DNA of 64,000 nucleotides from Rickettsiales bacterium (GCA_041396965.1 JAWKXN010000001.1:225890-289889); one strand, 5' to 3'; shown: positions 1 to 64,000, counted from the first letter of the stretch. Numbers and translations: made by a program. Notes: generated by a model not told the origin, from the letters alone.

Positions 1-590
1 ACCGCGCCTTTTTCAAAAATTTCCTGATAGAGGTTTTTATTCTCCGGTGGATATGTATTATCAATCCCACCAGCTATTACCGCTATCGTTCCACTATCAA
101 GTGAGCCTTTATGGGCAAAACTATCAATTCCACGAGCGAGTCCTGATATTATTATAATATCATTTTGTCCAAGCTCATACGCCCAGTCACGTGCCAGTTT
201 ACAGCCTCCAGCAGAGGCATTACGCGCGCCAACCACAGCGATTATGGTTTTGTTGTTCCACAAATTTTTATTGCCACGTACCGTGATTACTGGTGGTGGA
301 TCTGGTGTGTTAAGCAGTAAGGCAGGGTATGACGGATCATTATAGGCTATCATTTGCGCGCCAAATTTTCTGGATTTTTCTATTTCCAATTCAGCAAGCT
401 CTCTTGAGAATGGAATGACCGGTTTTTTCCTACCACCCAGCCGAGAAAGCTCAGGAAGTGCTTTTAGCGCTTTTTCACTATTTCCATATTTCCTTATTAG
501 ATTGAAAAAGGTTATTGGTCCCACATTCTGGGTACGAATAAGCCTCAATGCGTCAACAAGGCTATCATAAGCGCTGATTTCTGTAATCAT
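1..590 (-). CDS. dprA: DNA-processing protein DprA (5' part, runs off the window edge)
   Basis: Manual translation from ATG at 590: MITEISAYDSLVDALRLIRTQNVGPITF...YPALLLNTPDPPPVI...AVVGARNAS...IISGLARGIDSFAH..., the DprA signature. It lies directly after plsY, as in other alphaproteobacteria. It is missing from the ORF track because it is truncated. Confidence 0.93.
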   Translation of the reverse strand, partial: MITEISAYDSLVDALRLIRTQNVGPITFFNLIRKYGNSEKALKALPELSRLGGRKKPVIPFSRELAELEIEKSRKFGAQMIAYNDPSYPALLLNTPDPPPVITVRGNKNLWNNKTIIAVVGARNASAGGCKLARDWAYELGQNDIIIISGLARGIDSFAHKGSLDSGTIAVIAGGIDNTYPPENKNLYQEIFEKGA

Positions 591-592
591 TG

Positions 593-1189
593 CTATCCTC
601 GCCTGCTTCTAAAAGACATTTCCGTGCCATTTAGCAATCTTGATATATTATGACGGTGGCTATAAATAACTATGAGGAACAGGAAGAAGCATATAACCGC
701 CATGCTATAACCGTCAAACATATAGGATATTATCGGTGAGTAAGCAATGCTAAGTAGGGCGGAAACTGAGGAAATGCGGGTTATTAAGAAAGTGGCTAGC
801 CACAGAGCGCATATTACAAGCGCGAATATCCAGTTAACAGCGAAAAATACACCAAGTATGGTGGCTACTCCTTTGCCGCCCTTAAATTTAAGCCATATTG
901 GGAATATGTGTCCAATTACCACGAATACAGCCGCTAACAATGCAAGCTCGTTATTATATAAATAGCTAGTAAGTTTAACAGCGAGTACACCTTTTAGAGC
1001 ATCAAGAAGTAAAGTTATGATAGCAAGACTTTTTCTTCCTGTACGCATTACGTTGGTAGCGCCTATATTTCCTGAACCTATAGAGCGTATATCGCCAAGC
1101 CCTAGCAGGCGGGTCAAAATAAAGCCGAATGGGATAGAGCCTATAATGTAGGAGATAAGAAAGACCTCAAATATCCAGCTCAGATTCAT
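593..1189 (-). CDS. plsY: glycerol-3-phosphate acyltransferase PlsY
   Basis: GSIPFG, GSGNIGATN, GHIFP, FKGGKGVAT and HRHNI motifs; hydrophobic membrane protein. Confidence 0.96.
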   Translation of the reverse strand: MNLSWIFEVFLISYIIGSIPFGFILTRLLGLGDIRSIGSGNIGATNVMRTGRKSLAIITLLLDALKGVLAVKLTSYLYNNELALLAAVFVVIGHIFPIWLKFKGGKGVATILGVFFAVNWIFALVICALWLATFLITRISSVSALLSIAYSPIISYMFDGYSMAVICFFLFLIVIYSHRHNISRLLNGTEMSFRSRRG

Positions 1190-1239
1190 AAAGTTCCTTT
1201 TTGGAAAACAGACATCATGCTTTTGATTAGATGCTAAAT

Positions 1240-1255
1240 GTTAATTCTATGTTAA
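1240..1255 (-). promoter_or_regulatory. perfect CtrA-type box (TTAA-N7-TTAAC) upstream of plsY-dprA
   Basis: The plus strand reads GTTAA ttctatg TTAA, 51-66 nt upstream of the plsY start. Chance matches are possible in AT-rich DNA. Confidence 0.5.
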
Positions 1256-1288
1256 ATTTACGGCTAGTCCGCTAAAAATATATTAATA

Positions 1289-1753
1289 TTATATCTTTAT
1301 CATCTTGTCCAGATAACCCTGTAATATATAGCTTGCGGCTAGTTTGTCCACCAATTCACCTCTGCGTTTTCTTGACATATCCGCCTGAATCATCATTTTT
1401 TCCACCGCCATTGTTGACATTCTTTCGTCCCAAAGCGTCATGGGCAGCTTTATTTGTTTGCTAATATTGGATATGAAAGTGTTAACTGACTGAGTGCGTG
1501 AGTTGCTCCCACCGTCCATATTTAGCGGATTACCGATTATAAGACCGCATATATCCTGTTTGCTTATTACGTCTTTTAATATTTCAATATCCTTACTAAA
1601 TTTTTTACGTTCTATCGTAAGAAGAGGGCTGGCGATTACTCGTCTCAAGTCACTTATCGCTATCCCAATAGTTTTTTCGCCAACATCAAGCCCTAATAAT
1701 CTAGCCTCTTTTGGTAAAGCTTTGTTAAATTCATCTTGGTTTTTTACGAGCAT
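1289..1753 (-). CDS. ruvX: YqgF/RuvX family RNase H-like pre-16S rRNA nuclease
   Basis: LGLDVGEKTIGIA, WDERMST and DKLAASYILQ motifs. Confidence 0.93.
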   Translation of the reverse strand: MLVKNQDEFNKALPKEARLLGLDVGEKTIGIAISDLRRVIASPLLTIERKKFSKDIEILKDVISKQDICGLIIGNPLNMDGGSNSRTQSVNTFISNISKQIKLPMTLWDERMSTMAVEKMMIQADMSRKRRGELVDKLAASYILQGYLDKMIKI

Positions 1754-1860
1754 GGCTATATAGGTTGGTTATTAGAAATATAGTATAAGACTTTACTAGC
1801 CGTAAATCACTGGCTATTACAAACTACTAGATACTAACTACTCTTAAAAGGAAAATATTA

Positions 1861-2148
1861 ATGTCTATAGACACAAAAACGGTAGCGAAAATAGCCAGAC
1901 TTGCCAGAATCGCCGTGAGTGAGGAGGAAAAAGAGCATTTCGCCGGAGAGATTTCTGACATACTAAGGTGGATAGAGCAGCTATCGGAAGTCGATACGGA
2001 TGGTGTTCCGCTTATGACCTCCGTATGTGAGGCAACACTGCCATTAAGGAAGGATGCTGTAACTGATGGTAATCAACAGGTGGCAGTTCTTAAAAACTCC
2101 CCAGAAAGTGATTATGGCTGTTTTGTGGTTCCTAAGGTGATGGAATGA
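1861..2148 (+). CDS. gatC: Asp/Glu-tRNA amidotransferase subunit C
   Basis: KIARLARI...LSEVDTDGV...CFVVPKVME; first gene of the gatCAB run. Confidence 0.95.
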   Translation: MSIDTKTVAKIARLARIAVSEEEKEHFAGEISDILRWIEQLSEVDTDGVPLMTSVCEATLPLRKDAVTDGNQQVAVLKNSPESDYGCFVVPKVME

Positions 2149-2158
2149 CGAGATTGTA

Positions 2159-2383
2159 ATGGATGATAAAAATTTTATAGCCGAATACGCGGCAAACGAG
2201 ATAATTCGTATTAACGAGCGTATCAGAGAAATGATAGAATCTGAGAACACGCCTTCTGATGAATTCAGAAATGAAGTGATAACCGATATAGAAAATACAC
2301 TTGAGAGGTTGCGTAAGGCGGTTTCTTATGTGATAGAGACTACAGATGAGGATAATGATAATGCTGATAACAAATATAATTGA
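2159..2383 (+). CDS. small acidic hypothetical protein inserted between gatC and gatA
   Basis: 74-aa ORF in the operon orientation, 10 nt after gatC and 21 nt before gatA; no recognisable motif. Confidence 0.6.
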   Translation: MDDKNFIAEYAANEIIRINERIREMIESENTPSDEFRNEVITDIENTLERLRKAVSYVIETTDEDNDNADNKYN

Positions 2384-2404
2384 ATGATTTTGGTGAGTAA
2401 TTAA

Positions 2405-3892
2405 ATGACAGATAATTTACGCGAATTAACATTAGCGCAAATGCGTGATGGGCTTAGAAAAAAAGAATTTTCAGCGGTGGAGCTAACACAAGCGCATCTT
2501 GATGAGATAGAAAAAACTAATTCTTATTATAACGCTTTTATAACTATCACCAAAGACAAAGCTCTTGAGATGGCGTATGCTTCTGATACGCGCATTGCAA
2601 AAGGTGAGGGCGGAGCGGTTGAGGGTATTCCGGTTGGAGTAAAGGATTTATTTTGTACTAAAGGGGTGCTTACTACCGCCGCCTCTCATATACTTGATGG
2701 TTTCGTACCACAATATGAATCGGCGATTACTGAAAATATCTGGAATGCTGGTGGGGTAATGCTGGGTAAGGTGAATCTGGATGAGTTCGCTATGGGTTCG
2801 GCTAATATCACCAGCTATTATGGCAATGTGGTAAATCCATGGCAAAGAAAAGGTGATGACGCTAAGTTAGTACCAGGTGGCTCTTCCGGTGGCTCGGCGG
2901 CTTTGGTTGCGGCGAACCTCGCTCCAATGGCGCTGGGTACAGATACCGGAGGGTCAATTCGGCAGCCCGCCGCTTTTTGTGGTGTGGTTGGGATGAAACC
3001 AACTTATGGTCGCTGCTCACGCTGGGGGACTATTGCTTTTGCTAGTTCGCTTGATCAAGCGGGACCTATTACCAGAGATGTTCGTGATAGCGCTATAATG
3101 CTTTCGGTTATGTGTGGTCACGACAAAAGGGATTCAACCTCCGCTAATCTGGAAGTTCCGGATTTTGAAGGACTACTTAATTCTGACGTAAAAGGTAAAA
3201 AAATTGGTGTTCCAACAGAGTATCGTCCAGAAGGAATTAATGAGGATATAAGCAAGGTTTGGGATAATGGTATAAAACTGCTTAAAGAAGCGGGCGCGCA
3301 AATAATAGAGATAAGCTTGCCACACACTAAATATGCTTTGCCAACTTACTATATCGTAGCTCCCGCTGAATGCTCATCTAATCTCGCTCGCTATGATGGT
3401 GTACGCTTTGGCCTGCGGGTTGGTGGAGATGGTAGTCTTACTGATATGTATGAGCAAACCCGTGCCGCTGGCTTTGGTAGAGAAGTAAAACGGCGGGTTA
3501 TGATCGGAACTTATGTACTGTCCGCTGGTTATTATGACGCTTACTACAAAAAGGCGCAAAAACTACGTTGGCTTATCGCTGAGGATTTTAGGAAAGCTTT
3601 TGAGATGGTAGATGTGATACTTACTCCAACCACCCCATCAGCGGCGTTTGATTTTAACCATAAACCGAAAGATCCAGTGGAGATGTATCTAAATGATGTG
3701 TTTACCGTGCCTTCTTCGCTGGCTGGACTGCCAGCTATTTCTATTCCCGCCGGATTAAATAAAGATGGTTTGCCGCTGGGCTTACAAATTATCGGCAAAG
3801 CGTTTGATGAGCAGGAAGTTCTGAATGTGGCTTATGGCTTGGAGAAAATACTCCCCGCGCGTATTCATTTCACTGATGCAGTGGATAATTAA
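2405..3892 (+). CDS. gatA: Asp/Glu-tRNA amidotransferase subunit A
   Basis: Amidase signature GVKDLF...[10 protein letters not shown]...[16 protein letters not shown] and SSNLARYDG. Confidence 0.98.
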
Positions 3893-3904
3893 TAGGAGAT
3901 TGCT

Positions 3905-4183
3905 ATGTTAGACAAAGACTCATCATCTGATTTCGCTATTACCAGCGCATTGCGTGATGCGGTAAATGCGGCTCTTAATGATCCTGAGTTTATTCATAAT
4001 CTAGCTGAGAAACTGGCAGATATAATGGAAAATCGCTTGTCACAGCAGCGTAATGTTAAACTTGCGGAAATTAAAAATATGCTAAGTGAAGGGATTAATA
4101 GCGGTAGAGCTGGTTCGGCTGAGTCTGTTTTCAATCGTTTGGCAGAAAAATATAGAACAATGATAGCGGAGGCAGGTAAGTGA
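3905..4183 (+). CDS. hypothetical protein with a ParD-antitoxin-like C-terminal half
   Basis: The C-terminus KLAEIKNMLSEGINSGRAGSAESVFNRLAEKY resembles the ParD tail pattern (L..I.EG..SG....AE.VF.RL..KY). GGAG RBS upstream; no adjacent toxin. Confidence 0.5.
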   Translation: MLDKDSSSDFAITSALRDAVNAALNDPEFIHNLAEKLADIMENRLSQQRNVKLAEIKNMLSEGINSGRAGSAESVFNRLAEKYRTMIAEAGK

Positions 4184-4213
4184 TAAATAAGGTAACAACG
4201 CCACGAGGGGAAT

Positions 4214-5656
4214 ATGTTAATAAAAGGTAATACAGGCGATTGGGAAATTATTATCGGGCTGGAGGTACACGCTCAGATAAATACCAAATCTAAACTTTTT
4301 TCAGGAGCGTCTACTGAATTTGGTAATGAACCGAATGAAAATGTGGCGTTTTTAGATGCTGGAATGCCGGGAATGTTGCCCGTGCTAAATGAGGAAGCAG
4401 TAACGCAAACTATAAAAACCGGACTTGCTCTGGGCGCGCAGATTAATCTTAAAAGTGTGTTTGACCGCAAAAATTATTTTTATCCTGACTTACCGCAGGG
4501 TTATCAGATTTCACAATATCTAGATCCTATAGTTGGCAAGGGTGAGATAGTTTTGGATATGCCAGAAGGTGATAAGAAAGTCGGAGTTACCCGTATTCAC
4601 ATTGAGCAGGATGCTGGTAAATCCTTACATGAATATAAGCCTAAAAATACTTGTATTGACTTAAACCGTGCCGGTGTGCCGCTTATGGAAATTGTCTCCG
4701 AGCCGGACATACGCAGCGCTGATGAGGCGGTGTCTTATATGAAAAAACTGCGCTCAATCTTGCGTTATATCGGCAGTTGTGACGGTGATATGGAAAAAGG
4801 TAATCTACGCTGTGACGCGAATGTTTCAGTGCGCAAACTGGGTGAGGAGTTTGGTACACGTTGTGAGATTAAAAATCTTAACTCAATGCGTTTTATGAAT
4901 AAGGCAATTGAGTTTGAGGCGATGCGTCAGGTAGATATTTTAGAAAGTGGTGGGGTTATAGATCAGGAAACTCGGCTGTTTGATTCAGCAAAGGGCGAGA
5001 CCCGCACCATGCGCAGCAAAGAGGACGCTCACGATTACCGCTATTTCCCTGATCCTGACTTGCTGCCTTTGGAGTTTTCACAGGAATATGTTGACTCACT
5101 AAAATCCAACCTGCCGGAATTACCGGACGCTAAAAAACAGCGTTACATGGAAAAATTCGGTTTATCCGCTTATGACGCTGGAGTAATTGTCGCTGAGAAA
5201 TCTATAAGTGAGTATTACGAGGAGTTGGTAGTTAAAATAGATCCTAAACTTGCCGCGAGCTGGATGACGGTTGAACTGTTCGCCCGTCTTAACAAAATGG
5301 GCTTAGATATTGAGAATTCACCAATTGCGGCGGAAAAATTCAGTGGTTTGCTTGCTCTTATTTCCGATGACACCATATCTGGTAAAATAGCGAAGGATGT
5401 GCTGGACATAATGTTTGAAAGCGGCAAGGAAGCCGCCGTCATAGTTGAGGAAAAAGGCTTAAAACAGGTAAGTGACAGCGGTGCTATTGAAAAAATAATA
5501 GATGAAGTGCTTGCCGCGAATCCTGACAAGGTAGCCGAGTATAAGGGCGGTAAGGATAAGTTATTTGGCTTTTTTGTCGGACAAACTATGAAAGCCAGCG
5601 GCGGCAAGGTAAATCCGCAGGTGGTAAACGAGTTGCTGAAGAAGAAATTATCTTGA
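4214..5656 (+). CDS. gatB: Asp/Glu-tRNA amidotransferase subunit B
   Basis: [40 protein letters not shown] and [10 protein letters not shown]. Confidence 0.98.
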
Positions 5657-5729
5657 TAATCTATGGTTAAGCTGAACTATGGCTAAGATGCTTCTAACAT
5701 ATTGTTATTGCTTGTATTTATAAGGGAGT

Positions 5730-5803
5730 AAGAAGCACGACCAGCAGGCTGTGCCAGCCATCAGCTATGTCCCATGTGAAAGACAGTAGTCTTTCACGGG
5801 GAC
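5730..5803. repeat. palindromic REP-like repeat family A (hairpins with AGTA/AGCA loops), copy 1
   Basis: aagaagcac...tcagctatgtc...tgtgaaagac-agta-gtctttcac-ggggac recurs at 19896-20004, where it carries an internal insertion. Confidence 0.75.
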
Positions 5804-5924
5804 AATATACAAAAGCTCGTCATTCCGTGTGCCGCGAAGCGGCAGCGCGGAATCTTATGCTCCAGCAACTATTATAACTTACAAAATCACTATTCTTCAA
5901 ATGCTTAAATGAGTAAATATACTC

Positions 5925-6040
5925 ATTATGAATAAAAACATTACATGATTTTATTCAATTTTACGCTTGCTTCGCAGCGGAAAGCCTTATCTTTCGTAAG
6001 GATTTCATACTTGTTTTGTATAAAAATTATCCAAAACAAG
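5925..6040. repeat. ~118-bp MITE-like palindromic repeat family B, copy 1
   Basis: Inverted copy at 30908-31025 (5 mismatches plus a 2-nt gap by hand alignment); partial copy at 19671-19722. Confidence 0.85.
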
Positions 6041-6139
6041 TATAGTTTTTTAATTGTCATACAGTCTTAACAGTCAAAGATATATTAATATGCTAGCATA
6101 AGATATTAATTATGGTGTTTGTGTTCTGGGTAAGTAGCT

Positions 6140-6397
6140 ATGGATTTTGGCGATATTTTTGATATTTTTGGCTCTGGTGGTGGTAATTGGGAATTTCCAC
6201 ACGGCATGTCCTCCGCTTCTATTGATGGAGCCGAAGGCATATTCTCACGCATGTTTTCCGGTAATAGTTCAGCTTTTGAGGAGTTAGCCGCTATTTTGCG
6301 TAAAGCCGGATCAGGCACAGCTAGTGAAATGCTAGATAATTATCTTTGGTATCAGTTTGGTAAGGATACCGCTGGTGGTCACGGCGGAAAAAGCTGA
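6140..6397 (+). CDS. small Gly/Phe-rich hypothetical protein
   Basis: 85-aa ORF that heads a three-gene plus-strand run; the DFGDIFDIFGSGGG stretch resembles the G/F linker of J-proteins (weak). Confidence 0.5.
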   Translation: MDFGDIFDIFGSGGGNWEFPHGMSSASIDGAEGIFSRMFSGNSSAFEELAAILRKAGSGTASEMLDNYLWYQFGKDTAGGHGGKS

Positions 6398-6439
6398 GGA
6401 AACTGGCAGGAGTTCTCTAAAGATACCAGCCATGAGGCA

Positions 6440-7090
6440 GTGCTGATGAAAAATGCTGGTGAGGTAATAACCAGCCATTCCCTGCTTTTAGAGCAATTGA
6501 AAAAACACGCTGCCGGAAAAGATGTATTGCGGGAATATGAGGCATTAGGAATTAACCTGCCAAGTGATGATTTGCTTAAAAAGGTGAAGAAATCTCTCTC
6601 AGGACATTTACATCCTGATAGAGCGGGAGGTAATAATGAACTTATGGGGAAAGTTAACGGGGCTTTGGAGGTATTGGGAAATACTGAAAAAACCGCTGGC
6701 TACCGTGAAATTCTCCAAAATGCTGATTCCGCTATGAGACAAAATATTGAGAAATTATTTAGGGATATTGCCGGAAAACAGACCGAATTTTATGAAAGAA
6801 CCGCTCAGCGCGCGGCGGACGCGGCGAGGTTGAAACTACCTTTTAAGGGTAAAGCGACAGAACAGATGAATGCTTCCGAGCTTTTTTCCAAAAAGATTCA
6901 TGATGGCTTTAAGAATTCCAGCCGGTTCAAACGAGGAGCTATAGCGTTCGCCCTAGTTACGGGAACTTCGCTACTTGCTTATGGTCTCGCCTCAATGCGT
7001 GAGAAGAAGCTGGATAAGAATAAACCAGTATCTTATGTGGATATGGTGAGTAGTAAAAATGACGAACAACAGAAATCAATGATGGTATAA
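6440..7090 (+). CDS. J-domain (HPD motif) protein with a C-terminal transmembrane helix
   Basis: LKKVKKSLSGHLHPDRAGGNNELMGKVNGALEVL fits helix II-HPD-helix III of a J domain; the TM segment is GAIAFALVTGTSLLAYGL. Confidence 0.65.
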   Translation: MLMKNAGEVITSHSLLLEQLKKHAAGKDVLREYEALGINLPSDDLLKKVKKSLSGHLHPDRAGGNNELMGKVNGALEVLGNTEKTAGYREILQNADSAMRQNIEKLFRDIAGKQTEFYERTAQRAADAARLKLPFKGKATEQMNASELFSKKIHDGFKNSSRFKRGAIAFALVTGTSLLAYGLASMREKKLDKNKPVSYVDMVSSKNDEQQKSMMV

Positions 7091-7102
7091 TGGAGGTAGA
7101 AA

Positions 7103-7567
7103 ATGGTTGGTGTTAACCACAGAGTGCCACAACAACAGTCTGGCGGCGTATTTGTTGACGGTAGCGGTGGCGCGCACGTTATGGGTGAGCAATTGCGTGA
7201 GGTAGATGCTCCTGTAGAAGGACTTGTCGGCGCGGCAAAAGGTCTGGTAAATGGTCTTGTATTAGGTGGTGCTGGCTCAGCCGTTATAACAGCGGTTGAT
7301 ACGCCAGAAGGACAAAAGGCTGGAAGAGCTATTATCCAGAACATGAAAAGCAGCCATCTAGGAGCGATTCTTGGTGTAGCGCTGGCGACATCCGCCCTTA
7401 GCGGTTTTATCCGTTATTCACGAGCCGCCAAGCAGAATGAATGGAGCAGGAAACATTATGGTTTTCTTGAATCGCAGATTGATTCTAGGCGGTTAGGGCA
7501 AGCACAAAGCTTTGCCCAGCGTGAGGATGAGCGTAAGAACGATACGCAGGATAGAGGAATATCTTGA
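7103..7567 (+). CDS. hypothetical membrane protein with two Gly-rich hydrophobic segments and a charged C-terminal tail
   Basis: GGAGG RBS; hydrophobic stretches GLVNGLVLGGAGSAVITAV and LGAILGVALATSALSGFI. Confidence 0.7.
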   Translation: MVGVNHRVPQQQSGGVFVDGSGGAHVMGEQLREVDAPVEGLVGAAKGLVNGLVLGGAGSAVITAVDTPEGQKAGRAIIQNMKSSHLGAILGVALATSALSGFIRYSRAAKQNEWSRKHYGFLESQIDSRRLGQAQSFAQREDERKNDTQDRGIS

Positions 7568-7620
7568 TTTTAGGCGCTTATTCTGTTAATCTAGCTAGAT
7601 AATTAGCTAGAAAGTTATTT

Positions 7621-7860
7621 ATGCAAGTAGGTATGTTTGAGGCAAAAACACAGCTTTCCAAACTGGTGGCGTTTGCTCAGGATGGGGAAGAGGTCTTTAT
7701 AACTAATCGTGGCATAGTAGTCGCCAAGATAACGGCGGTCAGCAGTTGGCAGCCTAATAAGGCAAAAAAACTGGTGGATAAAATGCGGAAAATGACCAAA
7801 AAAAATCCTATTGGCAGTTTTGAAGAAATCATGGAATGGAGAAAAGAAGGGCGTAAATGA
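7621..7860 (+). CDS. Phd/YefM family antitoxin
   Basis: MQVGMFEAKTQLSKLV...GEEVFITNRG; overlaps the downstream toxin by 4 nt. Confidence 0.9.
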   Translation: MQVGMFEAKTQLSKLVAFAQDGEEVFITNRGIVVAKITAVSSWQPNKAKKLVDKMRKMTKKNPIGSFEEIMEWRKEGRK

Positions 7861-8267
7861 TCGTTATTGATGCCAGCATTTTTATAGCGGCGATTATAGA
7901 CGATGAATCCGATGAGTTCTCCGATAGTATTTATGAGCTTATTACAAATGAAGAGATCACCGTTGTAGTTCCGCCGATTTTTTATTATGAAGTAGCTAAT
8001 GTATTTTTGCAGGTATTGCGTCGCAAAAGAATTACAAAAGAAAAATATCACAACTATCTAGAAATTTTGTCTGACTTTCCCCTATTTGTAGATGGTGGTC
8101 AGCTATTTTTGGAAGTAGCTAATTTGGCGGAGGTGCATAGTTTAACTGTTTATGACGCTTCTTATTTAGAAGTGGCTAGGCGCAATGGTTGTCTGCTTGC
8201 GACTCTTGATAAGCAGCTTAGTAAAGCAGCATCTAATATTGGTGTTAAATTTGAGTTAAATGGATAA
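7857..8267 (+). CDS. vapC: VapC-type PIN-domain toxin
   Basis: MIVIDAS, YEVAN, LTVYDASYLEVA and LATLDKQL PIN acidic motifs. Confidence 0.9.
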   Translation: MIVIDASIFIAAIIDDESDEFSDSIYELITNEEITVVVPPIFYYEVANVFLQVLRRKRITKEKYHNYLEILSDFPLFVDGGQLFLEVANLAEVHSLTVYDASYLEVARRNGCLLATLDKQLSKAASNIGVKFELNG

Positions 8268-8277
8268 TTCATAGATA

Positions 8278-9117
8278 ATGACGGAAAAATCACTTTTTAT
8301 TTTTGGCGCTGGTTATAGCGCGCTCGCTATCGCTGGTAGGGCTATTGATAGTGGATTTTCGGTGTCAGCCAGTTGTCGTGGTGCTGAAAAAAAAGATCTG
8401 CTAAAAGAGCGGGGAATAACCCCAATTTCTTTCGAGGAAATAACTGAAACTCTACTAAAAAACTTTACTCATATATTATCCAGCATACCGCCACAGAAAA
8501 ATATTGGAGATATAGCTATACCATATTTACCAGAAGATATAGGTGAGGGCAGGTGGCTTGGCTACCTGTCAACTACGGGTGTTTATGGTAATCACGATGG
8601 AGCGTGGGTGGATGAGAATAGTCCGTTATATCCCGATAATGATCGCCTTAAAAGACGAGTGGAAGCTGAGAAACAGTGGCTCGCGCGTGGTGGGCATATA
8701 TTCCGACTGTCAGGGATTTACGGTAAGGGTAGGAGCGCCATTGATGATGTAATATCTGGAAAGGCGAGAAGGATATATAAGGAAGGGCAGCTATTTTCAC
8801 GAATTCATGTTGATGATATTGCGTCTGTGGTGCTTACCTCTATGTTAAATCCGTCACCAGCTACTATCTATAATGTTTGCGATGATTTGCCCGCCGCCGC
8901 TCATGAGGTGGTTGAGTATGCTTGCGAGTTGCTTGGAAAAGATCCGCCACTGCTTATTCCATTTGAGCAAGCGGAAATGTCGCAGATGGCAAGAGAGTTT
9001 TACAGTGCGAACCGACGGGTGAAAAATGATAAGATAAAGCGAGATTTGCAGGTTGGTTTGCTCTATCCTGATTATAGAGAGGGACTTTCCGCAATATTAC
9101 AACAAATGAATGCTTGA
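8278..9117 (+). CDS. atypical SDR / NAD-dependent epimerase-dehydratase family protein
   Basis: FIFGAGYSA, YLSTTGVYGNHDGAWVDE, FRLSGIYG and FSRIHVDDIA. Confidence 0.9.
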   Translation: MTEKSLFIFGAGYSALAIAGRAIDSGFSVSASCRGAEKKDLLKERGITPISFEEITETLLKNFTHILSSIPPQKNIGDIAIPYLPEDIGEGRWLGYLSTTGVYGNHDGAWVDENSPLYPDNDRLKRRVEAEKQWLARGGHIFRLSGIYGKGRSAIDDVISGKARRIYKEGQLFSRIHVDDIASVVLTSMLNPSPATIYNVCDDLPAAAHEVVEYACELLGKDPPLLIPFEQAEMSQMAREFYSANRRVKNDKIKRDLQVGLLYPDYREGLSAILQQMNA

Positions 9118-9167
9118 AAAATAAAAAAAATACCTTAAGAATACACCTCCTTCCTTGTAAGGCGCTT

Positions 9168-9190
9168 GAGTGGTAAGGCAGCAGTCTTGA
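9168..9190 (+). repeat. degenerate fragment of the tRNA-Ser 5' half (copy 3)
   Basis: GAGTGG-TAAGGCAGCAGTCTTGA matches the D-arm and anticodon stem of the tRNA at 9399, with a 2-nt deletion. Confidence 0.75.
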
Positions 9191-9309
9191 CACCGACCCG
9201 AAAGGGGGGTGGACGGCGAAGCCGCCAGTAGGGTGAGGTGAGTTAAAACGAACCGAATCAAAACTGCCGTAGGCAGGAAGTTTTATAGTCCTTTATGGGG
9301 CTTGTGTAT

Positions 9310-9359
9310 GGAGGAGTGGCCGAGTGGTTTAAGGCAGCAGTCTTGAAAACTGATGAGGT
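9310..9359 (+). repeat. truncated 5' half copy of tRNA-Ser (copy 2)
   Basis: 39 nt identical to the tRNA (GAGTGGCC...TTGAAAACTG); it diverges after the anticodon arm and has no T-arm or acceptor 3' strand. Confidence 0.9.
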
Positions 9360-9398
9360 AAGTAGTTTTTAGCCCCCTAAAAAAGGGCGTTTTGATGT

Positions 9399-9488
9399 GG
9401 AAGAGTGGCCGAGTGGTTTAAGGCAGCAGTCTTGAAAACTGCCGAGGTGGCAACGCCTCCGTGAGTTCGAATCTCACCTCTTCCGCCA
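9399..9488 (+). tRNA. tRNA-Ser (TGA), encoded CCA
   Basis: GGAAGAG/CTCTTCC acceptor stem, anticodon loop CTTGAAA, long variable arm, GTTCGAATC T-loop, 90 nt. Confidence 0.97.
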
Positions 9489-9504
9489 CTACCCCAAAAA
9501 TTGA

Positions 9505-9524
9505 TTTGGGACAAATTTGGGACA
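9505..9524 (+). repeat. tandem TTTGGGACA direct repeat (integrase arm-site-like) just 3' of tRNA-Ser
   Basis: TTTGGGACA at 9505-9513 and 9516-9524. Such short tandem repeats flank tyrosine-integrase att sites (inference). Confidence 0.5.
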
Positions 9525-9619
9525 GTAAACCACAACAGCTATCCACAAAATTATAGAAACTCCTACAGGGGCTTGCAAAAGTCTAGGGGGGCGTTTTCCT
9601 CAGGGGAAATTTAGAAATC

Positions 9620-11085
9620 ATATTTCACGATAAAAAATCAGCAAAAAATTTTGTTTTGTCCTGCTCACTGTCCAATTATTGTCCATTATCTTGATCCGAG
9701 GGCGGAACACGCCTTGAAATTTACCCCAGGCAGCAATATTTTTTGCGCCAATGCATGGAGTGCAAAATCCTGTATAGCTAAACAAGATGTTTGGCTGTGG
9801 GAGCATCCAGAAATGCAGCAAGAAATTCTGGAGCTGTCACGCGCAGTAAATCATGAAGGTTTTAATCATCTTGATAAAGCTCGGAAATGCCAAATCCTAA
9901 CTAATCGTGCGAATGCTCTAAATACCGCAGGGCGATTTATAGACGCCATTGAAGCATGGGATCATGCACTGCGTGTAATACCAAGATTTGCCATGGCTCA
10001 CGGCACAGAGGGCATGGGCTGAAATATTATGCTATGGCGCTATATGACCCCAGACATTGCGGTATTCTTTTTGTTACATGCAATGATGCATTTCAAGCAG
10101 CAGCAGGTGGATTGTATGACTCGGAATACCCGTCTGAGACTAAGCAGGCCTTTGTATCATCGGCAGAGCGTATAGCGCTTGCTGTTCCGCTCAATGACAT
10201 AAGAGCCAACCAAAATCTTGATAATTTCACCGGTAAAAGTAAGCACGAACAATCATAGGCGCTGGTGTTTGGAAGAACGACTGTTCCTGAATCCGCTCAA
10301 TGATCTAGGGATACACCCATTGCAGCACATGATGTTTTAACTCTTCCAGGCATTACAGAACATATCAACGCACGAAACAGCTCATATCATATGCCGCCGA
10401 TCATTGGATTTTATAACCAAATGAAACAAGAATTTGCCTGGCGCGTTACATGCTTTTGAAGGGTTACATAAGTCCGGTCCACATTTTCGGATCGCGATGT
10501 CCTGCCGTATAATACGCTGGATTATCCTTCCTATTCACTGGCTACAGAGCAAGTACGATTAAGCTATCGAGCCATTTATTCCATACTGATAAAATCGCGT
10601 TCTTTATCAATCGCTATTGGGAATTGGGGATGCGCCTTTAAAGACGTTAATTTCAAAAAGTATGGTACAGTAAAAATGAAATTTTGCATCTCGCTTTTAA
10701 CGCTTATGAAAATTGGCCGTTGTGCGGTTTATTTTGGCTGTCGAAAGAAATTTTTGATGAACAATTAAAGCAGAGTACAAATCCTATGCACGGGAGTTGC
10801 ATGAAATTCAAATCACTTAGAGCATAAATATCTTCAGGTTCATCAGGGATGGCTTCCGGATAGATCAGACAATGCCGATGGACGAATTTAGGAAAAGCAA
10901 TTTCAATAGATCAATTGGAAGCAAAAGCACTCCGCATAGCGAAAAATTGTAAGCTCCGCTCTTATTTATCTGTCTCTAGGAAAGAAAAACAGACTGTAGC
11001 AGGTGATGCAAGAATCAAAGTAGGAAGAAATGAACAATGCCCTTGTAGATCAGGCAAGAAATTCAAAAAATGCTGTGGACGTTAA
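9620..11085 (+). pseudogene. frameshifted TPR + LA2681-family HEPN + SEC-C motif protein
   Basis: Fragments stitched across frames: RRWCLEERLFLNPLNDLG, IAAHDVLTLP, FYNQMKQEF, YNTLDYPSYSL, N-H-L-E-H-K-Y-L (10811-10834) and a terminal KVGRNEQCPCRSGKKFKKCCGR* (stop 11083-11085). Many 1-bp deletions; start uncertain. Confidence 0.8.
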
Positions 11086-11230
11086 ATGTCATATATTACC
11101 GTAAGTAAGATTTTACCATAGTAATCTGGAATAGAAAAATCTTATTTCAAATGACCATATATTTACTGCTCTCATCCTTCTGAAACATAAAACACTAGAT
11201 TTCTCTCAGCGGATTTTTTTTATTTTGTTT

Positions 11231-11256
11231 GTAACTAATAATGTTGTATATACGAA
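11231..11256 (+). promoter_or_regulatory. SigF/ECF16-type promoter GTAACT-N16-CGAA upstream of the RiPP precursor
   Basis: gtaact aataatgttgtatata cgaa, ending 65 nt before the ATG at 11322; matches the Caulobacter sigmaF consensus GTAACC-N16-CGAA with one mismatch. Confidence 0.7.
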
Positions 11257-11321
11257 TTCGTAGTTATAACATTTTTATTACAGATGTTATTTTATCAACG
11301 ATCTTAATTTAGGAGATAATT

Positions 11322-11582
11322 ATGAAAAGCAACAAGAAACTTGCTATATCCGCGCTTGCCGGTCTTATGGCTATGGGTGCTATGGCTGTAAGTCCAGCGG
11401 TGGCTAATGATGGCGGTAAAGCATCTTGTAAAAATAAAAGTGGGTGTAAAGGTAAAGCCGCTGTAGAAAAAGCTAACTGCAAAACAGCGGATGGCAAAGA
11501 AAAGAATTCCTGCAAAGGTCAGGATACCGATGATAAGAACAAATGTAAGGGACATGACGCGTCTCATAAGGATGGCAAGTAA
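11322..11582 (+). CDS. secreted Cys-Lys-repeat RiPP precursor (bufferin/oxazolin-like metallophore precursor)
   Basis: AGGAG RBS; Sec signal ending AVA; mature part has five Cys, all in CK dipeptides (KASCK, SGCK, KANCK, KNSCK, KNKCK); directly upstream of the MNIO gene. Confidence 0.8.
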   Translation: MKSNKKLAISALAGLMAMGAMAVSPAVANDGGKASCKNKSGCKGKAAVEKANCKTADGKEKNSCKGQDTDDKNKCKGHDASHKDGK

Positions 11583-11614
11583 TAGCCAGTCAATCATTTG
11601 ATTATGATATATAG

Positions 11615-11641
11615 TGGCGGGGGCGGTTTTTGTCTCCGCCA
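11615..11641 (+). terminator. 10-bp stem-loop between precursor and maturase
   Basis: TGGCGGGGGC-ggttttt-GTCTCCGCCA (two G-U pairs), followed by a T-rich tract. Confidence 0.6.
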
Positions 11642-11677
11642 TTTGTTTATACTCATTTTGTATGATTTTTATTCATA

Positions 11678-13384
11678 ATGAATATAGAAATTATAGTAAT
11701 GAAAACAGATATAGAAAGATTGCCTAATCTCGGTTTTGGGCTTGGTCTTAGAGCCAAGCACTATCCATATATTCTTGAGCACAAGCCAAAAATTGACTGG
11801 TTTGAGATTATTTCCGAGAATTTTATGGATACTGACGGCAGACCAAAACGGAATTTATCACGTATCAAAGAGCATTATCCTATTGTGATGCATGGCGTGG
11901 CGATGTCCATAGGTACGGTTGATCCGCTTAATTCAGAATATTTGCGAAAATTAAAAGCTTTAATGGAGTGGGTAAAACCAGCTTGGATATCCGATCATTT
12001 ATGTTGGACGGGAGTGGCTCACAAAAACACACATGACCTTTTGCCGGTACCCTACACTGAAGAGGCGTTAAAGCACATAGTTCAGCGTATCAAAGAAGTT
12101 CAGGATTATTTGGAATGTAAGATCGCTCTTGAAAATCCCTCAACCTATCTTGAGTTCAAAACATCCCATATTCCTGAAGCGGAATTCATTGCCCGTATGG
12201 CGGAGGAATCCGACTGTAATCTTTTGCTAGATGTAAATAACGTCTATGTGACTTGCTATAATCATAGGCTTGATCCAAAAAAATATTTGGATAGCGTTCC
12301 TATAGATAAGGTTATTCAAATACATCTTTCAGGTCACACCAATAAGAATACACATATTATAGACACGCATGATGATCATGTAATAGATGAGGTGTGGAAT
12401 CTATATAAATACGTGGTATCCAAAGCCGGACGTGTGCCTAATACGATGGTAGAGTGGGATGATAATATACCGGAGTTTCCGGTATTAAACGCTGAGTTGG
12501 AAAAGGCGAGGGGGGCAGCCGAGAATTTCGCTGATTATACGCTTCCAGATTTAGCGCGAGAGAATATCCCACAGCTTGCGAATCGTAAAACATCTCTTAT
12601 TGAGGAACAGAAACACATGCAGCGCGCGGTCATGGAAGGTGGTAGTTTTGATAGCGATCCGACAAGCTGGATCCGTAGTAAGGAATCATTCGCGCCACAC
12701 GAGCAATTATCAGTGTATATTAACGCTTATCGTTATCGTCTGAATGACGTGGTCGTAGAGGACTATCCAGTATTAAAATATTATCTTGGTGAGAAACTAT
12801 TTGAGGATACGGTGTGGGATTTTGTAAATACAGCACGACCTGATAATTTTAATATCGCGCGCTACGCGGCGAAGTTTCCAGAGTTTGTGGGTAAAAATAT
12901 TTCAGATGATATATTCGCTTATGAGTTATGTCAGTTGGAGACTGCCATAACGCAACTTGCTGATTGTGCTGAGACCGAAGTTTTAGAACAGAAACATCTT
13001 ACGGGTATGACACCGGAAAAATTAATGGAATCAGTTTTATATCCAAGAAAAGCTTTGCGACTTTTCGCTTTTGCTCATCAGGTAAATGCCTATTATCAGG
13101 CGGTAATGGATGATGAAGAGCCTGAGTCTTTCATTTTAGGAAATAGCCATGTCGCCGTTTTTCGCCATGAGGATTCTATGTGGCGTATGGATTTGGAAGA
13201 GCAAGAATATAACCTGTTAAAAAAATTGTTTAGCGGCGCAAAAGTCGGAGAGGCGTTAGATAACGTGGATGAATCCGCTGGCGATAAACTTGCGGAATGG
13301 TTTTCACGGTGGATAAATAATGGGTTGCTCGCAAGTCATGAATCTATGAATGATCAAGAAAAACATATACATGAAACAGCGTAA
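11678..13384 (+). CDS. fused multinuclear non-heme iron oxidase (DUF692/MNIO, BufB-like) + DUF2063 partner domain (BufC/HvfC-like)
   Basis: N-terminal half: [56 protein letters not shown]-terminal half: [12 protein letters not shown]...[11 protein letters not shown]. The ATG at 11699 is the likely start. Confidence 0.9.
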
Positions 13385-13426
13385 TGTGCTTAATTAGAGG
13401 CGGTATATACTAATAAGACGGACGAT

Positions 13427-14335
13427 TTGTATATGGGACATGGTCACGATCATGGAGAAAAAGACATGGCTGATGGGCGGCTTATTGCCGCTGTTGGCAT
13501 AAATCTTCTGCTCACGATAGCGCAGGTGATTGGCGGTATAATTTCTGGCAGCCTCTCACTTGTCGCCGACGCTCTTCATAATTTTAGTGACGCGGCTTCT
13601 TTGGTAATAGCGCTTTTCGCGCGTAAAATAGGACGCAAGCCACCTGATGAGCTTAGAACATTCGGGTATAAAAGAGCGGAAATTATAGCTGCTCTTATCA
13701 ATCTGGTGACTTTAGTTATTGTTGGTGTTTATCTTATATATGAAGCTCTGTGGCGTTTTTTTAAGCCAGAGATGGTAGAGGGATGGTTGGTTATAATAGT
13801 CGCTTCCATCGCTTTGATTATAGATGTGGTAACCGCCATTCTTACTTATAATATGTCAAAGAATAGCGTAAATATGAAAGCGGCGTTTTTGCATAATCTT
13901 TCGGACGCTTTATCATCGATATGTGTTATAATAGCCGGAAGTTTAATTATACTTTACGACTGGTACTGGGTAGATAGCTTCTTAACCTTGCTGATCGCTG
14001 GATATGTGTTGTATCAAGGTTTTAGCATGTTGCCATCTACCATTCATTTGCTTATGGAAGGTACTCCAGCTCATCTATCAATAAGTAAGGTAATATCAGC
14101 TATGGAAGAAATAGAGGGGGTTGATAGCGTACATCACGTACATGTTTGGCAGTTGGATGAACATCATAACGCGCTGGAAGCTCACATTGTAAGTGGCGTT
14201 ACTCAGATAAGCGAGATAGAGAAAATAAAAACAAGTCTTAAATCCATGCTTAAAGATAATTTTTCAGTTGGGCACTCAACATTAGAGTTTGAGCATGCTA
14301 ATAACACTGATTGTCAGTATAGTAACTTACGGTAA
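13427..14335 (+). CDS. cation diffusion facilitator (CzcD-like Co/Zn/Cd exporter)
   Basis: His-rich N-terminus GHGHDH, SLSLVADALHNFSD, TFGYKRAE, AFLHNLSD and HHVHVWQL. The ATG at 13433 is the likely start. Confidence 0.93.
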   Translation: MYMGHGHDHGEKDMADGRLIAAVGINLLLTIAQVIGGIISGSLSLVADALHNFSDAASLVIALFARKIGRKPPDELRTFGYKRAEIIAALINLVTLVIVGVYLIYEALWRFFKPEMVEGWLVIIVASIALIIDVVTAILTYNMSKNSVNMKAAFLHNLSDALSSICVIIAGSLIILYDWYWVDSFLTLLIAGYVLYQGFSMLPSTIHLLMEGTPAHLSISKVISAMEEIEGVDSVHHVHVWQLDEHHNALEAHIVSGVTQISEIEKIKTSLKSMLKDNFSVGHSTLEFEHANNTDCQYSNLR

Positions 14336-14361
14336 AGTTAACGCGAATAACTATAACATGG

Positions 14362-15582
14362 TTGTTTATGGAAAAAACTAAAGAGAAGACAAAAGCTGGG
14401 CATAGAGAGTTTGTCATGCTTATGGCGGTACTTATGTCGGTAGTGGCGATTTCTATAGACGCTATGCTGCCAGCGCTTGGCTTTATCAGAGACGATCTAG
14501 GTGTATCCCATCCTAATCATGGGCAATATATAGTTGGGATTATTTTTGCTGGAATGGCAATCGGACAGCTTATTAATGGAGTACTTTCTGACGCTTTTGG
14601 ACGGAAAAAAATTCTTTATGTAAGCCTCACTATGTATTTTATCGGAAGTATAATCTGTGTTTTCGCGAATAGCCTTAGTATAATGCTCGTCGGGCGCTTC
14701 ATACAAGGTATAGGTGTTTCTGGGCCTTATATATCGGTCATGTCCATAATCCGTGATCGTTATAGTGGGCGTGAGATGGCACGTATTATGTCGCTGGTTC
14801 TTACCATATTTATCATGATACCTGTGATCGCTCCCGCTGTTGGACAGTTGATATTATTTTTTGCCTCATGGCGGTATATTTTTGTCATGTATGTAATTTA
14901 CTCTATATCAGTTGGGCTGTGGGTATATTTTAGGCTAGAGGAAACTCTAATACCAGAAAATCGTGTGCCGTGTCGTATTGCTAACATTACTCATGGAGTG
15001 AAGACCGTATTGTCAAACCGCGTAACACTATGTTATACGCTCGCTCTTGGTTGTATATTTGGCGCGCTTAACGGTGAGCTTAATTCAGTTCAGCAGATTT
15101 TTCAGGTGCAGTACAAGGTGGGCGATATGTTTGCTGTGTATTTTGGACTACAGGCTTTAGCCTTTGGCGCGGCTTCCTTTGTGAATTACCGGTTAGTTGA
15201 TCGTTTTGGTATGCGTTACCTATGTATTTTCGCCACCAGCTTTATTGTTTTTATATCTTTATCTTTTCTAATATTAATAGCTATAACAGATGCTACGTTC
15301 ATTATGTACTTTTTATATGGCATGTTTTTGTTGTTTAGCATTGGTATTTTGTTCGGCAATCTCAACGCTATCGCTATGGAACCAATGGGTCATATAGCTG
15401 GTATGGCATCCGCTATTATTGGGTGTATATCAACAATTATCGGCATATTATTTGGAACAGTGATAGGTCAGATGTACGACGGAAGTCTTACTCCTATTAT
15501 CGCTGGGTTTTTTGTTATGGGAAATATTGCTTTAATTATTATGCTGTATGAGAATAGAAAAGAGAAAATTCTTATAAGGTAG
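14362..15582 (+). CDS. Bcr/CflA family MFS efflux transporter
   Basis: AISIDAMLPAL, GVLSDAFGRK, RDRYSGREMARIMS and GNLNAIAMEPMGHIAG. Confidence 0.92.
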   Translation: MFMEKTKEKTKAGHREFVMLMAVLMSVVAISIDAMLPALGFIRDDLGVSHPNHGQYIVGIIFAGMAIGQLINGVLSDAFGRKKILYVSLTMYFIGSIICVFANSLSIMLVGRFIQGIGVSGPYISVMSIIRDRYSGREMARIMSLVLTIFIMIPVIAPAVGQLILFFASWRYIFVMYVIYSISVGLWVYFRLEETLIPENRVPCRIANITHGVKTVLSNRVTLCYTLALGCIFGALNGELNSVQQIFQVQYKVGDMFAVYFGLQALAFGAASFVNYRLVDRFGMRYLCIFATSFIVFISLSFLILIAITDATFIMYFLYGMFLLFSIGILFGNLNAIAMEPMGHIAGMASAIIGCISTIIGILFGTVIGQMYDGSLTPIIAGFFVMGNIALIIMLYENRKEKILIR

Positions 15583-15592
15583 AAAGTATTAT

Positions 15593-16300
15593 ATGAATAA
15601 AAGCTTTATAACTAATTTTATAGCGCTCCTAATTACAGTCGGTGGTTATTTTTCTCCAGTGTATTCTGAGATAATCATGATGACTGGCCTGTTCGCTCTG
15701 TCTGGCGGTATCACAAACTGGATCGCTATTTATATGCTATTTGAAAAAGTACCGTTTCTTTATGGCTCAGGAGTCATACCAAAGCGTTTCGATGAATTTA
15801 AGGCTGGTATTAAACAGCTTATAATACAGGAGTTTTTCGCTCGTGAGCATATTGAGCGTTTTTTCCAACAGGTAAGTGGTAACTCAGCGGAGATAATATC
15901 TGATAAGATAGATTTTGAACGTGTGTTTTCTTCTATCGTGGAGGCGATTGAGGAGTCTCCCCTTGGTGGCATGCTTGGTATGCTTGGTGGAAAATCCGCT
16001 TTAGAACCTCTTAAAGAACCAGTCATAAAAAAACTAAAAGAAATAGTCACTGAACTGGCTGCTGGTGGTAATAAAAAAGATAGTGGTGACCAAGCCGGAA
16101 ATGATTTTACCTCATCGCTTATCTCTCAAGTTGAGAAGATTATTGATAATCGTCTAAGTGAGCTAACACCGCAAAAAGTAAAAGAGATAATTCAAAACAT
16201 GATCCGCAAACATCTTGGCTGGTTGGTAGTATGGGGAGGCGTGTTTGGAGGACTTATCGGTTTCGTGGTAAGTATCAGCGAGATGGGTGTTTTTCAATAA
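15593..16300 (+). CDS. DUF445 family membrane-anchored protein
   Basis: GLFALSGGITNWIAIYMLFEKVP and HLGWLVVWGGVFGGLIG termini. Confidence 0.85.
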   Translation: MNKSFITNFIALLITVGGYFSPVYSEIIMMTGLFALSGGITNWIAIYMLFEKVPFLYGSGVIPKRFDEFKAGIKQLIIQEFFAREHIERFFQQVSGNSAEIISDKIDFERVFSSIVEAIEESPLGGMLGMLGGKSALEPLKEPVIKKLKEIVTELAAGGNKKDSGDQAGNDFTSSLISQVEKIIDNRLSELTPQKVKEIIQNMIRKHLGWLVVWGGVFGGLIGFVVSISEMGVFQ

Positions 16301-16464
16301 TATACTACTGTGTTTCATGTCTAAATATACTGGTGAGGGCTAGTAGGCAAATTCAGAACCTCGGTGGATGATAAATTTCTGATTTATAGTGTAAAGAAAA
16401 AATTTCTACGGCCAAAATTACCTAACTAAAGAAGTGTTAGTAGGTTCGGACAACGCTAGATAGA

Positions 16465-16596
16465 ATGCCTTTGAACCTTACCGCCCGCATATTGACCGAT
16501 TTGATTTGACTGAGGAGCAGAAGATCGAATTGGTGAAGCTATACACCATATTGCACATTTGGTTTTGACAAGAAGTTTGGCATGTTACAAAATTAG
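16465..16596 (+). pseudogene. frameshifted paralog of the 18083 leader ORF
   Basis: FEPYRPHIDRFDLTEEQKIELV versus LEPYRPHIDNFDLTEEQKLELL at 18083. Confidence 0.75.
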
Positions 16597-16614
16597 GATA
16601 AGTAGGACAACTTC

Positions 16615-17795
16615 CTAGAAATCCATATTTGTTGAGCGGTCGAATTGGACCACATAAATAATCAAGAAAATCTTCCATATCTTTAGTGGATTGCATAGCC
16701 TTTTCATAAGTTCCATCTGAGGCCATGGGCAGTATCAAAGGCAAATCGCTTTCTTTGAATATACAGTTTTGCAGGCTCTCTACAATTGCCCCATGAAATG
16801 GAGATGAAGTCCTGAATTGATTTAATTGCATTTGATTCATCAAATGCAACTTCACCACTTAGAGTAAAAATACTTCTCTTTTTGATGCTCCAATAAAACT
16901 GGTACGGCTCCAGGAATGGAAGCTAAAAGCCTCGCCTTGCTTCCCAAATGAACCATGTGCCATAAAATTTCTAAGCTGGCGTCTAATAGAAATCAGAATA
17001 TCGAAATGTTTTTTTGTAACTTTGTCATTTACATCAAATGCTGTTTTGAATTTCTCTCCCCAATCTTTACCCGCCAATGCAGCAACTTCAGAGCCAGTCG
17101 ACAGCTTTCCCTCAAGAATAGCGATATGTATGAAAATATGCTCAGTCCAACTGAAGAATGCATCAATAGCAGCTTGGGCCAACCACTTGGATTTTTTTCG
17201 AAGTTCCCATGCAGGATAAGTGTAGGATTTAGCATTTTTAGATAGCTCTGTGATTATACATTCATCACGCCTATCAATGGCTTCTTGATGCATTTCTTCA
17301 TATGCATTAACGAAATATTCGTAACGGCTAAATAGTTCACGGCTATGGTCTACAACATTTAAGTTTGAATCTTGTATAGCCTGTTCGGCTTTCCACTTAA
17401 AAAAACGGTTTTGCAGCTTTTACGGATTTATGGGGATTAATTTTACAATTTCTTTTGCTTGAACCTCTTGGTTTTTTGCATCATGCGCAAAAACACCTAA
17501 CCCAAACTTCCGATGCTCTATCAAAAAGCAGTACCTCGTAATCTATTGAATAGACCATGCAATTTTCTGAATTTTCCAATATTTTTAAAGCCTAGCAACT
17601 CAACTAACAAAAAAATATACAAGATAGTATGGAGGCAAGGAGCGGCCTGCGTCTGTCCTTTGAGCATTAAACAAGAATTGTTTATCTGCCTTGGTATTAT
17701 CATCTGCGGGTTTAATACTACCAATGGCCTTTAATGCCTTTTTCTCTTATTGGCACTAATTCCAAGGGGAGGTTGTTTTTATCATCTTTAGCCAT
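16615..17795 (-). pseudogene. frameshifted ~390-aa protein with a HEPN-like RxxxxH motif
   Basis: Stitched reading MAKDDKNNLPLELVP...LLVELLGFKNIGKF/EKIAWSIPIDY.G/AFLIEHRKFGLGVF...MHQEAIDRR...RQLRNFMAHG (16955-16972)...QFDRSTNMDF*; several 1-bp deletions. Confidence 0.7.
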
Positions 17796-17796
17796 A

Positions 17797-17949
17797 GGCG
17801 AGTCGAACCATCAAATTCTTGATTATATTAGAGAATAGCAGGTAGAGATAAAATGTAAGCTAAAAACTTAAGAAAACAAGCGAGCTTTCAAACCGCATCA
17901 AGTTCTTATCTATCAATTGTCTTGGAGAAATGATAGAAAGTTATGGTGG
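17797..17949 (+). pseudogene. highly degenerate remnant of a recombinase C-terminus
   Basis: ggcgagtcgaac ~ ggagagttcgaac; RIAGRDKM ~ RMAFTDKL; FQTA ~ FRTA when compared with the 19005 ORF tail. Confidence 0.5.
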
Positions 17950-18082
17950 AGCATCGGCGATCTTATGCAAACCAAATGCTTTTGTGATGTGATTGGTGGA
18001 TGATTTTTGAACAGCACACCAGCCAGGAAATAACTTGCTAGTTCTCGGAAAGGAAGGTGTTAGCTCAAAAAGGAGCTGACTT

Positions 18083-18235
18083 ATGAAAATCACCGACCTC
18101 GAACCTTATCGTCCGCACATTGACAACTTCGACCTAACCGAAGAGCAGAAGCTGGAGTTATTGAATACACTGGCTGAAATAGCGGACAAGATTATAGAGA
18201 GGAGATTTAAATCTTTTGAGCAAAAAGAAAAATAG
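18083..18235 (+). CDS. 50-aa leader protein of the integrative element (below the ORF-track cutoff)
   Basis: AGGAG RBS; MKITDLEPYRPHIDNFDLTEEQKLELLNTLAEIADKIIERRFKSFEQKEK*; paralog remnant at 16465. Confidence 0.7.
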   Translation: MKITDLEPYRPHIDNFDLTEEQKLELLNTLAEIADKIIERRFKSFEQKEK

Positions 18236-18808
18236 CTAGATATTTTTACGTAAGTCATAAAATTTGGATGGTTCTCCACTATCTAACTCTGCATCAATAA
18301 AATATCTTGTTTCTTTTTCGGTTTCAAAAACTTGATTTCTGCATTCGTCAAAATAATCACGCTCTGTTGAAAGTTCTTCTTCTTGATCGACCTTCCAACT
18401 ATGATCAAAGTAGCTGGCAATCATATACAGGCAGAATAGTGCTGTAATAGTTCCAGCAACTCCATAACTATCATAGACCGGATGGTAGATTAGAATAGCC
18501 AATACAGCTGCTGCCAATCGAGCTTTTGGTCCTTTGTATTTCGCCTTATTCAGCTCTTTTCGCGCATCATGCAAATTTAACTTCGCATTATCGATAAAGG
18601 CCTTTGAGAGAGCTATTCGTAAGCTTCAATTAACTTTTTACGCTCTTCAACATTGGGGTAAGAAGTAAGTCTCTCTGATTTGTTCAATTTCGCTCGCATA
18701 AGGGTACTCAGTTTTCAGGCCATCAATACCAGCGGCAGCTTCTGTCTTTTGTATTTCAGAGGCGATTTCTTCGAGGTGTTTTTCAAGTTGTGATCTACGC
18801 ATTTTCAT
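18236..18808 (-). pseudogene. cargo membrane protein split by one 1-bp deletion (~18615)
   Basis: The upstream frame MKMRRSQLEKHLEE...EAYE joins (I)ALSKAFIDNAKLNLHDARKELNK... if one A is restored; two TM segments in the 3' part. Confidence 0.65.
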
Positions 18809-19004
18809 CTACCTTAAACCGAGTTATAAAGAAATCATGTTTTTATCATGAATATTAATTGGAAAATGCTGTTCAGCAGACATCCAACTTTCTCCACGAA
18901 ACTCACTCATATTACTTCCTAAATATAGGATAACCTTTTGGATATCAACGGATTATAATGCTGCTATCTGTATATGTACCATTATAACAGGGAATATACT
19001 GCGT

Positions 19005-19532
<528 letters not shown>

Positions 19533-19670
19533 TACAAACCACACTAATTATGTGCGTAGCGTATAAACAATGAAGGAAATGAGTTTTTAAGGCTCATTAT
19601 GTTAAAAGTCAATGTTTTTAAGGATTTATAGTGATTTAAGAGAATTATCATCTGAATGACTATGACGTTA

Positions 19671-20004
19671 TTATCCAAAAGACAAGGTTTTCCGCAGCGA
19701 AGCAAGCATAAAACTGAACAAAGTACGACCAGCAGTTCGCGCGAGCCTTCAGCCTTTCCATATACCTCATGTGCCGCCAGTAGGCGGCACGAGCCCTCAG
19801 CAATGCCTAATGAGATTTTCAGTAGAAAATCTCGGAAGGCAAATATCATAAACTACCACTAGAGGGAGAGGGGATATTCATGAAAAATGAGGAACAAGAA
19901 GCACAGCCAGTAGGCAGCATGAACCTTCAGCTATGTCGCATCCGCCTTTGCGCTTGCGCGCTACGGCGAGACAAGTGTGAAAGACAGTAGGCTTTCACGG
20001 GGAC
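19671..20004. repeat. mosaic of palindromic repeats (partial family B, three family A hairpin units, one inserted REP-like unit)
   Basis: Partial copy of 30908-31025; gtgccgcc-agta-ggcggcac hairpin with related units at ~19723 and ~19901; 19896-20004 matches 5730-5803. Confidence 0.75.
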
Positions 20005-20019
20005 GGGGGAAAATCTGTA

Positions 20020-21705
20020 TCAAACAGAGGCGCTAATGGATAACACTCTGCTGTGTGGGAAGATTATCTGTACTGTTGTGCCTTCATTCTGTCTGCTACT
20101 TAATATAAGCTTTCCTCCGTGTAGCTCAGCGTGCATTTTACATAACGGCAGACCAAGACCGGTTCCCTCATGATTTTTGGTACGGTGAACCTGCCCAAAA
20201 ACAGACAGCGCTTTTGGAATTTCATTTTCTGGTATCCCAATACCGCTATCAGCTACTGATAGAACCATATTACGCTCACTGTCAATATTTGCCGAAACCG
20301 TTATATTACCGTTCTGTGGTGTAAATTTGAATGCGTTTGAAAGGAGGTTTATTAATATTTGTCGTATTTTACGACCATCGCCCAATAAGATAGGTAGACC
20401 TTGTTCTACCCTTACCAAAAGCTCAATATTTTTGGTTTTTATTTTGCCTTTCATAATACGAGTTGACTCATTTATAAGCTCGCTAATATTTACTTTTTCC
20501 TCAACAAGCTCTAATTTTCCAGCATCACCTTTAGAAAATTCCAGTATATCGCTTATCAGTTGGAGGAGGTGACTGCCGCATAAGTTAATATCATATATAC
20601 GCTCTTTTTGTTTAGTGGTAAGTGGTCCAAAATAACCAGAATTTATCATTTCAGAAAAACCAATAATAGCGTTTAACGGTGTTCTCAACTCATGGCTCAT
20701 ATTCGCTAGAAATTCCGATTTTGCTTGGCTTGCGAGAATAGCCGCGCTTTCTGATTCCTGTACACGTATAACTTGGCGCGCCATAATTAGAGCGAATATG
20801 GAGAGAATAGTTCCAAATATCGTAAATAACGCTAATATCCCAATATCACGTATTCTGGATTGATACCACTCCGTGAGATATTCGTCTTCGTCAAGAACTA
20901 TATGAACCGCTATTGGCAAATTCTGCAGTATTTTAAGTGCCATTATCAGATCAGAATCGTTTGAATGTACGTTGCGCCTATATATAGCTCCTTGCTTTTT
21001 TTCCTGTTCCGCCAGAAAATTTCTTCCCAACAACTCATTTAATTTAGCTTTGTATGTACTGGCGGCGAGTATAGTTTTATCAAACAACATTATAGACATG
21101 AATTGTTTGTCATTATAGTTGATTGAGTTATAAAAATTAATAAAATACTCAGGATCAATAGCTGCGATTACTATACCGTTAAAGCTTCCATCTTCATTAC
21201 TGCGTCTTTTACTCATTATTATGAGCGGTTTATTGTTTTTTGATTCATATTTGCCAATAAAAATATCTCCGCTACTGGTATTCTTAATATGATCAAAAAG
21301 TTTATCTCCTAGAATTTTATAATTAAAATCCGCCCAATTTTTATAATCTGGTTTATATGACAATATTTTTATAGAGCCATTAGTGTCAAGCAACGCAATG
21401 CCAGCTATTTGTGGTGTTGTTTTAAGCCAGCTATCAAACTCAGTTCTTATCTGCTCAATATTTTGTTTTATCTTAGATGCTTGCTCCAGATATAAGCTTG
21501 CTCCAAGAAAGCTGAGTTCTATATGTTCACCTAGAATACTTACGAGTCGTATAGAATTTTCTTCACCTTTTTCTATGGCTTGTTTATATTCCTTCGTTCC
21601 TTGATAGATTATAATAAATATAAAGGTCAGCATGATAAGAACTGAGAACGCTATTAGGTAGCGTATTCTCGGTGATTTAAGTCGTTCTATCTGCTTTTTC
21701 GTCAT
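20020..21705 (-). CDS. membrane sensor histidine kinase (Cache-like periplasmic domain, PleC/DivJ-like kinase core)
   Basis: [43 protein letters not shown] and GTGLGLPL; two TM segments. Confidence 0.93.
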   Translation of the reverse strand: MTKKQIERLKSPRIRYLIAFSVLIMLTFIFIIIYQGTKEYKQAIEKGEENSIRLVSILGEHIELSFLGASLYLEQASKIKQNIEQIRTEFDSWLKTTPQIAGIALLDTNGSIKILSYKPDYKNWADFNYKILGDKLFDHIKNTSSGDIFIGKYESKNNKPLIIMSKRRSNEDGSFNGIVIAAIDPEYFINFYNSINYNDKQFMSIMLFDKTILAASTYKAKLNELLGRNFLAEQEKKQGAIYRRNVHSNDSDLIMALKILQNLPIAVHIVLDEDEYLTEWYQSRIRDIGILALFTIFGTILSIFALIMARQVIRVQESESAAILASQAKSEFLANMSHELRTPLNAIIGFSEMINSGYFGPLTTKQKERIYDINLCGSHLLQLISDILEFSKGDAGKLELVEEKVNISELINESTRIMKGKIKTKNIELLVRVEQGLPILLGDGRKIRQILINLLSNAFKFTPQNGNITVSANIDSERNMVLSVADSGIGIPENEIPKALSVFGQVHRTKNHEGTGLGLPLCKMHAELHGGKLILSSRQNEGTTVQIIFPHSRVLSISASV

Positions 21706-21964
21706 TAATTTTTTCTTGTTTTTATTGGTATTTTTATCATTTTTCTTAATTGGTTAAAATAATAAATTTTTTACAACATCATAGATTTAACCTAATATAA
21801 TTAATTTAGAGTGATAATATAAAGAATATTTAGTTAACACGCAGGCTTTTATTAAAAAATATTATTTAATTTGCTTTAGTGGTATAATATAATAAAAATT
21901 AATAAATAGTTAAAATGCTAGGTGAATAGTCAATTTTACTATAATTTTTATTAATATAAATTAA

Positions 21965-22834
21965 TTATTGTTGGTGTTTTGATTTGTTCACTGGCTTTAG
22001 AGAAATGATGGTAAGGTCATCACTAAATATATGTTTTTTGATATTTATCGTTTTTAATATATTCTCCAATATGTTCCCACAGGGGTTTTTTGATAACTCT
22101 TCAATTTCTGATAGAATAGATTTTTCAGTAAATAATTTCTTGTTGTCATTATTTATTTCTACCAACGCGTCACTATATATCAATAACTCATCATCATTGG
22201 TAAATTCTAATAAATTATCATTGTAGTTTGCGTTTTGATAAGCTCCTATCGGGATTCCTGTGCAATCTAAGAAGGTTGCCTTGCGATTATTTATTGCTAT
22301 TATTGGTGGCATGCCAGCTCCACAATAGCTTAATGTTTGTGTTTTGTAATTAATAATACCGGCAAAACACGTAAGATATTGACCATCTTGTAACTTACTA
22401 TGAAAATCACGATTCATATTAGTAAATATTTGTGACAGATCTCCTAACGGCAGAGTAAGTCTTTTTATATATTCATGCAGCCATAATATATCAATTAAAA
22501 CAGCAGCACCATGATAGGAGAAATCAGCGACAAAAATAAAGAAGCTATCTTTATCCATTTCTCTAAGAGTCCAATAATCTCCACCCATAGTTTGTGGTGT
22601 TTGATATACGTAATTAATTTCCACTTCGTATTTTTTCTTGTAAGTATTTAACTCTTTTTTTGAAGGTAATAAAGAACGCTGTATTCCCGCTGCCGTTTCT
22701 AGGTCACTACTACTTATATTTTGATTATTTTTTATTTTTTTAAGTAGGTAGTCTTTAGCTAAAACTATATTTCTACACTCATATATCTCATCTGATTGTT
22801 CGGTTCTATTTATCATTTCTTTTGCGCCGCGCAA
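21965..22834 (-). CDS. PP2C/SpoIIE (RsbU-like) serine phosphatase
   Basis: AAGIQRSLLP, MGGDYW, FVADFSYHG, GAGMPP, GIPIG, LIYSDALVE and SDDLTII. Confidence 0.9.
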   Translation of the reverse strand: MRGAKEMINRTEQSDEIYECRNIVLAKDYLLKKIKNNQNISSSDLETAAGIQRSLLPSKKELNTYKKKYEVEINYVYQTPQTMGGDYWTLREMDKDSFFIFVADFSYHGAAVLIDILWLHEYIKRLTLPLGDLSQIFTNMNRDFHSKLQDGQYLTCFAGIINYKTQTLSYCGAGMPPIIAINNRKATFLDCTGIPIGAYQNANYNDNLLEFTNDDELLIYSDALVEINNDNKKLFTEKSILSEIEELSKNPCGNILENILKTINIKKHIFSDDLTIISLKPVNKSKHQQ

Positions 22835-22868
22835 TTACAATATTATCTATAATGAATTAGTTTGTTTG

Positions 22869-23174
22869 CTAATCAACAATATTAAATTTATCATATGACT
22901 TGGTCATCTGTAACAGCGTTTTCACATCTCCAGATGGGTTGTACAAGGTGAGGGGGATGTTGATTTTTTTACATTCATTTCGTGCTATAATAAGCATCCC
23001 AAGACCAGCTGAATCCATAAAATATAATTCATCCATATATATATTAAGAGAATCTATATCCGCTACAAGGCATTCATTAAGAGAGTTGCGAAATCCCCTA
23101 TCATCAAGAAAAATAAGCTTTTCTTTTAGATGAATTTCGGCACTTTTCTCATTTATAATTTTTGTAATAGTCAT
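22869..23174 (-). CDS. STAS-domain anti-sigma factor antagonist (RsbV-like)
   Basis: LYFMDSAGLGML phospho-Ser motif; 101 aa. Confidence 0.9.
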   Translation of the reverse strand: MTITKIINEKSAEIHLKEKLIFLDDRGFRNSLNECLVADIDSLNIYMDELYFMDSAGLGMLIIARNECKKINIPLTLYNPSGDVKTLLQMTKSYDKFNIVD

Positions 23175-23379
23175 GATAAGGAAATGTTAATTCTTTGCAA
23201 TAAGAATACCGATATTGTACATTAATTTTATATTTTTAACAAATATTTTTAGCATAGTCATGATGTTTATAATTGATTTATGCTTTTAGCATAGTTCTCT
23301 AAGGCAAAGACGGAGGCCGGTGCAATAAGGTAAATGGTGCAATCTAGTAGAAAATTAATAATTTCTTATATGGTAATTT

Positions 23380-24282
23380 TTGATGGAAAATACAATTAAG
23401 ATACTGGCTGTTGATGATGAGGAGTTCAATCTTGATATTATAAGTGAGTATCTGGAGAGCGATGGATTTGAAGTTATTACCGCTGGTGATGGCGCGGCTG
23501 CTTTAGAAAAGTTAAGAGAGCATCCAGACGTTGGAGTTATAGTTCTGGATCGCATGATGCCGAATATGGATGGTATAGAAGTGCTAAAGAAATTACGCGA
23601 AAAAGAATTGCTGCGTGATATTCCAGTAGTAATGCAAACAGCCGCCACCAGCAGTGAGCAAATTAGGGAAGGAATTGAGGCTGGAGTTTATTACTATCTA
23701 GCAAAACCCTATAATGAATCTTTGTTTTTATCCATTATCAGAGCTGCGTTAAAAGACAGTATCGGTCGTTTGGAAATGCGCAAACAGGTGAAAAGACAAC
23801 GATACAGTTTGGGGCTAATGGAAGAGGGAAGGTTTCGTTTTCGTACCTTGGAGGAAGTTGATAATTTATCATATTTTATAGCCAATTGTTTCCCTGAGCC
23901 AGAGCAAGTGGTTTATGGTCTTAATGAGTTAATGGTAAACGCTGTTGAACATGGAAATCTAGGAATTAGTTATCATGAAAAAATGGGTCTAGTTCTTGAT
24001 GGCAGATGGAAAGAGGATGTAGAACGTAGACTCTCTTTGCCTGAAAACGACAATAAATACGCTATTTTAGAATATTATGCTGATAAAGATAATATTACAG
24101 TAATTATTAGTGATGAGGGACAAGGTTTTGAGTGGGAAGACTACATTAAATTATCAGCGCGTAGGGCGATGGATCCTAACGGTAGGGGAATAGCGGTAGC
24201 TAAAATGAAGTCATTTCCATCACTTGAATATAAAGGGTGCGGGAATAAGGTTGTCTGTACCATAGCTCGTACCAAGCAATAA
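23380..24282 (+). CDS. receiver domain fused to an RsbW-like HATPase (anti-sigma/Ser kinase)
   Basis: ILAVDDE...VLDRMMPNMDG...AKP; C-terminal GLNELMVNAVEHGN, ISDEGQGF and GRGIAVA. Confidence 0.88.
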   Translation: MMENTIKILAVDDEEFNLDIISEYLESDGFEVITAGDGAAALEKLREHPDVGVIVLDRMMPNMDGIEVLKKLREKELLRDIPVVMQTAATSSEQIREGIEAGVYYYLAKPYNESLFLSIIRAALKDSIGRLEMRKQVKRQRYSLGLMEEGRFRFRTLEEVDNLSYFIANCFPEPEQVVYGLNELMVNAVEHGNLGISYHEKMGLVLDGRWKEDVERRLSLPENDNKYAILEYYADKDNITVIISDEGQGFEWEDYIKLSARRAMDPNGRGIAVAKMKSFPSLEYKGCGNKVVCTIARTKQ

Positions 24283-24478
24283 CATAGCTAAACAATCACA
24301 ATATCTTTTTCGTGGTCATTTAGGGTGATAATTATCCTGAATAGTTAGTCGTGTTTTGTAGGATTTCTATCCTAACAATTTGTCTTGACTTCTGCTCTAT
24401 ATATAGTATTCAAAAATAATATTAACTACTATATATAGTAATAATTAATTATTTGCCTTTTCGCGGAGATTTATACAG

Positions 24479-25579
24479 ATGAATAAAAAAATGATAACCC
24501 TTTGTCCTTTACTACTATCATATCCAGAGATTTCTTTCGCTGGTGAAAGCACCGAACCACTATCGGCGGAATTAGTGGTGGAATGGCAGAATGAAAACCG
24601 CCTGTCGTCTGATGACTCCACAGTTGATGAAACGAATAACTCATTTTTTAGAGCTGAGTTAGCTCCTGTATTAAGGCTTTCATCTAATATATTTATAGAT
24701 GGAGTTCTCGTATTTGAGCCATTCGCGCAAGCCGCCGCTAAAAATATTGGTGATGACATTTGGTTTGAGAGCAATGGTCTATTCGCTGAGGAAATAAAAA
24801 TAAATTTTGAATATGGAAACTACACATTTTGGGGTGGTAAGTTTAATCCATCATTTGGAACTGCTTGGGATTATGGGCGGGGTATATGGAGTGAGGATTT
24901 TGCGGAAGATTATGAGATTACTGAAAAATTAGGGGTAGGTGGCTCTTATGATTTCGTAACAAAGAATTTTGGTAATCATACTTTCTCCGCAAGTAGTTTT
25001 TTCGCGGACACTACTTTTTTAAGCGGCTCAACCGTAACTAAAAGAGCACGCACTAGTCTTAAAGATGGTGGGGCTAGTAATACGGAGGATTTTTCATCAT
25101 TTACGATTTCACTTGATGGTGAGAATTTAATGGGAATTGAAGATTTGAAATACCATATGGCTTATCGCTTTTTAGGCGAGCAGGATAAAAACCGTAGCGG
25201 TACGGCTGATGACGAAACTGGTTTTGCCGCTATGCTTAATTATGGTATGGCGCTGGATGAGGATTTATCTGTTGATATATTGGGAGAATATGCTTCACTT
25301 TATAATTTTGAGGGAGTTAAGAATTCAGATCGTAATTATTACTCGGCAAGTATCGTTACTACCATATATGATAATTGGAATATAACCGCTGGTTATACAC
25401 TGCGAGATATAAAGAATGATGGTAGTGGTGGTAAGTTTGACGATTATTTATTTCAGTTATCGGCTGGCTACGATTTTCAAAACGGTCTTACCGCTGAGAC
25501 AGGATGGCGTGTTACTGAGGAATCTAATGTGGATACGGATGTAATTGGCTTCTTGATTCGTTATACAAAGGAATTTTAG
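24479..25579 (+). CDS. putative outer-membrane beta-barrel (porin-like) protein
   Basis: Signal peptide (SFA|GE), alternating aromatic beta-strands and a C-terminal RYTKEF (BAM beta-signal Phe). Confidence 0.7.
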   Translation: MNKKMITLCPLLLSYPEISFAGESTEPLSAELVVEWQNENRLSSDDSTVDETNNSFFRAELAPVLRLSSNIFIDGVLVFEPFAQAAAKNIGDDIWFESNGLFAEEIKINFEYGNYTFWGGKFNPSFGTAWDYGRGIWSEDFAEDYEITEKLGVGGSYDFVTKNFGNHTFSASSFFADTTFLSGSTVTKRARTSLKDGGASNTEDFSSFTISLDGENLMGIEDLKYHMAYRFLGEQDKNRSGTADDETGFAAMLNYGMALDEDLSVDILGEYASLYNFEGVKNSDRNYYSASIVTTIYDNWNITAGYTLRDIKNDGSGGKFDDYLFQLSAGYDFQNGLTAETGWRVTEESNVDTDVIGFLIRYTKEF

Positions 25580-25597
25580 AAGAATAGCGATAAAAAA

Positions 25598-26302
25598 CTA
25601 CTTAATTTGCTGTGTTAGCTCTTTATCTGATAAGTTTAGGCAGTGTATTATCGTGAGTTCAGGAGCTGACGATTTTATTTCTTCTATCTCGCTTTCTTTT
25701 CCAAACCACATTAGCTGGTCACATTTTTTGATGAATGGCATATCTTCCAAATGGTCAGTGAAAAATATTTTTTTTCTATCTTGCCAGTTTTTTTCTGTAA
25801 GGAACTCACTTATCCTTCTTGCTTTTTCCTCACCACGATTTTCCGGTTTTCCAGCTTGTGTGGCAAGTACGTGAGAAAATCCAGCGTACCCAGCGAATGG
25901 TTCGGCATATACAGAGGCTGCGGCACTGGCTAGCACCGCGTCTATCTCATTTTCTTTTATCATTTTATGGATAGATAACATATTCGGGCGGATTTTTTCC
26001 GCAAGAGTCACACAAACATTTCTGGTCGCGGTTTTATCATCTATATTTTGCCATAACTTATGCAACTCATCACGTATATATATATGGTCGCGCCCAAATA
26101 TTTTTCTCTCAGCGAATAGTTTTAGAGTTTTTATTCGTAGCGCATTGCGCCGGATAAAATTCAGCGAGTCAAACTTACCAAATAGAAAATATTTCGCCCA
26201 TAAAGGAAAGCTGTTGACGCTAAGGAACGTCTCATCCAGATCAATGATAAATACAGGACTATTTTTTGAAGTCAAAGGACCAAGGTAATCGGCAGAGGAC
26301 AT
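25598..26302 (-). CDS. HAD-superfamily phosphatase
   Basis: IIDLDETF (motif I), VLASAA, GEEKA and FFTDHLEDMP. Confidence 0.85.
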   Translation of the reverse strand: MSSADYLGPLTSKNSPVFIIDLDETFLSVNSFPLWAKYFLFGKFDSLNFIRRNALRIKTLKLFAERKIFGRDHIYIRDELHKLWQNIDDKTATRNVCVTLAEKIRPNMLSIHKMIKENEIDAVLASAAASVYAEPFAGYAGFSHVLATQAGKPENRGEEKARRISEFLTEKNWQDRKKIFFTDHLEDMPFIKKCDQLMWFGKESEIEEIKSSAPELTIIHCLNLSDKELTQQIK

Positions 26303-26870
26303 TTTGGTATAATGTGTAATCAGTTTTAATTAATGGATTTTCAGTGGTAACAGTAATAGCGGCGGTCTTAACAGAGCATTCTTCACCAGCTTCGGCGTAT
26401 ATTAACTCATAAACCGCGAGCATCGTCGCTCCGCTATCCACTGCGTCATCAACTATTAGTATATTTTTTATTTTATTATTTTTAAGAAAATTACGCAACT
26501 CTTCCAATTCTTTATGGTTTGGCACAAAATTCCTGTCAGGAATAGGTGGTTTTGAGTTGAGTTTTTTATGCTCAACTATTCTAAGCTGGTCGGTAATACA
26601 ATAAGGCAGGCTACCAAGTAAATTTTTAAGCCCTTTTACTTTGCTTTTGGTCTTGGTGCTTGCTCGTTGTTTGGAAATGGCAAGTAATGGTATGTCTCCG
26701 GCTTCCTTACTCATAATTTCCGCCAAAATATAACCGCCAGTCCTGATACCAACGATAACATCTGGCTTGAATCCAACAAACACAGCATCGTTAAGCCCGC
26801 GTGCCGCTTGCGTGAACTCTTTTTGGTCTAGCGTAATTACTTTTAGTTTTTTACTCATTCCGAGATTCAT
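26259..26870 (-). CDS. type I phosphoribosyltransferase family protein
   Basis: VGIRTGG and the ILIVDDAVDSGATM PRPP loop; overlaps the HAD gene by 44 nt. Confidence 0.88.
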   Translation of the reverse strand: MNLGMSKKLKVITLDQKEFTQAARGLNDAVFVGFKPDVIVGIRTGGYILAEIMSKEAGDIPLLAISKQRASTKTKSKVKGLKNLLGSLPYCITDQLRIVEHKKLNSKPPIPDRNFVPNHKELEELRNFLKNNKIKNILIVDDAVDSGATMLAVYELIYAEAGEECSVKTAAITVTTENPLIKTDYTLYQNVLCRLPWSFDFKK

Positions 26871-27007
26871 ATAGAAAACAGAAGATCAATACAATAATAT
26901 TTCTCTCCTTATTAATTAATTGTTATTGATATGGTTGATTAATCTGTAAAGTATAGTATTATCATGTCAATTATACTAATATTATACGATCTTTTAGGAG
27001 AGGTTTT

Positions 27008-27577
27008 ATGCGTTATTCATTACTGACATTTACCGCTTTATGCACTTTGTCACTGTCAACAAATTCAGCTTTCGCTGAGGATAAGGTTATGGATCTTCCA
27101 GCCGCTGAGGAAGTGCTGCAAGCGCAGCAAAGCCTTATGGCGGATAGTGGACAAGTTTCTGATCCGGTATATATGCCCGTAGCCAGAGATGGCGAGATAA
27201 TAGACTCAGCCGGTGGTGGGGCTATTGATGCAATTCTTCCGGTAGTGAAAACTGAAAGTGGCATGAGTTATATAACCGGTGGTATCGGTGAGGAGGAAAT
27301 GACAGCTCTTAAGGAAGCGGCTCCCAATTTTAATGTTCGTGTATTGCTAGCCTCCGCTGATGGCGCGTATATGGGCGACGCTATTATCCGTTTTCTTGAT
27401 AAAAATGACGCTGAGATATTAAGGGTGCATGATGTTGGTCCTTATTTCTATATCAATTTGCCAGCGGGTAAATATAGAGTTGAGGCGGCTTCCGCTGGTG
27501 GAGAGGTGCAAGGTAAAAACATAAATGCTCCCGCTAAAGCCTCAAAAACCGGCAAAATAGTGCTGAGATTTAAGTAG
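27008..27577 (+). CDS. periplasmic protein with a carboxypeptidase-regulatory-like (transthyretin-fold) domain
   Basis: Signal peptide (AFA|ED); YITGGIGEEE...GPYFYINLPAGKYRVEA. Confidence 0.65.
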   Translation: MRYSLLTFTALCTLSLSTNSAFAEDKVMDLPAAEEVLQAQQSLMADSGQVSDPVYMPVARDGEIIDSAGGGAIDAILPVVKTESGMSYITGGIGEEEMTALKEAAPNFNVRVLLASADGAYMGDAIIRFLDKNDAEILRVHDVGPYFYINLPAGKYRVEAASAGGEVQGKNINAPAKASKTGKIVLRFK

Positions 27578-27667
27578 GCTCGCTTGTTTTTGTAAGTTTT
27601 GTACAAAATATATTGCTGAACTGTACCAATTATGTTAGCATCTTACTTGTTAGTAAGGTAGGTTTTT

Positions 27668-27919
27668 ATGCAGATAGTATCTTCCAGTGATGTACGCAAT
27701 AATTTTGCCGCGATGCTTGATAAAGCCCAGCATGAGCCTGTTACTATCCAAAAACAGGGTAGAAATGCGGCTGTACTGATTTCGTATGAGGAATTTGAGC
27801 GTTTGACTGACGCGCATAAACAAGCATTTCAGGTAATATGCGATGATGTAGGCGCGAGAGCTGCCGCAAGAGGGCTTACTGAAGCAAAACTCATAGAGAT
27901 ATTAAGTGGTAATGACTAA
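27668..27919 (+). CDS. Phd/YefM family antitoxin
   Basis: VSSSDVRNNFAAMLDKAQHEPVTIQKQGR. Confidence 0.9.
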   Translation: MQIVSSSDVRNNFAAMLDKAQHEPVTIQKQGRNAAVLISYEEFERLTDAHKQAFQVICDDVGARAAARGLTEAKLIEILSGND

Positions 27920-28334
27920 CCCAAAGTACCGTGTCGTTATTGATACTAATTTTCTAATCAGCCGAGTTTTGACTCCAGATTCTTTAATTTCCAGCGCATT
28001 GCGGTTTATTATCCAGCGCTGCGACATATTAGTTTCACAAGCTACTATGGATGAGTTTATAGATGTCTTGAATAGGTTTGAACGTAGGGGCTATATTAAT
28101 CAAGAAGAGATCATAAATCTAGTTAACTCCTATAAAAATACGGCGCAATGGATACCGATAATTAGGAAAATACAAGCTTGCCGTGATCCAAAGGATAATA
28201 AATTCTTAGAGCTTGCCGTAGCTGGTGCGGCGGATTATATAATAACCGGCGACAAAGATCTGCTAACACTCCACCCATTTGAAGGGGTAAGTATTGTGAA
28301 GGCAAAGGATTTTATTGCTGGTTTCGTATCGTAG
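27906..28334 (+). CDS. PIN-family toxin (TIGR00305-type)
   Basis: VVIDTNFLIS, CRDPKDNKFLELA and IITGDKDLL; overlaps the antitoxin. The ATG at 27912 is the likely start. Confidence 0.9.
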   Translation: MVMTNPKYRVVIDTNFLISRVLTPDSLISSALRFIIQRCDILVSQATMDEFIDVLNRFERRGYINQEEIINLVNSYKNTAQWIPIIRKIQACRDPKDNKFLELAVAGAADYIITGDKDLLTLHPFEGVSIVKAKDFIAGFVS

Positions 28335-28343
28335 CTATTTGAT

Positions 28344-29282
28344 TCAGCCATCAACTTCAATTATACTCATCAATTCCCGCCATTCACCTTTGCTCATGCC
28401 GCTCTCTTCCTGTGATACTTTCTCTCCGGCGATCATTTTTTTAACTACGGCTAGCCCTTTGGCGGACAAGCTCGCTCCTCCCACCCGATAATCCATGAAG
28501 GCGTTATAAGTTATCGGCAGCCACGCTTTAAGTATGGCAAGCATCACCTCAGCGTAAGCTCGGATTTCATATTGCGCGTGACCATCAGCGCGTAGCGATA
28601 GGAAGTGCAGCAGGTTGTGCAGGTCAATTTTCCAGTACCACTGCGTATAGAAATTAAGCGATAGATTCATTCTCGCCAACTCCCGAGCCAACCCGCTTTT
28701 ATTCTCATCTAGCACATTCTCATCAATATCCTCATTGAGCATTTCCTCATAATGAGTATAGGCGGTTCGCGCGTCCTGTTTCAACAGTTCCAACACTCTG
28801 TTCGCCTCATCACCACTAAGAACATTACCACGTCCTTGTCGGTTAGATTTTGACTGTGCCGCTAGATGCTCAGGAGCAGGAATATAGAACTCTTTATCCA
28901 TAATAGAGTAACGGCCGGAATATTCATTAACATTAGCGGTGCGGTGACGAATCCATTGTCTAGCGATAAAAATTGGTAGTTTGATATGAAATTTTATCTC
29001 ACACATCTCAAATGGTGTGGTGTGGCGGTGGCGTAGTAGATAATTAATAAGCCCAGCGTCCTCATTTACCTTTTTAGTTCCTTTCCCATAAGAAACCCGC
29101 GCGGCTTGTACTATCGCCGAGTCAGTTCCCATATAATCAATAACCCGTACAAACCCATGATCCAAAACGGGCAGGGGGGTGTAAAGCATTTCCTCAAGCC
29201 CCGTCGACACCTCACGCAATGTTGGCTGTTTTTCACTACGTAATCTGCTTATTTCATTTTCTTGTTCTTTGGTAAGTTGCAT
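28344..29282 (-). CDS. thyX: FAD-dependent thymidylate synthase
   Basis: [36 protein letters not shown] and [10 protein letters not shown]. Confidence 0.97.
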
Positions 29283-29469
29283 AATTCCCGCTCAAGTTAA
29301 GTTTGTTTTTTATGAGTTTTATAAAAATTAAACTATGGAATCTGTTTGGTCTATTAATTTTTTAATGTTTTTTGTATGCTAGCTTTACCAAACATTTTAA
29401 TACGCAGCCATTAGGTTGCATGAGCCAGTGGAAATTTAAAAGGATAAAAAATAACCACAACAATTATAA

Positions 29470-30858
29470 TTAAGATTTCATTTTACGATAGAAGGTGGAT
29501 TTGGCGATAGAAAGAGCTGCGGAGGCGCGGGTTATATTATCATCAAAATGTTTAAGAGCCATGTGCATCGCTTCGGCTTCAATATCGTTCATGCTTTTGA
29601 AGTTTCCTTCAGCGTTTATTATACTGATATGCATATTCGGTATAGCTCTCCTATCAACTAAAGGAGGTGTGTCGCTGAATTTGAGGATTCTCTCCAATAT
29701 ATTATCATCTATAATATCTGAGTCGCTGAGTACCAATATACGGTGTATCAGATTTTCCAGCTCACGTACATTACCCTTCCAGTCATTTTCGGTAAGCATC
29801 TTTTTCGCGCTATCACTTAATTGTTTCGCGGAAATATTTTCTGATTTCGTGATTTGGTTTATAAAATATTCGGCAAGCGGTATAATATCTTCCTTTCTAT
29901 CGCGAAGGGGTGGTATTGTAATTGGCAGAACATTAAGCCTAAAATAGAGATCCTCACGGAATTTACCATCAGCGACTTCTTTAGCTAAATTACGGTTGGT
30001 TGCCGATATTATTCGCACATTGATTTTTACCGGTTTTACCCCTCCCACCGGCTCTATCTCTTTTTGCTGCAACGCTCTTAGCAGTTTTACCTGTGACTCA
30101 TGAGGTAACTCTCCTATTTCATCAAGAAATATGGTTCCTCCTTCTGCTTCACGGAATTTCCCGATAGTGCGGATTACCGCTCCGGTAAAAGAGCCTTTTT
30201 CGTGACCGAATAATATACTTTCTACAAGATTGCTCGGTATAGCACCGCAGTTTATAGCGATAAATGGAAAAGAAGAACGCTTGCTTTCGCCGTGAATAGC
30301 TCGTGCTAAAAGTTCTTTTCCCGAGCCAGTCTCCCCCATTATTAATACGGGAACATCACTTTTTGCCGCTTTGCTCGCGTATGACACGGTTTCCTTAAGA
30401 CCTGTGTCATGACCGATTATATCGGAGAATTTAGCGGTAATTTCTTTTTCTTGCTTCAGTTTAGACAGTTCTTTTGAGACATTTGAGTATTTGATCGCGT
30501 TTTTTATAGCGACATCTAGTTGTAGAGGATTAGGTAGCTTAACCACAAAATCATTCGCGCCTTCCTTAATGGCTCTCACTGCGGTTTCTATATTATCGTC
30601 ACCCGTAAGCATCAATACCGGTAAGTTGTTGTTATATTGACGAATTATTTTAAGCGCCTCAAACCCATCCATAATCGGCATTTTTATATCCATCAATACA
30701 GCATCTATACTATCCCCGTTAGGGCTTTTTATATAATCAACAGCTTCTTTACCATTGGTTACGTCTATTACCTCATATTGTAATTTTTTAGACAGAACTA
30801 TTGACACCATCCGCCTTTGCACAGGGTCATCTTCCGCTACCAATATCTTGCCATTCAT
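29470..30858 (-). CDS. sigma54-dependent REC-AAA+-HTH activator (TacA-like)
   Basis: GETGSGKE, ESILFGHEKGSFTGA, LFLDEIGE, FREDLYFRLNV and WKGNVRELEN, with a Fis-type HTH tail. Confidence 0.93.
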   Translation of the reverse strand: MNGKILVAEDDPVQRRMVSIVLSKKLQYEVIDVTNGKEAVDYIKSPNGDSIDAVLMDIKMPIMDGFEALKIIRQYNNNLPVLMLTGDDNIETAVRAIKEGANDFVVKLPNPLQLDVAIKNAIKYSNVSKELSKLKQEKEITAKFSDIIGHDTGLKETVSYASKAAKSDVPVLIMGETGSGKELLARAIHGESKRSSFPFIAINCGAIPSNLVESILFGHEKGSFTGAVIRTIGKFREAEGGTIFLDEIGELPHESQVKLLRALQQKEIEPVGGVKPVKINVRIISATNRNLAKEVADGKFREDLYFRLNVLPITIPPLRDRKEDIIPLAEYFINQITKSENISAKQLSDSAKKMLTENDWKGNVRELENLIHRILVLSDSDIIDDNILERILKFSDTPPLVDRRAIPNMHISIINAEGNFKSMNDIEAEAMHMALKHFDDNITRASAALSIAKSTFYRKMKS

Positions 30859-30907
30859 GTTTAATCTACCTATTCCATGGGTTATTTTTAACTTTCGTTA
30901 GTATGTG

Positions 30908-31025
30908 CTTGTTTTAGATAATTTTTATGCAAAACAAGTATGAAAGCCTTATCCGAAAGATAAGGTTTTCCGCTGCGAAGCAAGCGTAAAATTGAATAAA
31001 ACCATGTAATGTTTTTATTCATAAT
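30908..31025. repeat. MITE-like repeat family B, copy 2 (inverted)
   Basis: Reverse complement of 5925-6040; internal hairpins CTTGTTTT...AAAACAAG and CCTTATC-cgaaa-GATAAGG. Confidence 0.85.
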
Positions 31026-31158
31026 AAGTATAAATTATAAAAGTAAATAGTTTTATAATGAGAATTCAAAATGAAAAATTTTCTCAAAATAAAACTAAAC
31101 GATAATTTTATATCACTGCTTATAATTTAATATATTGATATATATAAATTTTATTTTT

Positions 31159-31173
31159 TGGCATAATAATTGC
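31159..31173 (+). promoter_or_regulatory. sigma54 (-24/-12) promoter TGGCAT-N5-TTGC
   Basis: Exact GG-N10-GC spacing, 60 nt upstream of the 31234 start and divergent from a sigma54 activator gene. Confidence 0.7.
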
Positions 31174-31233
31174 CTTAATATAAATTAATATTCTTATTCA
31201 TAATGGGTATAAGTAATTAAAGAAGTTATAAGT

Positions 31234-32148
31234 ATGATTATTATAGATGAATACGCTAATGAAAAGTTAAACGACGAATTGGAGCGCTTAAGGGATTCTG
31301 ATGATAGTTCACCACGTGACCTCACTAGATACGTTTATTTTAATCTTTTAGATAATCCTAACATTGGTGATATAGGAGACATTGTTACTGAAGCTGCTAA
31401 TAAACATATATTTTCTTTGAGTACAAAAATATATCTTTGTGATGATCGTGACATATTTATACTAACCCCATCACTTCCGGTTAAAGATCTGAGGAACTTT
31501 ATAATGGAAGTAGCGAATAGCATAAATATACCAGTAGAAAATAGCTGGGTAGAGATTATGGATATATCTACCCATATAAATCATTTGCTAGTTGTAATGG
31601 AATCAAAGTTAGAGAAGAGACGTAAGATTATAGAAGATGAAAAAAAGATTAAGGAAGAGCGAAAACAGGAACGTATTAAAAAATTTAAGCACGATAATAT
31701 ATTAAATGTTGAAATTTCTCAGAGCAGTGATGACATTAGAAAATGCCGGCGGCAGCGTGATAACATAGAAATTATGATTATAGAGGATGATGTATTCTCT
31801 CGCCGTTTAGTAGAGAATGTTCTGCAAAAAAAATATTCACTTACCGGTCTTGGAGAAGCCAGCCATGCCCTTTCTACTTACGCGAAGTTAGCTCCAGATT
31901 TATTGTTTCTTGATATAAACTTACCAGATGTAACTGGACATGAGTTGTTGGAAAAAATCATGCGGATGGATCCCCATGCTTATACAATAATGCTTAGTGG
32001 TAACTGTGATAAAGAGAATGTTACTCAAGCGATGAAACTTGGCGCGAAAGGATTTATCGCCAAGCCTTTCACCAGAGATAAGCTTATGCATTACATAGAT
32101 ATTTGTGTTGAAAATAAAAACAAGGAGAAATCTCGTGAGAATTCATAA
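31234..32148 (+). CDS. response regulator: unknown N-terminal domain plus C-terminal receiver
   Basis: IMIIEDD...LFLDINLPDVTG...AKPF. Confidence 0.88.
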   Translation: MIIIDEYANEKLNDELERLRDSDDSSPRDLTRYVYFNLLDNPNIGDIGDIVTEAANKHIFSLSTKIYLCDDRDIFILTPSLPVKDLRNFIMEVANSINIPVENSWVEIMDISTHINHLLVVMESKLEKRRKIIEDEKKIKEERKQERIKKFKHDNILNVEISQSSDDIRKCRRQRDNIEIMIIEDDVFSRRLVENVLQKKYSLTGLGEASHALSTYAKLAPDLLFLDINLPDVTGHELLEKIMRMDPHAYTIMLSGNCDKENVTQAMKLGAKGFIAKPFTRDKLMHYIDICVENKNKEKSRENS

Positions 32149-32995
32149 AAATAGTCAGATATATCTAAAAGCATTTGTTAATTCTCTTGAGAAAGATCCG
32201 GTCAGTTTTGAGAGTTGGAACTGCCTACATTTTGAGTTTTCTGGAGATGATAGCAGTTATGATTTTTGTAGCGATCTTATATACGAAATCAAGAACAAAA
32301 ATAGTGGAGTTGATTGTGATATAATACATTGTGAGGATAATGACATATTGTTTATCAGCAAAGAATTAAACAAGGATGATTTATACGATATTGAGGAACA
32401 TGTGACCTATAGTTGTATATCTAATGATATTAAGACCAAGTCATTATGTTATGATTTATTCATGGATTGGCGCATAGTTAAGGACATATTATTGTTAAAA
32501 ATAGATGACCTATCGGTAATGGTATTTAAGTCCGATAATGAAAAACAAAATATTTTCGGTGAAATATCGTCATTACAGGAAATATTTGATGACGCCAGAA
32601 AATTAAGAAAAGTAAGAAATCCTATACATATTATGATAGTAGATGATGATCCGATTACAAGACGTGTAGTAAGTAATAGCTTTAAGGAAAATTATGCGCT
32701 TGTTACTGCTGAAAACGCGCGGGAAGCAATCGCCAATTATTTGACTTATGCTCCTGATATAGTTTTTCTTGATATAGGACTTCCTGACGTAAATGGATTT
32801 GAAGTGCTTTATCAAATTATGAAAAGTGATCCTGATGCCTATGTTGTGATGTTTAGCGCTAACAGTCATATGGATAATATAACATCTTCGCTCTTATCCG
32901 GTGCTTCTGGTTTTGTATCTAAGCCGTTTAGCAAAGAAAAAATGCGTCATTATATTGAGGAAAGTGCTGATTATTATAAGAAAACATTGTCCTAG
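32105..32995 (+). CDS. response regulator paralog: unknown N-terminal domain plus C-terminal receiver
   Basis: IMIVDDD...VFLDIGLPDVNG...SKPF; the likely start is GTG at 32135 after AAGGAG. Confidence 0.88.
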   Translation: MLKIKTRRNLVRIHKNSQIYLKAFVNSLEKDPVSFESWNCLHFEFSGDDSSYDFCSDLIYEIKNKNSGVDCDIIHCEDNDILFISKELNKDDLYDIEEHVTYSCISNDIKTKSLCYDLFMDWRIVKDILLLKIDDLSVMVFKSDNEKQNIFGEISSLQEIFDDARKLRKVRNPIHIMIVDDDPITRRVVSNSFKENYALVTAENAREAIANYLTYAPDIVFLDIGLPDVNGFEVLYQIMKSDPDAYVVMFSANSHMDNITSSLLSGASGFVSKPFSKEKMRHYIEESADYYKKTLS

Positions 32996-33052
32996 ATAGT
33001 AGGTAAAATTCTAAAAAAATAAACATTATATTCGTTACTAAGAGAGCCATTT

Positions 33053-36000
33053 ATGCATGAAATTAAAAAAATAGTAAGCATATTCTTTGTGACAGTATCT
33101 GTAGTGCTTATATTTGTTCTACTAACATATTCTTGGTTCGCCCATTTTATTTACAAGCAAGAAAATATAAGGGCAATTATCGGCATTAATAATGAACAGA
33201 CCTCTTTGATTAGAGATATAGAATATAATATTAATGGATTGGCTGCGGCTGAGACTAAAGAGAAAAAACAAAAATTAAACAAGTTACTTGCTGATAACTA
33301 TTCGCGGCTTAGTAAAATGCACGATCAGATAGTAAATCCTAGTGAGAGCATATGGAGTATTGTATATAGTGATGTAAGGTTGAAAAAAATATATTTTGGT
33401 GGTTCTAGCAACATCAATAAAAATATAGAATCTTTAATTTCTGAGCTTGCTAAAATACTAAATACCTCTGGCGATACATCAGATCATGATAGTAGGCGAT
33501 ATAGTTCCATAACTAACATTACTATACCGGAATTACTTTCTAGTCTTAAGAAAGCCTCAGATATTTATCACGATATTCAAAAATATGATTTATTAGTTTT
33601 ATATAATATCGCAGCCGTATTTTTGATTTTCATTCTTATTGTTATATCCAGCCTTTGGTGGTTGGTATTTAAGCCTATCTTGTCAAAATTCAAGAAGATT
33701 ATTGGAATGATGAGGTTGCAGCAGAAAATAGCTATCGCTACCAATGAATCAATAAATATGGAGGAGGGACTGCAAGCAGCCATTGATGGGATATGTGATT
33801 TTATGGATTGGTCAGTGGGACATATTTATAGTTTCTCTGAAGAAGAGCATCGCCTCGTAAGTATGAGCATATGGCACTTAAAATATGGAAATCGCTATTC
33901 TGACTTTAGGAAAAAATCAGATACTTTAAGTTTTACCCCAAATTTTGGTTTTATCGGTGAGGTTTACGCGAACGCTTCAGCTATGTGGGTGGTTGATTTT
34001 GAGAACTCAGAAATTTTTCGGCGCAAGGAAGAAGCAAAAGGCGCTGGACTTAAATCCGCGTTCGCTTTCCCAATTTTTATTAGTCGCAAAGTAGTCGCCG
34101 TTATGGAATTTTATTCCTCAGATACTAGTATACCAGACGAGTTTATCCTTCAGGTCGTTGGTAATATAGGCAAACAGCTAGGCCAAACTTTTGAGCGTTC
34201 ACAATTTAATGAGAAGGCAGAGTTGTTAGATACCGTGATTAAAAGCGCTAATGATGGAATAGTTATAACTAAAGCGAATCTTGATAATGATGGACCAAAA
34301 ATAGTTTATGTAAATGAGGCGTTCAGTAAAATTACAGGTTATCGCGCGAATGAGGTTATTGGCAAGACCCCAAGAATCTTACAAGGTGAGCAGACAAATA
34401 GGGAAACTTTACTTGCTATAAAAAATTGTTTGCTTGAGGGTAAACCGTTCAAAGGAGAGCTTCTTAATTATAGAAAAGATGGCGAACCGTACTGGCTAGA
34501 TATAGGCATCGTTCCCGTTCGTGATATGGAGGGCAAGATAACACATTTCGCCGCTATTGAACGTGATATTACCGACAGGAAAAATTCAGAAAATGAATTG
34601 AAGCAGGCTATGATACAGCTTAAGCTTACATCTATGAAGGCGGAAGCGGCAGCGAAAGATTTACAAATAAGTCTAAATAAAGCAGAAGAAGCGAATAAGG
34701 CAAAAAGTGACTTCTTAGCTAATATGAGTCACGAATTGCGTACCCCTATGAACGGTGTTTTGGGCATGGCACATCTTCTAGCTGATACTAATTTGGATAG
34801 TGAACAGAAAAATCTTGTAAATACTATAAACGGATCAGCAGAGAACTTGCTATTTTTACTAAACGATATTCTTGATTTTTCTAAAATAGAGGCTGGTGCG
34901 TTGGTGCTTGAGGACATAGCCTTTCCATTTACGGAAACCATACGTCAGGTAGTAAATTTGATGCAGACTCAGGCAGAAAGAAAAAATATATCACTTATAG
35001 TAGATTGTGAATCTGATGTTCCTGAATATATAAGAGGGGATTCAGGGCGCATTCGCCAGATCCTAACCAATTTTCTTGGTAATGCTATCAAATTTACTGA
35101 CAAGGGATATGTGCATCTAGTCGCTAGTATAATTGAGGAAGGAAAAAATAAGAGTATCCACATTAGTGTTCAAGATACCGGAGTTGGCATATCAGCGGAT
35201 AAACTAGGTGAGATCTTTGATAAGTTTACTCAAGGAGACGCATCTGTCACTCGTAAATACGGTGGAACTGGTCTTGGACTTGCCATAACCAAGCAACTCG
35301 TAACCCTGATGGGAGGAGAGATAGGGGTTGATAGCGTTGAAGGAAAAGGATCAACTTTCTGGTTCTCAATACCATGTAAGATAGCTCACAAGGAGGATAT
35401 AGTTATGTCTAAGTCTGAAACTCATATAAATTCTAAAAAATCAGAAGATCTTATTCCTGTAGAAAACGCGAAAGCCCTACTCGTGGAAGACTATCCCGTA
35501 AATCAGATATTCGCTGAGAAGCTGTTACGCAAATTTGGTTTCAATAATATTGATTTGGCTGAAAACGGTGTTGAGGCACTACAGAAATACCGTAGTACAA
35601 CCTATGACATTATTTTTATGGATTGTCAGATGCCAGAGCTTGATGGATATAAAGCTACTGAAAAATTACGTGCTTTGGAAGATGGAACTTCTATGCACAC
35701 ATATATCGTGGCGATGACCGCGAACGCCATGATGGGAGATAGAGAGAAATGTTTGAAATCAGGTATGGATGAGTATTTGAGTAAACCTTTACGCGCTGAA
35801 CATTTGAAAAAGGTTTTAGAAAATTGGTTTAATCTTGATGGCAATAAATCCTTAATCGTAAAGAAACCTAAGATTGAGCAAGAAAATAACATAAGCAAGA
35901 TAGTAGGCAGCGTTGATGATGATGAGGAAGTGCCGGTTGATATAGAGCAGTTAACATTATTTACTGATGGTGATAAGGAAGAGGAAAAAGTTCTAACAGA

Positions 36001-36265
36001 ACTGTTTTTAGAGCAATCCAGAGAGCTTGTTGAGCTTCTTGAAAAAAGCGTCAGTGATCAAGAAAAAGAGGTTTGGAAATCAGCGGCTCATAGATTCAAA
36101 GGATCGTCAGGAAATTTTGGCGCGATGAAATTGCATAATATATGTAAGCGTGCGGAAGCGAATTCTTCCGGTGATAGAAATGATAAGATAGAACTCATGA
36201 TAGAAATTAAAAGCGAGATAGAAAGAGTAAAAAACTTTATGGAAAACCACTCAAACGCCGCCTAA
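33053..36265 (+). CDS. hybrid sensor kinase (TM-GAF-PAS-HisKA-HATPase-REC-HPt)
   Basis: GAF segment, PAS/PAC (NYRKDG), [26 protein letters not shown] and [13 protein letters not shown]. Confidence 0.95.
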
Positions 36266-36314
36266 TCCCTCTTTCCTTTGAGGGGAGAAGAGGGTGGCAT
36301 CGTGGAAGAATCTA

Positions 36315-38798
36315 CTAAAATACTCGGTATCTATTATTTAATTCATCAACTACCTCATTCATCCTATTATCAGTATGCACCGTATCGTAAAATAGATGAG
36401 ATAGTACCGCTCCTTGTAGTGGTTGTGCCGTGTGAGGCGTGTTGTTGTTAAGTAATCCACCTATAGCATATTTAGAAGTAACATCTTTCATACTCGTTCT
36501 GTCAAGAGCGGAATTTGTCTGGCTGTTATCGTTAAGTCTAAGCGTTGGTACCCCATTGTTAAACCTAAAAGCGAATATATAAGGAATTTCAGTAGAGGTT
36601 GGCTTGAATATTGTGTTGCTGTCGGTTAGAACTTCTGACGAATTAATATAGTACAGGAAGAAATTGTCGTTAACATCCAAATTAATTCGCCACGACGCTC
36701 CGATGGCTGAATCATAAAAACCACATATACATTGAGCCACTCCCAGATTATGAAAACTAGCCACCACATAAACGGTAAAGCCATCTCTGTTATAGCTGAA
36801 ATTATCTACAGTCATTAATTTTCTGTCGCTAGAATTATAAAAATCAGGAACATACAAACTGCCATGCCGGTAAGTGTTTATAAGCGGTTGGTCGCCACTG
36901 GTTGCCTGTAACGCGTGATTGCCATTACCACTTATATCATCCCACTGGCTTATATTACTGCCTGATAAAGTATAATTAGCGAAATCAAGCGATGATAGAT
37001 GAACAAGTAAATTTCCACTGTCTGGTGTGGGATTAATAGCCGGAATTAAGGAGTTGTTTCTTATATATGAAATACCGACACCTCTACTAAAATGGATGCC
37101 ATCTTTAGTGGTTGGGATATTACCACCATATAGATCTGTCCGCCATTTATAATTATTGGTTAAATCATTTACGCAGTCCGCTAAATCAATATAACCGTCT
37201 CTGCTAATACTGCCTGTGTTTTTACGAAGTCGCTCATTAAAACTAACCACTTCACCCCCAGAATCATAAGGAGTAGAAAAAGCTGTTTGATTGGTTGTAG
37301 TAAGATAGGAGTCCGTAGATGTGGTATGTGGCGGTATAGTAGTTCCCCAAAGATTACCTATTCCTTTGTTAGAAAATTCGGTAAATATACTCTGAATTCT
37401 ACCTTCCATAGTACTTGCTGTAAGCGCTGAGTCCTCACTAAAATCATTAGTGCCTAGCGCTCCTACGAGAATAGCTTTGCTGATATTTAGACCATCGGCT
37501 ATCACTTTATCAATAAAGGCAAGTAGTTTGTCATGGTTTGTTACCCATCCGCTAGCGCTATCGCCAAACCTTCCGATTTTCCAAAAGGCGTAGCCATGAA
37601 CACTTACGATTAATTGTTCCAATGCTCCTGAACTGCCAACTAAGTCACCAGTTCCGCCTGCTGAGCCAATACCAGCTCCATTGGAATCAACAATGGATAT
37701 AAAGAAAGGAGTGTTATCTGATGATTCTCCGAGTATTAGGCACGGACCATAATTTGTTTGATCGCCAGAGCCCCAGCCACCACCGCCGCCAAGCTCAACC
37801 AGTGGTGGATTAGCGTCATCATGTCCTGAACCACCTGTCTGCACAGTGATGCTAGTAACACTTCCGCCTTCCTGAGAGGCAAACCCAGTAACTCCGCTAG
37901 GCAAGAATTCGCCACCTTGTGTATAAGTACCAAATCCTGTTCCATCAACTCCCGAAAGTTCAAAAGTAGTAGAGGTAACATTAACTAAAGTGTAAGTTCC
38001 ACTGTTAAGTTCGGTCATCCCGCCAACATCGCTAAATGTTCCTGTCTGTCCACTACTATAGCCATGTGCCTTACTGGTGGTAATCACTATCGGATTAGCG
38101 CCCGTTGCTCCTGTTACAAAAGCCACTGGTGTTGATTGATAATCAGCAGCTGGTTGCCCTCTGCCAGCGTCACCATAATAAGCTCCAAGTGAGAGACCAG
38201 AGGAATAATCTTGCCCGCCGCCGGTTACCGTAGCTGGTGTTTGTATCACCCCACCAGATGAGCTGAAAGTACCAGCCGAACCCTGTCCATAACCACCACC
38301 AGTATAATCTATAGTATCATTAGTACCAGAGACTATACCATCTTGCCTTGCTCTACGCCCCATGTGAGATGTAAGTACATTATAGCTTCCCGCTACTCCA
38401 CCATCGCTAGCGACACGGCGGTTAATTACATGGAAAACAGTATTAGCTGGAATAGTAAGCCCAAACACACTCCAAACGCCGCTACCCCATTCTTTTACGA
38501 GTGTTTTAGTGGTGACTCCATTATCAGCGATAGCCGAATAGAATGTCCCATTATATTCAATGCCAACATTCAAATCAAAATCATAGTAAGCGTCACTATT
38601 TCCGTTTTGGATAACTATGCCATTAACAAAATATATACGTGGATTAACTAACGGTACATTACCGGTTTTGTGGGTAGTGCGGCTATTATGTACCCAGTTA
38701 GAGCTGCTATTGAATGTATAAGGGAATAATAAATTACCTGTAGCTATTACTAGGTTTTTATTATTTGTGTTCGCCAGTAATTTGAGTAATTGTCCCAT
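36315..38798 (-). CDS. 827-aa Gly/Ser/Thr-rich phage-like protein (FCCH-like beta module, SGNH hydrolase-like domain, C-terminal LamG-like domain)
   Basis: VTGATGANPIVITTSKAHG...DVGGMTELNSGTYTL...FELSG module; ALGTNDF and DGIH SGNH blocks; QWDDISGNGNHALQAT tail; no signal peptide. Confidence 0.6.
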   Translation of the reverse strand: MGQLLKLLANTNNKNLVIATGNLLFPYTFNSSSNWVHNSRTTHKTGNVPLVNPRIYFVNGIVIQNGNSDAYYDFDLNVGIEYNGTFYSAIADNGVTTKTLVKEWGSGVWSVFGLTIPANTVFHVINRRVASDGGVAGSYNVLTSHMGRRARQDGIVSGTNDTIDYTGGGYGQGSAGTFSSSGGVIQTPATVTGGGQDYSSGLSLGAYYGDAGRGQPAADYQSTPVAFVTGATGANPIVITTSKAHGYSSGQTGTFSDVGGMTELNSGTYTLVNVTSTTFELSGVDGTGFGTYTQGGEFLPSGVTGFASQEGGSVTSITVQTGGSGHDDANPPLVELGGGGGWGSGDQTNYGPCLILGESSDNTPFFISIVDSNGAGIGSAGGTGDLVGSSGALEQLIVSVHGYAFWKIGRFGDSASGWVTNHDKLLAFIDKVIADGLNISKAILVGALGTNDFSEDSALTASTMEGRIQSIFTEFSNKGIGNLWGTTIPPHTTSTDSYLTTTNQTAFSTPYDSGGEVVSFNERLRKNTGSISRDGYIDLADCVNDLTNNYKWRTDLYGGNIPTTKDGIHFSRGVGISYIRNNSLIPAINPTPDSGNLLVHLSSLDFANYTLSGSNISQWDDISGNGNHALQATSGDQPLINTYRHGSLYVPDFYNSSDRKLMTVDNFSYNRDGFTVYVVASFHNLGVAQCICGFYDSAIGASWRINLDVNDNFFLYYINSSEVLTDSNTIFKPTSTEIPYIFAFRFNNGVPTLRLNDNSQTNSALDRTSMKDVTSKYAIGGLLNNNTPHTAQPLQGAVLSHLFYDTVHTDNRMNEVVDELNNRYRVF

Positions 38799-39154
38799 TA
38801 TACTAACCGTAAAGCTAATGTTAGTATGGTGTCATCAGTGGATTGAACTGTATCAGCTTCTAGTTTGATAAATTGCCAAGCGGCGGTTATCGCTAGATTA
38901 GAGATAGCCACAGGTTTACCCGCCGTAGCGCTCAAGGAAAAGTCCACTCCATCCACTTGTATTCTGTTGTAGCTTCCACCTAAAGAACTAGATGCTTGAA
39001 TATAGATCTTCGTGCCATCAAAATTGCTTGGAATAAAAACTCCCGCCAGATCCATACCATGTAGATCTATCGCCGAACTTAAAATCTGACCACTTGCTAC
39101 GGTAGTTGTAAGACTATAAACTTTATTTGACGCGTATGATTTTTCATTTGTCAT
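38798..39154 (-). CDS. small phage-like all-beta protein
   Basis: TVASGQILSSAIDL...GVFIPSNFDGT; translationally coupled (1-nt overlap) to the 827-aa gene. Confidence 0.55.
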   Translation of the reverse strand: MTNEKSYASNKVYSLTTTVASGQILSSAIDLHGMDLAGVFIPSNFDGTKIYIQASSSLGGSYNRIQVDGVDFSLSATAGKPVAISNLAITAAWQFIKLEADTVQSTDDTILTLALRLV

Positions 39155-39228
39155 ATCATTACCCTTTTTGTTGTTCTAGGGTAACAATATTTATCTACCT
39201 TATTTTGTTCAGGAAGTGGATAATTTAG

Positions 39229-39666
39229 CTACACACTCGCGCTAAGCATCCATCCCGCTTTTTCATGAACAGTCAGCCTGTCTACCGCCAGTCCGATAGT
39301 TACCTCATCACCGGCTTTTTGCGCTGTTTTAATGAGTTGGTTGAGAGTGGAACTGATTATTTTTTGATCTTCCGCCAGCTCTTTTACCATAGATTTAGCG
39401 TCTTTATCCTCATCGCCATCTTTTATGTTAGAAACTTCCGCGTAAGATTTCCAACTACCCGGTGCTTTATGACCAAGAGCTCTTATTCTTTCGGCTATCT
39501 CATCAATAGCCGCAGCCAAGTCAGTATATTGCTCCTCAAACATAAGATGTAACGCTTTGAAATTCTCGCCTTCTACATTCCAGTGATAGTTCTGGGTTTT
39601 AAGGTATAAGGCATAGCTATCCGCTAGTAATATTTTTAGTTCTTCTGCTACAGGATTATTACTCAT
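39229..39666 (-). CDS. dps: Dps family DNA-protection ferritin-like protein
   Basis: KTQNYHWNVEG, FKALHLMFEEQY, DEIAERI and HEKAGWML. Confidence 0.95.
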   Translation of the reverse strand: MSNNPVAEELKILLADSYALYLKTQNYHWNVEGENFKALHLMFEEQYTDLAAAIDEIAERIRALGHKAPGSWKSYAEVSNIKDGDEDKDAKSMVKELAEDQKIISSTLNQLIKTAQKAGDEVTIGLAVDRLTVHEKAGWMLSASV

Positions 39667-39811
39667 AAAAATTTCCTTCCAGTTACAATATTCAACACGA
39701 TGACCATTGTGATGTTATCAACGGAAAAATCAAGACTATTTTTGTATTGTGTATAGAACTACAAGTTTTAGATTGGAACAGTCAGCTTAATAAGCGTGAG
39801 TAAGTGGAAAT

Positions 39812-40840
39812 TTAAGCGTATTTTTTTACCAGTTTTTTTAGTTCATCCGCTATTTGCGCTCCGGATTCACCAGCGTTTCCTTTAAGTTGATGTCCTAATA
39901 TAACTTGTAGAACTTCTATGTGTTTTTTAACTACCAAAAGATGCTTTTTGTTTTCTGGATTTAGAACATTTTTACTAAACATATAAAGCTCGTATGCTAT
40001 TTCCTTTGCTCTGTTATAACCGAACGTTCCGGATCTTGATTTAATTATCAGAGCGGTATCCGATATATTTTTAATTGTTTTTTCTGCATTTGGTATTGAT
40101 GTAAGATCGTTGTAAAATATTTTAAGCTCATCAATATTCTCACGAATCCATAACAAAGAATCATCCGTTATCGCGTCAATAGCTTTTTGAGCGTTACTTA
40201 GAACACCTTTCGTAATAAGATTACCAAGAGTAACATTCTTGCCAAGTTTTACTTTTAGTGAAAAGTCAGGAGGCCATATTTTAGGTTCTTTATTTTCCGC
40301 TGATAAAGCTTTCTTTATTTCTTTAGGATTAATTTTTTTATTAAAATCACGCTTATTTAATTTCCTTCTTTCTTTAGTGGGCTTATTATCATTTTCTATT
40401 GTACGCCTGTCTGGTCCTACAAAATTTTCACTAACCACGAAATCTCTCGGTGACTCAAATATTTTTTCCAACCTTTTATAAATGGACTGAGCGGTAAATG
40501 GTTTTATCATATACTCATTTACCCCATAATTACGAGCGAGTAGGACATCCGCCACCTCAGTTCTACCAGTTAACATTATTACTGGAATAGTGGGGTTAGG
40601 AGATTGTGGATTGCGGCGGATGAATTTAAGCATTTCCAAGCCATTCATCTGCTTGGTGTCCCATTCAGTTATCACGAAATCAAAATTTATGGTCTGCAAT
40701 AGATTAATAGCGTCCTTTCCATCTTTAGTAAGATGAATATCCGAGAAACCCATTTTTCTGAGAGTCTGTTTTAACACTCGTGCCATTTTCTCATCAGCGT
40801 CCACTATGAGGACACGGTAATCTATTAGTCTGCTAATCAA
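39812..40840 (-). CDS. Cle-type CheY-like c-di-GMP effector (atypical REC + FxGPDRR motif + His-less HPt-like tail)
   Basis: The receiver has ITEW at the phospho-Asp position; PRDFVVSENFVGPDRR follows it; the tail ALIIKSRSGTFGY aligns with H.LKG..GTFGY. Confidence 0.75.
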   Translation of the reverse strand: MISRLIDYRVLIVDADEKMARVLKQTLRKMGFSDIHLTKDGKDAINLLQTINFDFVITEWDTKQMNGLEMLKFIRRNPQSPNPTIPVIMLTGRTEVADVLLARNYGVNEYMIKPFTAQSIYKRLEKIFESPRDFVVSENFVGPDRRTIENDNKPTKERRKLNKRDFNKKINPKEIKKALSAENKEPKIWPPDFSLKVKLGKNVTLGNLITKGVLSNAQKAIDAITDDSLLWIRENIDELKIFYNDLTSIPNAEKTIKNISDTALIIKSRSGTFGYNRAKEIAYELYMFSKNVLNPENKKHLLVVKKHIEVLQVILGHQLKGNAGESGAQIADELKKLVKKYA

Positions 40841-40919
40841 TATTCCCTCCAGCCCTACGAATATTAATGTTTATAAATATTTGACCATTTTTTGGTTAAA
40901 ATATAGTTATGTATTGAGG

Positions 40920-41339
40920 CTATTTTGAGATATTTTTTATTTTTTCAATGGTTCTAAGCCCGCTAAGCCCCAACATTCCCATCAAAACAGTGGATAAAGC
41001 CTCCATATTAAATGATGGTAATTCAATTTTGCCACCACTACCGGCTATTATAAATACCAAAACCGGTTGTATTATAAAATGATAGGCAAAAGCAATTCCA
41101 CATACCCAGCCGATAAAAGGTCGCCAACCTGATATGAATATGTTGGAATTCGTGGCCTCTATTTTATTTATCTCCGATTGGTTGAGATCAGCGGATAGAG
41201 CCATTTTTAGCTTTTCTAGTTCGGCGGCTCGTTCATATTTGAGTAACTCACTTTGAGCTTTTTCTCTTTCCAGCGGATCGGGGATTATCTTATCAAGCAA
41301 TTCTGATATTGCTGGTATTAATGCTAACCATGCTCCCAT
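40920..41339 (-). CDS. 3-TM holin family protein (DUF3154 / GTA-holin type)
   Basis: SGWRPFIGWVCG and LMGMLGLSGLRTIEK signatures. Confidence 0.85.
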   Translation of the reverse strand: MGAWLALIPAISELLDKIIPDPLEREKAQSELLKYERAAELEKLKMALSADLNQSEINKIEATNSNIFISGWRPFIGWVCGIAFAYHFIIQPVLVFIIAGSGGKIELPSFNMEALSTVLMGMLGLSGLRTIEKIKNISK

Positions 41340-41611
41340 ATAATTTCTTTATCTCTTAGTTGATTTTACTAAAGTAATATTAAAAATATCATGTCTAGGT
41401 AATAGTAATTTAATTTTTTCTGGAAGATGGAAAATATATTCTATGGATTAAAAATTTGTAATGTTGCTTATAATAAGCTGAATTATATATAAAAAATTAC
41501 TAATTTATCTCTCTTGCAACAAAACGTAACAAACAGTGATTTGAAATACATAATACAAAATCGTAACTTACGATTACATATTATGAATAACTTTATAAAG
41601 TAGGATGTTAC

Positions 41612-42553
41612 GTGATTAAACAATCGGTTTCTTTTCAGACAACAATTGCGAATAAAGTATCATGCAGTGGTGTCGGTCTTCATAGCGGCAAGGATATAAC
41701 GATGACTATAAAGCCAGCGGTAGCTGATAGCGGTATAGTTTTCAAAAGGTTGGATGTTGAGGAAAAAAAATCATACGTTCCGGCGGTTTTTGACGCGGTA
41801 TGTGAGACTAATCTTGGAACAAAAATTCGTAATGAATATGGAGTGACTGTTGCTACCGTAGAGCATCTTATGGCCGCCCTTTGGGGGTTTGGTATTGATA
41901 ACGCTATTATTGAGATTGATGGTATAGAAGTGCCTATTATGGATGGTAGCTCGGATCCTTTCATGTTTATGCTTGAATGCGCTGGAATATCCTCTCTCAA
42001 AAAACCACGTAAAATTTTGCGTATTGTTAAAAATGTAGAAATTCGTGATGGCGGAAGTTTCGCTCATATCTCTCCTAATCAAGAGGGGGATTGCGGTATG
42101 TTACTCGACGTTGAGATTGATTTTGACAACTCAGCTATAGGTAAACAAAAAGCTGTTTATGATTTCCGTGATATAAATTTCAAACAAACCGTAAGCCGTG
42201 CTCGTACTTTTGGGTTTGAGCATGAGATAGAAGGTTTGCGTTCTATGGGGCTCGCTCTTGGTGGTTCACTTGATAACGCTATAGTTGTTGGTAAAGAAGG
42301 TGTGATAAACAGCGATGGTCTTCGCTATAGTGATGAGTTCGTAAGGCATAAGGCTCTTGATTGTGTAGGAGATCTATTTCTTGCCGGTTACCGTATTGAT
42401 GGAAAATTTGAGTTCATACGCCCAGGTCATTCAATAAATAACAAGCTGCTTCGCGCGCTATTTGCTGATGACACCGCTTACGTTATTGAGGATGAAGGCT
42501 CCATTTCTGATATGCTTCCAATTAATGGTGCGTTGGAAAATATATACGCCTAA
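41612..42553 (+). CDS. lpxC: UDP-3-O-acyl-GlcNAc deacetylase
   Basis: GVGLHSG, TVEHLMAAL, PIMDGSS, ARTFGF, HKALDCVGD and GHSINN. Confidence 0.97.
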   Translation: MIKQSVSFQTTIANKVSCSGVGLHSGKDITMTIKPAVADSGIVFKRLDVEEKKSYVPAVFDAVCETNLGTKIRNEYGVTVATVEHLMAALWGFGIDNAIIEIDGIEVPIMDGSSDPFMFMLECAGISSLKKPRKILRIVKNVEIRDGGSFAHISPNQEGDCGMLLDVEIDFDNSAIGKQKAVYDFRDINFKQTVSRARTFGFEHEIEGLRSMGLALGGSLDNAIVVGKEGVINSDGLRYSDEFVRHKALDCVGDLFLAGYRIDGKFEFIRPGHSINNKLLRALFADDTAYVIEDEGSISDMLPINGALENIYA

Positions 42554-42885
42554 TCAAGCAGAATCTATATTTGTTTGTATTTCTAGTATTTCCTACCAAA
42601 AATACTGTGGAGCATAGTTTAGGCTCGCTATATCTAATGACCTATGGTAACTTGTAGGAGGAATTACTCAAATTACTATTAGAGCCAGCTCCGGAAGAGT
42701 TGATTTTACAACGCTTAGCGAGCGAGATAATTTTATTTTTGTAGGGAAAAATAAAGGTAATTTACTATAATTCTCCATTTCTCCAGTTCCTCAATTCCCT
42801 CATCTCTTACTCCTATAAAATTAGCTTGTGCCGGAACTATTTTGCCTGATATAGTCGCCCCATTCACAACAGTATAAAATCGGCT

Positions 42886-43710
42886 ATGCTTAATAACAAA
42901 ACCATATTCTATATCTTATCATCTTTTATCGTTGTCTCTTGTTCAAATGGTGATGATGATTTGATAACTCATAAAAAAGTGGAATCCCCTGAATCTATAT
43001 ATAATCGGGCACGTGATAATATTGACGAGGGAAATTATAATTCCGCTATTACTGATTTTGAGGAAGTTGAACGCCAGCATCCATATTCTCCGCTTTCCAC
43101 AGACGCTCAAATTATGGCGGCTTACGCTAGTTATCGTATTGAGAAATATGATGAGGCAATAGCCATGCTTGAACGTTTTGTAAAGCTATATCCAAGTAGT
43201 GATTCCACTCCCTACGCTTATTATTTGATAGCCATATGTTATTACGACCAAATTTCAGATGTCGGACGTGATCAAATGATTACCCAGCAAGCTCTTCAGG
43301 CGCTAAACGAGGTGGCAAGACGTTTCCCTAATTCTGATTATGCTCGTGACGCTAAAATAAAGGCCGATCTTACCAGAGACCATCTTGCCGGCAAAGAAAT
43401 GGAAATAGGTCGCTATTACCTTAAGCAAGATGACACTATCGCTGCGATCAATCGTTTTCGCTATGTGGTTGATAATTATCAAACCACCAGTCATGTACCA
43501 GAAGCTTTACATCGCCTTGTAGAGTCTTACTTAACGCTTGGGGTTGTTGATGAGGCGAAACGCTACGCCGCTGTGCTTGGTTATAATTTCCCAAATAGCT
43601 CATGGTATCGTGATAGTTACCGTTTGATGGAAGAGTATGGTTCTGATACTAGTTCTGGATTGAAGAAGCCAGAGAAAGAATCATCATGGTGGGATAGTAT
43701 TATTCCGTAA
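42886..43710 (+). CDS. bamD: outer-membrane assembly lipoprotein BamD
   Basis: Lipobox VVSC, TPR repeats, HPYSP, RDQ and HLAGKEMEIGRYY. Confidence 0.95.
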   Translation: MLNNKTIFYILSSFIVVSCSNGDDDLITHKKVESPESIYNRARDNIDEGNYNSAITDFEEVERQHPYSPLSTDAQIMAAYASYRIEKYDEAIAMLERFVKLYPSSDSTPYAYYLIAICYYDQISDVGRDQMITQQALQALNEVARRFPNSDYARDAKIKADLTRDHLAGKEMEIGRYYLKQDDTIAAINRFRYVVDNYQTTSHVPEALHRLVESYLTLGVVDEAKRYAAVLGYNFPNSSWYRDSYRLMEEYGSDTSSGLKKPEKESSWWDSIIP

Positions 43711-43724
43711 CTGATGGTAACATT

Positions 43725-45410
43725 ATGCTGATAAGGCTTTCCATTCGTGATATAGTTTTAATTGAAAGCTGTGATATAGAGCTGAAGTCGGGCTTATGTG
43801 TGCTTTCCGGTGAGACGGGCGCTGGTAAATCTATATTACTTGATTCTCTTGGCTTGGTACTAGGGGCGCGTGCGGATATTTCACTTATCCGTAATCAAAA
43901 AGAGCAAGGTACGGTTAGCGCCGAATTTGATATTTCAGGAAATAATCGGGTGAAAGAAATACTAGCTGAGCTAGGGCTGGAAGAATCCGATAATATGATA
44001 ATAAGACGGATAATAAATTCTGACGGTAAAAGTAGAGCGTTACTTAATGACCAGCCGATAGCCCTTACTTCTTTGAAAAAAATTACGGAAAATATTATTG
44101 AGCTTAACGGGCAACATGATCAAAAAATCCTTATGGATAATTCTTTGCACAAGAAAATGCTGGATGATTATGGAAAACTCGCGGAGACCCAAAAGAGTGT
44201 GGCTGAAAAATATACGGCTTGGAGTAAAAGTAAAAAGGCGGTAAGCGATCTTAAAGAAGAGATAGAGCTTGCCACCCGTGAACAGGAATATTTACGGCAT
44301 ATGCGTAGTGAGTTAAAGCAGCTTAATCCGCAAATAGGTGAGGAGGAAAGCCTATCGGAAACTCGTGCTGAAATGATGAAAAGTGAAAAAATGTTTGGTG
44401 TGTTAGATGAGGCGATAGCTGAGCTTAATTCCGGTAGTGGTGTGCTTGCCGCTTTACGTAATGCCCAGCGCACTCTCAGTCGCTCACCGCTTACTAATGA
44501 CTTGGCGGAGTTCTCTGCTATAATAGAGGGATTAGAAAAAGCCGCGATTGAGGCGGAGGAGGCTTTATATTCTTTGGAAAAGATTGGTCAGGAATCACAG
44601 TTTGATCCAGTAAAGCTTGAGGAAACAGAAGAAAGATTATTCGCGCTGAAAGCGGCGGGACGTAAATATAATTTACCGCTTGATGAGCTTGCCACTCTTA
44701 AGGAGCAAGTAGAGGAAAAACTTGATATAATAGATTCACAGGAAGAAAAATTGCGTAAGCTTAACGCTCTTTCGACAAAGGCAAAAGAAGAGTTTTTAAG
44801 TGAGGCTTTTACGCTATCAGATAAACGTAGAAAAATTGCCACTAGCTTGGAGAAAGCCGTAGAAAAGGAATTAAAGCCACTAAAAATGGAATCCACTCGT
44901 TTCAGGGTTCTAATTGAGCGGACGGATGAACAAAGCTGGAATTCATCGGGCATTGATAATATCCAGTTTGAGTGCGCTACCAATGTACCAAAAGACGCTA
45001 CGGAAATTCACTATGCCTCACTTAACAAGATTGCCTCTGGCGGTGAGATTTCCCGCTTTATGCTTGCTCTTAAAGTAGTTCTTAGTGGAAATAATAACAC
45101 CCCAACCATTATTTTTGATGAGATAGATACCGGAACCGGCGGCGCTGTCGCTGATGCTATCGGCAAGCGGCTTGCTGCTCTTTCCGCTGACTCACAAATA
45201 TTGGTGGTAACTCACCTACCGCAAGTCGCTGTGCGTGGTAATCATCATTTATTTATCAGCAAACAGGAAAAGAATGGTAAAATCGTAACTGAGGTAAAAG
45301 AACTTTCCACTAAGGAAAGAGAAGAGGAGCTAGCCCGCATGCTTGCCGGAGCCATAATAACTAAAGAAGCCCGCACCGCTGCCCGCAAACTGTTGGAGCA
45401 AGCGGCGTAG
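43725..45410 (+). CDS. recN: DNA repair protein RecN
   Basis: GETGAGKS, IASGGEISRFML, IFDEIDTG and VTHLPQVA. Confidence 0.97.
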   Translation: MLIRLSIRDIVLIESCDIELKSGLCVLSGETGAGKSILLDSLGLVLGARADISLIRNQKEQGTVSAEFDISGNNRVKEILAELGLEESDNMIIRRIINSDGKSRALLNDQPIALTSLKKITENIIELNGQHDQKILMDNSLHKKMLDDYGKLAETQKSVAEKYTAWSKSKKAVSDLKEEIELATREQEYLRHMRSELKQLNPQIGEEESLSETRAEMMKSEKMFGVLDEAIAELNSGSGVLAALRNAQRTLSRSPLTNDLAEFSAIIEGLEKAAIEAEEALYSLEKIGQESQFDPVKLEETEERLFALKAAGRKYNLPLDELATLKEQVEEKLDIIDSQEEKLRKLNALSTKAKEEFLSEAFTLSDKRRKIATSLEKAVEKELKPLKMESTRFRVLIERTDEQSWNSSGIDNIQFECATNVPKDATEIHYASLNKIASGGEISRFMLALKVVLSGNNNTPTIIFDEIDTGTGGAVADAIGKRLAALSADSQILVVTHLPQVAVRGNHHLFISKQEKNGKIVTEVKELSTKEREEELARMLAGAIITKEARTAARKLLEQAA

Positions 45411-45541
45411 AGGTTTAATCTCTCTGATTTTTATTCATCTCCTCTTGCATTGTATTAAAAAGCGGTAGAAACTTGGATGAGCGAGGTGACGACTAACACC
45501 ATTGAGGTGCGCGGCCTGAGTGGCGCATGAACACAATAGCT

Positions 45542-45904
45542 TCAATTCAGCTTTTTTGTAAGCGTAGCTATTTCCTGCTTAGACATTTGTCCTAGTTCTT
45601 TCAGCCGGTTAGGCATGTCCATGCTATGGTGAAAAATACCAGCTATTACGAATATATTGCCTTCAATAATCTTATAAACTACATAATAATGCTGTATATG
45701 CTGTAGTTCAAAACCGGTGGAATCCTTCCAATTAAGATGTTTGTTCGCCTCATTGCGGTGATTAATCGCTATTTCGTTAAACCCTTTTTTCAGCAAGGCT
45801 GAATATTCAAGCATTTGCTTGCTGCCGTATTTTTTCTTCGTGTATCTAAGAATATTGCTAAAATGCTCAAGTGCGGTTGGTGTCAGAACGATATTACCAG
45901 CCAT
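45542..45904 (-). CDS. ParE/RelE family toxin
   Basis: LTPTALEHFSNILRYTKKKYG.KQ...HYYVVYK...IFHHSMD. Confidence 0.8.
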   Translation of the reverse strand: MAGNIVLTPTALEHFSNILRYTKKKYGSKQMLEYSALLKKGFNEIAINHRNEANKHLNWKDSTGFELQHIQHYYVVYKIIEGNIFVIAGIFHHSMDMPNRLKELGQMSKQEIATLTKKLN

Positions 45905-45907
45905 TAT

Positions 45908-46165
45908 CTAATTTTCTTCTGAGGAGACTCTTGCTTCCACCTCATCCAGCGCTGATATAGGTAGCAATATATTATTTGTAATTTCATCATCAGATTTTAG
46001 TAATTCTCTGAATATATACAATTTTGTAGCGTCTTTTTCCATATCCGAGCGGATTAGGGCACGCACATATTCACTGGGTGTAGAATAATCTCTACTACCA
46101 CCGGTACGCATATCAACATAAGCTCGCATCTCATCAGGCAAACTAACATGTAGGCTGCTGGTCAT
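45908..46165 (-). CDS. ParD/CopG-Arc-MetJ ribbon-helix-helix antitoxin
   Basis: LHVSLPDEMRAYV...YSTPSEYVRALIR; immediately upstream of the toxin. Confidence 0.85.
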   Translation of the reverse strand: MTSSLHVSLPDEMRAYVDMRTGGSRDYSTPSEYVRALIRSDMEKDATKLYIFRELLKSDDEITNNILLPISALDEVEARVSSEEN

Positions 46166-46292
46166 ATTTATAGTTCCTTTTTTACATTAAGTTGCTATCT
46201 TACAATGTCATAAATATCATAAAATGTCAATATATGACATTAATTGCGACAGTGAATTTTTATTATTAATATTAGTAAAAACAATATGTTAA

Positions 46293-49252
<2,960 letters not shown>

Positions 49253-49255
49253 ATT

Positions 49256-49699
49256 TTATCTGTACTTTTGTGTGGTCAATGATTCTGTAGCACTTCTGGT
49301 AATGGTTGCTAGTTTTCCCAAAGAGTTGGTTATGCTATTGATATGAAGTTGAGGATTGTCACCAATTTTATCCATATCCTCGTTTAAGATACCTGCCTCT
49401 AAAAGGATAGAACCTGATATTTTGCTTATTATTTCCTCAGCGTTCGGAGAATTGGATTTTTTTGCGGTTTTTATAAATTCATGTATGGCTAATTTTGTGC
49501 CTGCGATTTGCTTTTTTAGTATATCTATTGTCTCGGCCATATTGTCAGCGTTTTTTAGGTCATCACTATCAAGCAATCCAGCTAATTTTTCTAATATATT
49601 ATTAAAATTGTCATTGTTCTTAATGATTGATTCTACACGCTTATTTTGCTCTTTTCTACGTTCGGTAAGAGAGACAACGTTATCTGTTTTTTCTGCCAT
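49256..49699 (-). CDS. hypothetical alpha-helical protein
   Basis: 147-aa ORF between prmA and pepP; N-terminal NVVSL motif. Confidence 0.65.
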   Translation of the reverse strand: MAEKTDNVVSLTERRKEQNKRVESIIKNNDNFNNILEKLAGLLDSDDLKNADNMAETIDILKKQIAGTKLAIHEFIKTAKKSNSPNAEEIISKISGSILLEAGILNEDMDKIGDNPQLHINSITNSLGKLATITRSATESLTTQKYR

Positions 49700-49738
49700 T
49701 ATTATCTTCCAATTATTTTAGTACAGTTCCAAATTGTT

Positions 49739-50272
49739 TTATCGCCATATTGACGAGCCTAATCTGTTTATATTGTTGGCGGTCTCATTAAGCTTCTCCC
49801 ATAATCTGGATATTTCCTTTGATGTTATATCAATATTGGGTAGATAGCCTATTTCCAATTTACCGGTTGTTTCTTCTATTACTTTGATTGAGTCGCCCAC
49901 CAATCTTTTTATTTTATTAGCATTATTATTAGTTATATATTTAAAATTTTCTGACACTACAATTGAGAGTGAACTAGCTGTACCAGATAAGCAACCTATG
50001 GTTTTTCTTAACTTATTAGTGCTATCACAGTGTGTTTTGCCATATTTTTGACTAAACAGATTATCAAGCACCAATATTTTGTTTTTTAGCTTTTCTATTT
50101 CTTTGGTTAAAGGGTCTTGATTACTAACAATCATTGTCATATACGCTCTTAAATTCGTTACATGACTACTGCTAGTATATGGTTTAGCATGAATTTGAGT
50201 GTTGACCCGATTTCTAATCCTATCGGTAAAATTAACAGCTACAACATTGCTGGTAGGTTTTTCTTCACTCAT
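49739..50272 (-). CDS. hypothetical alpha-helical protein
   Basis: 177-aa ORF; N-terminal NVVAV motif. Confidence 0.65.
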   Translation of the reverse strand: MSEEKPTSNVVAVNFTDRIRNRVNTQIHAKPYTSSSHVTNLRAYMTMIVSNQDPLTKEIEKLKNKILVLDNLFSQKYGKTHCDSTNKLRKTIGCLSGTASSLSIVVSENFKYITNNNANKIKRLVGDSIKVIEETTGKLEIGYLPNIDITSKEISRLWEKLNETANNINRLGSSIWR

Positions 50273-50361
50273 GATAAGTAATTATGTCATTATTAATATA
50301 ATTAGATTAAAATATTATAATAATAATTAATTTTTATCAATAATAAGTTGGCGGTTGGTTT

Positions 50362-52098
50362 ATGTCTAATAAATTGTTATTAGTCAGAAAGTTATTAGAA
50401 AAATATGGTATAAACGCCTATTTGCAACCCGTGCATGATGAGTGGATGAGCGAATATCCACCGTTATGTAATAGGCGAGTGGAGTGGCTCACTGGTTTTA
50501 CGGGGTCAGCTGGTCTTGCGGTGGTCACAGACGATAAAGCAGTAATATTCGTTGATGGGCGTTACACTCTACAAGCGAAAGAGCAGGCGGGTGCGGATTA
50601 TGAAATACATAATATAGCTGATTACCCACCAGAAAAATGGCTTGCCGGTAATATCCCAGCTGGAAAAAAAATTGGTTATGATCCGAAATTATATACCAGA
50701 ACCATGCTGAAAAGATTTGAGAAATTATCATTAATTCCTGTTGAGAATCTGATTGATGCGCTCTGGGAAAATCGTCCGCCTCCACCAGCGACACCACTAT
50801 TTATCCATGAGACTAAATATAGTGGTGAGTCATCCACTTCCAAACGTAGCCGTGTAGTTTCTGAAATAAAAAAAGCAAACGCTGATTTATTATTTTTAAG
50901 TGCGCCAGAAAATGTGAATTGGCTGTTTAACATCAGAGCACGTGATGCTGAAAATACTCCGCTATGCCTCGCGTCAGCGATTCTTGATAAGAATGGTAAA
51001 GCATATATCTATCTTGACGAGGATAGAGTCAGTAATAAGGTTAGTGACCATCTGGGAAATGATACCGAAATAATTTCTCCTGAAAATATTAAAGAAAATC
51101 TTTCCGTATTTACTGGTAAAAAGATTCTGTGTGATAGCGGTACCACGCCACTTTTTATAGAGAATTTATGTGTTGATAGTGGTCTTAAGGTAATAAATTC
51201 TACAGATCCTTGCGAGCTACTTAAGGCGATTAAAAATCCGGTAGAATTAGCAGGAATGCGCGCTGCTCACATCCGTGATGGGCTAGCGGTCACCAAGCTG
51301 TTATATTGGTTAAGCAGGCAAAGTAAGGTAAGTGAACTTGACGTAGTGGGTAAGATTTTAGAATTACGTACTCAAAATGAATTATTCGTTGAGCCAAGTT
51401 TTGATACTATAGCCGGAAGTGGCGAGCATGGAGCGATAGTACACTATCGTGCTACAAAAGAAAGTAATCGCAATTTAGGTGATGGCGAGCTTTTTCTGCT
51501 GGATTCTGGGGGGCAGTACTATGATGGCACAACCGACATAACCAGAACAGTGATCATAGGAAACCCAACAGATGAGCATAAGAGAAATTTTACTTTAGTG
51601 CTCAAAGGTCATATCGCGCTTGCCTGTGCTATTTTTCCTGAGGGTACAACCGGAACGCAACTTGATGTTCTGGCACGGCAATATCTATGGCAGGCAGGGC
51701 TTGATTACGATCATGGAACTGGACATGGTGTTGGTTGCTTCTTAGGTGTTCATGAGGGACCGCAGCGAGTATCTAAGCGGGCAGGGGATGTGCTCCTTAA
51801 ATCCGGTATGATATTATCAAACGAACCGGGTTATTATAAAACTGGTGAGTACGGTATACGTATTGAGAATTTAGTTGCGGTAGTAGAAAAAATCACCGGT
51901 GATAATAATAAAAAATATTTGGGATTTGAGACGATTACTTGCACACCGATGGATGTTGCGCTTATAAATATTTCCATGCTTACATCTGAGGAAAAAATTT
52001 GGATAAATAATTACCATAATTGGGTAAGGGAAGAATTATCACCATATCTTGACGCTGATGAGACAGTATGGCTTATAAAAGCCTGTGCTTCTCTGTAA
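50362..52098 (+). CDS. Xaa-Pro aminopeptidase (M24 family)
   Basis: WLTGFTGSAG, DSGGQYYDGTTD, HGTGHGVG, VHEGP, SNEPGYY and GIRIEN. Confidence 0.95.
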   Translation: MSNKLLLVRKLLEKYGINAYLQPVHDEWMSEYPPLCNRRVEWLTGFTGSAGLAVVTDDKAVIFVDGRYTLQAKEQAGADYEIHNIADYPPEKWLAGNIPAGKKIGYDPKLYTRTMLKRFEKLSLIPVENLIDALWENRPPPPATPLFIHETKYSGESSTSKRSRVVSEIKKANADLLFLSAPENVNWLFNIRARDAENTPLCLASAILDKNGKAYIYLDEDRVSNKVSDHLGNDTEIISPENIKENLSVFTGKKILCDSGTTPLFIENLCVDSGLKVINSTDPCELLKAIKNPVELAGMRAAHIRDGLAVTKLLYWLSRQSKVSELDVVGKILELRTQNELFVEPSFDTIAGSGEHGAIVHYRATKESNRNLGDGELFLLDSGGQYYDGTTDITRTVIIGNPTDEHKRNFTLVLKGHIALACAIFPEGTTGTQLDVLARQYLWQAGLDYDHGTGHGVGCFLGVHEGPQRVSKRAGDVLLKSGMILSNEPGYYKTGEYGIRIENLVAVVEKITGDNNKKYLGFETITCTPMDVALINISMLTSEEKIWINNYHNWVREELSPYLDADETVWLIKACASL

Positions 52099-52244
52099 AT
52101 TATATCAGATTTTATGGTGGTTTTACTTAATTTTTCTGGTTGAGTAAAGTGACAAGGATGCGACCGCGTCCCGCCATCAATTTAAGTGGCACTACCGCTT
52201 CGCTATTTGAGCGCGGTGCGGCGTAAGTCATGTGGCTATTCTTA

Positions 52245-52901
52245 TCAATTAGTCGCTAAAGAACTTCTTTTAAGAAAAATCTTTCCTAAGAACATACCAG
52301 CCACAGTTACAATAAATACAGGAATGAAGTGCCAAATCATAAGCACCATAGGATCATCGTGTATATCTATGAGGCGCAGCATTATATAGCTAAAGCTAGC
52401 GATTGAAAGCGCTGCCATGCTCCCCGCCCAGCAACAAAGAGTTGGCGCGGCTTTGCGTATTGCCGCAAATATAAATACTCCCATTATGGAGCTGAAAATT
52501 AGTATGCTTGCCATGCATTCATATTCTTTCTTTTTTAGGCAGTCCATCATACTCATAGAATTTTCATGCGTAACTCCTTTAATTAAAAAAAATGCTATTA
52601 TCAGCGTAGGAATTAATGGGATAAACCTTACCCATCCTTTTTGTCCACTATCAGGTAGTGCAAGAAAACTAGCGGCTATCATCGCACTAGTCGCGGCGAT
52701 AAACATTACTGATACATCGAAGATATAGTCACTTTCCCTTATTTTTATGGCAATATCAGAACGCAGTCCAAAAAATACAGTAATAAATGCAAAATATGTA
52801 ATAGTAACAAATATCCATTTGCTTGCCATGATAATGGGATCTGGCAATGGTGGTTCCAGCTTCTCTACAGATAATTTATCTATTAAACTATCCGTATCCA
52901 T
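52245..52901 (-). CDS. nrsF: NrsF (DUF1109) membrane anti-sigma factor
   Basis: Six-TM Cys-containing protein, translationally coupled to the ECF sigma gene. Confidence 0.75.
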   Translation of the reverse strand: MDTDSLIDKLSVEKLEPPLPDPIIMASKWIFVTITYFAFITVFFGLRSDIAIKIRESDYIFDVSVMFIAATSAMIAASFLALPDSGQKGWVRFIPLIPTLIIAFFLIKGVTHENSMSMMDCLKKKEYECMASILIFSSIMGVFIFAAIRKAAPTLCCWAGSMAALSIASFSYIMLRLIDIHDDPMVLMIWHFIPVFIVTVAGMFLGKIFLKRSSLATN

Positions 52902-53458
52902 TATAATTCTCCTTTCTTATTTTTTTCTATCAATATATTATACGCTCTATGTGCCGATACCTTAACCGCTGAAACGCTCATATCCATTTCCGCCGCTACT
53001 TCCTTCGCCGAATATCCTTCAATTTTCATCATGCTTACTATCTTTTGCTGCTTTTCTGGTAATATTGATAAAGCGTCATTTAGTAGTTCGCTTGATTCTT
53101 GGGATTTGGTTACATTATCAGCGAGACTATGTTCAATCTCATTAAAATCTATTTTAATGAGAGCAGATTTCCTATAGTAGGCTCTTAAATAATCTTTTAC
53201 CTTATAGTCGGCTATAGCGAACATCCATGCTTTGAAACTTCTGTCAGTATTATAGGTATGGCTTGATTTATGTATAGCCAGCAGAATTTCTTGTAATATT
53301 TCTTCGTTATCTACCCCGTTTCCAATCTTATTATATAAGAAGCCCTTAATAATTGGGGTAATGCTTCTAAGGAGCTTGTTGTAAGCTTTACTATCACCAG
53401 ATTGAGCCTTTTTCATCAGCTCTTCCAATGATTGAGTATTTGATTGTTTTTCAGTCAT
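52901..53458 (-). CDS. ECF sigma factor (SigF/ECF16-like)
   Basis: MKKAQSGDSKAYNKLL, QEILLAIH...Y...RSFKAWMFAIADYK and VKVSAHRAY; paired with nrsF. Confidence 0.88.
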   Translation of the reverse strand: MTEKQSNTQSLEELMKKAQSGDSKAYNKLLRSITPIIKGFLYNKIGNGVDNEEILQEILLAIHKSSHTYNTDRSFKAWMFAIADYKVKDYLRAYYRKSALIKIDFNEIEHSLADNVTKSQESSELLNDALSILPEKQQKIVSMMKIEGYSAKEVAAEMDMSVSAVKVSAHRAYNILIEKNKKGEL

Positions 53459-53840
53459 TTATATATTTTTTGTATATATTTACACACAGAATTGTTATAT
53501 AATAACCGTACTAACACAGCCATTTTATTTGCTTTTTATATAAACTTTGTTAGTGTACCGACCGCTTGTAGATTGTCTATTGTTTTTATTAGGAGGGTTT
53601 TGTGCTATTATGGATACTAATAGGAGCTTTGTTGCTAATCCTAGTTTATATAAAAGGGATAAGGTAAGCTTTGTCTAGTTAATGGTGCAAGTTACAGCTC
53701 AGCAGTTTCCTTAGAATAGCTCGGTTGCCATATTGCGATGACCGTTAGCTCTACATTTTAGTGTCGCTTTCCCCTACTTGATGCAGTTGCCTTACGACCA
53801 GAATTAACTTATTAATAAAGTTTGCTGTATTTAATGACAT

Positions 53841-54437
53841 ATGTATAATGCTGTCATGGGACGCAAACTTACATTCTGTAAAAATAAAGCTTTGGAAGAG
53901 ACAATGTTCCTTTTTTGGGAGAGGGGATATGAGTCTACCTCTGTGCGCGATATAGCTAGCAGACTTAACATCCCTATAGCCTCAGTATATCATAGTTTCG
54001 GTGATAAAGATTCTATTTTTGCCTCAACCATTGATGTTTATTTCAACAAATATATGGTTCCACTCTTTTCTGATTTAAGTAATTATGAAGATGCTAAGCA
54101 GGCAATCATAGATCTTTTTGAGATCATTATAAAAAACTCTAGTAATAGCACACCATCTGGCTGTTACTTGGTGCAAACAGCATCCGATATAATGTCACGT
54201 AATCCTGATATAAAATCAAAGTTAGATGATTATTTTAATTATATAAAATCATCTCTTTACGATTTAATCAAAAAAGCGAAGAACGATAAGCAAATCATAA
54301 CACAAGAAACTAACAGTAATCTGTCTAACTATCTATTTATTCTTATGTTATCAATTAAGAGCTGTTCACGCGTAGGAGCCGACAATAGACAGATCCGTCA
54401 ATATATAAAAACAGCCCTGCAGCCCGTATTTTCTTGA
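53841..54437 (+). CDS. TetR/AcrR family transcriptional regulator
   Basis: LFWERGYESTSVRDI...SVYHSFGDKDSIF...GCYLV. Confidence 0.9.
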   Translation: MYNAVMGRKLTFCKNKALEETMFLFWERGYESTSVRDIASRLNIPIASVYHSFGDKDSIFASTIDVYFNKYMVPLFSDLSNYEDAKQAIIDLFEIIIKNSSNSTPSGCYLVQTASDIMSRNPDIKSKLDDYFNYIKSSLYDLIKKAKNDKQIITQETNSNLSNYLFILMLSIKSCSRVGADNRQIRQYIKTALQPVFS

Positions 54438-54878
54438 CTATAATTTAGCCAGATTACCGAATTTTCTCTTGATAAAATAATCCGCTGATATTCTACCAGA
54501 GCCAAAACACAATATCGTACCAAGCAAGAACGACCAGTAATAATGCTGTTCATGTTGCAAATAGGTAATTTGGATAACTGCTGTTATCACTAAAAGAGGG
54601 AGGGTGGCAAAGCGTGAGCCAAGACCAACTGTAAGTAATATCGGGCATAATAGCTCAAATGTAGTGCCAGAAAGAGCCGCGAACTCAGAGTTTACATAAG
54701 GAACCGGATGCTCATCAGTAAATAGCATGACGGTTGTTTCCCAGTCATTAAACTTTAATATTCCAGATTTCCAGAAAATATTCGCTATCCATAGTCTCAT
54801 CCCAAGTAATAGAAAATCTTGTAGGAAAGAAGTTGTCTTAAAAAAGATAGAAAATAGCCTAATAATTTGTTTTTTCAT
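54438..54878 (-). CDS. DoxX family membrane protein (BufD-like)
   Basis: IFWKSGILKF, LFTDEHPVP, FELLCPILL.VGLGSRFA and GSGRISADY. Confidence 0.88.
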   Translation of the reverse strand: MKKQIIRLFSIFFKTTSFLQDFLLLGMRLWIANIFWKSGILKFNDWETTVMLFTDEHPVPYVNSEFAALSGTTFELLCPILLTVGLGSRFATLPLLVITAVIQITYLQHEQHYYWSFLLGTILCFGSGRISADYFIKRKFGNLAKL

Positions 54879-54913
54879 AGTTTATTCCTTTAGCGTAGTC
54901 ATCAGTATAGCTA

Positions 54914-54939
54914 TTCGCTATATAATCAAAAAAGGTTAC
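54914..54939 (-). promoter_or_regulatory. perfect SigF-type promoter GTAACC-N16-CGAA for doxX
   Basis: The plus strand reads TTCG ctatataatcaaaaaa GGTTAC; it ends 35 nt before the doxX ATG. Confidence 0.8.
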
Positions 54940-55016
54940 CTAAAGCATAATTTCATATTATACGTAAAACCAAATCATTAGCTTATTTAGTTATACGCAA
55001 TACATAGAAATTTAAT

Positions 55017-55041
55017 GTAACCTTTTATCAGGGTTTACGAA
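55017..55041 (+). promoter_or_regulatory. SigF-type promoter GTAACC-N15-CGAA for ovoA
   Basis: gtaacc ttttatcagggttta cgaa, about 47-68 nt before the ovoA start candidates. Confidence 0.65.
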
Positions 55042-55088
55042 TATAAAATAATAGTATAAATGTTCTATTTATATATTTTTCTTAAATA

Positions 55089-57413
55089 TTGCGTGAAAGG
55101 GAGTTGTTAATGACAGCCTTAAAAAAGGAAATTATTAAAGATAACAGTTCTATTGCTTATAATTTGGGGTGGACAGGAGCTCCTATCGCTCATGGTGTAT
55201 GCGCTGGTGTAAGAAGTGATGGAACTATGATATCACTCCCTTTGGTAAATCTGAACGCTAGTCGTGGGCGGATTCTTGATTATTTCAATAATAGTTGGGC
55301 GTTAAACGATGTATTGTTCAGCTCTCTTGCGTGTGAGGAAGCGTTTTATAAATGCCCCTATCATAAGCTTCGTCACCCGATGATTTTTTACTATGGTCAT
55401 ACCGCTTCGGTATATGTCAATAAATTGCGTGTCGCCGGTCTTATAGAAAAACCGATTAATCCTGAGTTTGAGAAGATTTTTGAGGTTGGTGTTGATGAGA
55501 TGCGTTGGGACGACATGCACGAAAATGATCAAGATATTTGGCCTTCTGTCGCTGAAGTAAAAGAGTATCGTAAAGTGGTTTACAATACAATACGTGACAT
55601 AATAGAAAATCATCCACTGCTTAACGAGGAAAATTTACCCGTAACCCAAAAAAGTCCAATGTGGGCGCTGGTTATGGGTTTTGAGCATGAGCGTATCCAT
55701 CTGGAAACTTCCAGTGTTCTTATCCGTGAATTACCTATAGAATATGTACGTAAACCTAAAGAATGGCCGGATTTTTACTCAATTAAGTCAGATAGTCATT
55801 ATCCGCAAAATGAGATGATAGAGCTTAGCAAAAGCAGAGTGTTCTTAGGTAAACCCGAAGACTTTCCTTCATTTGGTTGGGATAACGAATATGGCGCGGA
55901 AACTCTTGAAGTTCGTCCATTCGCTGCCAGTAAGTTTCTAATAAGTAATGGTGAGTTTTTAGAGTTTGTAAAAGATGGTGGATACAGGCAAGAAAAATAC
56001 TGGTCACGTGATGGTTGGCAATGGCGGCGTTTCCGTAATATTAAATGGCCAACTTTCTGGATTCAGGATGGTCCGGCTGGCTCACATCTTTACAAATTGC
56101 GGACTATTTTTGAAGTGATTGATATGCAATATGATTGGCCGGTATGCGTTAATTTCCACGAGGCGAAAGCTTATTGCGCGTGGAAGAGCGAAAAAGAAGG
56201 TACGGATACTCCTTACCGGCTACTTACGGAAGCCGAGCATAACGCTATTCGTAGCAATAATATTCTGGATAATATTCCGAGCATGGAAAGTGACATGGTA
56301 ATGAGTGGCGAGCTGCTTGCGAAAGGCTATAACCTAAATCTGGAAAGTGGAGCGGAAAGCCCAGTTAATGCTTTTGCCGCTAATGACAAAGGTTTTTACG
56401 ATACGTTCGGTAATGTCTGGCAGTGGTGTGAGGATCATTTTCATCCACTTGCTGGAAGTAAGCCTCATCCTTATTACGATGATTTCAGCGCGCCTTGCTA
56501 TGATGGCGAGCATCAGATGATGTTGGGCGGATCATTTATCAGCACTGGTGATGAGGCGAGTATCTGGGCACGCTTTCACTTCCGCCCGCATTTCTATCAG
56601 CATAGTGGATTTCGTATCGCCCGTAATATAGATGATAATCCAGCAAGTGAGGCGAAACTATTATTCGCTGGTGGGACTTCTTCTTACGAATCACGGGAAA
56701 TGCTAGATAAATATCTGCTTATGCACTGGGGTAGCAACAATGACATATGGGGTAACGTGCCGCAAAGCACTATGGCAAGGCCGGAATCATTTAATCTCCC
56801 ACTTAAATGCGCTGAGCTGGTAAATAGGTATGCCACAGGTTTTGATAGGGTGTTAGATATTGGTTGCGCGGTTGGTCGTTCCAGTTTTGAATTGGCTCGT
56901 AACTTCTCTGAAGTTACCGGAATTGATTACAGTAAGGAGTTTATAGAAGCCGCGAGCAGGCTTAAGAAAAATGGTACTATATCCTGCCGCCGTAAGGAAT
57001 CAGGTGATGAATTTACCGACATGCTAATCTATGTTGATAACTCCATAGATAGAAGTAAAGTTCGCTTTGAACAGGGTGATGCTTGTAACCTACCTTTATA
57101 TATAAGAAATTATGACGCTGTACTACTTGCCAATACATTGTGTCGGTTGCCAGAACCGGTATCCTTTCTTGAGAGGACGCAGGGGCAGAGCGCGTTGGTA
57201 AAGAAAGGCGGTGTGTTAGTTATGACTACACCATTTAGCTGGCTTGAGGAATATACGCCAAAATCTAACTGGCTTGCTGGCATTGCTGCGGTGCAAGATA
57301 TTCTAAGTGAGTTTGAACTTATACATCAGGAAGAGCTTCCGTTTATGATTCGTGAGCATAGCAGAAAATTTGAGTATGTTATAACTCTTGCCAGTGTATG
57401 GAAAAGGAAATGA
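55089..57413 (+). CDS. ovoA: ovothiol synthase OvoA (5-histidylcysteine sulfoxide synthase with fused N-methyltransferase)
   Basis: HPMIFYYGHT, GVDEM.WDD and EHERIHLETSSVL iron-binding motif; FGE-like domain with FHFRPHFYQHSGFR; C-terminal LDIGCAVGRSSFEL and QGDACNL methyltransferase. The ATG at 55110 is an alternative start. Confidence 0.92.
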   Translation: MRERELLMTALKKEIIKDNSSIAYNLGWTGAPIAHGVCAGVRSDGTMISLPLVNLNASRGRILDYFNNSWALNDVLFSSLACEEAFYKCPYHKLRHPMIFYYGHTASVYVNKLRVAGLIEKPINPEFEKIFEVGVDEMRWDDMHENDQDIWPSVAEVKEYRKVVYNTIRDIIENHPLLNEENLPVTQKSPMWALVMGFEHERIHLETSSVLIRELPIEYVRKPKEWPDFYSIKSDSHYPQNEMIELSKSRVFLGKPEDFPSFGWDNEYGAETLEVRPFAASKFLISNGEFLEFVKDGGYRQEKYWSRDGWQWRRFRNIKWPTFWIQDGPAGSHLYKLRTIFEVIDMQYDWPVCVNFHEAKAYCAWKSEKEGTDTPYRLLTEAEHNAIRSNNILDNIPSMESDMVMSGELLAKGYNLNLESGAESPVNAFAANDKGFYDTFGNVWQWCEDHFHPLAGSKPHPYYDDFSAPCYDGEHQMMLGGSFISTGDEASIWARFHFRPHFYQHSGFRIARNIDDNPASEAKLLFAGGTSSYESREMLDKYLLMHWGSNNDIWGNVPQSTMARPESFNLPLKCAELVNRYATGFDRVLDIGCAVGRSSFELARNFSEVTGIDYSKEFIEAASRLKKNGTISCRRKESGDEFTDMLIYVDNSIDRSKVRFEQGDACNLPLYIRNYDAVLLANTLCRLPEPVSFLERTQGQSALVKKGGVLVMTTPFSWLEEYTPKSNWLAGIAAVQDILSEFELIHQEELPFMIREHSRKFEYVITLASVWKRK

Positions 57414-57442
57414 CATTCCATATAACGTATTGGAGATAAAAA

Positions 57443-58675
57443 ATGAGTCATAAAAGTACTAATCTAAAATTCACTAATGATAGAGGAATTACTCTGGAGG
57501 CGGTTTTAGAAGAGCCGGTTTCCGGCATAAAGGCTTATGCTTTATACGCTCACTGTTTTACCTGTTCTAAAGAGATTAATGCCGCTGTTAGAGTGTCGCG
57601 GGCTTTGGCTGATAAGAATATCGCGACTTTACGTTTTGATTTTTCCGGTATAGGTGATAGTGGAGGGAAATTTTCAGAAACCACATTCTCCACTAACGTA
57701 GAAGATATAAAGTACGCTGCTGAGTTTTTGCGTAATAACTATAATTCGCCGCGATTATTGGTTGGTCATAGTTTAGGAGGAGCCGCTGTTCTTGCCGCCG
57801 CCGGTGATATTGCTGAGGTAGTGGCGGTGGCTACCATTGGCGCACCAAGTAAACCATCACACCTTGAGCATTTATTCAAGCAAGAGCTTGAGCGAATTAT
57901 GGCAGACGGTAAATCATGCGTATCTCTTGGAGGAAAGAAGCTAGAGATAAGTAGAGATTTTGTAGAGGATATACAAAGTTATGATTTAGCAAAAAAAGTA
58001 GCGAAATTAAAAAAAGCATTGTTGATTTTACATTCTCCAATGGATGAGATAGTGGGTATAAAAAATGCTCAGGAGTTATATGAAGTAGCTTACCATCCCA
58101 AAAGTTTTATTTCACTAGATGGAGCGGATCATCTATTGAGCAAAAAGAAAGATTCTGATTACGCGGCTTTCATTATATCCACATGGGCTGAGCGTTATGT
58201 AAAAACAGAAAATAATTCCGCTAAAGTAACAAATATTCCAGAGTCTCTTAATGGCGAGGTTATAATTGATGAGGCGGGAGGGGGACGACTCGCGCGCGTA
58301 ATTAACGCTAATGGTCATATATTACACGCTGATGAACCGCTAGAACAGGGTGGCGCTAATAGCGGAGCTACGCCATACGAATTATTACTAGCGGCTCTGG
58401 GTAGTTGTGTGTCAATGACGGTAAGAATGTACGCTGATCACAAAAAATGGCCTCTTGAGAAAATAAGTGTCCGTTTGAAACACCAGAAGATTCACGCCAA
58501 AGATTGTGATGATTGCGAATCAAAAGATGGCAAGATAGATATTATAGAAAAGAAGCTAAGTTTTTATGGTGACTTATCAGAAGAGCAAAAACGACGTTTG
58601 CTAGAAATATCAGAAAAATGCCCAGTAAATAAAACACTTAAATCAGATATTAAGATAATAACTAGCGAAGTATAA
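57443..58675 (+). CDS. bifunctional alpha/beta-hydrolase + OsmC-family protein
   Basis: AHCFTC, GHSLGG and DGADHLL; C-terminal DEP...GG...PYELLLAALGSC and CPV. Confidence 0.92.
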   Translation: MSHKSTNLKFTNDRGITLEAVLEEPVSGIKAYALYAHCFTCSKEINAAVRVSRALADKNIATLRFDFSGIGDSGGKFSETTFSTNVEDIKYAAEFLRNNYNSPRLLVGHSLGGAAVLAAAGDIAEVVAVATIGAPSKPSHLEHLFKQELERIMADGKSCVSLGGKKLEISRDFVEDIQSYDLAKKVAKLKKALLILHSPMDEIVGIKNAQELYEVAYHPKSFISLDGADHLLSKKKDSDYAAFIISTWAERYVKTENNSAKVTNIPESLNGEVIIDEAGGGRLARVINANGHILHADEPLEQGGANSGATPYELLLAALGSCVSMTVRMYADHKKWPLEKISVRLKHQKIHAKDCDDCESKDGKIDIIEKKLSFYGDLSEEQKRRLLEISEKCPVNKTLKSDIKIITSEV

Positions 58676-58694
58676 TAATCGGTTGCCTTAGCTA

Positions 58695-59162
58695 TTATTC
58701 TCTAAGTAAAGCCATTATTTCCGCGCCGAGCAATATGTCTGGAGTATGACCAAACTGCTTTTTTCTGAGCATTCCCTTCTTGTCAATCAGCATAGTGGTT
58801 GGTGTGCCTTGCAAGGCGTATTCACGCATGGTAAGCGGAATATTGTCTATATCAGAAGGTGTATCTATTCCTACCGGAAATTTTATGCGATACTCATAAA
58901 GAAACGCTTTAAGGCTTTCTTCCCGCATCGCCGCATGATGCTCAAATACAGTATGTAGACCAAGTACGGCTACATCAGATTCAGAAAATATCTCATACAC
59001 TTTTTTCGCCTGTGGCAAACCAACCTCTACACATCCAGGACATAGCATCTGGAAAGCACAGATCATAACCACCTTATCTTTTAATTTTTCTAACGATATA
59101 TTCTCTTCGCTATTTAACCATTTTAATATTTGTAATTCTGGTGCTGGATATAGTTTTGTCAT
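58695..59162 (-). CDS. redoxin / TlpA-like thioredoxin-fold protein
   Basis: FQMLCPGC CxxC motif, GLHTVFEHH and QGTPT. Confidence 0.88.
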   Translation of the reverse strand: MTKLYPAPELQILKWLNSEENISLEKLKDKVVMICAFQMLCPGCVEVGLPQAKKVYEIFSESDVAVLGLHTVFEHHAAMREESLKAFLYEYRIKFPVGIDTPSDIDNIPLTMREYALQGTPTTMLIDKKGMLRKKQFGHTPDILLGAEIMALLRE

Positions 59163-59228
59163 AATATTTTTTTTATTTTCAATAATTAAATTAATAGGAA
59201 ATACAGGTCATTTGTAGTTAATCATAGA

Positions 59229-60020
59229 TTACGAGGAAAGTCTTTTTATTGTTCTAACCATATTTCGCAAAATAATCTGTGTAAGTAATGGACTTTCAGC
59301 AAATTGCGATTGTAATAATTTTTCATCTATTATGGAGCATTCTGTGTTTTCTATGGCAATGGCGGTGACCAATCTGTGTTTGTTATCGAAAAGAGCCATT
59401 TCTCCAAAAATAGAATTTTTTTCTAAAATTCCGAAAGGAGTGGATTTATCTTGTAACTCTCTATAAAGACCTACTTTACCAGACATTATGATATAGGCGT
59501 GAAAACCTTCATCGCCTTGCGAAAATATAGTATCTCCTTTTTTGTACGACTTTATCTGTTTATTATCAAAACACTGCGCAGGATCAGAATCAATAGTTTT
59601 ATTAATGTTTTTATCAATAGCCACAACTTTCTGAATCTCTTTTTTTAATGCCTCCGATGATATAGGCTTTTTAAGTATTTTAGTAGCTCCTACCTGTAAA
59701 ACAACATCCTCAATTAGTTTATCATTATTCCCTGTAAGCATTAGTATAGGAATATCTTTATTAGACAATATATTCCCGTTTCGTATCTCACGGATAAAAG
59801 ATATTCCATCCATTTTATCCATATATAAATCGCAAATTATAATATCTATATTATCATATGAAATTTTATTATTTGTAAGTTCCTCTATCGCGTCAGCCCC
59901 ATTTTTAGCTTCTTTAATCTTTTTTATTCCTATTGTGTTTAGGATTTGTCTTATTATGGAGCGCATTGTGGATTGATCATCTATAACCATAACATTAAGA
60001 TTTTTTAAGCTTAATTCCAT
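59229..60020 (-). CDS. CheY-like receiver fused to a cyclic-nucleotide-binding domain
   Basis: VIDDQ...ICDLYM...KKP; GDTIFSQGDEG...FGEMALF...R.VTA; no HTH. Confidence 0.88.
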   Translation of the reverse strand: MELSLKNLNVMVIDDQSTMRSIIRQILNTIGIKKIKEAKNGADAIEELTNNKISYDNIDIIICDLYMDKMDGISFIREIRNGNILSNKDIPILMLTGNNDKLIEDVVLQVGATKILKKPISSEALKKEIQKVVAIDKNINKTIDSDPAQCFDNKQIKSYKKGDTIFSQGDEGFHAYIIMSGKVGLYRELQDKSTPFGILEKNSIFGEMALFDNKHRLVTAIAIENTECSIIDEKLLQSQFAESPLLTQIILRNMVRTIKRLSS

Positions 60021-60239
60021 ATAATATCCAATAAAGTTAAAATATTTATCATATATGTTAATATATTATAGTATGGTTAACATATTGTTTAATATTTAAG
60101 AATATAGTTTTAATATTTTTGACTGTTTGTCAGGATATTATTAAAATAATCAATAGGCTATTGGTTTGATTAATAGAAAAAAATTGATACAATCACGTAA
60201 GTTGCAATTATTATTTATCAATAAATCATTTGTTTACCA

Positions 60240-62162
60240 ATGAAAAACTCTTGGCTACATCCTTCATTATCACGTGACTTTGCTTTGCTCTCAATGGCGG
60301 TTCTGCTAGTTCTCGCTTTGGTTTCGGGATGGGTAACCTATAAAACGTATGAACGCCACTATGATGAGATAACCATAAAAATAGGTAAAGACGCCGCTCT
60401 TATAGAAAGTATTCTATCAAATGAGATAGGTAGAGCCAATTACATGCTGGCCTCACTTGGTCGCCAGATTATTATTGAGCCAGACCGCAACTATACAAAG
60501 CTTGCTCAATCACTTAAGTCATTTGATAGTAAAAACAATATATACAGCATATTTTCATGGGTGGATATTAATAAATACCTAGTTGTAAGTAGCAATAAGG
60601 GCGTCCTAGAGGAACCTGTTGATATATCCGATCGTGATTTTATGCAATATTCCTACTCTGATTCATGGAAAATGCATATTGGTCGTCCAATAGAGGGAAG
60701 AGTTTCTAATCGCTGGGTAATTCCTATGGCTATGGGGGTTACCGATTATACCGGTAAATTCATCGGAACATTATCACTTAGTATGGACATTGATGTTCTA
60801 ACCAAACATATATCAAGTATGGTGCAAAGAGAAGGTATAAGCTTCGCCATAATCAATAAAAACTTATCACCTCTTAGTGAGGTTTCTGAGCATAAAAATT
60901 TTATCGCGAATAATTTTCCGCCATCAGTTTTTGAAAATATTGATTTTGAGAAAAATATTAGCGGTTTGCTTTCTAAAGGCAATCTAATGTTCGGAATAGG
61001 TACGTATACCTACTACAGATCGGTTGAGAATTATCCGTATGTTATATTGATGGGATATGATGCCAGCTACAGTGACTCCGCTGTACGCACTATATTATGG
61101 TCACGGTTACTACAAATTTTTGTAATTGCCATATTTTTTGTGTTCTTTCTTTGGATAGTAAGGGTAAGGGTAATAAGTCCAGTCCTTGATATGACATCAC
61201 TTATAGCGTCTATCATACGAGGAGAGAGATTTAATCCTCTTCCTAAGAGGAGCTCAATTGAGATGGAGAGCCTTCTCGCTCAAGTTCAGCAGGTTAGTAA
61301 ATATATAGATGAGACTGTCCGAATTGAGAATGAATTACGTGGAAAAATGTTTCAGATGAAGAAAGATAAGGAAAATGCTGAATTTAATACTCGGAGCAAG
61401 TCAGAATTCCTCGCTTATATAGCTCAGGATTTACGTATGCCTATAAATAACATTATTGGATTTTCTCAAGTGCTTAAAGATCAGGTGTATGGTTCTTTGG
61501 AAAATCGTAAATATAAACAATATGCTTCTGATATTTATAATATAGCCAATCAAATAATGGATAAAATACAGAATATTCTTCTATATTCAAAGATAGAGAA
61601 TGGTTATTTAAGCATAAAAGAAGAATCATTTGATATTAAGGCAGCTATAAATACCTCATTACGTCAATTGTCAGATAAGCTGGAGTTCCATAAGACAAGT
61701 GTGAAATTAGCTTCTAATGATCTATCTTTCGCTCTTAAGGCAGACGAATTTAGGTTTCAACAGATTGTTATTAATATACTTTTGTTCATGCTTGATGATA
61801 TTGCTGAAAACAGCGTAATTAACATTGAGATAAGAGCGGTAACTGAATATCGTAACCAGCAGTTTTTATCTATTGTTATAAGTAATGGAGAAGATAAACA
61901 GTTCTCTGCAAAAGAGTTAACGGATATTGCCGAAAAGCGATTTTCTACACTTGAAAAGGAGAAAAAGCTTATAAGCAGTTTTTCTTATATCCAAAATCAA
62001 AACAATGAAGAACATATTATTTTGAACAATGACTTAAGAATAGAATTAGTCAAATTATTGGTAGCTATACATGATAGTGCTTTCTATATGCACCAAGATA
62101 ATGATAGAAGGTATTGTATTATATTGTTTTTCCCATTTTCTAAAATTGATACAGAATATTGA
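60240..62162 (+). CDS. Cache-domain pseudo-histidine kinase (His replaced by Gln, degenerate ATP lid)
   Basis: The H-box reads SKSEFLAYIAQDLRMPINNIIGFSQVL; there is no DxGxG or GxGLGL in the C-terminal domain. Confidence 0.8.
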   Translation: MKNSWLHPSLSRDFALLSMAVLLVLALVSGWVTYKTYERHYDEITIKIGKDAALIESILSNEIGRANYMLASLGRQIIIEPDRNYTKLAQSLKSFDSKNNIYSIFSWVDINKYLVVSSNKGVLEEPVDISDRDFMQYSYSDSWKMHIGRPIEGRVSNRWVIPMAMGVTDYTGKFIGTLSLSMDIDVLTKHISSMVQREGISFAIINKNLSPLSEVSEHKNFIANNFPPSVFENIDFEKNISGLLSKGNLMFGIGTYTYYRSVENYPYVILMGYDASYSDSAVRTILWSRLLQIFVIAIFFVFFLWIVRVRVISPVLDMTSLIASIIRGERFNPLPKRSSIEMESLLAQVQQVSKYIDETVRIENELRGKMFQMKKDKENAEFNTRSKSEFLAYIAQDLRMPINNIIGFSQVLKDQVYGSLENRKYKQYASDIYNIANQIMDKIQNILLYSKIENGYLSIKEESFDIKAAINTSLRQLSDKLEFHKTSVKLASNDLSFALKADEFRFQQIVINILLFMLDDIAENSVINIEIRAVTEYRNQQFLSIVISNGEDKQFSAKELTDIAEKRFSTLEKEKKLISSFSYIQNQNNEEHIILNNDLRIELVKLLVAIHDSAFYMHQDNDRRYCIILFFPFSKIDTEY

Positions 62163-62185
62163 TTTTTTTATTTATAGAACTTATT

Positions 62186-62201
62186 TTAATGAAATTTTAA
62201 C
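62186..62201 (+). promoter_or_regulatory. perfect CtrA-type box TTAA-N7-TTAAC upstream of the MCP
   Basis: TTAA tgaaatt TTAAC, ending 95 nt before the ATG at 62297. Confidence 0.6.
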
Positions 62202-62296
62202 CTAAAAATTATACTATATGTAACCTTCCTTGTATTCTCTGTTTTAGCGTGTTTGACACAGTTTAGGCAGCCTTATATCTATAAGCGAGTAATCTT

Positions 62297-64000
62297 ATGA
62301 AATCTTTATTCAAACTTAAAATATCTCAAAAAATTCCTTTTGTTGTGGCAATGACATCTGTTTTTACAGGCCTTGTTGTTGGAACTATAGGGTATATTCA
62401 AGCAAGTGACGCGAATAACGTTGCTATTGAGGAAAAGATGAGCGCTTTGCTTACAGCTCGTAGTAGTGCTCTTAAATCCTATCTGGACTCAATTAAAGAG
62501 GACATAGAAATAGTAAGTGGAAATGAAAACACCATTAACGCTGTCTATGAGTTTTCTCAGGCTTGGGATAGTATAGAACATGGTCAGACTAATATTTTGC
62601 AAGATCTGTATATAACAAAAAACCCTCACCCTGTAGGTCAGAAGGAAAAGCTAGATTACGCTAATGATGGATCATTTTATTCGGAAATACACGCTAAGTA
62701 TCATCCGTGGTTCAGGGATTTCTTAAATAAAAGAGGTTATTACGATGTATTCTTGTTCAATAAAAAAGGAGATTTGGTCTATACCGTGTTTAAGGAAGCT
62801 GATTACGCTACTAACCTTAACAGTGGAAAATGGAAAGATAGTGATTTAGGGCATGCTTTCAGAGCGGCTATAAAAAATAAAAACCAAACCCAGTTTTTTG
62901 ATTTTAAGGAATATGCTCCAAGTAATGGCGCGCCGGCTAGTTTTATTTCCAGAACTGTATTAAACAAACAAGGCGAAGTTATTGGGGTAATGGTCATACA
63001 GATGCCAATAGGTCGTATAAATTCTACTATGGCTGTGTATGATGGTTTAGGTAAGACAGGCGAGACTTATATTGTTGGTGCTGATATGCTGATGCGCAGT
63101 GATTCCCGTTTTTCTGAGGAGTCTGTAATACTCAAGAATGAAGTAGATTCTGTTACTGCTAAAAAGGGTCTAAAAGGAGAAAGTGGTATAGAAGTTGTAG
63201 AGGATTATAGAGGTATTAAAGTATTCTCCGCTTATAATCCTTTTGAATTCATGGGCGCGCGCTGGGTTATTATAGCTGAGCAGGATCAGCAAGGGGCGTT
63301 GGCGGTAATATACTCAATGCGTAATAAAATAATACTTTCTACCCTTATTGTAATAGGAGTTGTGTCTATTATGGGTCTATGGATAGCAAGAGGTATCTCT
63401 CGTCCTATTAACGTTCTTGTCGGGCAAATGGGTATGTTGGAAAACGGAAACAGGGAGTTTTCTGTGGAATTCAGAGGGCGTAGTGATGAAATTGGTGGGA
63501 TGGCAAGAGCTCTACAATCTTTTAAGGAAACTGCTATCCGACAAGACCAGATAGTAGAAGAGCAAAAAGCTGAGCAGTTCGCTAAGCAGAGACGTGTAGA
63601 GAAAGTTGACTCACTAATAAAGCTGTTTGAGGAAAAAGCTTCACTTGCTGTGAATTCTGTAGCGTCGGCCGCCACTGAGCTTTATAAGACAGCGGAATCA
63701 ATGGGTGAGCAAATAGGTCAGGCTAATCAGAAATCAGCGGACGCTTCTGGAGCCTCCAGCAAAACATCATTTAACGTTCAGTCGGTGGCTTCGGCCGCTG
63801 AGGAAATGAGCGCTTCTGTAAGTGAAATATCAAAACAAATTACTTCTGCTAATAACTCTGTATCATATTCAGCAGAAAAAGCTAAGGATGCTGGAAGATC
63901 TGCGGAAATGTTACAGCAGGCATCCGTGTCAATTGGTCAAATTGTTCAATTGATTGAGGATATAGCTGGTCAGATTAATCTTCTTGCTCTAAACGCTACT
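62297..64000 (+). CDS. methyl-accepting chemotaxis protein (dCache-HAMP-MA), truncated by the window end
   Basis: MKSLFKLKISQKIP...YYDVFLFNKKGDLVYTVFKEADYATNL...GKTGETYIVG...RSDEIGGMARAL...IAGQINLLALNAT; missing from the ORF track because it has no stop codon in the window. Confidence 0.95.
   Translation, partial: MKSLFKLKISQKIPFVVAMTSVFTGLVVGTIGYIQASDANNVAIEEKMSALLTARSSALKSYLDSIKEDIEIVSGNENTINAVYEFSQAWDSIEHGQTNILQDLYITKNPHPVGQKEKLDYANDGSFYSEIHAKYHPWFRDFLNKRGYYDVFLFNKKGDLVYTVFKEADYATNLNSGKWKDSDLGHAFRAAIKNKNQTQFFDFKEYAPSNGAPASFISRTVLNKQGEVIGVMVIQMPIGRINSTMAVYDGLGKTGETYIVGADMLMRSDSRFSEESVILKNEVDSVTAKKGLKGESGIEVVEDYRGIKVFSAYNPFEFMGARWVIIAEQDQQGALAVIYSMRNKIILSTLIVIGVVSIMGLWIARGISRPINVLVGQMGMLENGNREFSVEFRGRSDEIGGMARALQSFKETAIRQDQIVEEQKAEQFAKQRRVEKVDSLIKLFEEKASLAVNSVASAATELYKTAESMGEQIGQANQKSADASGASSKTSFNVQSVASAAEEMSASVSEISKQITSANNSVSYSAEKAKDAGRSAEMLQQASVSIGQIVQLIEDIAGQINLLALNAT

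Follow-up and report, generated by a model that had tools for sequence, protein, structure and literature searches.

A dispersed SigF/NrsF-type regulon predicted to join an MNIO bufferin locus, doxX, and ovoA in a Rickettsiales bacterium

A single SigF/NrsF-type sigma factor probably controls an MNIO bufferin locus together with doxX and ovoA in a Rickettsiales bacterium (GCA_041396965.1), and the 64,000-nucleotide stretch analyzed here (JAWKXN010000001.1:225890-289889; the window) would hold most of this dispersed regulon. Such co-regulation had been proposed in an initial annotation, and it is supported by enrichment of the promoter box, by its rank under a weight matrix, and by its conservation. 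Across the family, ovoA very probably belongs to the regulon, because the box preceding it ranks at the top of the genome, is shared by seven of nine ovoA-containing genomes, and is missing where NrsF is missing, and because ovoA follows a bufferin operon in three relatives. While the SigF/bufferin regulon itself is already known, the predicted membership of ovoA in it is new.

Genes and promoter boxes in the window

The relevant features, with strand, are as follows.

11231-11256, plus: SigF-type box, TGTAACT-N16-CGAAT, before the bufferin-like precursor gene; 17.7 bits, genome rank 10
11322-11582, plus: secreted Cys/Lys-rich precursor peptide, 86 aa, with a signal peptide-like N-terminus and five C-K motifs
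11678-13384, plus: single-chain MNIO (BufB)-DUF2063/RRE (BufC) maturase; Pfam PF05114 (4e-107) and PF09836
13427-14335, plus: cation diffusion facilitator (CDF) metal efflux protein; Pfam Cation_efflux and ZT_dimer
14322-14347, plus: weak fourth box (candidate), overlapping the CDF 3' end, before the MFS gene; 14.8 bits, rank 17
14368-15582, plus: MFS transporter; Pfam MFS_1
15593-16300, plus: DUF445 membrane protein, ending the run of genes; Pfam DUF445
52245-52901, minus: NrsF-type anti-sigma factor (DUF1109); Pfam PF06532, 98 bits (cut-off 26.8)
52901-53458, minus: ECF sigma factor; Pfam Sigma70_r2, Sigma70_r4_2, and Sigma70_ECF
53841-54437, plus: TetR-family regulator between sigF and doxX; Pfam TetR_N
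54438-54878, minus: DoxX membrane protein; Pfam DoxX
54914-54939, minus: SigF-type box before doxX; 20.7-21.1 bits, genome rank 4
55017-55041, plus: SigF-type box before ovoA, TGTAACCTTTT-N-ACGAAT, with a spacer shorter by one base
55110-57413, plus: OvoA (5-histidylcysteine sulfoxide synthase with a C-terminal methyltransferase); Pfam DinB_2, FGE-sulfatase, and methyltransferase
57443-58675, plus: alpha/beta-hydrolase-OsmC fusion (Pfam), beginning 29 nt past ovoA

Pfam and NCBIfam confirmed the gene calls of the initial annotation (ECF sigma factor with NrsF, MNIO-DUF2063, DoxX, OvoA, and OsmC fusion). The fused maturase scores 365 bits against NCBIfam MNIO_BufB (cut-off 310), and PF09836 (DUF2063) covers its residues 311-404. 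Its precursor has no Pfam or NCBIfam match, including to the recognized bufferin classes (DUF2282, Buf_6/12Cys, EGKCG), and is 35-46% identical to precursors that precede fused MNIO genes in relatives, where the same box stands before the orthologous precursor. Based on the 42-nt gap, the CDF gene is probably in the same operon as the maturase. At 52901, the end of the sigma factor gene overlaps the start of nrsF. NrsF reaches only 26.5 bits on the narrow NCBIfam equivalog (cut-off 300), which marks it as a distant family member; it retains the single Cys column kept in 28/29 NrsF sequences of relatives. No convincing box precedes sigF, the best candidate, some 210 nt upstream, having CAAA in place of CGAA. 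The TetR-family regulator, a homolog of which adjoins doxX in genome G034, is a possible second input.

An exact search for GTAACY-N15/16-CGAA recovered the three copies previously noted before the precursor, doxX, and ovoA and added the fourth, giving four matches in the window vs 0.28 expected; 0/100 dinucleotide shuffles reached four. From CGAA to the start codon it is 65 nt for the precursor (ATG 11322), 35 nt for doxX (ATG 54878), 68 nt for ovoA (ATG 55110), and just 20 nt for the MFS gene (ATG 14368). The ovoA start at 55110 has a GGGAG ribosome-binding site, while a TTG at 55089 looks over-extended.

The strict pattern occurs 18 times in the whole 2.18 Mb genome. About ten matches are intragenic, where chance predicts approximately 9.5. 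Eight of the 18 occupy non-coding promoter zones in the correct orientation, a class covering 4.1% of strand positions (binomial p = 2.5e-7), so the start-proximal enrichment that the initial annotation proposed to look for is present. This count uses a hand-corrected annotation; a crude automatic gene call gives 5/18 (p = 6e-4). Six of the eight promoter-zone matches stand before bufferin, doxX, msrBA, or ovoA genes.

We also ranked all positions with a weight matrix trained on relatives' sites alone, this genome being excluded. The ovoA box scores 24.6 bits and ranks first in the genome; under a second version that also leaves out all ovoA sites, it scores 23.9 bits and ranks second of 8.7 million positions. 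The bufA2, doxX, msrB, and bufA1 boxes are all within the top ten. The highest-scoring site not associated with ovoA (C1:584944) lies antisense within a 369-aa gene read as tgt; the matrix thus also selects sites without obvious function, which counts against the regulon.

Box conservation upstream of ovoA

In seven of the nine family genomes containing ovoA (G000, G001, G013, G034, G036, G015, and G016), the box precedes the gene by 30-70 nt, or by 150 nt in G001. These represent at least four unrelated gene contexts, in which the upstream genes include doxX, LpxR, an outer-membrane efflux protein, and a membrane protein, among others. For the relatives (six of eight), the chance probability is 3e-16, and for independent contexts only (three of four), 1e-8. 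The conservation upstream of ovoA that had been suggested as a check therefore holds in most of the family's ovoA genomes. G014, the sole ovoA genome without NrsF, has no box before its ovoA. G031, which encodes both NrsF and OvoA, also has no box there, and this counts against the regulon. Among genomes with ovoA, eight of nine have NrsF; among the other 52, 24 do (Fisher p = 0.019).

Outside the family, none of 79 distant ovoA loci, six other alphaproteobacterial ones included, has the box before ovoA, indicating that the link is lineage-restricted. Distinct box-type sites number 72 across 435 kb of sigF, buf, and ovoA loci from relatives, compared with 13 across distant ovoA loci totaling 1.1 Mb. 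The flanks of the box are conserved as well, with a T preceding the G in 47/63 sites and CGAAT in 56/63.

Gene neighborhoods point the same way. In G001, G034, and G036, bufA-bufB-bufC and four metal-related genes are followed by ovoA, which keeps its own box. The distance between ovoA and nrsF is 2-11 kb in four genomes, and in more than ten relatives the box lies directly past sigF-nrsF and ahead of bufA.

OvoA and alternative explanations

OvoA is full-length and scores above the NCBIfam cut-offs in both domains (TIGR04344, 640 bits, cut-off 400; TIGR04345, 189 bits, cut-off 170). With tblastn at E <= 1e-3, no OvoB lyase was detected in the present genome or in any other family member with ovoA. 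A more sensitive search returned only general aminotransferases with 21-26% identity, in ovoA-positive and ovoA-negative genomes alike. As queries we used the putative OvoB adjoining a Methylophilus ovoA (L155) and, from L129, a class-V enzyme, neither of them biochemically verified as OvoB. Due to the missing lyase, ovothiol is the presumed rather than the established product, and the ovothiol biosynthesis previously assigned to this locus is supported in its OvoA part. The hydrolase-OsmC gene is probably co-transcribed with ovoA, as a terminator scan found none between them. It adjoins ovoA in no relative, so of the proposed recruitment of an ovoA-osmC operon only the ovoA part is retained, as a family-wide event predating this genome, whereas the placement of the hydrolase-OsmC gene is specific to it. 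Four wastewater metatranscriptomes contain ovoA RNA, in low-depth contigs that do not extend upstream of 55109 and cannot place the 5' end. RNA of doxX is not seen in the untreated wastewater samples in which ovoA RNA appears.

The boxes themselves could be chance matches in AT-rich intergenic DNA, or could be read by the only other ECF sigma factor in the genome (C1:1462451-1462993). A GC content of 39% and the intragenic matches at chance frequency are compatible with the former, and the existence of the second sigma factor with the latter. We nevertheless regard both as very improbable: the excess over shuffles, the promoter-zone enrichment, the matrix ranks, and the conservation across genera speak against chance, and a different sigma factor is at odds with the boxes adjoining sigF-nrsF in relatives and with the identity of the box to the Caulobacter sigmaF site. 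It is also rather improbable that ovoA is mainly under the adjacent TetR-family repressor or a housekeeping promoter, the box being auxiliary or vestigial from a time behind the bufferin operon. The TetR gene near ovoA, its homolog beside doxX in G034, the wastewater samples with ovoA RNA and no doxX RNA, and the retention of ovoA and NrsF without the box in G031 would fit this explanation. However, spacers and flanks have diverged around conserved -35 and -10 elements, which argues for selection on the box, and this is so in the unrelated contexts, some without a nearby tetR. No better sigma-70 promoter was found, the scan giving fewer matches than in shuffles.

Alternatively, the box may be genuine and OvoA may make no ovothiol, either stopping at 5-histidylcysteine sulfoxide or working as a thiol oxygenase that consumes cysteine. 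In that case, the regulon would link copper defense to cysteine/sulfur chemistry instead of an ovothiol pool. The lack of any OvoB-like protein favors this, as does a thiol-oxygenase side activity reported for a bacterial OvoA in PMC8943887. We consider it unlikely, as both OvoA domains pass equivalog-domain cut-offs, including the methyltransferase, which acts solely after the lyase step. Moreover, promiscuous PLP lyases could perform the C-S lyase step in place of OvoB.

Predicted regulon and comparison with known systems

By analogy to Caulobacter, the six-helix membrane anti-sigma factor NrsF would sequester the sigma factor and release it under metal or oxidative stress, and sigma-loaded RNA polymerase would then initiate at tGTAACyTTt-N-CGAAT promoters. 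Predicted targets are the precursor, fused MNIO-DUF2063 maturase, and CDF pump, perhaps with the MFS and DUF445 genes; doxX; ovoA with the hydrolase-OsmC gene; and, outside the window, a DUF2282 bufferin operon (bufABC) and msrB-msrA. Together they would buffer copper in the periplasm, repair methionine sulfoxide, and synthesize a 5-thiohistidine (ovothiol-type) thiol. Tentatively, this histidine-derived thiol might be an integral, co-induced arm of a bufferin-centered copper/oxidant defense in the family, with SigF/NrsF as the first identified regulator of bacterial ovothiol synthesis. If this hypothesis is correct, one conceivable role for the thiol is that of a reductant or ligand in the cytoplasm that tolerates Cu(I) and complements periplasmic chelation. 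The box before ovoA and the position of ovoA behind a copper-metallophore operon lead to the testable hypothesis that ovothiol is made under metal or oxidative envelope stress, which would provide a first regulatory handle on its bacterial synthesis.

The regulation and physiological role of bacterial ovothiol are essentially undescribed in the literature searched, and we found no paper joining ovothiol with an ECF sigma factor or bufferin. A survey of ovothiol genes (PMC8433421), in which Alphaproteobacteria make up approximately 1% of the OvoA set, does not mention sigma factors, operons, or gene neighbors in its text, and no ovoA regulation was found described. In comparison to Erwinia-type ovoA/ovoB systems, full-length OvoA with both domains is shared and OvoB is absent here.

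The closest known system is that of Caulobacter crescentus/vibrioides (PMC3511200; Leprevost et al. 2024, PMC11626156), also an alphaproteobacterium, which combines an ECF sigma factor with a DUF1109/NrsF anti-sigma factor. Its experimentally defined sigmaF site, GTAACC-N16-CGAA (PMC3511200), equals the box found here, as the initial annotation recognized, and among its targets are DoxX and two bufferin operons (DUF2282 or 6-Cys precursor, MNIO/DUF692, DUF2063). Systems of this type are activated by Cu, Cd, or dichromate, the sigma factor being freed by way of NrsF cysteines. The Caulobacter regulon does not contain ovoA, whereas here ovoA (with hydrolase-OsmC) and msrB-msrA have the box; in a Caulobacter dichromate experiment, msrA homologs were not sigmaF-dependent (PMC3511200). 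The present regulon also differs in being scattered, over 41 kb in the window and approximately 335 kb to the second bufferin locus, and in the fusion of MNIO and DUF2063 within one of its maturases, behind which CDF and MFS transporters are encoded. The gig (gold-induced genes) operons of Cupriavidus and Legionella, now seen as bufferin gene clusters (PMC12452194; PMC11626156), are likewise metal-induced but contiguous; neither text mentions ovothiol or OvoA. These results widen the known SigF/bufferin regulon and present it as scattered rather than as a single gene cluster, a point of consequence for genome mining in which bufferin clusters are delimited by adjacency.

The second bufferin operon (C1:614.7-616.7 kb, of the DUF2282 type) is preceded by the box and encodes a clear DUF2282 precursor, an MNIO_BufB (344 bits, cut-off 310, at C1:615.5 kb), and a separate 251-aa partner with a weak HvfC-type RRE match under the cut-off. 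DoxX is 62-74% identical to the products of doxX genes divergent from a DUF2282 bufA in G001, G034, and G036, and the sigF-adjacent doxX is the ancestral partner of the DUF2282-type operon, not of the fused-MNIO locus. The suggestion of one operon split over ~44 kb and still co-regulated thus survives as to dispersal and probable co-regulation, while doxX belonged with the distant operon, not the 11-kb locus.

Divergent from the second operon is msrB-msrA, with the same box (C1:616779). A comparable link is known from Neisseria gonorrhoeae, a member of another class, the Betaproteobacteria; to our knowledge, no ovoA link has been reported for its Ecf system. As described, that regulon ties DUF692/DUF2063 genes to methionine sulfoxide reductase, and the Ecf/NGO1945-type system controls msrAB, as cited in PMC3511200 (Kohler et al. 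2012). Consistent with this link, G000, G015, and a Bdellovibrio MAG have msrA or msrB downstream of the same box.

SigF-type boxes in the window and the genome

The window contains four exact matches to GTAACY-N15/16-CGAA, a candidate SigF-type promoter (hereafter the box), against a mean of 0.28 in dinucleotide-preserving shuffles, none of which (0/100) reached four. The initial annotation had listed three boxes near start codons; all three were found, together with an unlisted fourth at 14322, and its gene calls are borne out by Pfam and NCBIfam.

Boxes and genes in the window (coordinates, strand, description; Pfam/NCBIfam unless stated)
11231-11256, +, box, exact match; CGAA is 65 nt from the precursor (bufA1) ATG at 11322
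11678-13384, +, MNIO (DUF692/BufB maturase) and DUF2063 (BufC partner) domains in a single chain; NCBIfam BufB equivalog, 365 bits, cut-off 310
13427-14335, +, CDF efflux protein
14322-14347, +, box, exact match; CGAA is only 20 nt from the MFS ATG at 14368
14368-15582, +, MFS transporter
15593-16300, +, DUF445 protein
52245-52901, -, NrsF (DUF1109 membrane anti-sigma); Pfam 98 bits, cut-off 26.8
52901-53458, -, ECF sigma factor; its stop overlaps the nrsF start
53841-54437, +, TetR regulator
54438-54878, -, DoxX
54914-54939, -, box, exact match; CGAA is 35 nt from the doxX ATG at 54878
55017-55041, +, box, exact match; CGAA is 68 nt from the ovoA ATG at 55110
55110-57413, +, OvoA; both equivalog domains pass (640 bits versus 400; 189 versus 170)
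57443-58675, +, alpha/beta-hydrolase-OsmC fusion, 29 nt after ovoA with no terminator between
58695-59162, -, peroxiredoxin, convergent

The ovoA start codon at 55110 is preceded by a GGGAG ribosome-binding site. The status of the box before the MFS gene is uncertain (14.8 bits, rank 17 in the matrix scan described below). Upstream of sigF the sole candidate is a one-mismatch site (CAAA) about 210 nt away, which is not convincing, and autoregulation of sigF was rejected.

The assembly consists of a 2.05-Mb contig (C1) and a 121-kb contig (C2), with 39% GC, and holds 18 strict matches. About 10 of these are intragenic, which is the chance level, and eight fall in non-coding promoter zones of the correct orientation, 4.1% of all strand positions (p = 2.5e-7), so that the enrichment near starts that the initial annotation had proposed to look for is present genome-wide. 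The count of eight uses a hand-corrected annotation; crude ORF-based gene calls gave 5/18, which is too low because they missed small precursor genes.

Two of the eight promoter-zone matches form a divergent pair outside the window, at a second bufferin locus (C1:614733-617956, locus L077), bufferins being MNIO-modified peptides.

Divergent box pair of the second locus
C1:616722, -, box before a DUF2282 precursor (bufA2), a BufB-type MNIO (344 bits) and a DUF2063/RRE protein
C1:616779, +, box before a small Cys-rich membrane ORF, msrB, msrA and a carbonic anhydrase

There are thus two bufferin loci in the genome, each with a box. The Cys-rich membrane ORF is 57 aa long (C-x5-C-x4-C-x2-C), and the carbonic anhydrase is of the eukaryotic type. 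A passage in Kohler et al. 2012 (PMC3511200) cites a tie between the DUF2282/MNIO gene set and msrAB regulation in Neisseria, a connection that the boxed msr genes fit.

The motif in relatives and the ovoA promoter

In Caulobacter the sigmaF site, GTAACC-N16-CGAA, was mapped by 5'-RACE before two DUF2282 operons (Kohler et al. 2012, PMC3511200). Among relatives, 435 kb of sequence around ovoA, nrsF and MNIO genes contains 72 distinct GTAAC-N16/17-CGAA sites; the best 80 ovoA loci of other lineages, spanning 1.1 Mb, contain 13 matches, which is background level. Beyond the search pattern the relatives' sites share the consensus tGTAACyTTt-N-CGAAT, with T preceding the G of GTAAC in 47/63 sites, at the third base past GTAAC in 54/63 and directly after CGAA in 56/63. 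Further boxed genes in relatives encode MsrA, DUF1223, DUF547 and an ArsC-like low-molecular-weight phosphatase.

More than 10 relatives share the layout sigF-nrsF, box, Cys-rich precursor and fused MNIO-DUF2063 gene. A second conserved box occurs within the last ~70 nt of the fused gene; the small gene that follows is DoxX-like wherever it could be identified. This embedded box, seen in L043, L044, L046, L047, L049-L052 and L056, mostly reads GCGTAACGG[AT][AT]TGCT-N-CGAATA and looks like an intragenic promoter under retention. The fused gene of the present genome has no embedded box and is followed by the CDF gene instead. In loci L044-L056 of relatives, Cys-rich, non-DUF2282 precursors and the fused gene come immediately after sigF-nrsF, while a 2025 survey found sigma and NrsF genes in Buf1 clusters and not in Buf2 (PMC12452194); the family may therefore be an exception to the Buf1/Buf2 rule or have a separate precursor class.

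A two-block weight matrix trained on 65 relatives' sites, with the genome's own loci excluded, ranked the ovoA promoter first in the genome (24.6 bits). When all ovoA-proximal sites were also removed from training, leaving 58, it ranked second of 8.7 million scored positions (23.9 bits; background mean -35, standard deviation 9.8), and the bufA2, doxX, msrB and bufA1 sites were all in the top ten. Four other sites were rejected as regulon members. That at C1:584944-584968(-), with 23.8-24.2 bits among the two best genome matches, has no obvious downstream gene and lies antisense within a 369-aa gene that we take to be tgt. The site at C1:861700(-) has CGAAA instead of CGAAT and precedes two small genes, taken for a toxin-antitoxin pair, and C1:728440(+) is within a degraded region. 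The box at C1:391942-391967(+) (18.9-19.7 bits, rank 5) lies upstream of a TrbC/VirB2 pilin gene, at 91 nt from the ORF and about 110 nt from the likely ATG; it may be a chance match or may tie a stress sigma to a type IV secretion/conjugation operon.

Within the family, ovoA occurs in 9/44 genomes and 7/19 genera; none was found in 24 genomes sampled from other families of the order. Seven of the nine have a box upstream of ovoA, at 30-70 nt from its start codon except in relative G001 (locus L072), where it is about 150 nt upstream and a perfect 40-nt hairpin (TATACTCCATTCTGTATTTTTTAATACAGAATGGAGTATA, an inverted repeat within L072 6430-6580) is inserted between. The gene upstream of ovoA is doxX in the present genome, LpxR in G013, an outer-membrane efflux protein in G015, an unrelated gene in G016, and a membrane protein common to all three in G001, G034 and G036. 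Both box elements are kept among relatives and the spacers have diverged. Conservation of the box, a check put forward in the initial annotation, thus holds in 6/8 relatives (p = 3e-16), and in 3/4 when only independent contexts are counted (p = 1e-8), both at a background of 0.0015 per promoter. The box is missing from G014, which alone among the ovoA genomes has no NrsF, and from the NrsF-bearing G031; overall, NrsF is present in 8/9 ovoA genomes versus 24/52 others (p = 0.019). In G015 (L075, 14510-16686(-)) two neighbouring genes make up a split ovoA, one for a sulfoxide synthase of 474 aa and one for a methyltransferase of 251 aa, still downstream of a SigF-type box.

That the boxes are chance matches is excluded by their enrichment in promoter zones, the motif in relatives, the matrix ranks and the conservation of the ovoA box. 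A sigma-70 promoter scan of the region gave fewer matches than in shuffles. The genome has four sigma-70-family genes, only two of ECF type, and no partner gene can be recognised near the ECF sigma other than sigF. A second input could plausibly come from the TetR gene. On this independent comparative evidence, which supports the main interpretation of the initial annotation that the sigF regulon includes ovoA, we consider it probable that a SigF-type promoter drives ovoA, an extension, specific to this lineage, of an already known ECF regulon. If true, bacterial ovothiol would gain a regulator as well as a physiological setting. A search of the accessible literature for ovothiol together with ECF sigma factors found no paper, and searches for ovothiol or OvoA with sigma factor, regulon, copper or bufferin/MNIO/DUF692 returned unrelated reviews only; OvoA is not mentioned in the bufferin papers (PMC12452194, PMC11626156), and the text of a bacterial ovothiol survey (PMC8433421) has nothing on operons, neighbourhoods or sigma factors.

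Gene order, history and other lineages

In G001, G034 and G036 the order is nrsF-sigF-doxX, a divergent box pair, bufA (DUF2282), bufB, bufC, four further genes, a box and ovoA. The four genes (L072 of G001, 4576-6360) encode a Cys-rich secreted protein, an outer-membrane-like protein, a periplasmic HMA protein and a CC-motif membrane protein that by eye looks MerC/MerT-like; all are absent from the present genome. The sigma factor and DoxX of the present genome are 64-74% identical to those of this arrangement, and its sigma factor is only about 40% identical to those beside fused-MNIO loci. A likely history is that the DUF2282 operon moved out of the sigF-doxX-ovoA neighbourhood to its present place about 335 kb off, beside msrBA, and that the four metal-related genes were lost, which would have brought the promoters of doxX and ovoA into a back-to-back arrangement. 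The bufferin operon split over ~44 kb that had been proposed is thus right in spirit, but the separated partner is the DUF2282 operon ~335 kb away and not the fused-MNIO locus. The latter, at 11 kb, is a second bufferin system, whose own sigF-nrsF pair is present in many relatives and absent here. The hydrolase-OsmC gene, coupled with ovoA in the same proposal, was rejected as a conserved partner, as it adjoins ovoA in no relative.

The link between box and ovoA is not general but lineage-specific, because among the best 80 ovoA loci of other lineages a box precedes ovoA in L111 alone, a record titled Alphaproteobacteria MAG that we count as a member of the family. Only two of these 80, from a Bdellovibrio MAG and from Methylophilus sp. 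Leaf416, have NrsF at most 7 kb from ovoA, and neither has a box before ovoA. In the former, sigF-nrsF diverges from an operon with a box that encodes MsrB, a DsbD/thioredoxin-type protein and HutD; the latter has an MNIO gene, sigF-nrsF and ovoA-ovoB within 9 kb. The Bdellovibrio MAG (L129, 6899-10027) encodes a 1042-aa fusion of an OvoA-like sulfoxide synthase with a PLP-dependent decarboxylase domain; a class-V aminotransferase comes next, and the sigF-nrsF pair is 3.5 kb away.

OvoA product, expression and the second contig

Two OvoB queries, the putative OvoB adjoining ovoA in Methylophilus and the class-V enzyme from the Bdellovibrio locus, gave no tblastn match in the genome at E <= 1e-3. 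A more sensitive genome search returned only general aminotransferases of 21-26% identity, which occur in ovoA-positive and ovoA-negative relatives alike. With no OvoB match, ovothiol is the inferred end product and only mildly favoured; C-S cleavage would need some housekeeping PLP lyase.

Contigs covering ovoA (55109-56870) in four wastewater metatranscriptomes show that the gene is transcribed in situ, and one of the four also has nrsF and sigF contigs. The doxX gene and the intergenic region appear in none of the four; as these are assemblies at 2-5x depth, transcription is visible and the start site is not.

The ATP/ADP translocase family PF03219, a marker of intracellular lifestyle, has no match in the genome, and none in control genomes either, which makes its absence uninformative. 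The best Sigma70_r2 match (88 bits, C2:71499-71711(-)) lies in an open frame of 801 aa, the size of a primary sigma factor, on the 121-kb contig, so that this contig, instead of being a plasmid, may be a chromid or a stretch of chromosome left unjoined.

Follow-up and report, generated by a model that had tools for sequence, protein, structure and literature searches.

A bufferin-type locus in a Rickettsiales genome combines a reduced Cys-Lys precursor with a naturally fused BufB-BufC maturase

The stretch of DNA analysed here (64,000 nucleotides of a Rickettsiales genome, GCA_041396965.1, JAWKXN010000001.1:225890-289889; hereafter the window) contains a real bufferin/captophorin-type RiPP locus. 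The system is a known one, present here in variant form: a small peptide, predicted to be exported, Cys-modified and metal-binding, and its maturase. Judged by its sequence, the peptide is a reduced form of a BufA2-like Cys-Lys precursor, and the maturase is a natural BufB-BufC fusion of a kind that is common and uncharacterised. We consider it probable that 5-thiooxazoles are formed on cysteines of the Cys-Lys (CK) sites, followed by Sec export and chelation of metal in the periplasm. Few RiPPs are as widespread as the bufferins/captophorins, which are linked to copper and heavy-metal stress. The core of the locus consists of the following features.

11322-11582, + strand: precursor gene, 86 aa (ORF translation, homologues and alignment)
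11322-11405, + strand: signal peptide of the precursor, residues 1-28 (n-h-c layout)
11678-13384, + strand: fused maturase, 568 aa (Pfam, NCBIfam and AF2 model)
11735-12517, + strand: MNIO TIM barrel of the maturase, residues ~20-280 (PF05114)
12566-13357, + strand: DUF2063 helical and RRE-like domain of the maturase, residues ~297-560 (PF09836 and fold matches)

A preliminary description of this DNA had reported a secreted 86-aa peptide with five Cys-Lys sites, and both the open reading frame and its n-h-c signal peptide bear this out. The N-terminus (MKSNKK, a hydrophobic run, then AVA followed by ND) is a classical Sec-type signal peptide. The 58-aa mature region has Cys at C36, C42, C53, C64 and C75. 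All five precede Lys and all five lie within K-x-x-C-K, rather than four as first counted. Neither a Lys-Cys dipeptide nor a K-C-G motif occurs anywhere in the 86 residues. To describe the spacers as Asp/His-rich goes too far: the mature peptide has 7 Asp and only 2 His, mostly in its final 20 residues, and is above all Lys-rich (15 K). The precursor stop codon and the maturase start are separated by 95 nt.

The precursor is not a chance ORF, as 53 homologues were found in the database at E<=0.01 and their CK core is conserved. Their consensus, ...KASCxGK...EKANCKTADGKEKHACKGKNSCKGNGxDGKNACKGKGSCATDGS, has six Cys, four of which are central CK sites. Relative to this consensus, the window precursor lacks one "HACKGx" unit and the final Cys, and it carries an extra SGCKG that is common to a subset of relatives. 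Thus, the odd number of Cys, to which meaning had been attached, is peculiar to the window copy and is no trait of the family, whose consensus has six.

Class membership was evaluated with curated models and by profile comparison. The window precursor scores 18.3 bits against the BufA2 model (NCBIfam NF050166, BUF_6/12Cys; cut-off 60), so membership by curated HMM was rejected. Its homologues score 19-31 bits, also under the cut-off. Across a sample of 401 genomes from the same class, true BufA2 genes reach 77-92 bits and no score falls between about 47 and 77 bits. Weak matches to this model say little, because it also matches the BufA1 (DUF2282) peptide of the same genome at 28 bits. The six/twelve-Cys arrangement of BufA2 comprises a CysI-CysVI disulfide pair and four central modified Cys; the window precursor has five Cys and the C-terminal one is absent. 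Its family consensus has six Cys in the same order as BufA2, and the window precursor resembles BufA2 in having a Sec signal peptide and a gene directly ahead of the MNIO gene.

We extracted the cores of 19 true BufA2 sequences, which follow the pattern VKCxGxNxCKGxxxCKTxxxxCKGxNxCKGxGW...C..GG, and compared mature-region profiles using hhalign. The window family aligned with BufA2 at 93.8% probability across the 29-column CK core, and with DUF2282 at only 7.6%; BufA2 and DUF2282 aligned at 95% over the whole fold. From this comparison, the window precursor is BufA2-like and of the Cys-Lys type, without the C-terminal folded element of BufA2. Two other assignments were rejected: BufA1/DUF2282 (no Pfam match at E<=0.01, and the 7.6% profile-profile probability) and the HvfA/EGKCG (Lys-Cys) group (no K-C dipeptide, and an HvfB-model score of the maturase of 257.7 bits, below the cut-off of 360).

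Cys-Lys precursors are a recognised group in the work of Gadgil et al. (PMC13097082), who proposed the name captophorins, list NACKG among the common 5-mers and have Caulobacter BufA2 as the characterised example. The three hallmarks of that group, an MNIO, a DUF2063+RRE partner and a multi-Cys-Lys precursor, are all present at the locus. The proposal of a distinct precursor class (CK and not CG) therefore holds in that the class is real, but it had already been described. Likewise, when set against described families, the peptide does not fall squarely within BufA2 by its model score, yet it fits the motif-based definition of the Cys-Lys group. As the peptide fails the BufA2 model and both the C-terminal fold and the CysI-CysVI pair are absent, the structure and metal stoichiometry of this precursor may differ from those of BufA2.

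The reported fusion of a DUF692 TIM-barrel and its partner in one 568-aa ORF was confirmed by Pfam domains and AF2 folds. The gene call of the source starts seven codons later, at 11699, giving 561 aa. PF05114 (MbnB_TglH_ChrH, the MNIO family) matches at residues 20-280 (358 bits), PF09836 (DUF2063) at residues 311-404 and the HvfC profile at residues 340-535, and a linker of ~25 aa lies between the MNIO and partner domains. The maturase passes the NCBIfam MNIO_BufB model (NF050167) with 365.4 bits (cut-off 310; profile positions 1-262 of 262) and is below the cut-off of every other model evaluated, i.e., HvfB (257.7 vs 360), MbnB (54 vs 325), ApyH and ChrH.

The AF2 model, for which 37 fused homologues were used, has a pLDDT of 87 and a pTM of 0.84, and its N-terminal half can be overlaid on 3BWW (TMt 0.87), TglH and MbnB. 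The C-terminal half, modelled alone, has a pLDDT of 87, and its only three PDB matches at E<=0.001 are TglI (two entries) and NGO1945/3DEE. The last of these is the prototype DUF2063+RRE partner, and the match covers its whole chain (TMt 0.74). By these fold matches, the partner half is complete. The His/Asp/Glu fold motifs MHG, SDHL, LEN, LDVNN, IHLSGH, DTHD and EWDD align with 3BWW. The 37 fused homologues, including the window enzyme, share >150 invariant columns, and the window enzyme keeps every one, so it shows no sign of decay. In EWDD an Asp follows the catalytic Asp, where 3BWW has Phe. This Asp, a proposed reader of the substrate Lys, was considered as a marker of Cys-Lys enzymes and rejected as not discriminating in the sample, since it also occurs in the split Buf1-type enzyme of the same genome and the position is A, D or G in sampled BufB2.

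The fusion is widespread and by no means special to this locus. A length-restricted protein search retrieved 4079 proteins at E<=1e-5, and the best 120 of these 4079 are all 534-594 aa long and have both Pfam domains. The hosts of these 120 are Alphaproteobacteria, Rickettsiales and Bdellovibrionales MAGs as well as cultured Methylophilus. Methylophilus sp. TWE2 (CP012020.1), for instance, encodes a 548-aa fused enzyme together with DoxX and a peptide from the same family that has six Cys. Within the GTDB family of the window genome, 14 of 44 genomes have the fused gene; two other species of its genus carry it with only 63-71% identity. When genome contigs were searched by tblastn and open frames were checked, 20 of the 30 related loci were truly fused. 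The other ten (L033-L042) were rejected, as their genes are split in different frames or the partner is absent. In essentially all fused loci examined, a CK-type peptide with a signal peptide is encoded directly upstream of the fused gene. No published description of natural MNIO-DUF2063 fusions was found in the literature searched.

The comparison of fused with split enzymes that had been suggested took the form of a quick maximum-likelihood tree built from 84 MNIO domains. A single branch (SH-aLRT 97) sets all 32 fused domains apart, which indicates a single origin of the fusion, though not as proof, because the sample was gathered by similarity. The sister group of the fused clade (support 99) consists of 19 split enzymes from the same lineage that are associated with DUF2282, among them the second enzyme of the same genome, and canonical BufB2 enzymes form a separate clade. 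This greater proximity of the enzyme clade to the DUF2282-type (Buf1) maturases of its lineage than to canonical BufB2 is an observation that sits against the explanation we prefer for the locus.

Beyond the precursor and maturase, the window encodes transporters, candidate regulators and several sequence elements.

11231-11256, + strand: sigmaF-type ECF promoter motif GTAACT-N16-CGAA, with one mismatch, 65 nt 5' of the precursor ATG
11613-11643, + strand: GC-rich stem-loop of 13-14 bp with a T-rich tail (z = -2.9)
13427-14335, + strand: CDF transporter (PF01545, 166 bits; TIGR01297, 255 bits; under the cut-off of the ZitB equivalog)
14322-14347, + strand: second sigmaF-type motif GTAACT-N16-CGAA, 20 nt 5' of the MFS ATG (14368)
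14362-15582, + strand: Bcr/CflA-family MFS efflux transporter (TIGR00710, 205.9 bits, cut-off 200.9)
52245-52901, - strand: NrsF anti-sigma (tblastn; Pfam NrsF, 98 bits)
52901-53458, - strand: ECF sigma factor (tblastn with the sigma factors flanking related loci; Pfam Sigma70_r2/r4_2)
54438-54878, - strand: DoxX-family gene, BufD-like, detached from the locus (Pfam DoxX, 48 bits)
54914-54939, - strand: perfect motif GTAACC-N16-CGAA, 35 nt 5' of the DoxX ATG

Recurrent neighbours of fused loci are an ECF sigma, NrsF and DoxX, and the usual layout in relatives is ECF sigma, NrsF, CK peptide, fused enzyme and DoxX. The window locus has no adjacent DoxX, sigma or NrsF, and CDF and MFS genes are there instead; the sigma, NrsF and DoxX genes are ~40 kb away in the same window. 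The CDF gene starts 43 nt past the maturase on the same strand and is probably co-transcribed with it. Membership of CDF in the conserved cluster was rejected, as a downstream CDF occurs only in the window and one relative (L021) among 34 fused loci. In L021 the CDF gene follows the fused gene and the peptide is a short four-Cys, CK-only form. Elsewhere in the same genome (2.18 Mb, two contigs) we identified a second, canonical split locus with a DUF2282 BufA1, a BufB of 273 aa and a BufC of 251 aa. By composition, no foreign-island signature was found around the window locus.

The sigmaF site determined in Caulobacter is GTAACC-N16-CGAA (PMC3511200). Three matches to GTAAC-N17-CGAA occur in the window against 0.37 expected, a number that was reached in none of 100 shuffles. 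The motif is also found 5' of the BufA1 gene of the same genome. Of 28 related fused loci, 20 carry it 5' of the precursor, and in several others it is present with the spacing altered by one base. Genome-wide, GTAACY-N16-CGAA is not enriched (10 matches vs 7.2 in shuffles); only the placement of the motif is telling. Five of the ten genomic matches are 20-85 nt 5' of stress-related genes: the precursor, MFS, DoxX and BufA1 genes and of a divergent operon encoding a small membrane protein, MsrB and MsrA. Together, a motif ahead of the operon and a sigma/NrsF pair in the genome, the two marks of the Caulobacter-type sigmaF/NrsF regulon for copper and heavy-metal stress, support a dispersed sigmaF-type regulon. 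Dependence on the sigma factor is suggested by these motifs and genes, and the pair at 52245-53458 is the likely regulator of the locus. Twenty related loci have a gap between the two genes, and in 19 of them a GC-rich hairpin of 11-14 bp, though of different sequence, occurs at the position of the stem-loop between precursor and maturase. This stem-loop is probably a partial terminator or attenuator, and precursor mRNA would exceed enzyme mRNA because of the likely partial termination at this hairpin.

Cys heterocycle formation is the best reading of these features. The 86-aa precursor would be synthesised in the cytoplasm and bound by the fused BufB-BufC via its C-terminal DUF2063/RRE half. 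The TIM-barrel half, using multinuclear iron and O2, would perform a four-electron oxidation on each Cys that it modifies in the Cys-Lys sites, converting it to a 5-thiooxazole. The modified peptide would then be exported by the Sec machinery and cleaved by signal peptidase after AVA28, and the resulting Lys-rich 58-residue periplasmic peptide may chelate excess metal, copper by analogy. Transcription would probably start from the GTAACT-N16-CGAA promoter through the sigmaF/NrsF-type ECF pair encoded 40 kb away, and the hairpin probably passes only part of the transcripts to the enzyme and CDF genes, which would leave substrate in excess of enzyme. The chemistry, the choice of modified Cys among the five and the metal bound are points that we infer. 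Leprevost et al. (2024; PMC11626156) found that BufA2 of Caulobacter keeps its two outermost Cys unmodified and loses 4 Da at each of the four central ones, and that the modified peptide absorbs near 305 nm. The "oxazolin" chemistry of HvfA, on which the preliminary description drew, has been overtaken: the product has been revised to 5-thiooxazole (PMC13097082).

A different product on the CK-only substrate, made by the same enzyme family, is unlikely in our view. This could be an oxazolone-thioamide, as in methanobactin, or the result of another MNIO reaction. MNIOs catalyse many reactions, and 5-thiooxazole and oxazolone-thioamide, being isomers, have been mistaken for one another in the past (PMC13097082). 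The fused clade is also separate from the characterised enzymes in the tree. However, the maturase passes the BufB equivalog model and fails those for MbnB, ChrH, ApyH and HvfB, and all MNIO-PME1 products re-examined so far carry 5-thiooxazole (PMC13097082). We consider it quite unlikely that the peptide is an unmodified Cys/Lys-rich thiolate metal binder of the periplasm and that the fused enzyme acts on another substrate, e.g., the BufA1 peptide of the genome. The loss of two family Cys from the window copy and the lack of an adjacent DoxX are in keeping with such a role, as is the second, DUF2282-type precursor in the genome. That precursor, however, has its own split BufB and BufC adjoining it, whereas the fused enzyme has a CK peptide beside it in essentially every fused locus examined, and the design of promoter and hairpin is conserved.

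The same deletions, of a repeat unit and of the terminal Cys, together with the missing sigma, NrsF and DoxX neighbours that most relatives have, could point to a decaying, non-functional remnant whose shortened precursor gene has been separated from DoxX and the regulators. This is very unlikely, as both ORFs are intact, the enzyme retains every invariant column of the family, and the promoter motif and hairpin are intact. The similar four-Cys CK-only peptide of L021, which likewise has a CDF gene, suggests a viable variant. Thiooxazole formation on a functional precursor remains the explanation that we favour. A rather unlikely extension of it is that the fused clade, with its short unstructured CK-only peptides, is a functionally separate bufferin branch that buffers Zn, Cd or Co in place of copper or hands metal over to the CDF pathway. 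Such buffering or handover may follow from the features of the window copy, namely the missing disulfide pair, the lack of an adjacent DoxX, the probable co-transcription of CDF and the motif ahead of the MFS gene. If this were true, the conserved hairpin would fix the ratio of peptide to enzyme.

The picture of what a bufferin system is does not change with this locus, and the value of the findings is practical and incremental. The new details are the sigmaF-type motif before the precursors, the hairpin between precursor and enzyme, and the dispersed sigma, NrsF and DoxX of the window copy. Work on the enzymes has been hampered by a weak, substoichiometric complex of MNIO and partner, and one laboratory had to resort to an artificial fusion for its work on the iron cofactor. 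The natural fusions, a large clade that includes cultured Methylophilus, provide ready-made 1:1 enzymes along with short, simple CK substrates. In addition, the conserved sigmaF-type promoter and precursor-proximal hairpin offer testable rules for the switching of the operon and for substrate excess.

Among known systems, bufferin 2 of Caulobacter vibrioides (bufA2-bufB2-bufC2) shares with the window locus a Sec signal, the gene order precursor, MNIO and partner, and sigmaF-type control. In both, the central Cys occur in x-C-K-G/T, and ANCKT and NSCKG are common to the two. The consensus layout of the window family (two flanking Cys and four CK Cys) is also that of bufferin 2, as reflected in the hhalign match to the core (93.8%). 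Unlike in bufferin 2, B and C are one polypeptide in the window locus. The window precursor lacks the "GW...C..GG" C-terminal element and has longer spacers between the CK sites, the window copy is without the CysI/CysVI pair, and the enzyme falls outside the canonical BufB2 clade. Bufferin 1 (DUF2282 BufA1 with BufB1/C1/DoxX) is similar in that its enzymes form the sister clade, it has the same regulon motif and such a locus is present in the same genome. It differs in that the window precursor has no DUF2282 match and the sampled Buf1 enzymes are split.

The fontiphorin/oxazolin/gonophorin systems (FonABC, HvfABC) also combine an MNIO and a DUF2063-RRE partner with a Cys-rich, Sec-exported peptide, and their products are 5-thiooxazole metallophores (PMC13097082). 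In contrast to these, the window precursor has no K-C-G and its enzyme reaches 258 bits against the 360 required by the HvfB model. The Lys-Cys enzyme FonBC does not process NACKG or other substrates in which Cys is followed by a charged residue (PMC13097082). An engineered HvfB-HvfC fusion surpassed the co-expressed pair in activity and homogeneity (bioRxiv 10.64898/2026.07.17.739211). As in the window enzyme, the partner follows the MNIO in the chain, with its N-terminus attached to the MNIO C-terminus, which fixes a 1:1 stoichiometry. That fusion is artificial, linker-free and of the Lys-Cys group, whereas the window enzyme is a natural fusion from a large natural clade, with ~25 residues linking its halves. 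Methanobactin MbnABC likewise acts on Cys of a ribosomal peptide with an MNIO TIM barrel (the fold matches 7DZ9, 7TCR and 7FC0) and a partner, but MbnC is not of the DUF2063/RRE type, MbnA lacks a Sec signal and an oxazolone-thioamide is formed.

The fused clade, in which the MNIO and DUF2063 partner domains share one chain, is associated with more than one kind of precursor. At one fused locus (L016/L083; 3631-3933 in L016), the precursor contains repeated SC-S/G-GKEGCGSKDGKEK units in which none of its Cys residues is followed by Lys. Therefore, non-CK (Cys-Lys) substrates are also served by the fused clade. At four loci from Micavibrio-like MAGs (L024, L025, L027 and L031), long CK peptides with 10-11 Cys and ending in ...NYND precede the fused enzymes. 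The gap between peptide and enzyme is 9-12 nt and lacks a hairpin, and the sigmaF-like motif has a 15-nt spacing. These four look like a separate sub-type of fused locus.

Several features of the window and of the same genome surround or accompany the bufferin locus:

9399-9488, tRNA-Ser, 5′ of the bufferin locus
10915-11085, 56-aa ORF with a SEC-C motif at its end, among the short ORFs after tRNA-Ser
14362-15582, forward strand, Bcr/CflA-type MFS efflux gene with its own sigmaF-type motif (14322-14347)
53841-54437, forward strand, TetR-family regulator gene
54438-54939, reverse strand, stand-alone DoxX gene and upstream motif (perfect sigmaF-type GTAACC-N16-CGAA)
C1:613988-617770, outside the window, canonical bufferin-1 locus L002 (DUF2282 precursor, split BufB and split BufC)

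For ~1.8 kb after tRNA-Ser (region 9399-11300), all ORFs are short or overlapping. One possible reading is that a tRNA-linked site 5′ of the bufferin locus has undergone sequence decay here. Downstream, the 3′ end of the CDF gene lies within the motif of the MFS gene, and only 20 nt separate this motif from the ATG at 14368 that follows. The DoxX motif is 35 nt upstream of the start codon, and the 3′ end of this gene adjoins that of the TetR-family gene on the opposite strand.

At L002, the second bufferin locus of this genome, the maturases are separate chains (BufB, 273 aa; BufC, 251 aa) and a GTAACT-N16-CGAA motif precedes the precursor at 72 nt. A separate copy of this motif accompanies a divergent operon for a 57-aa Cys-rich membrane protein, MsrB and MsrA, suggesting that methionine-sulfoxide repair is part of the same regulon.
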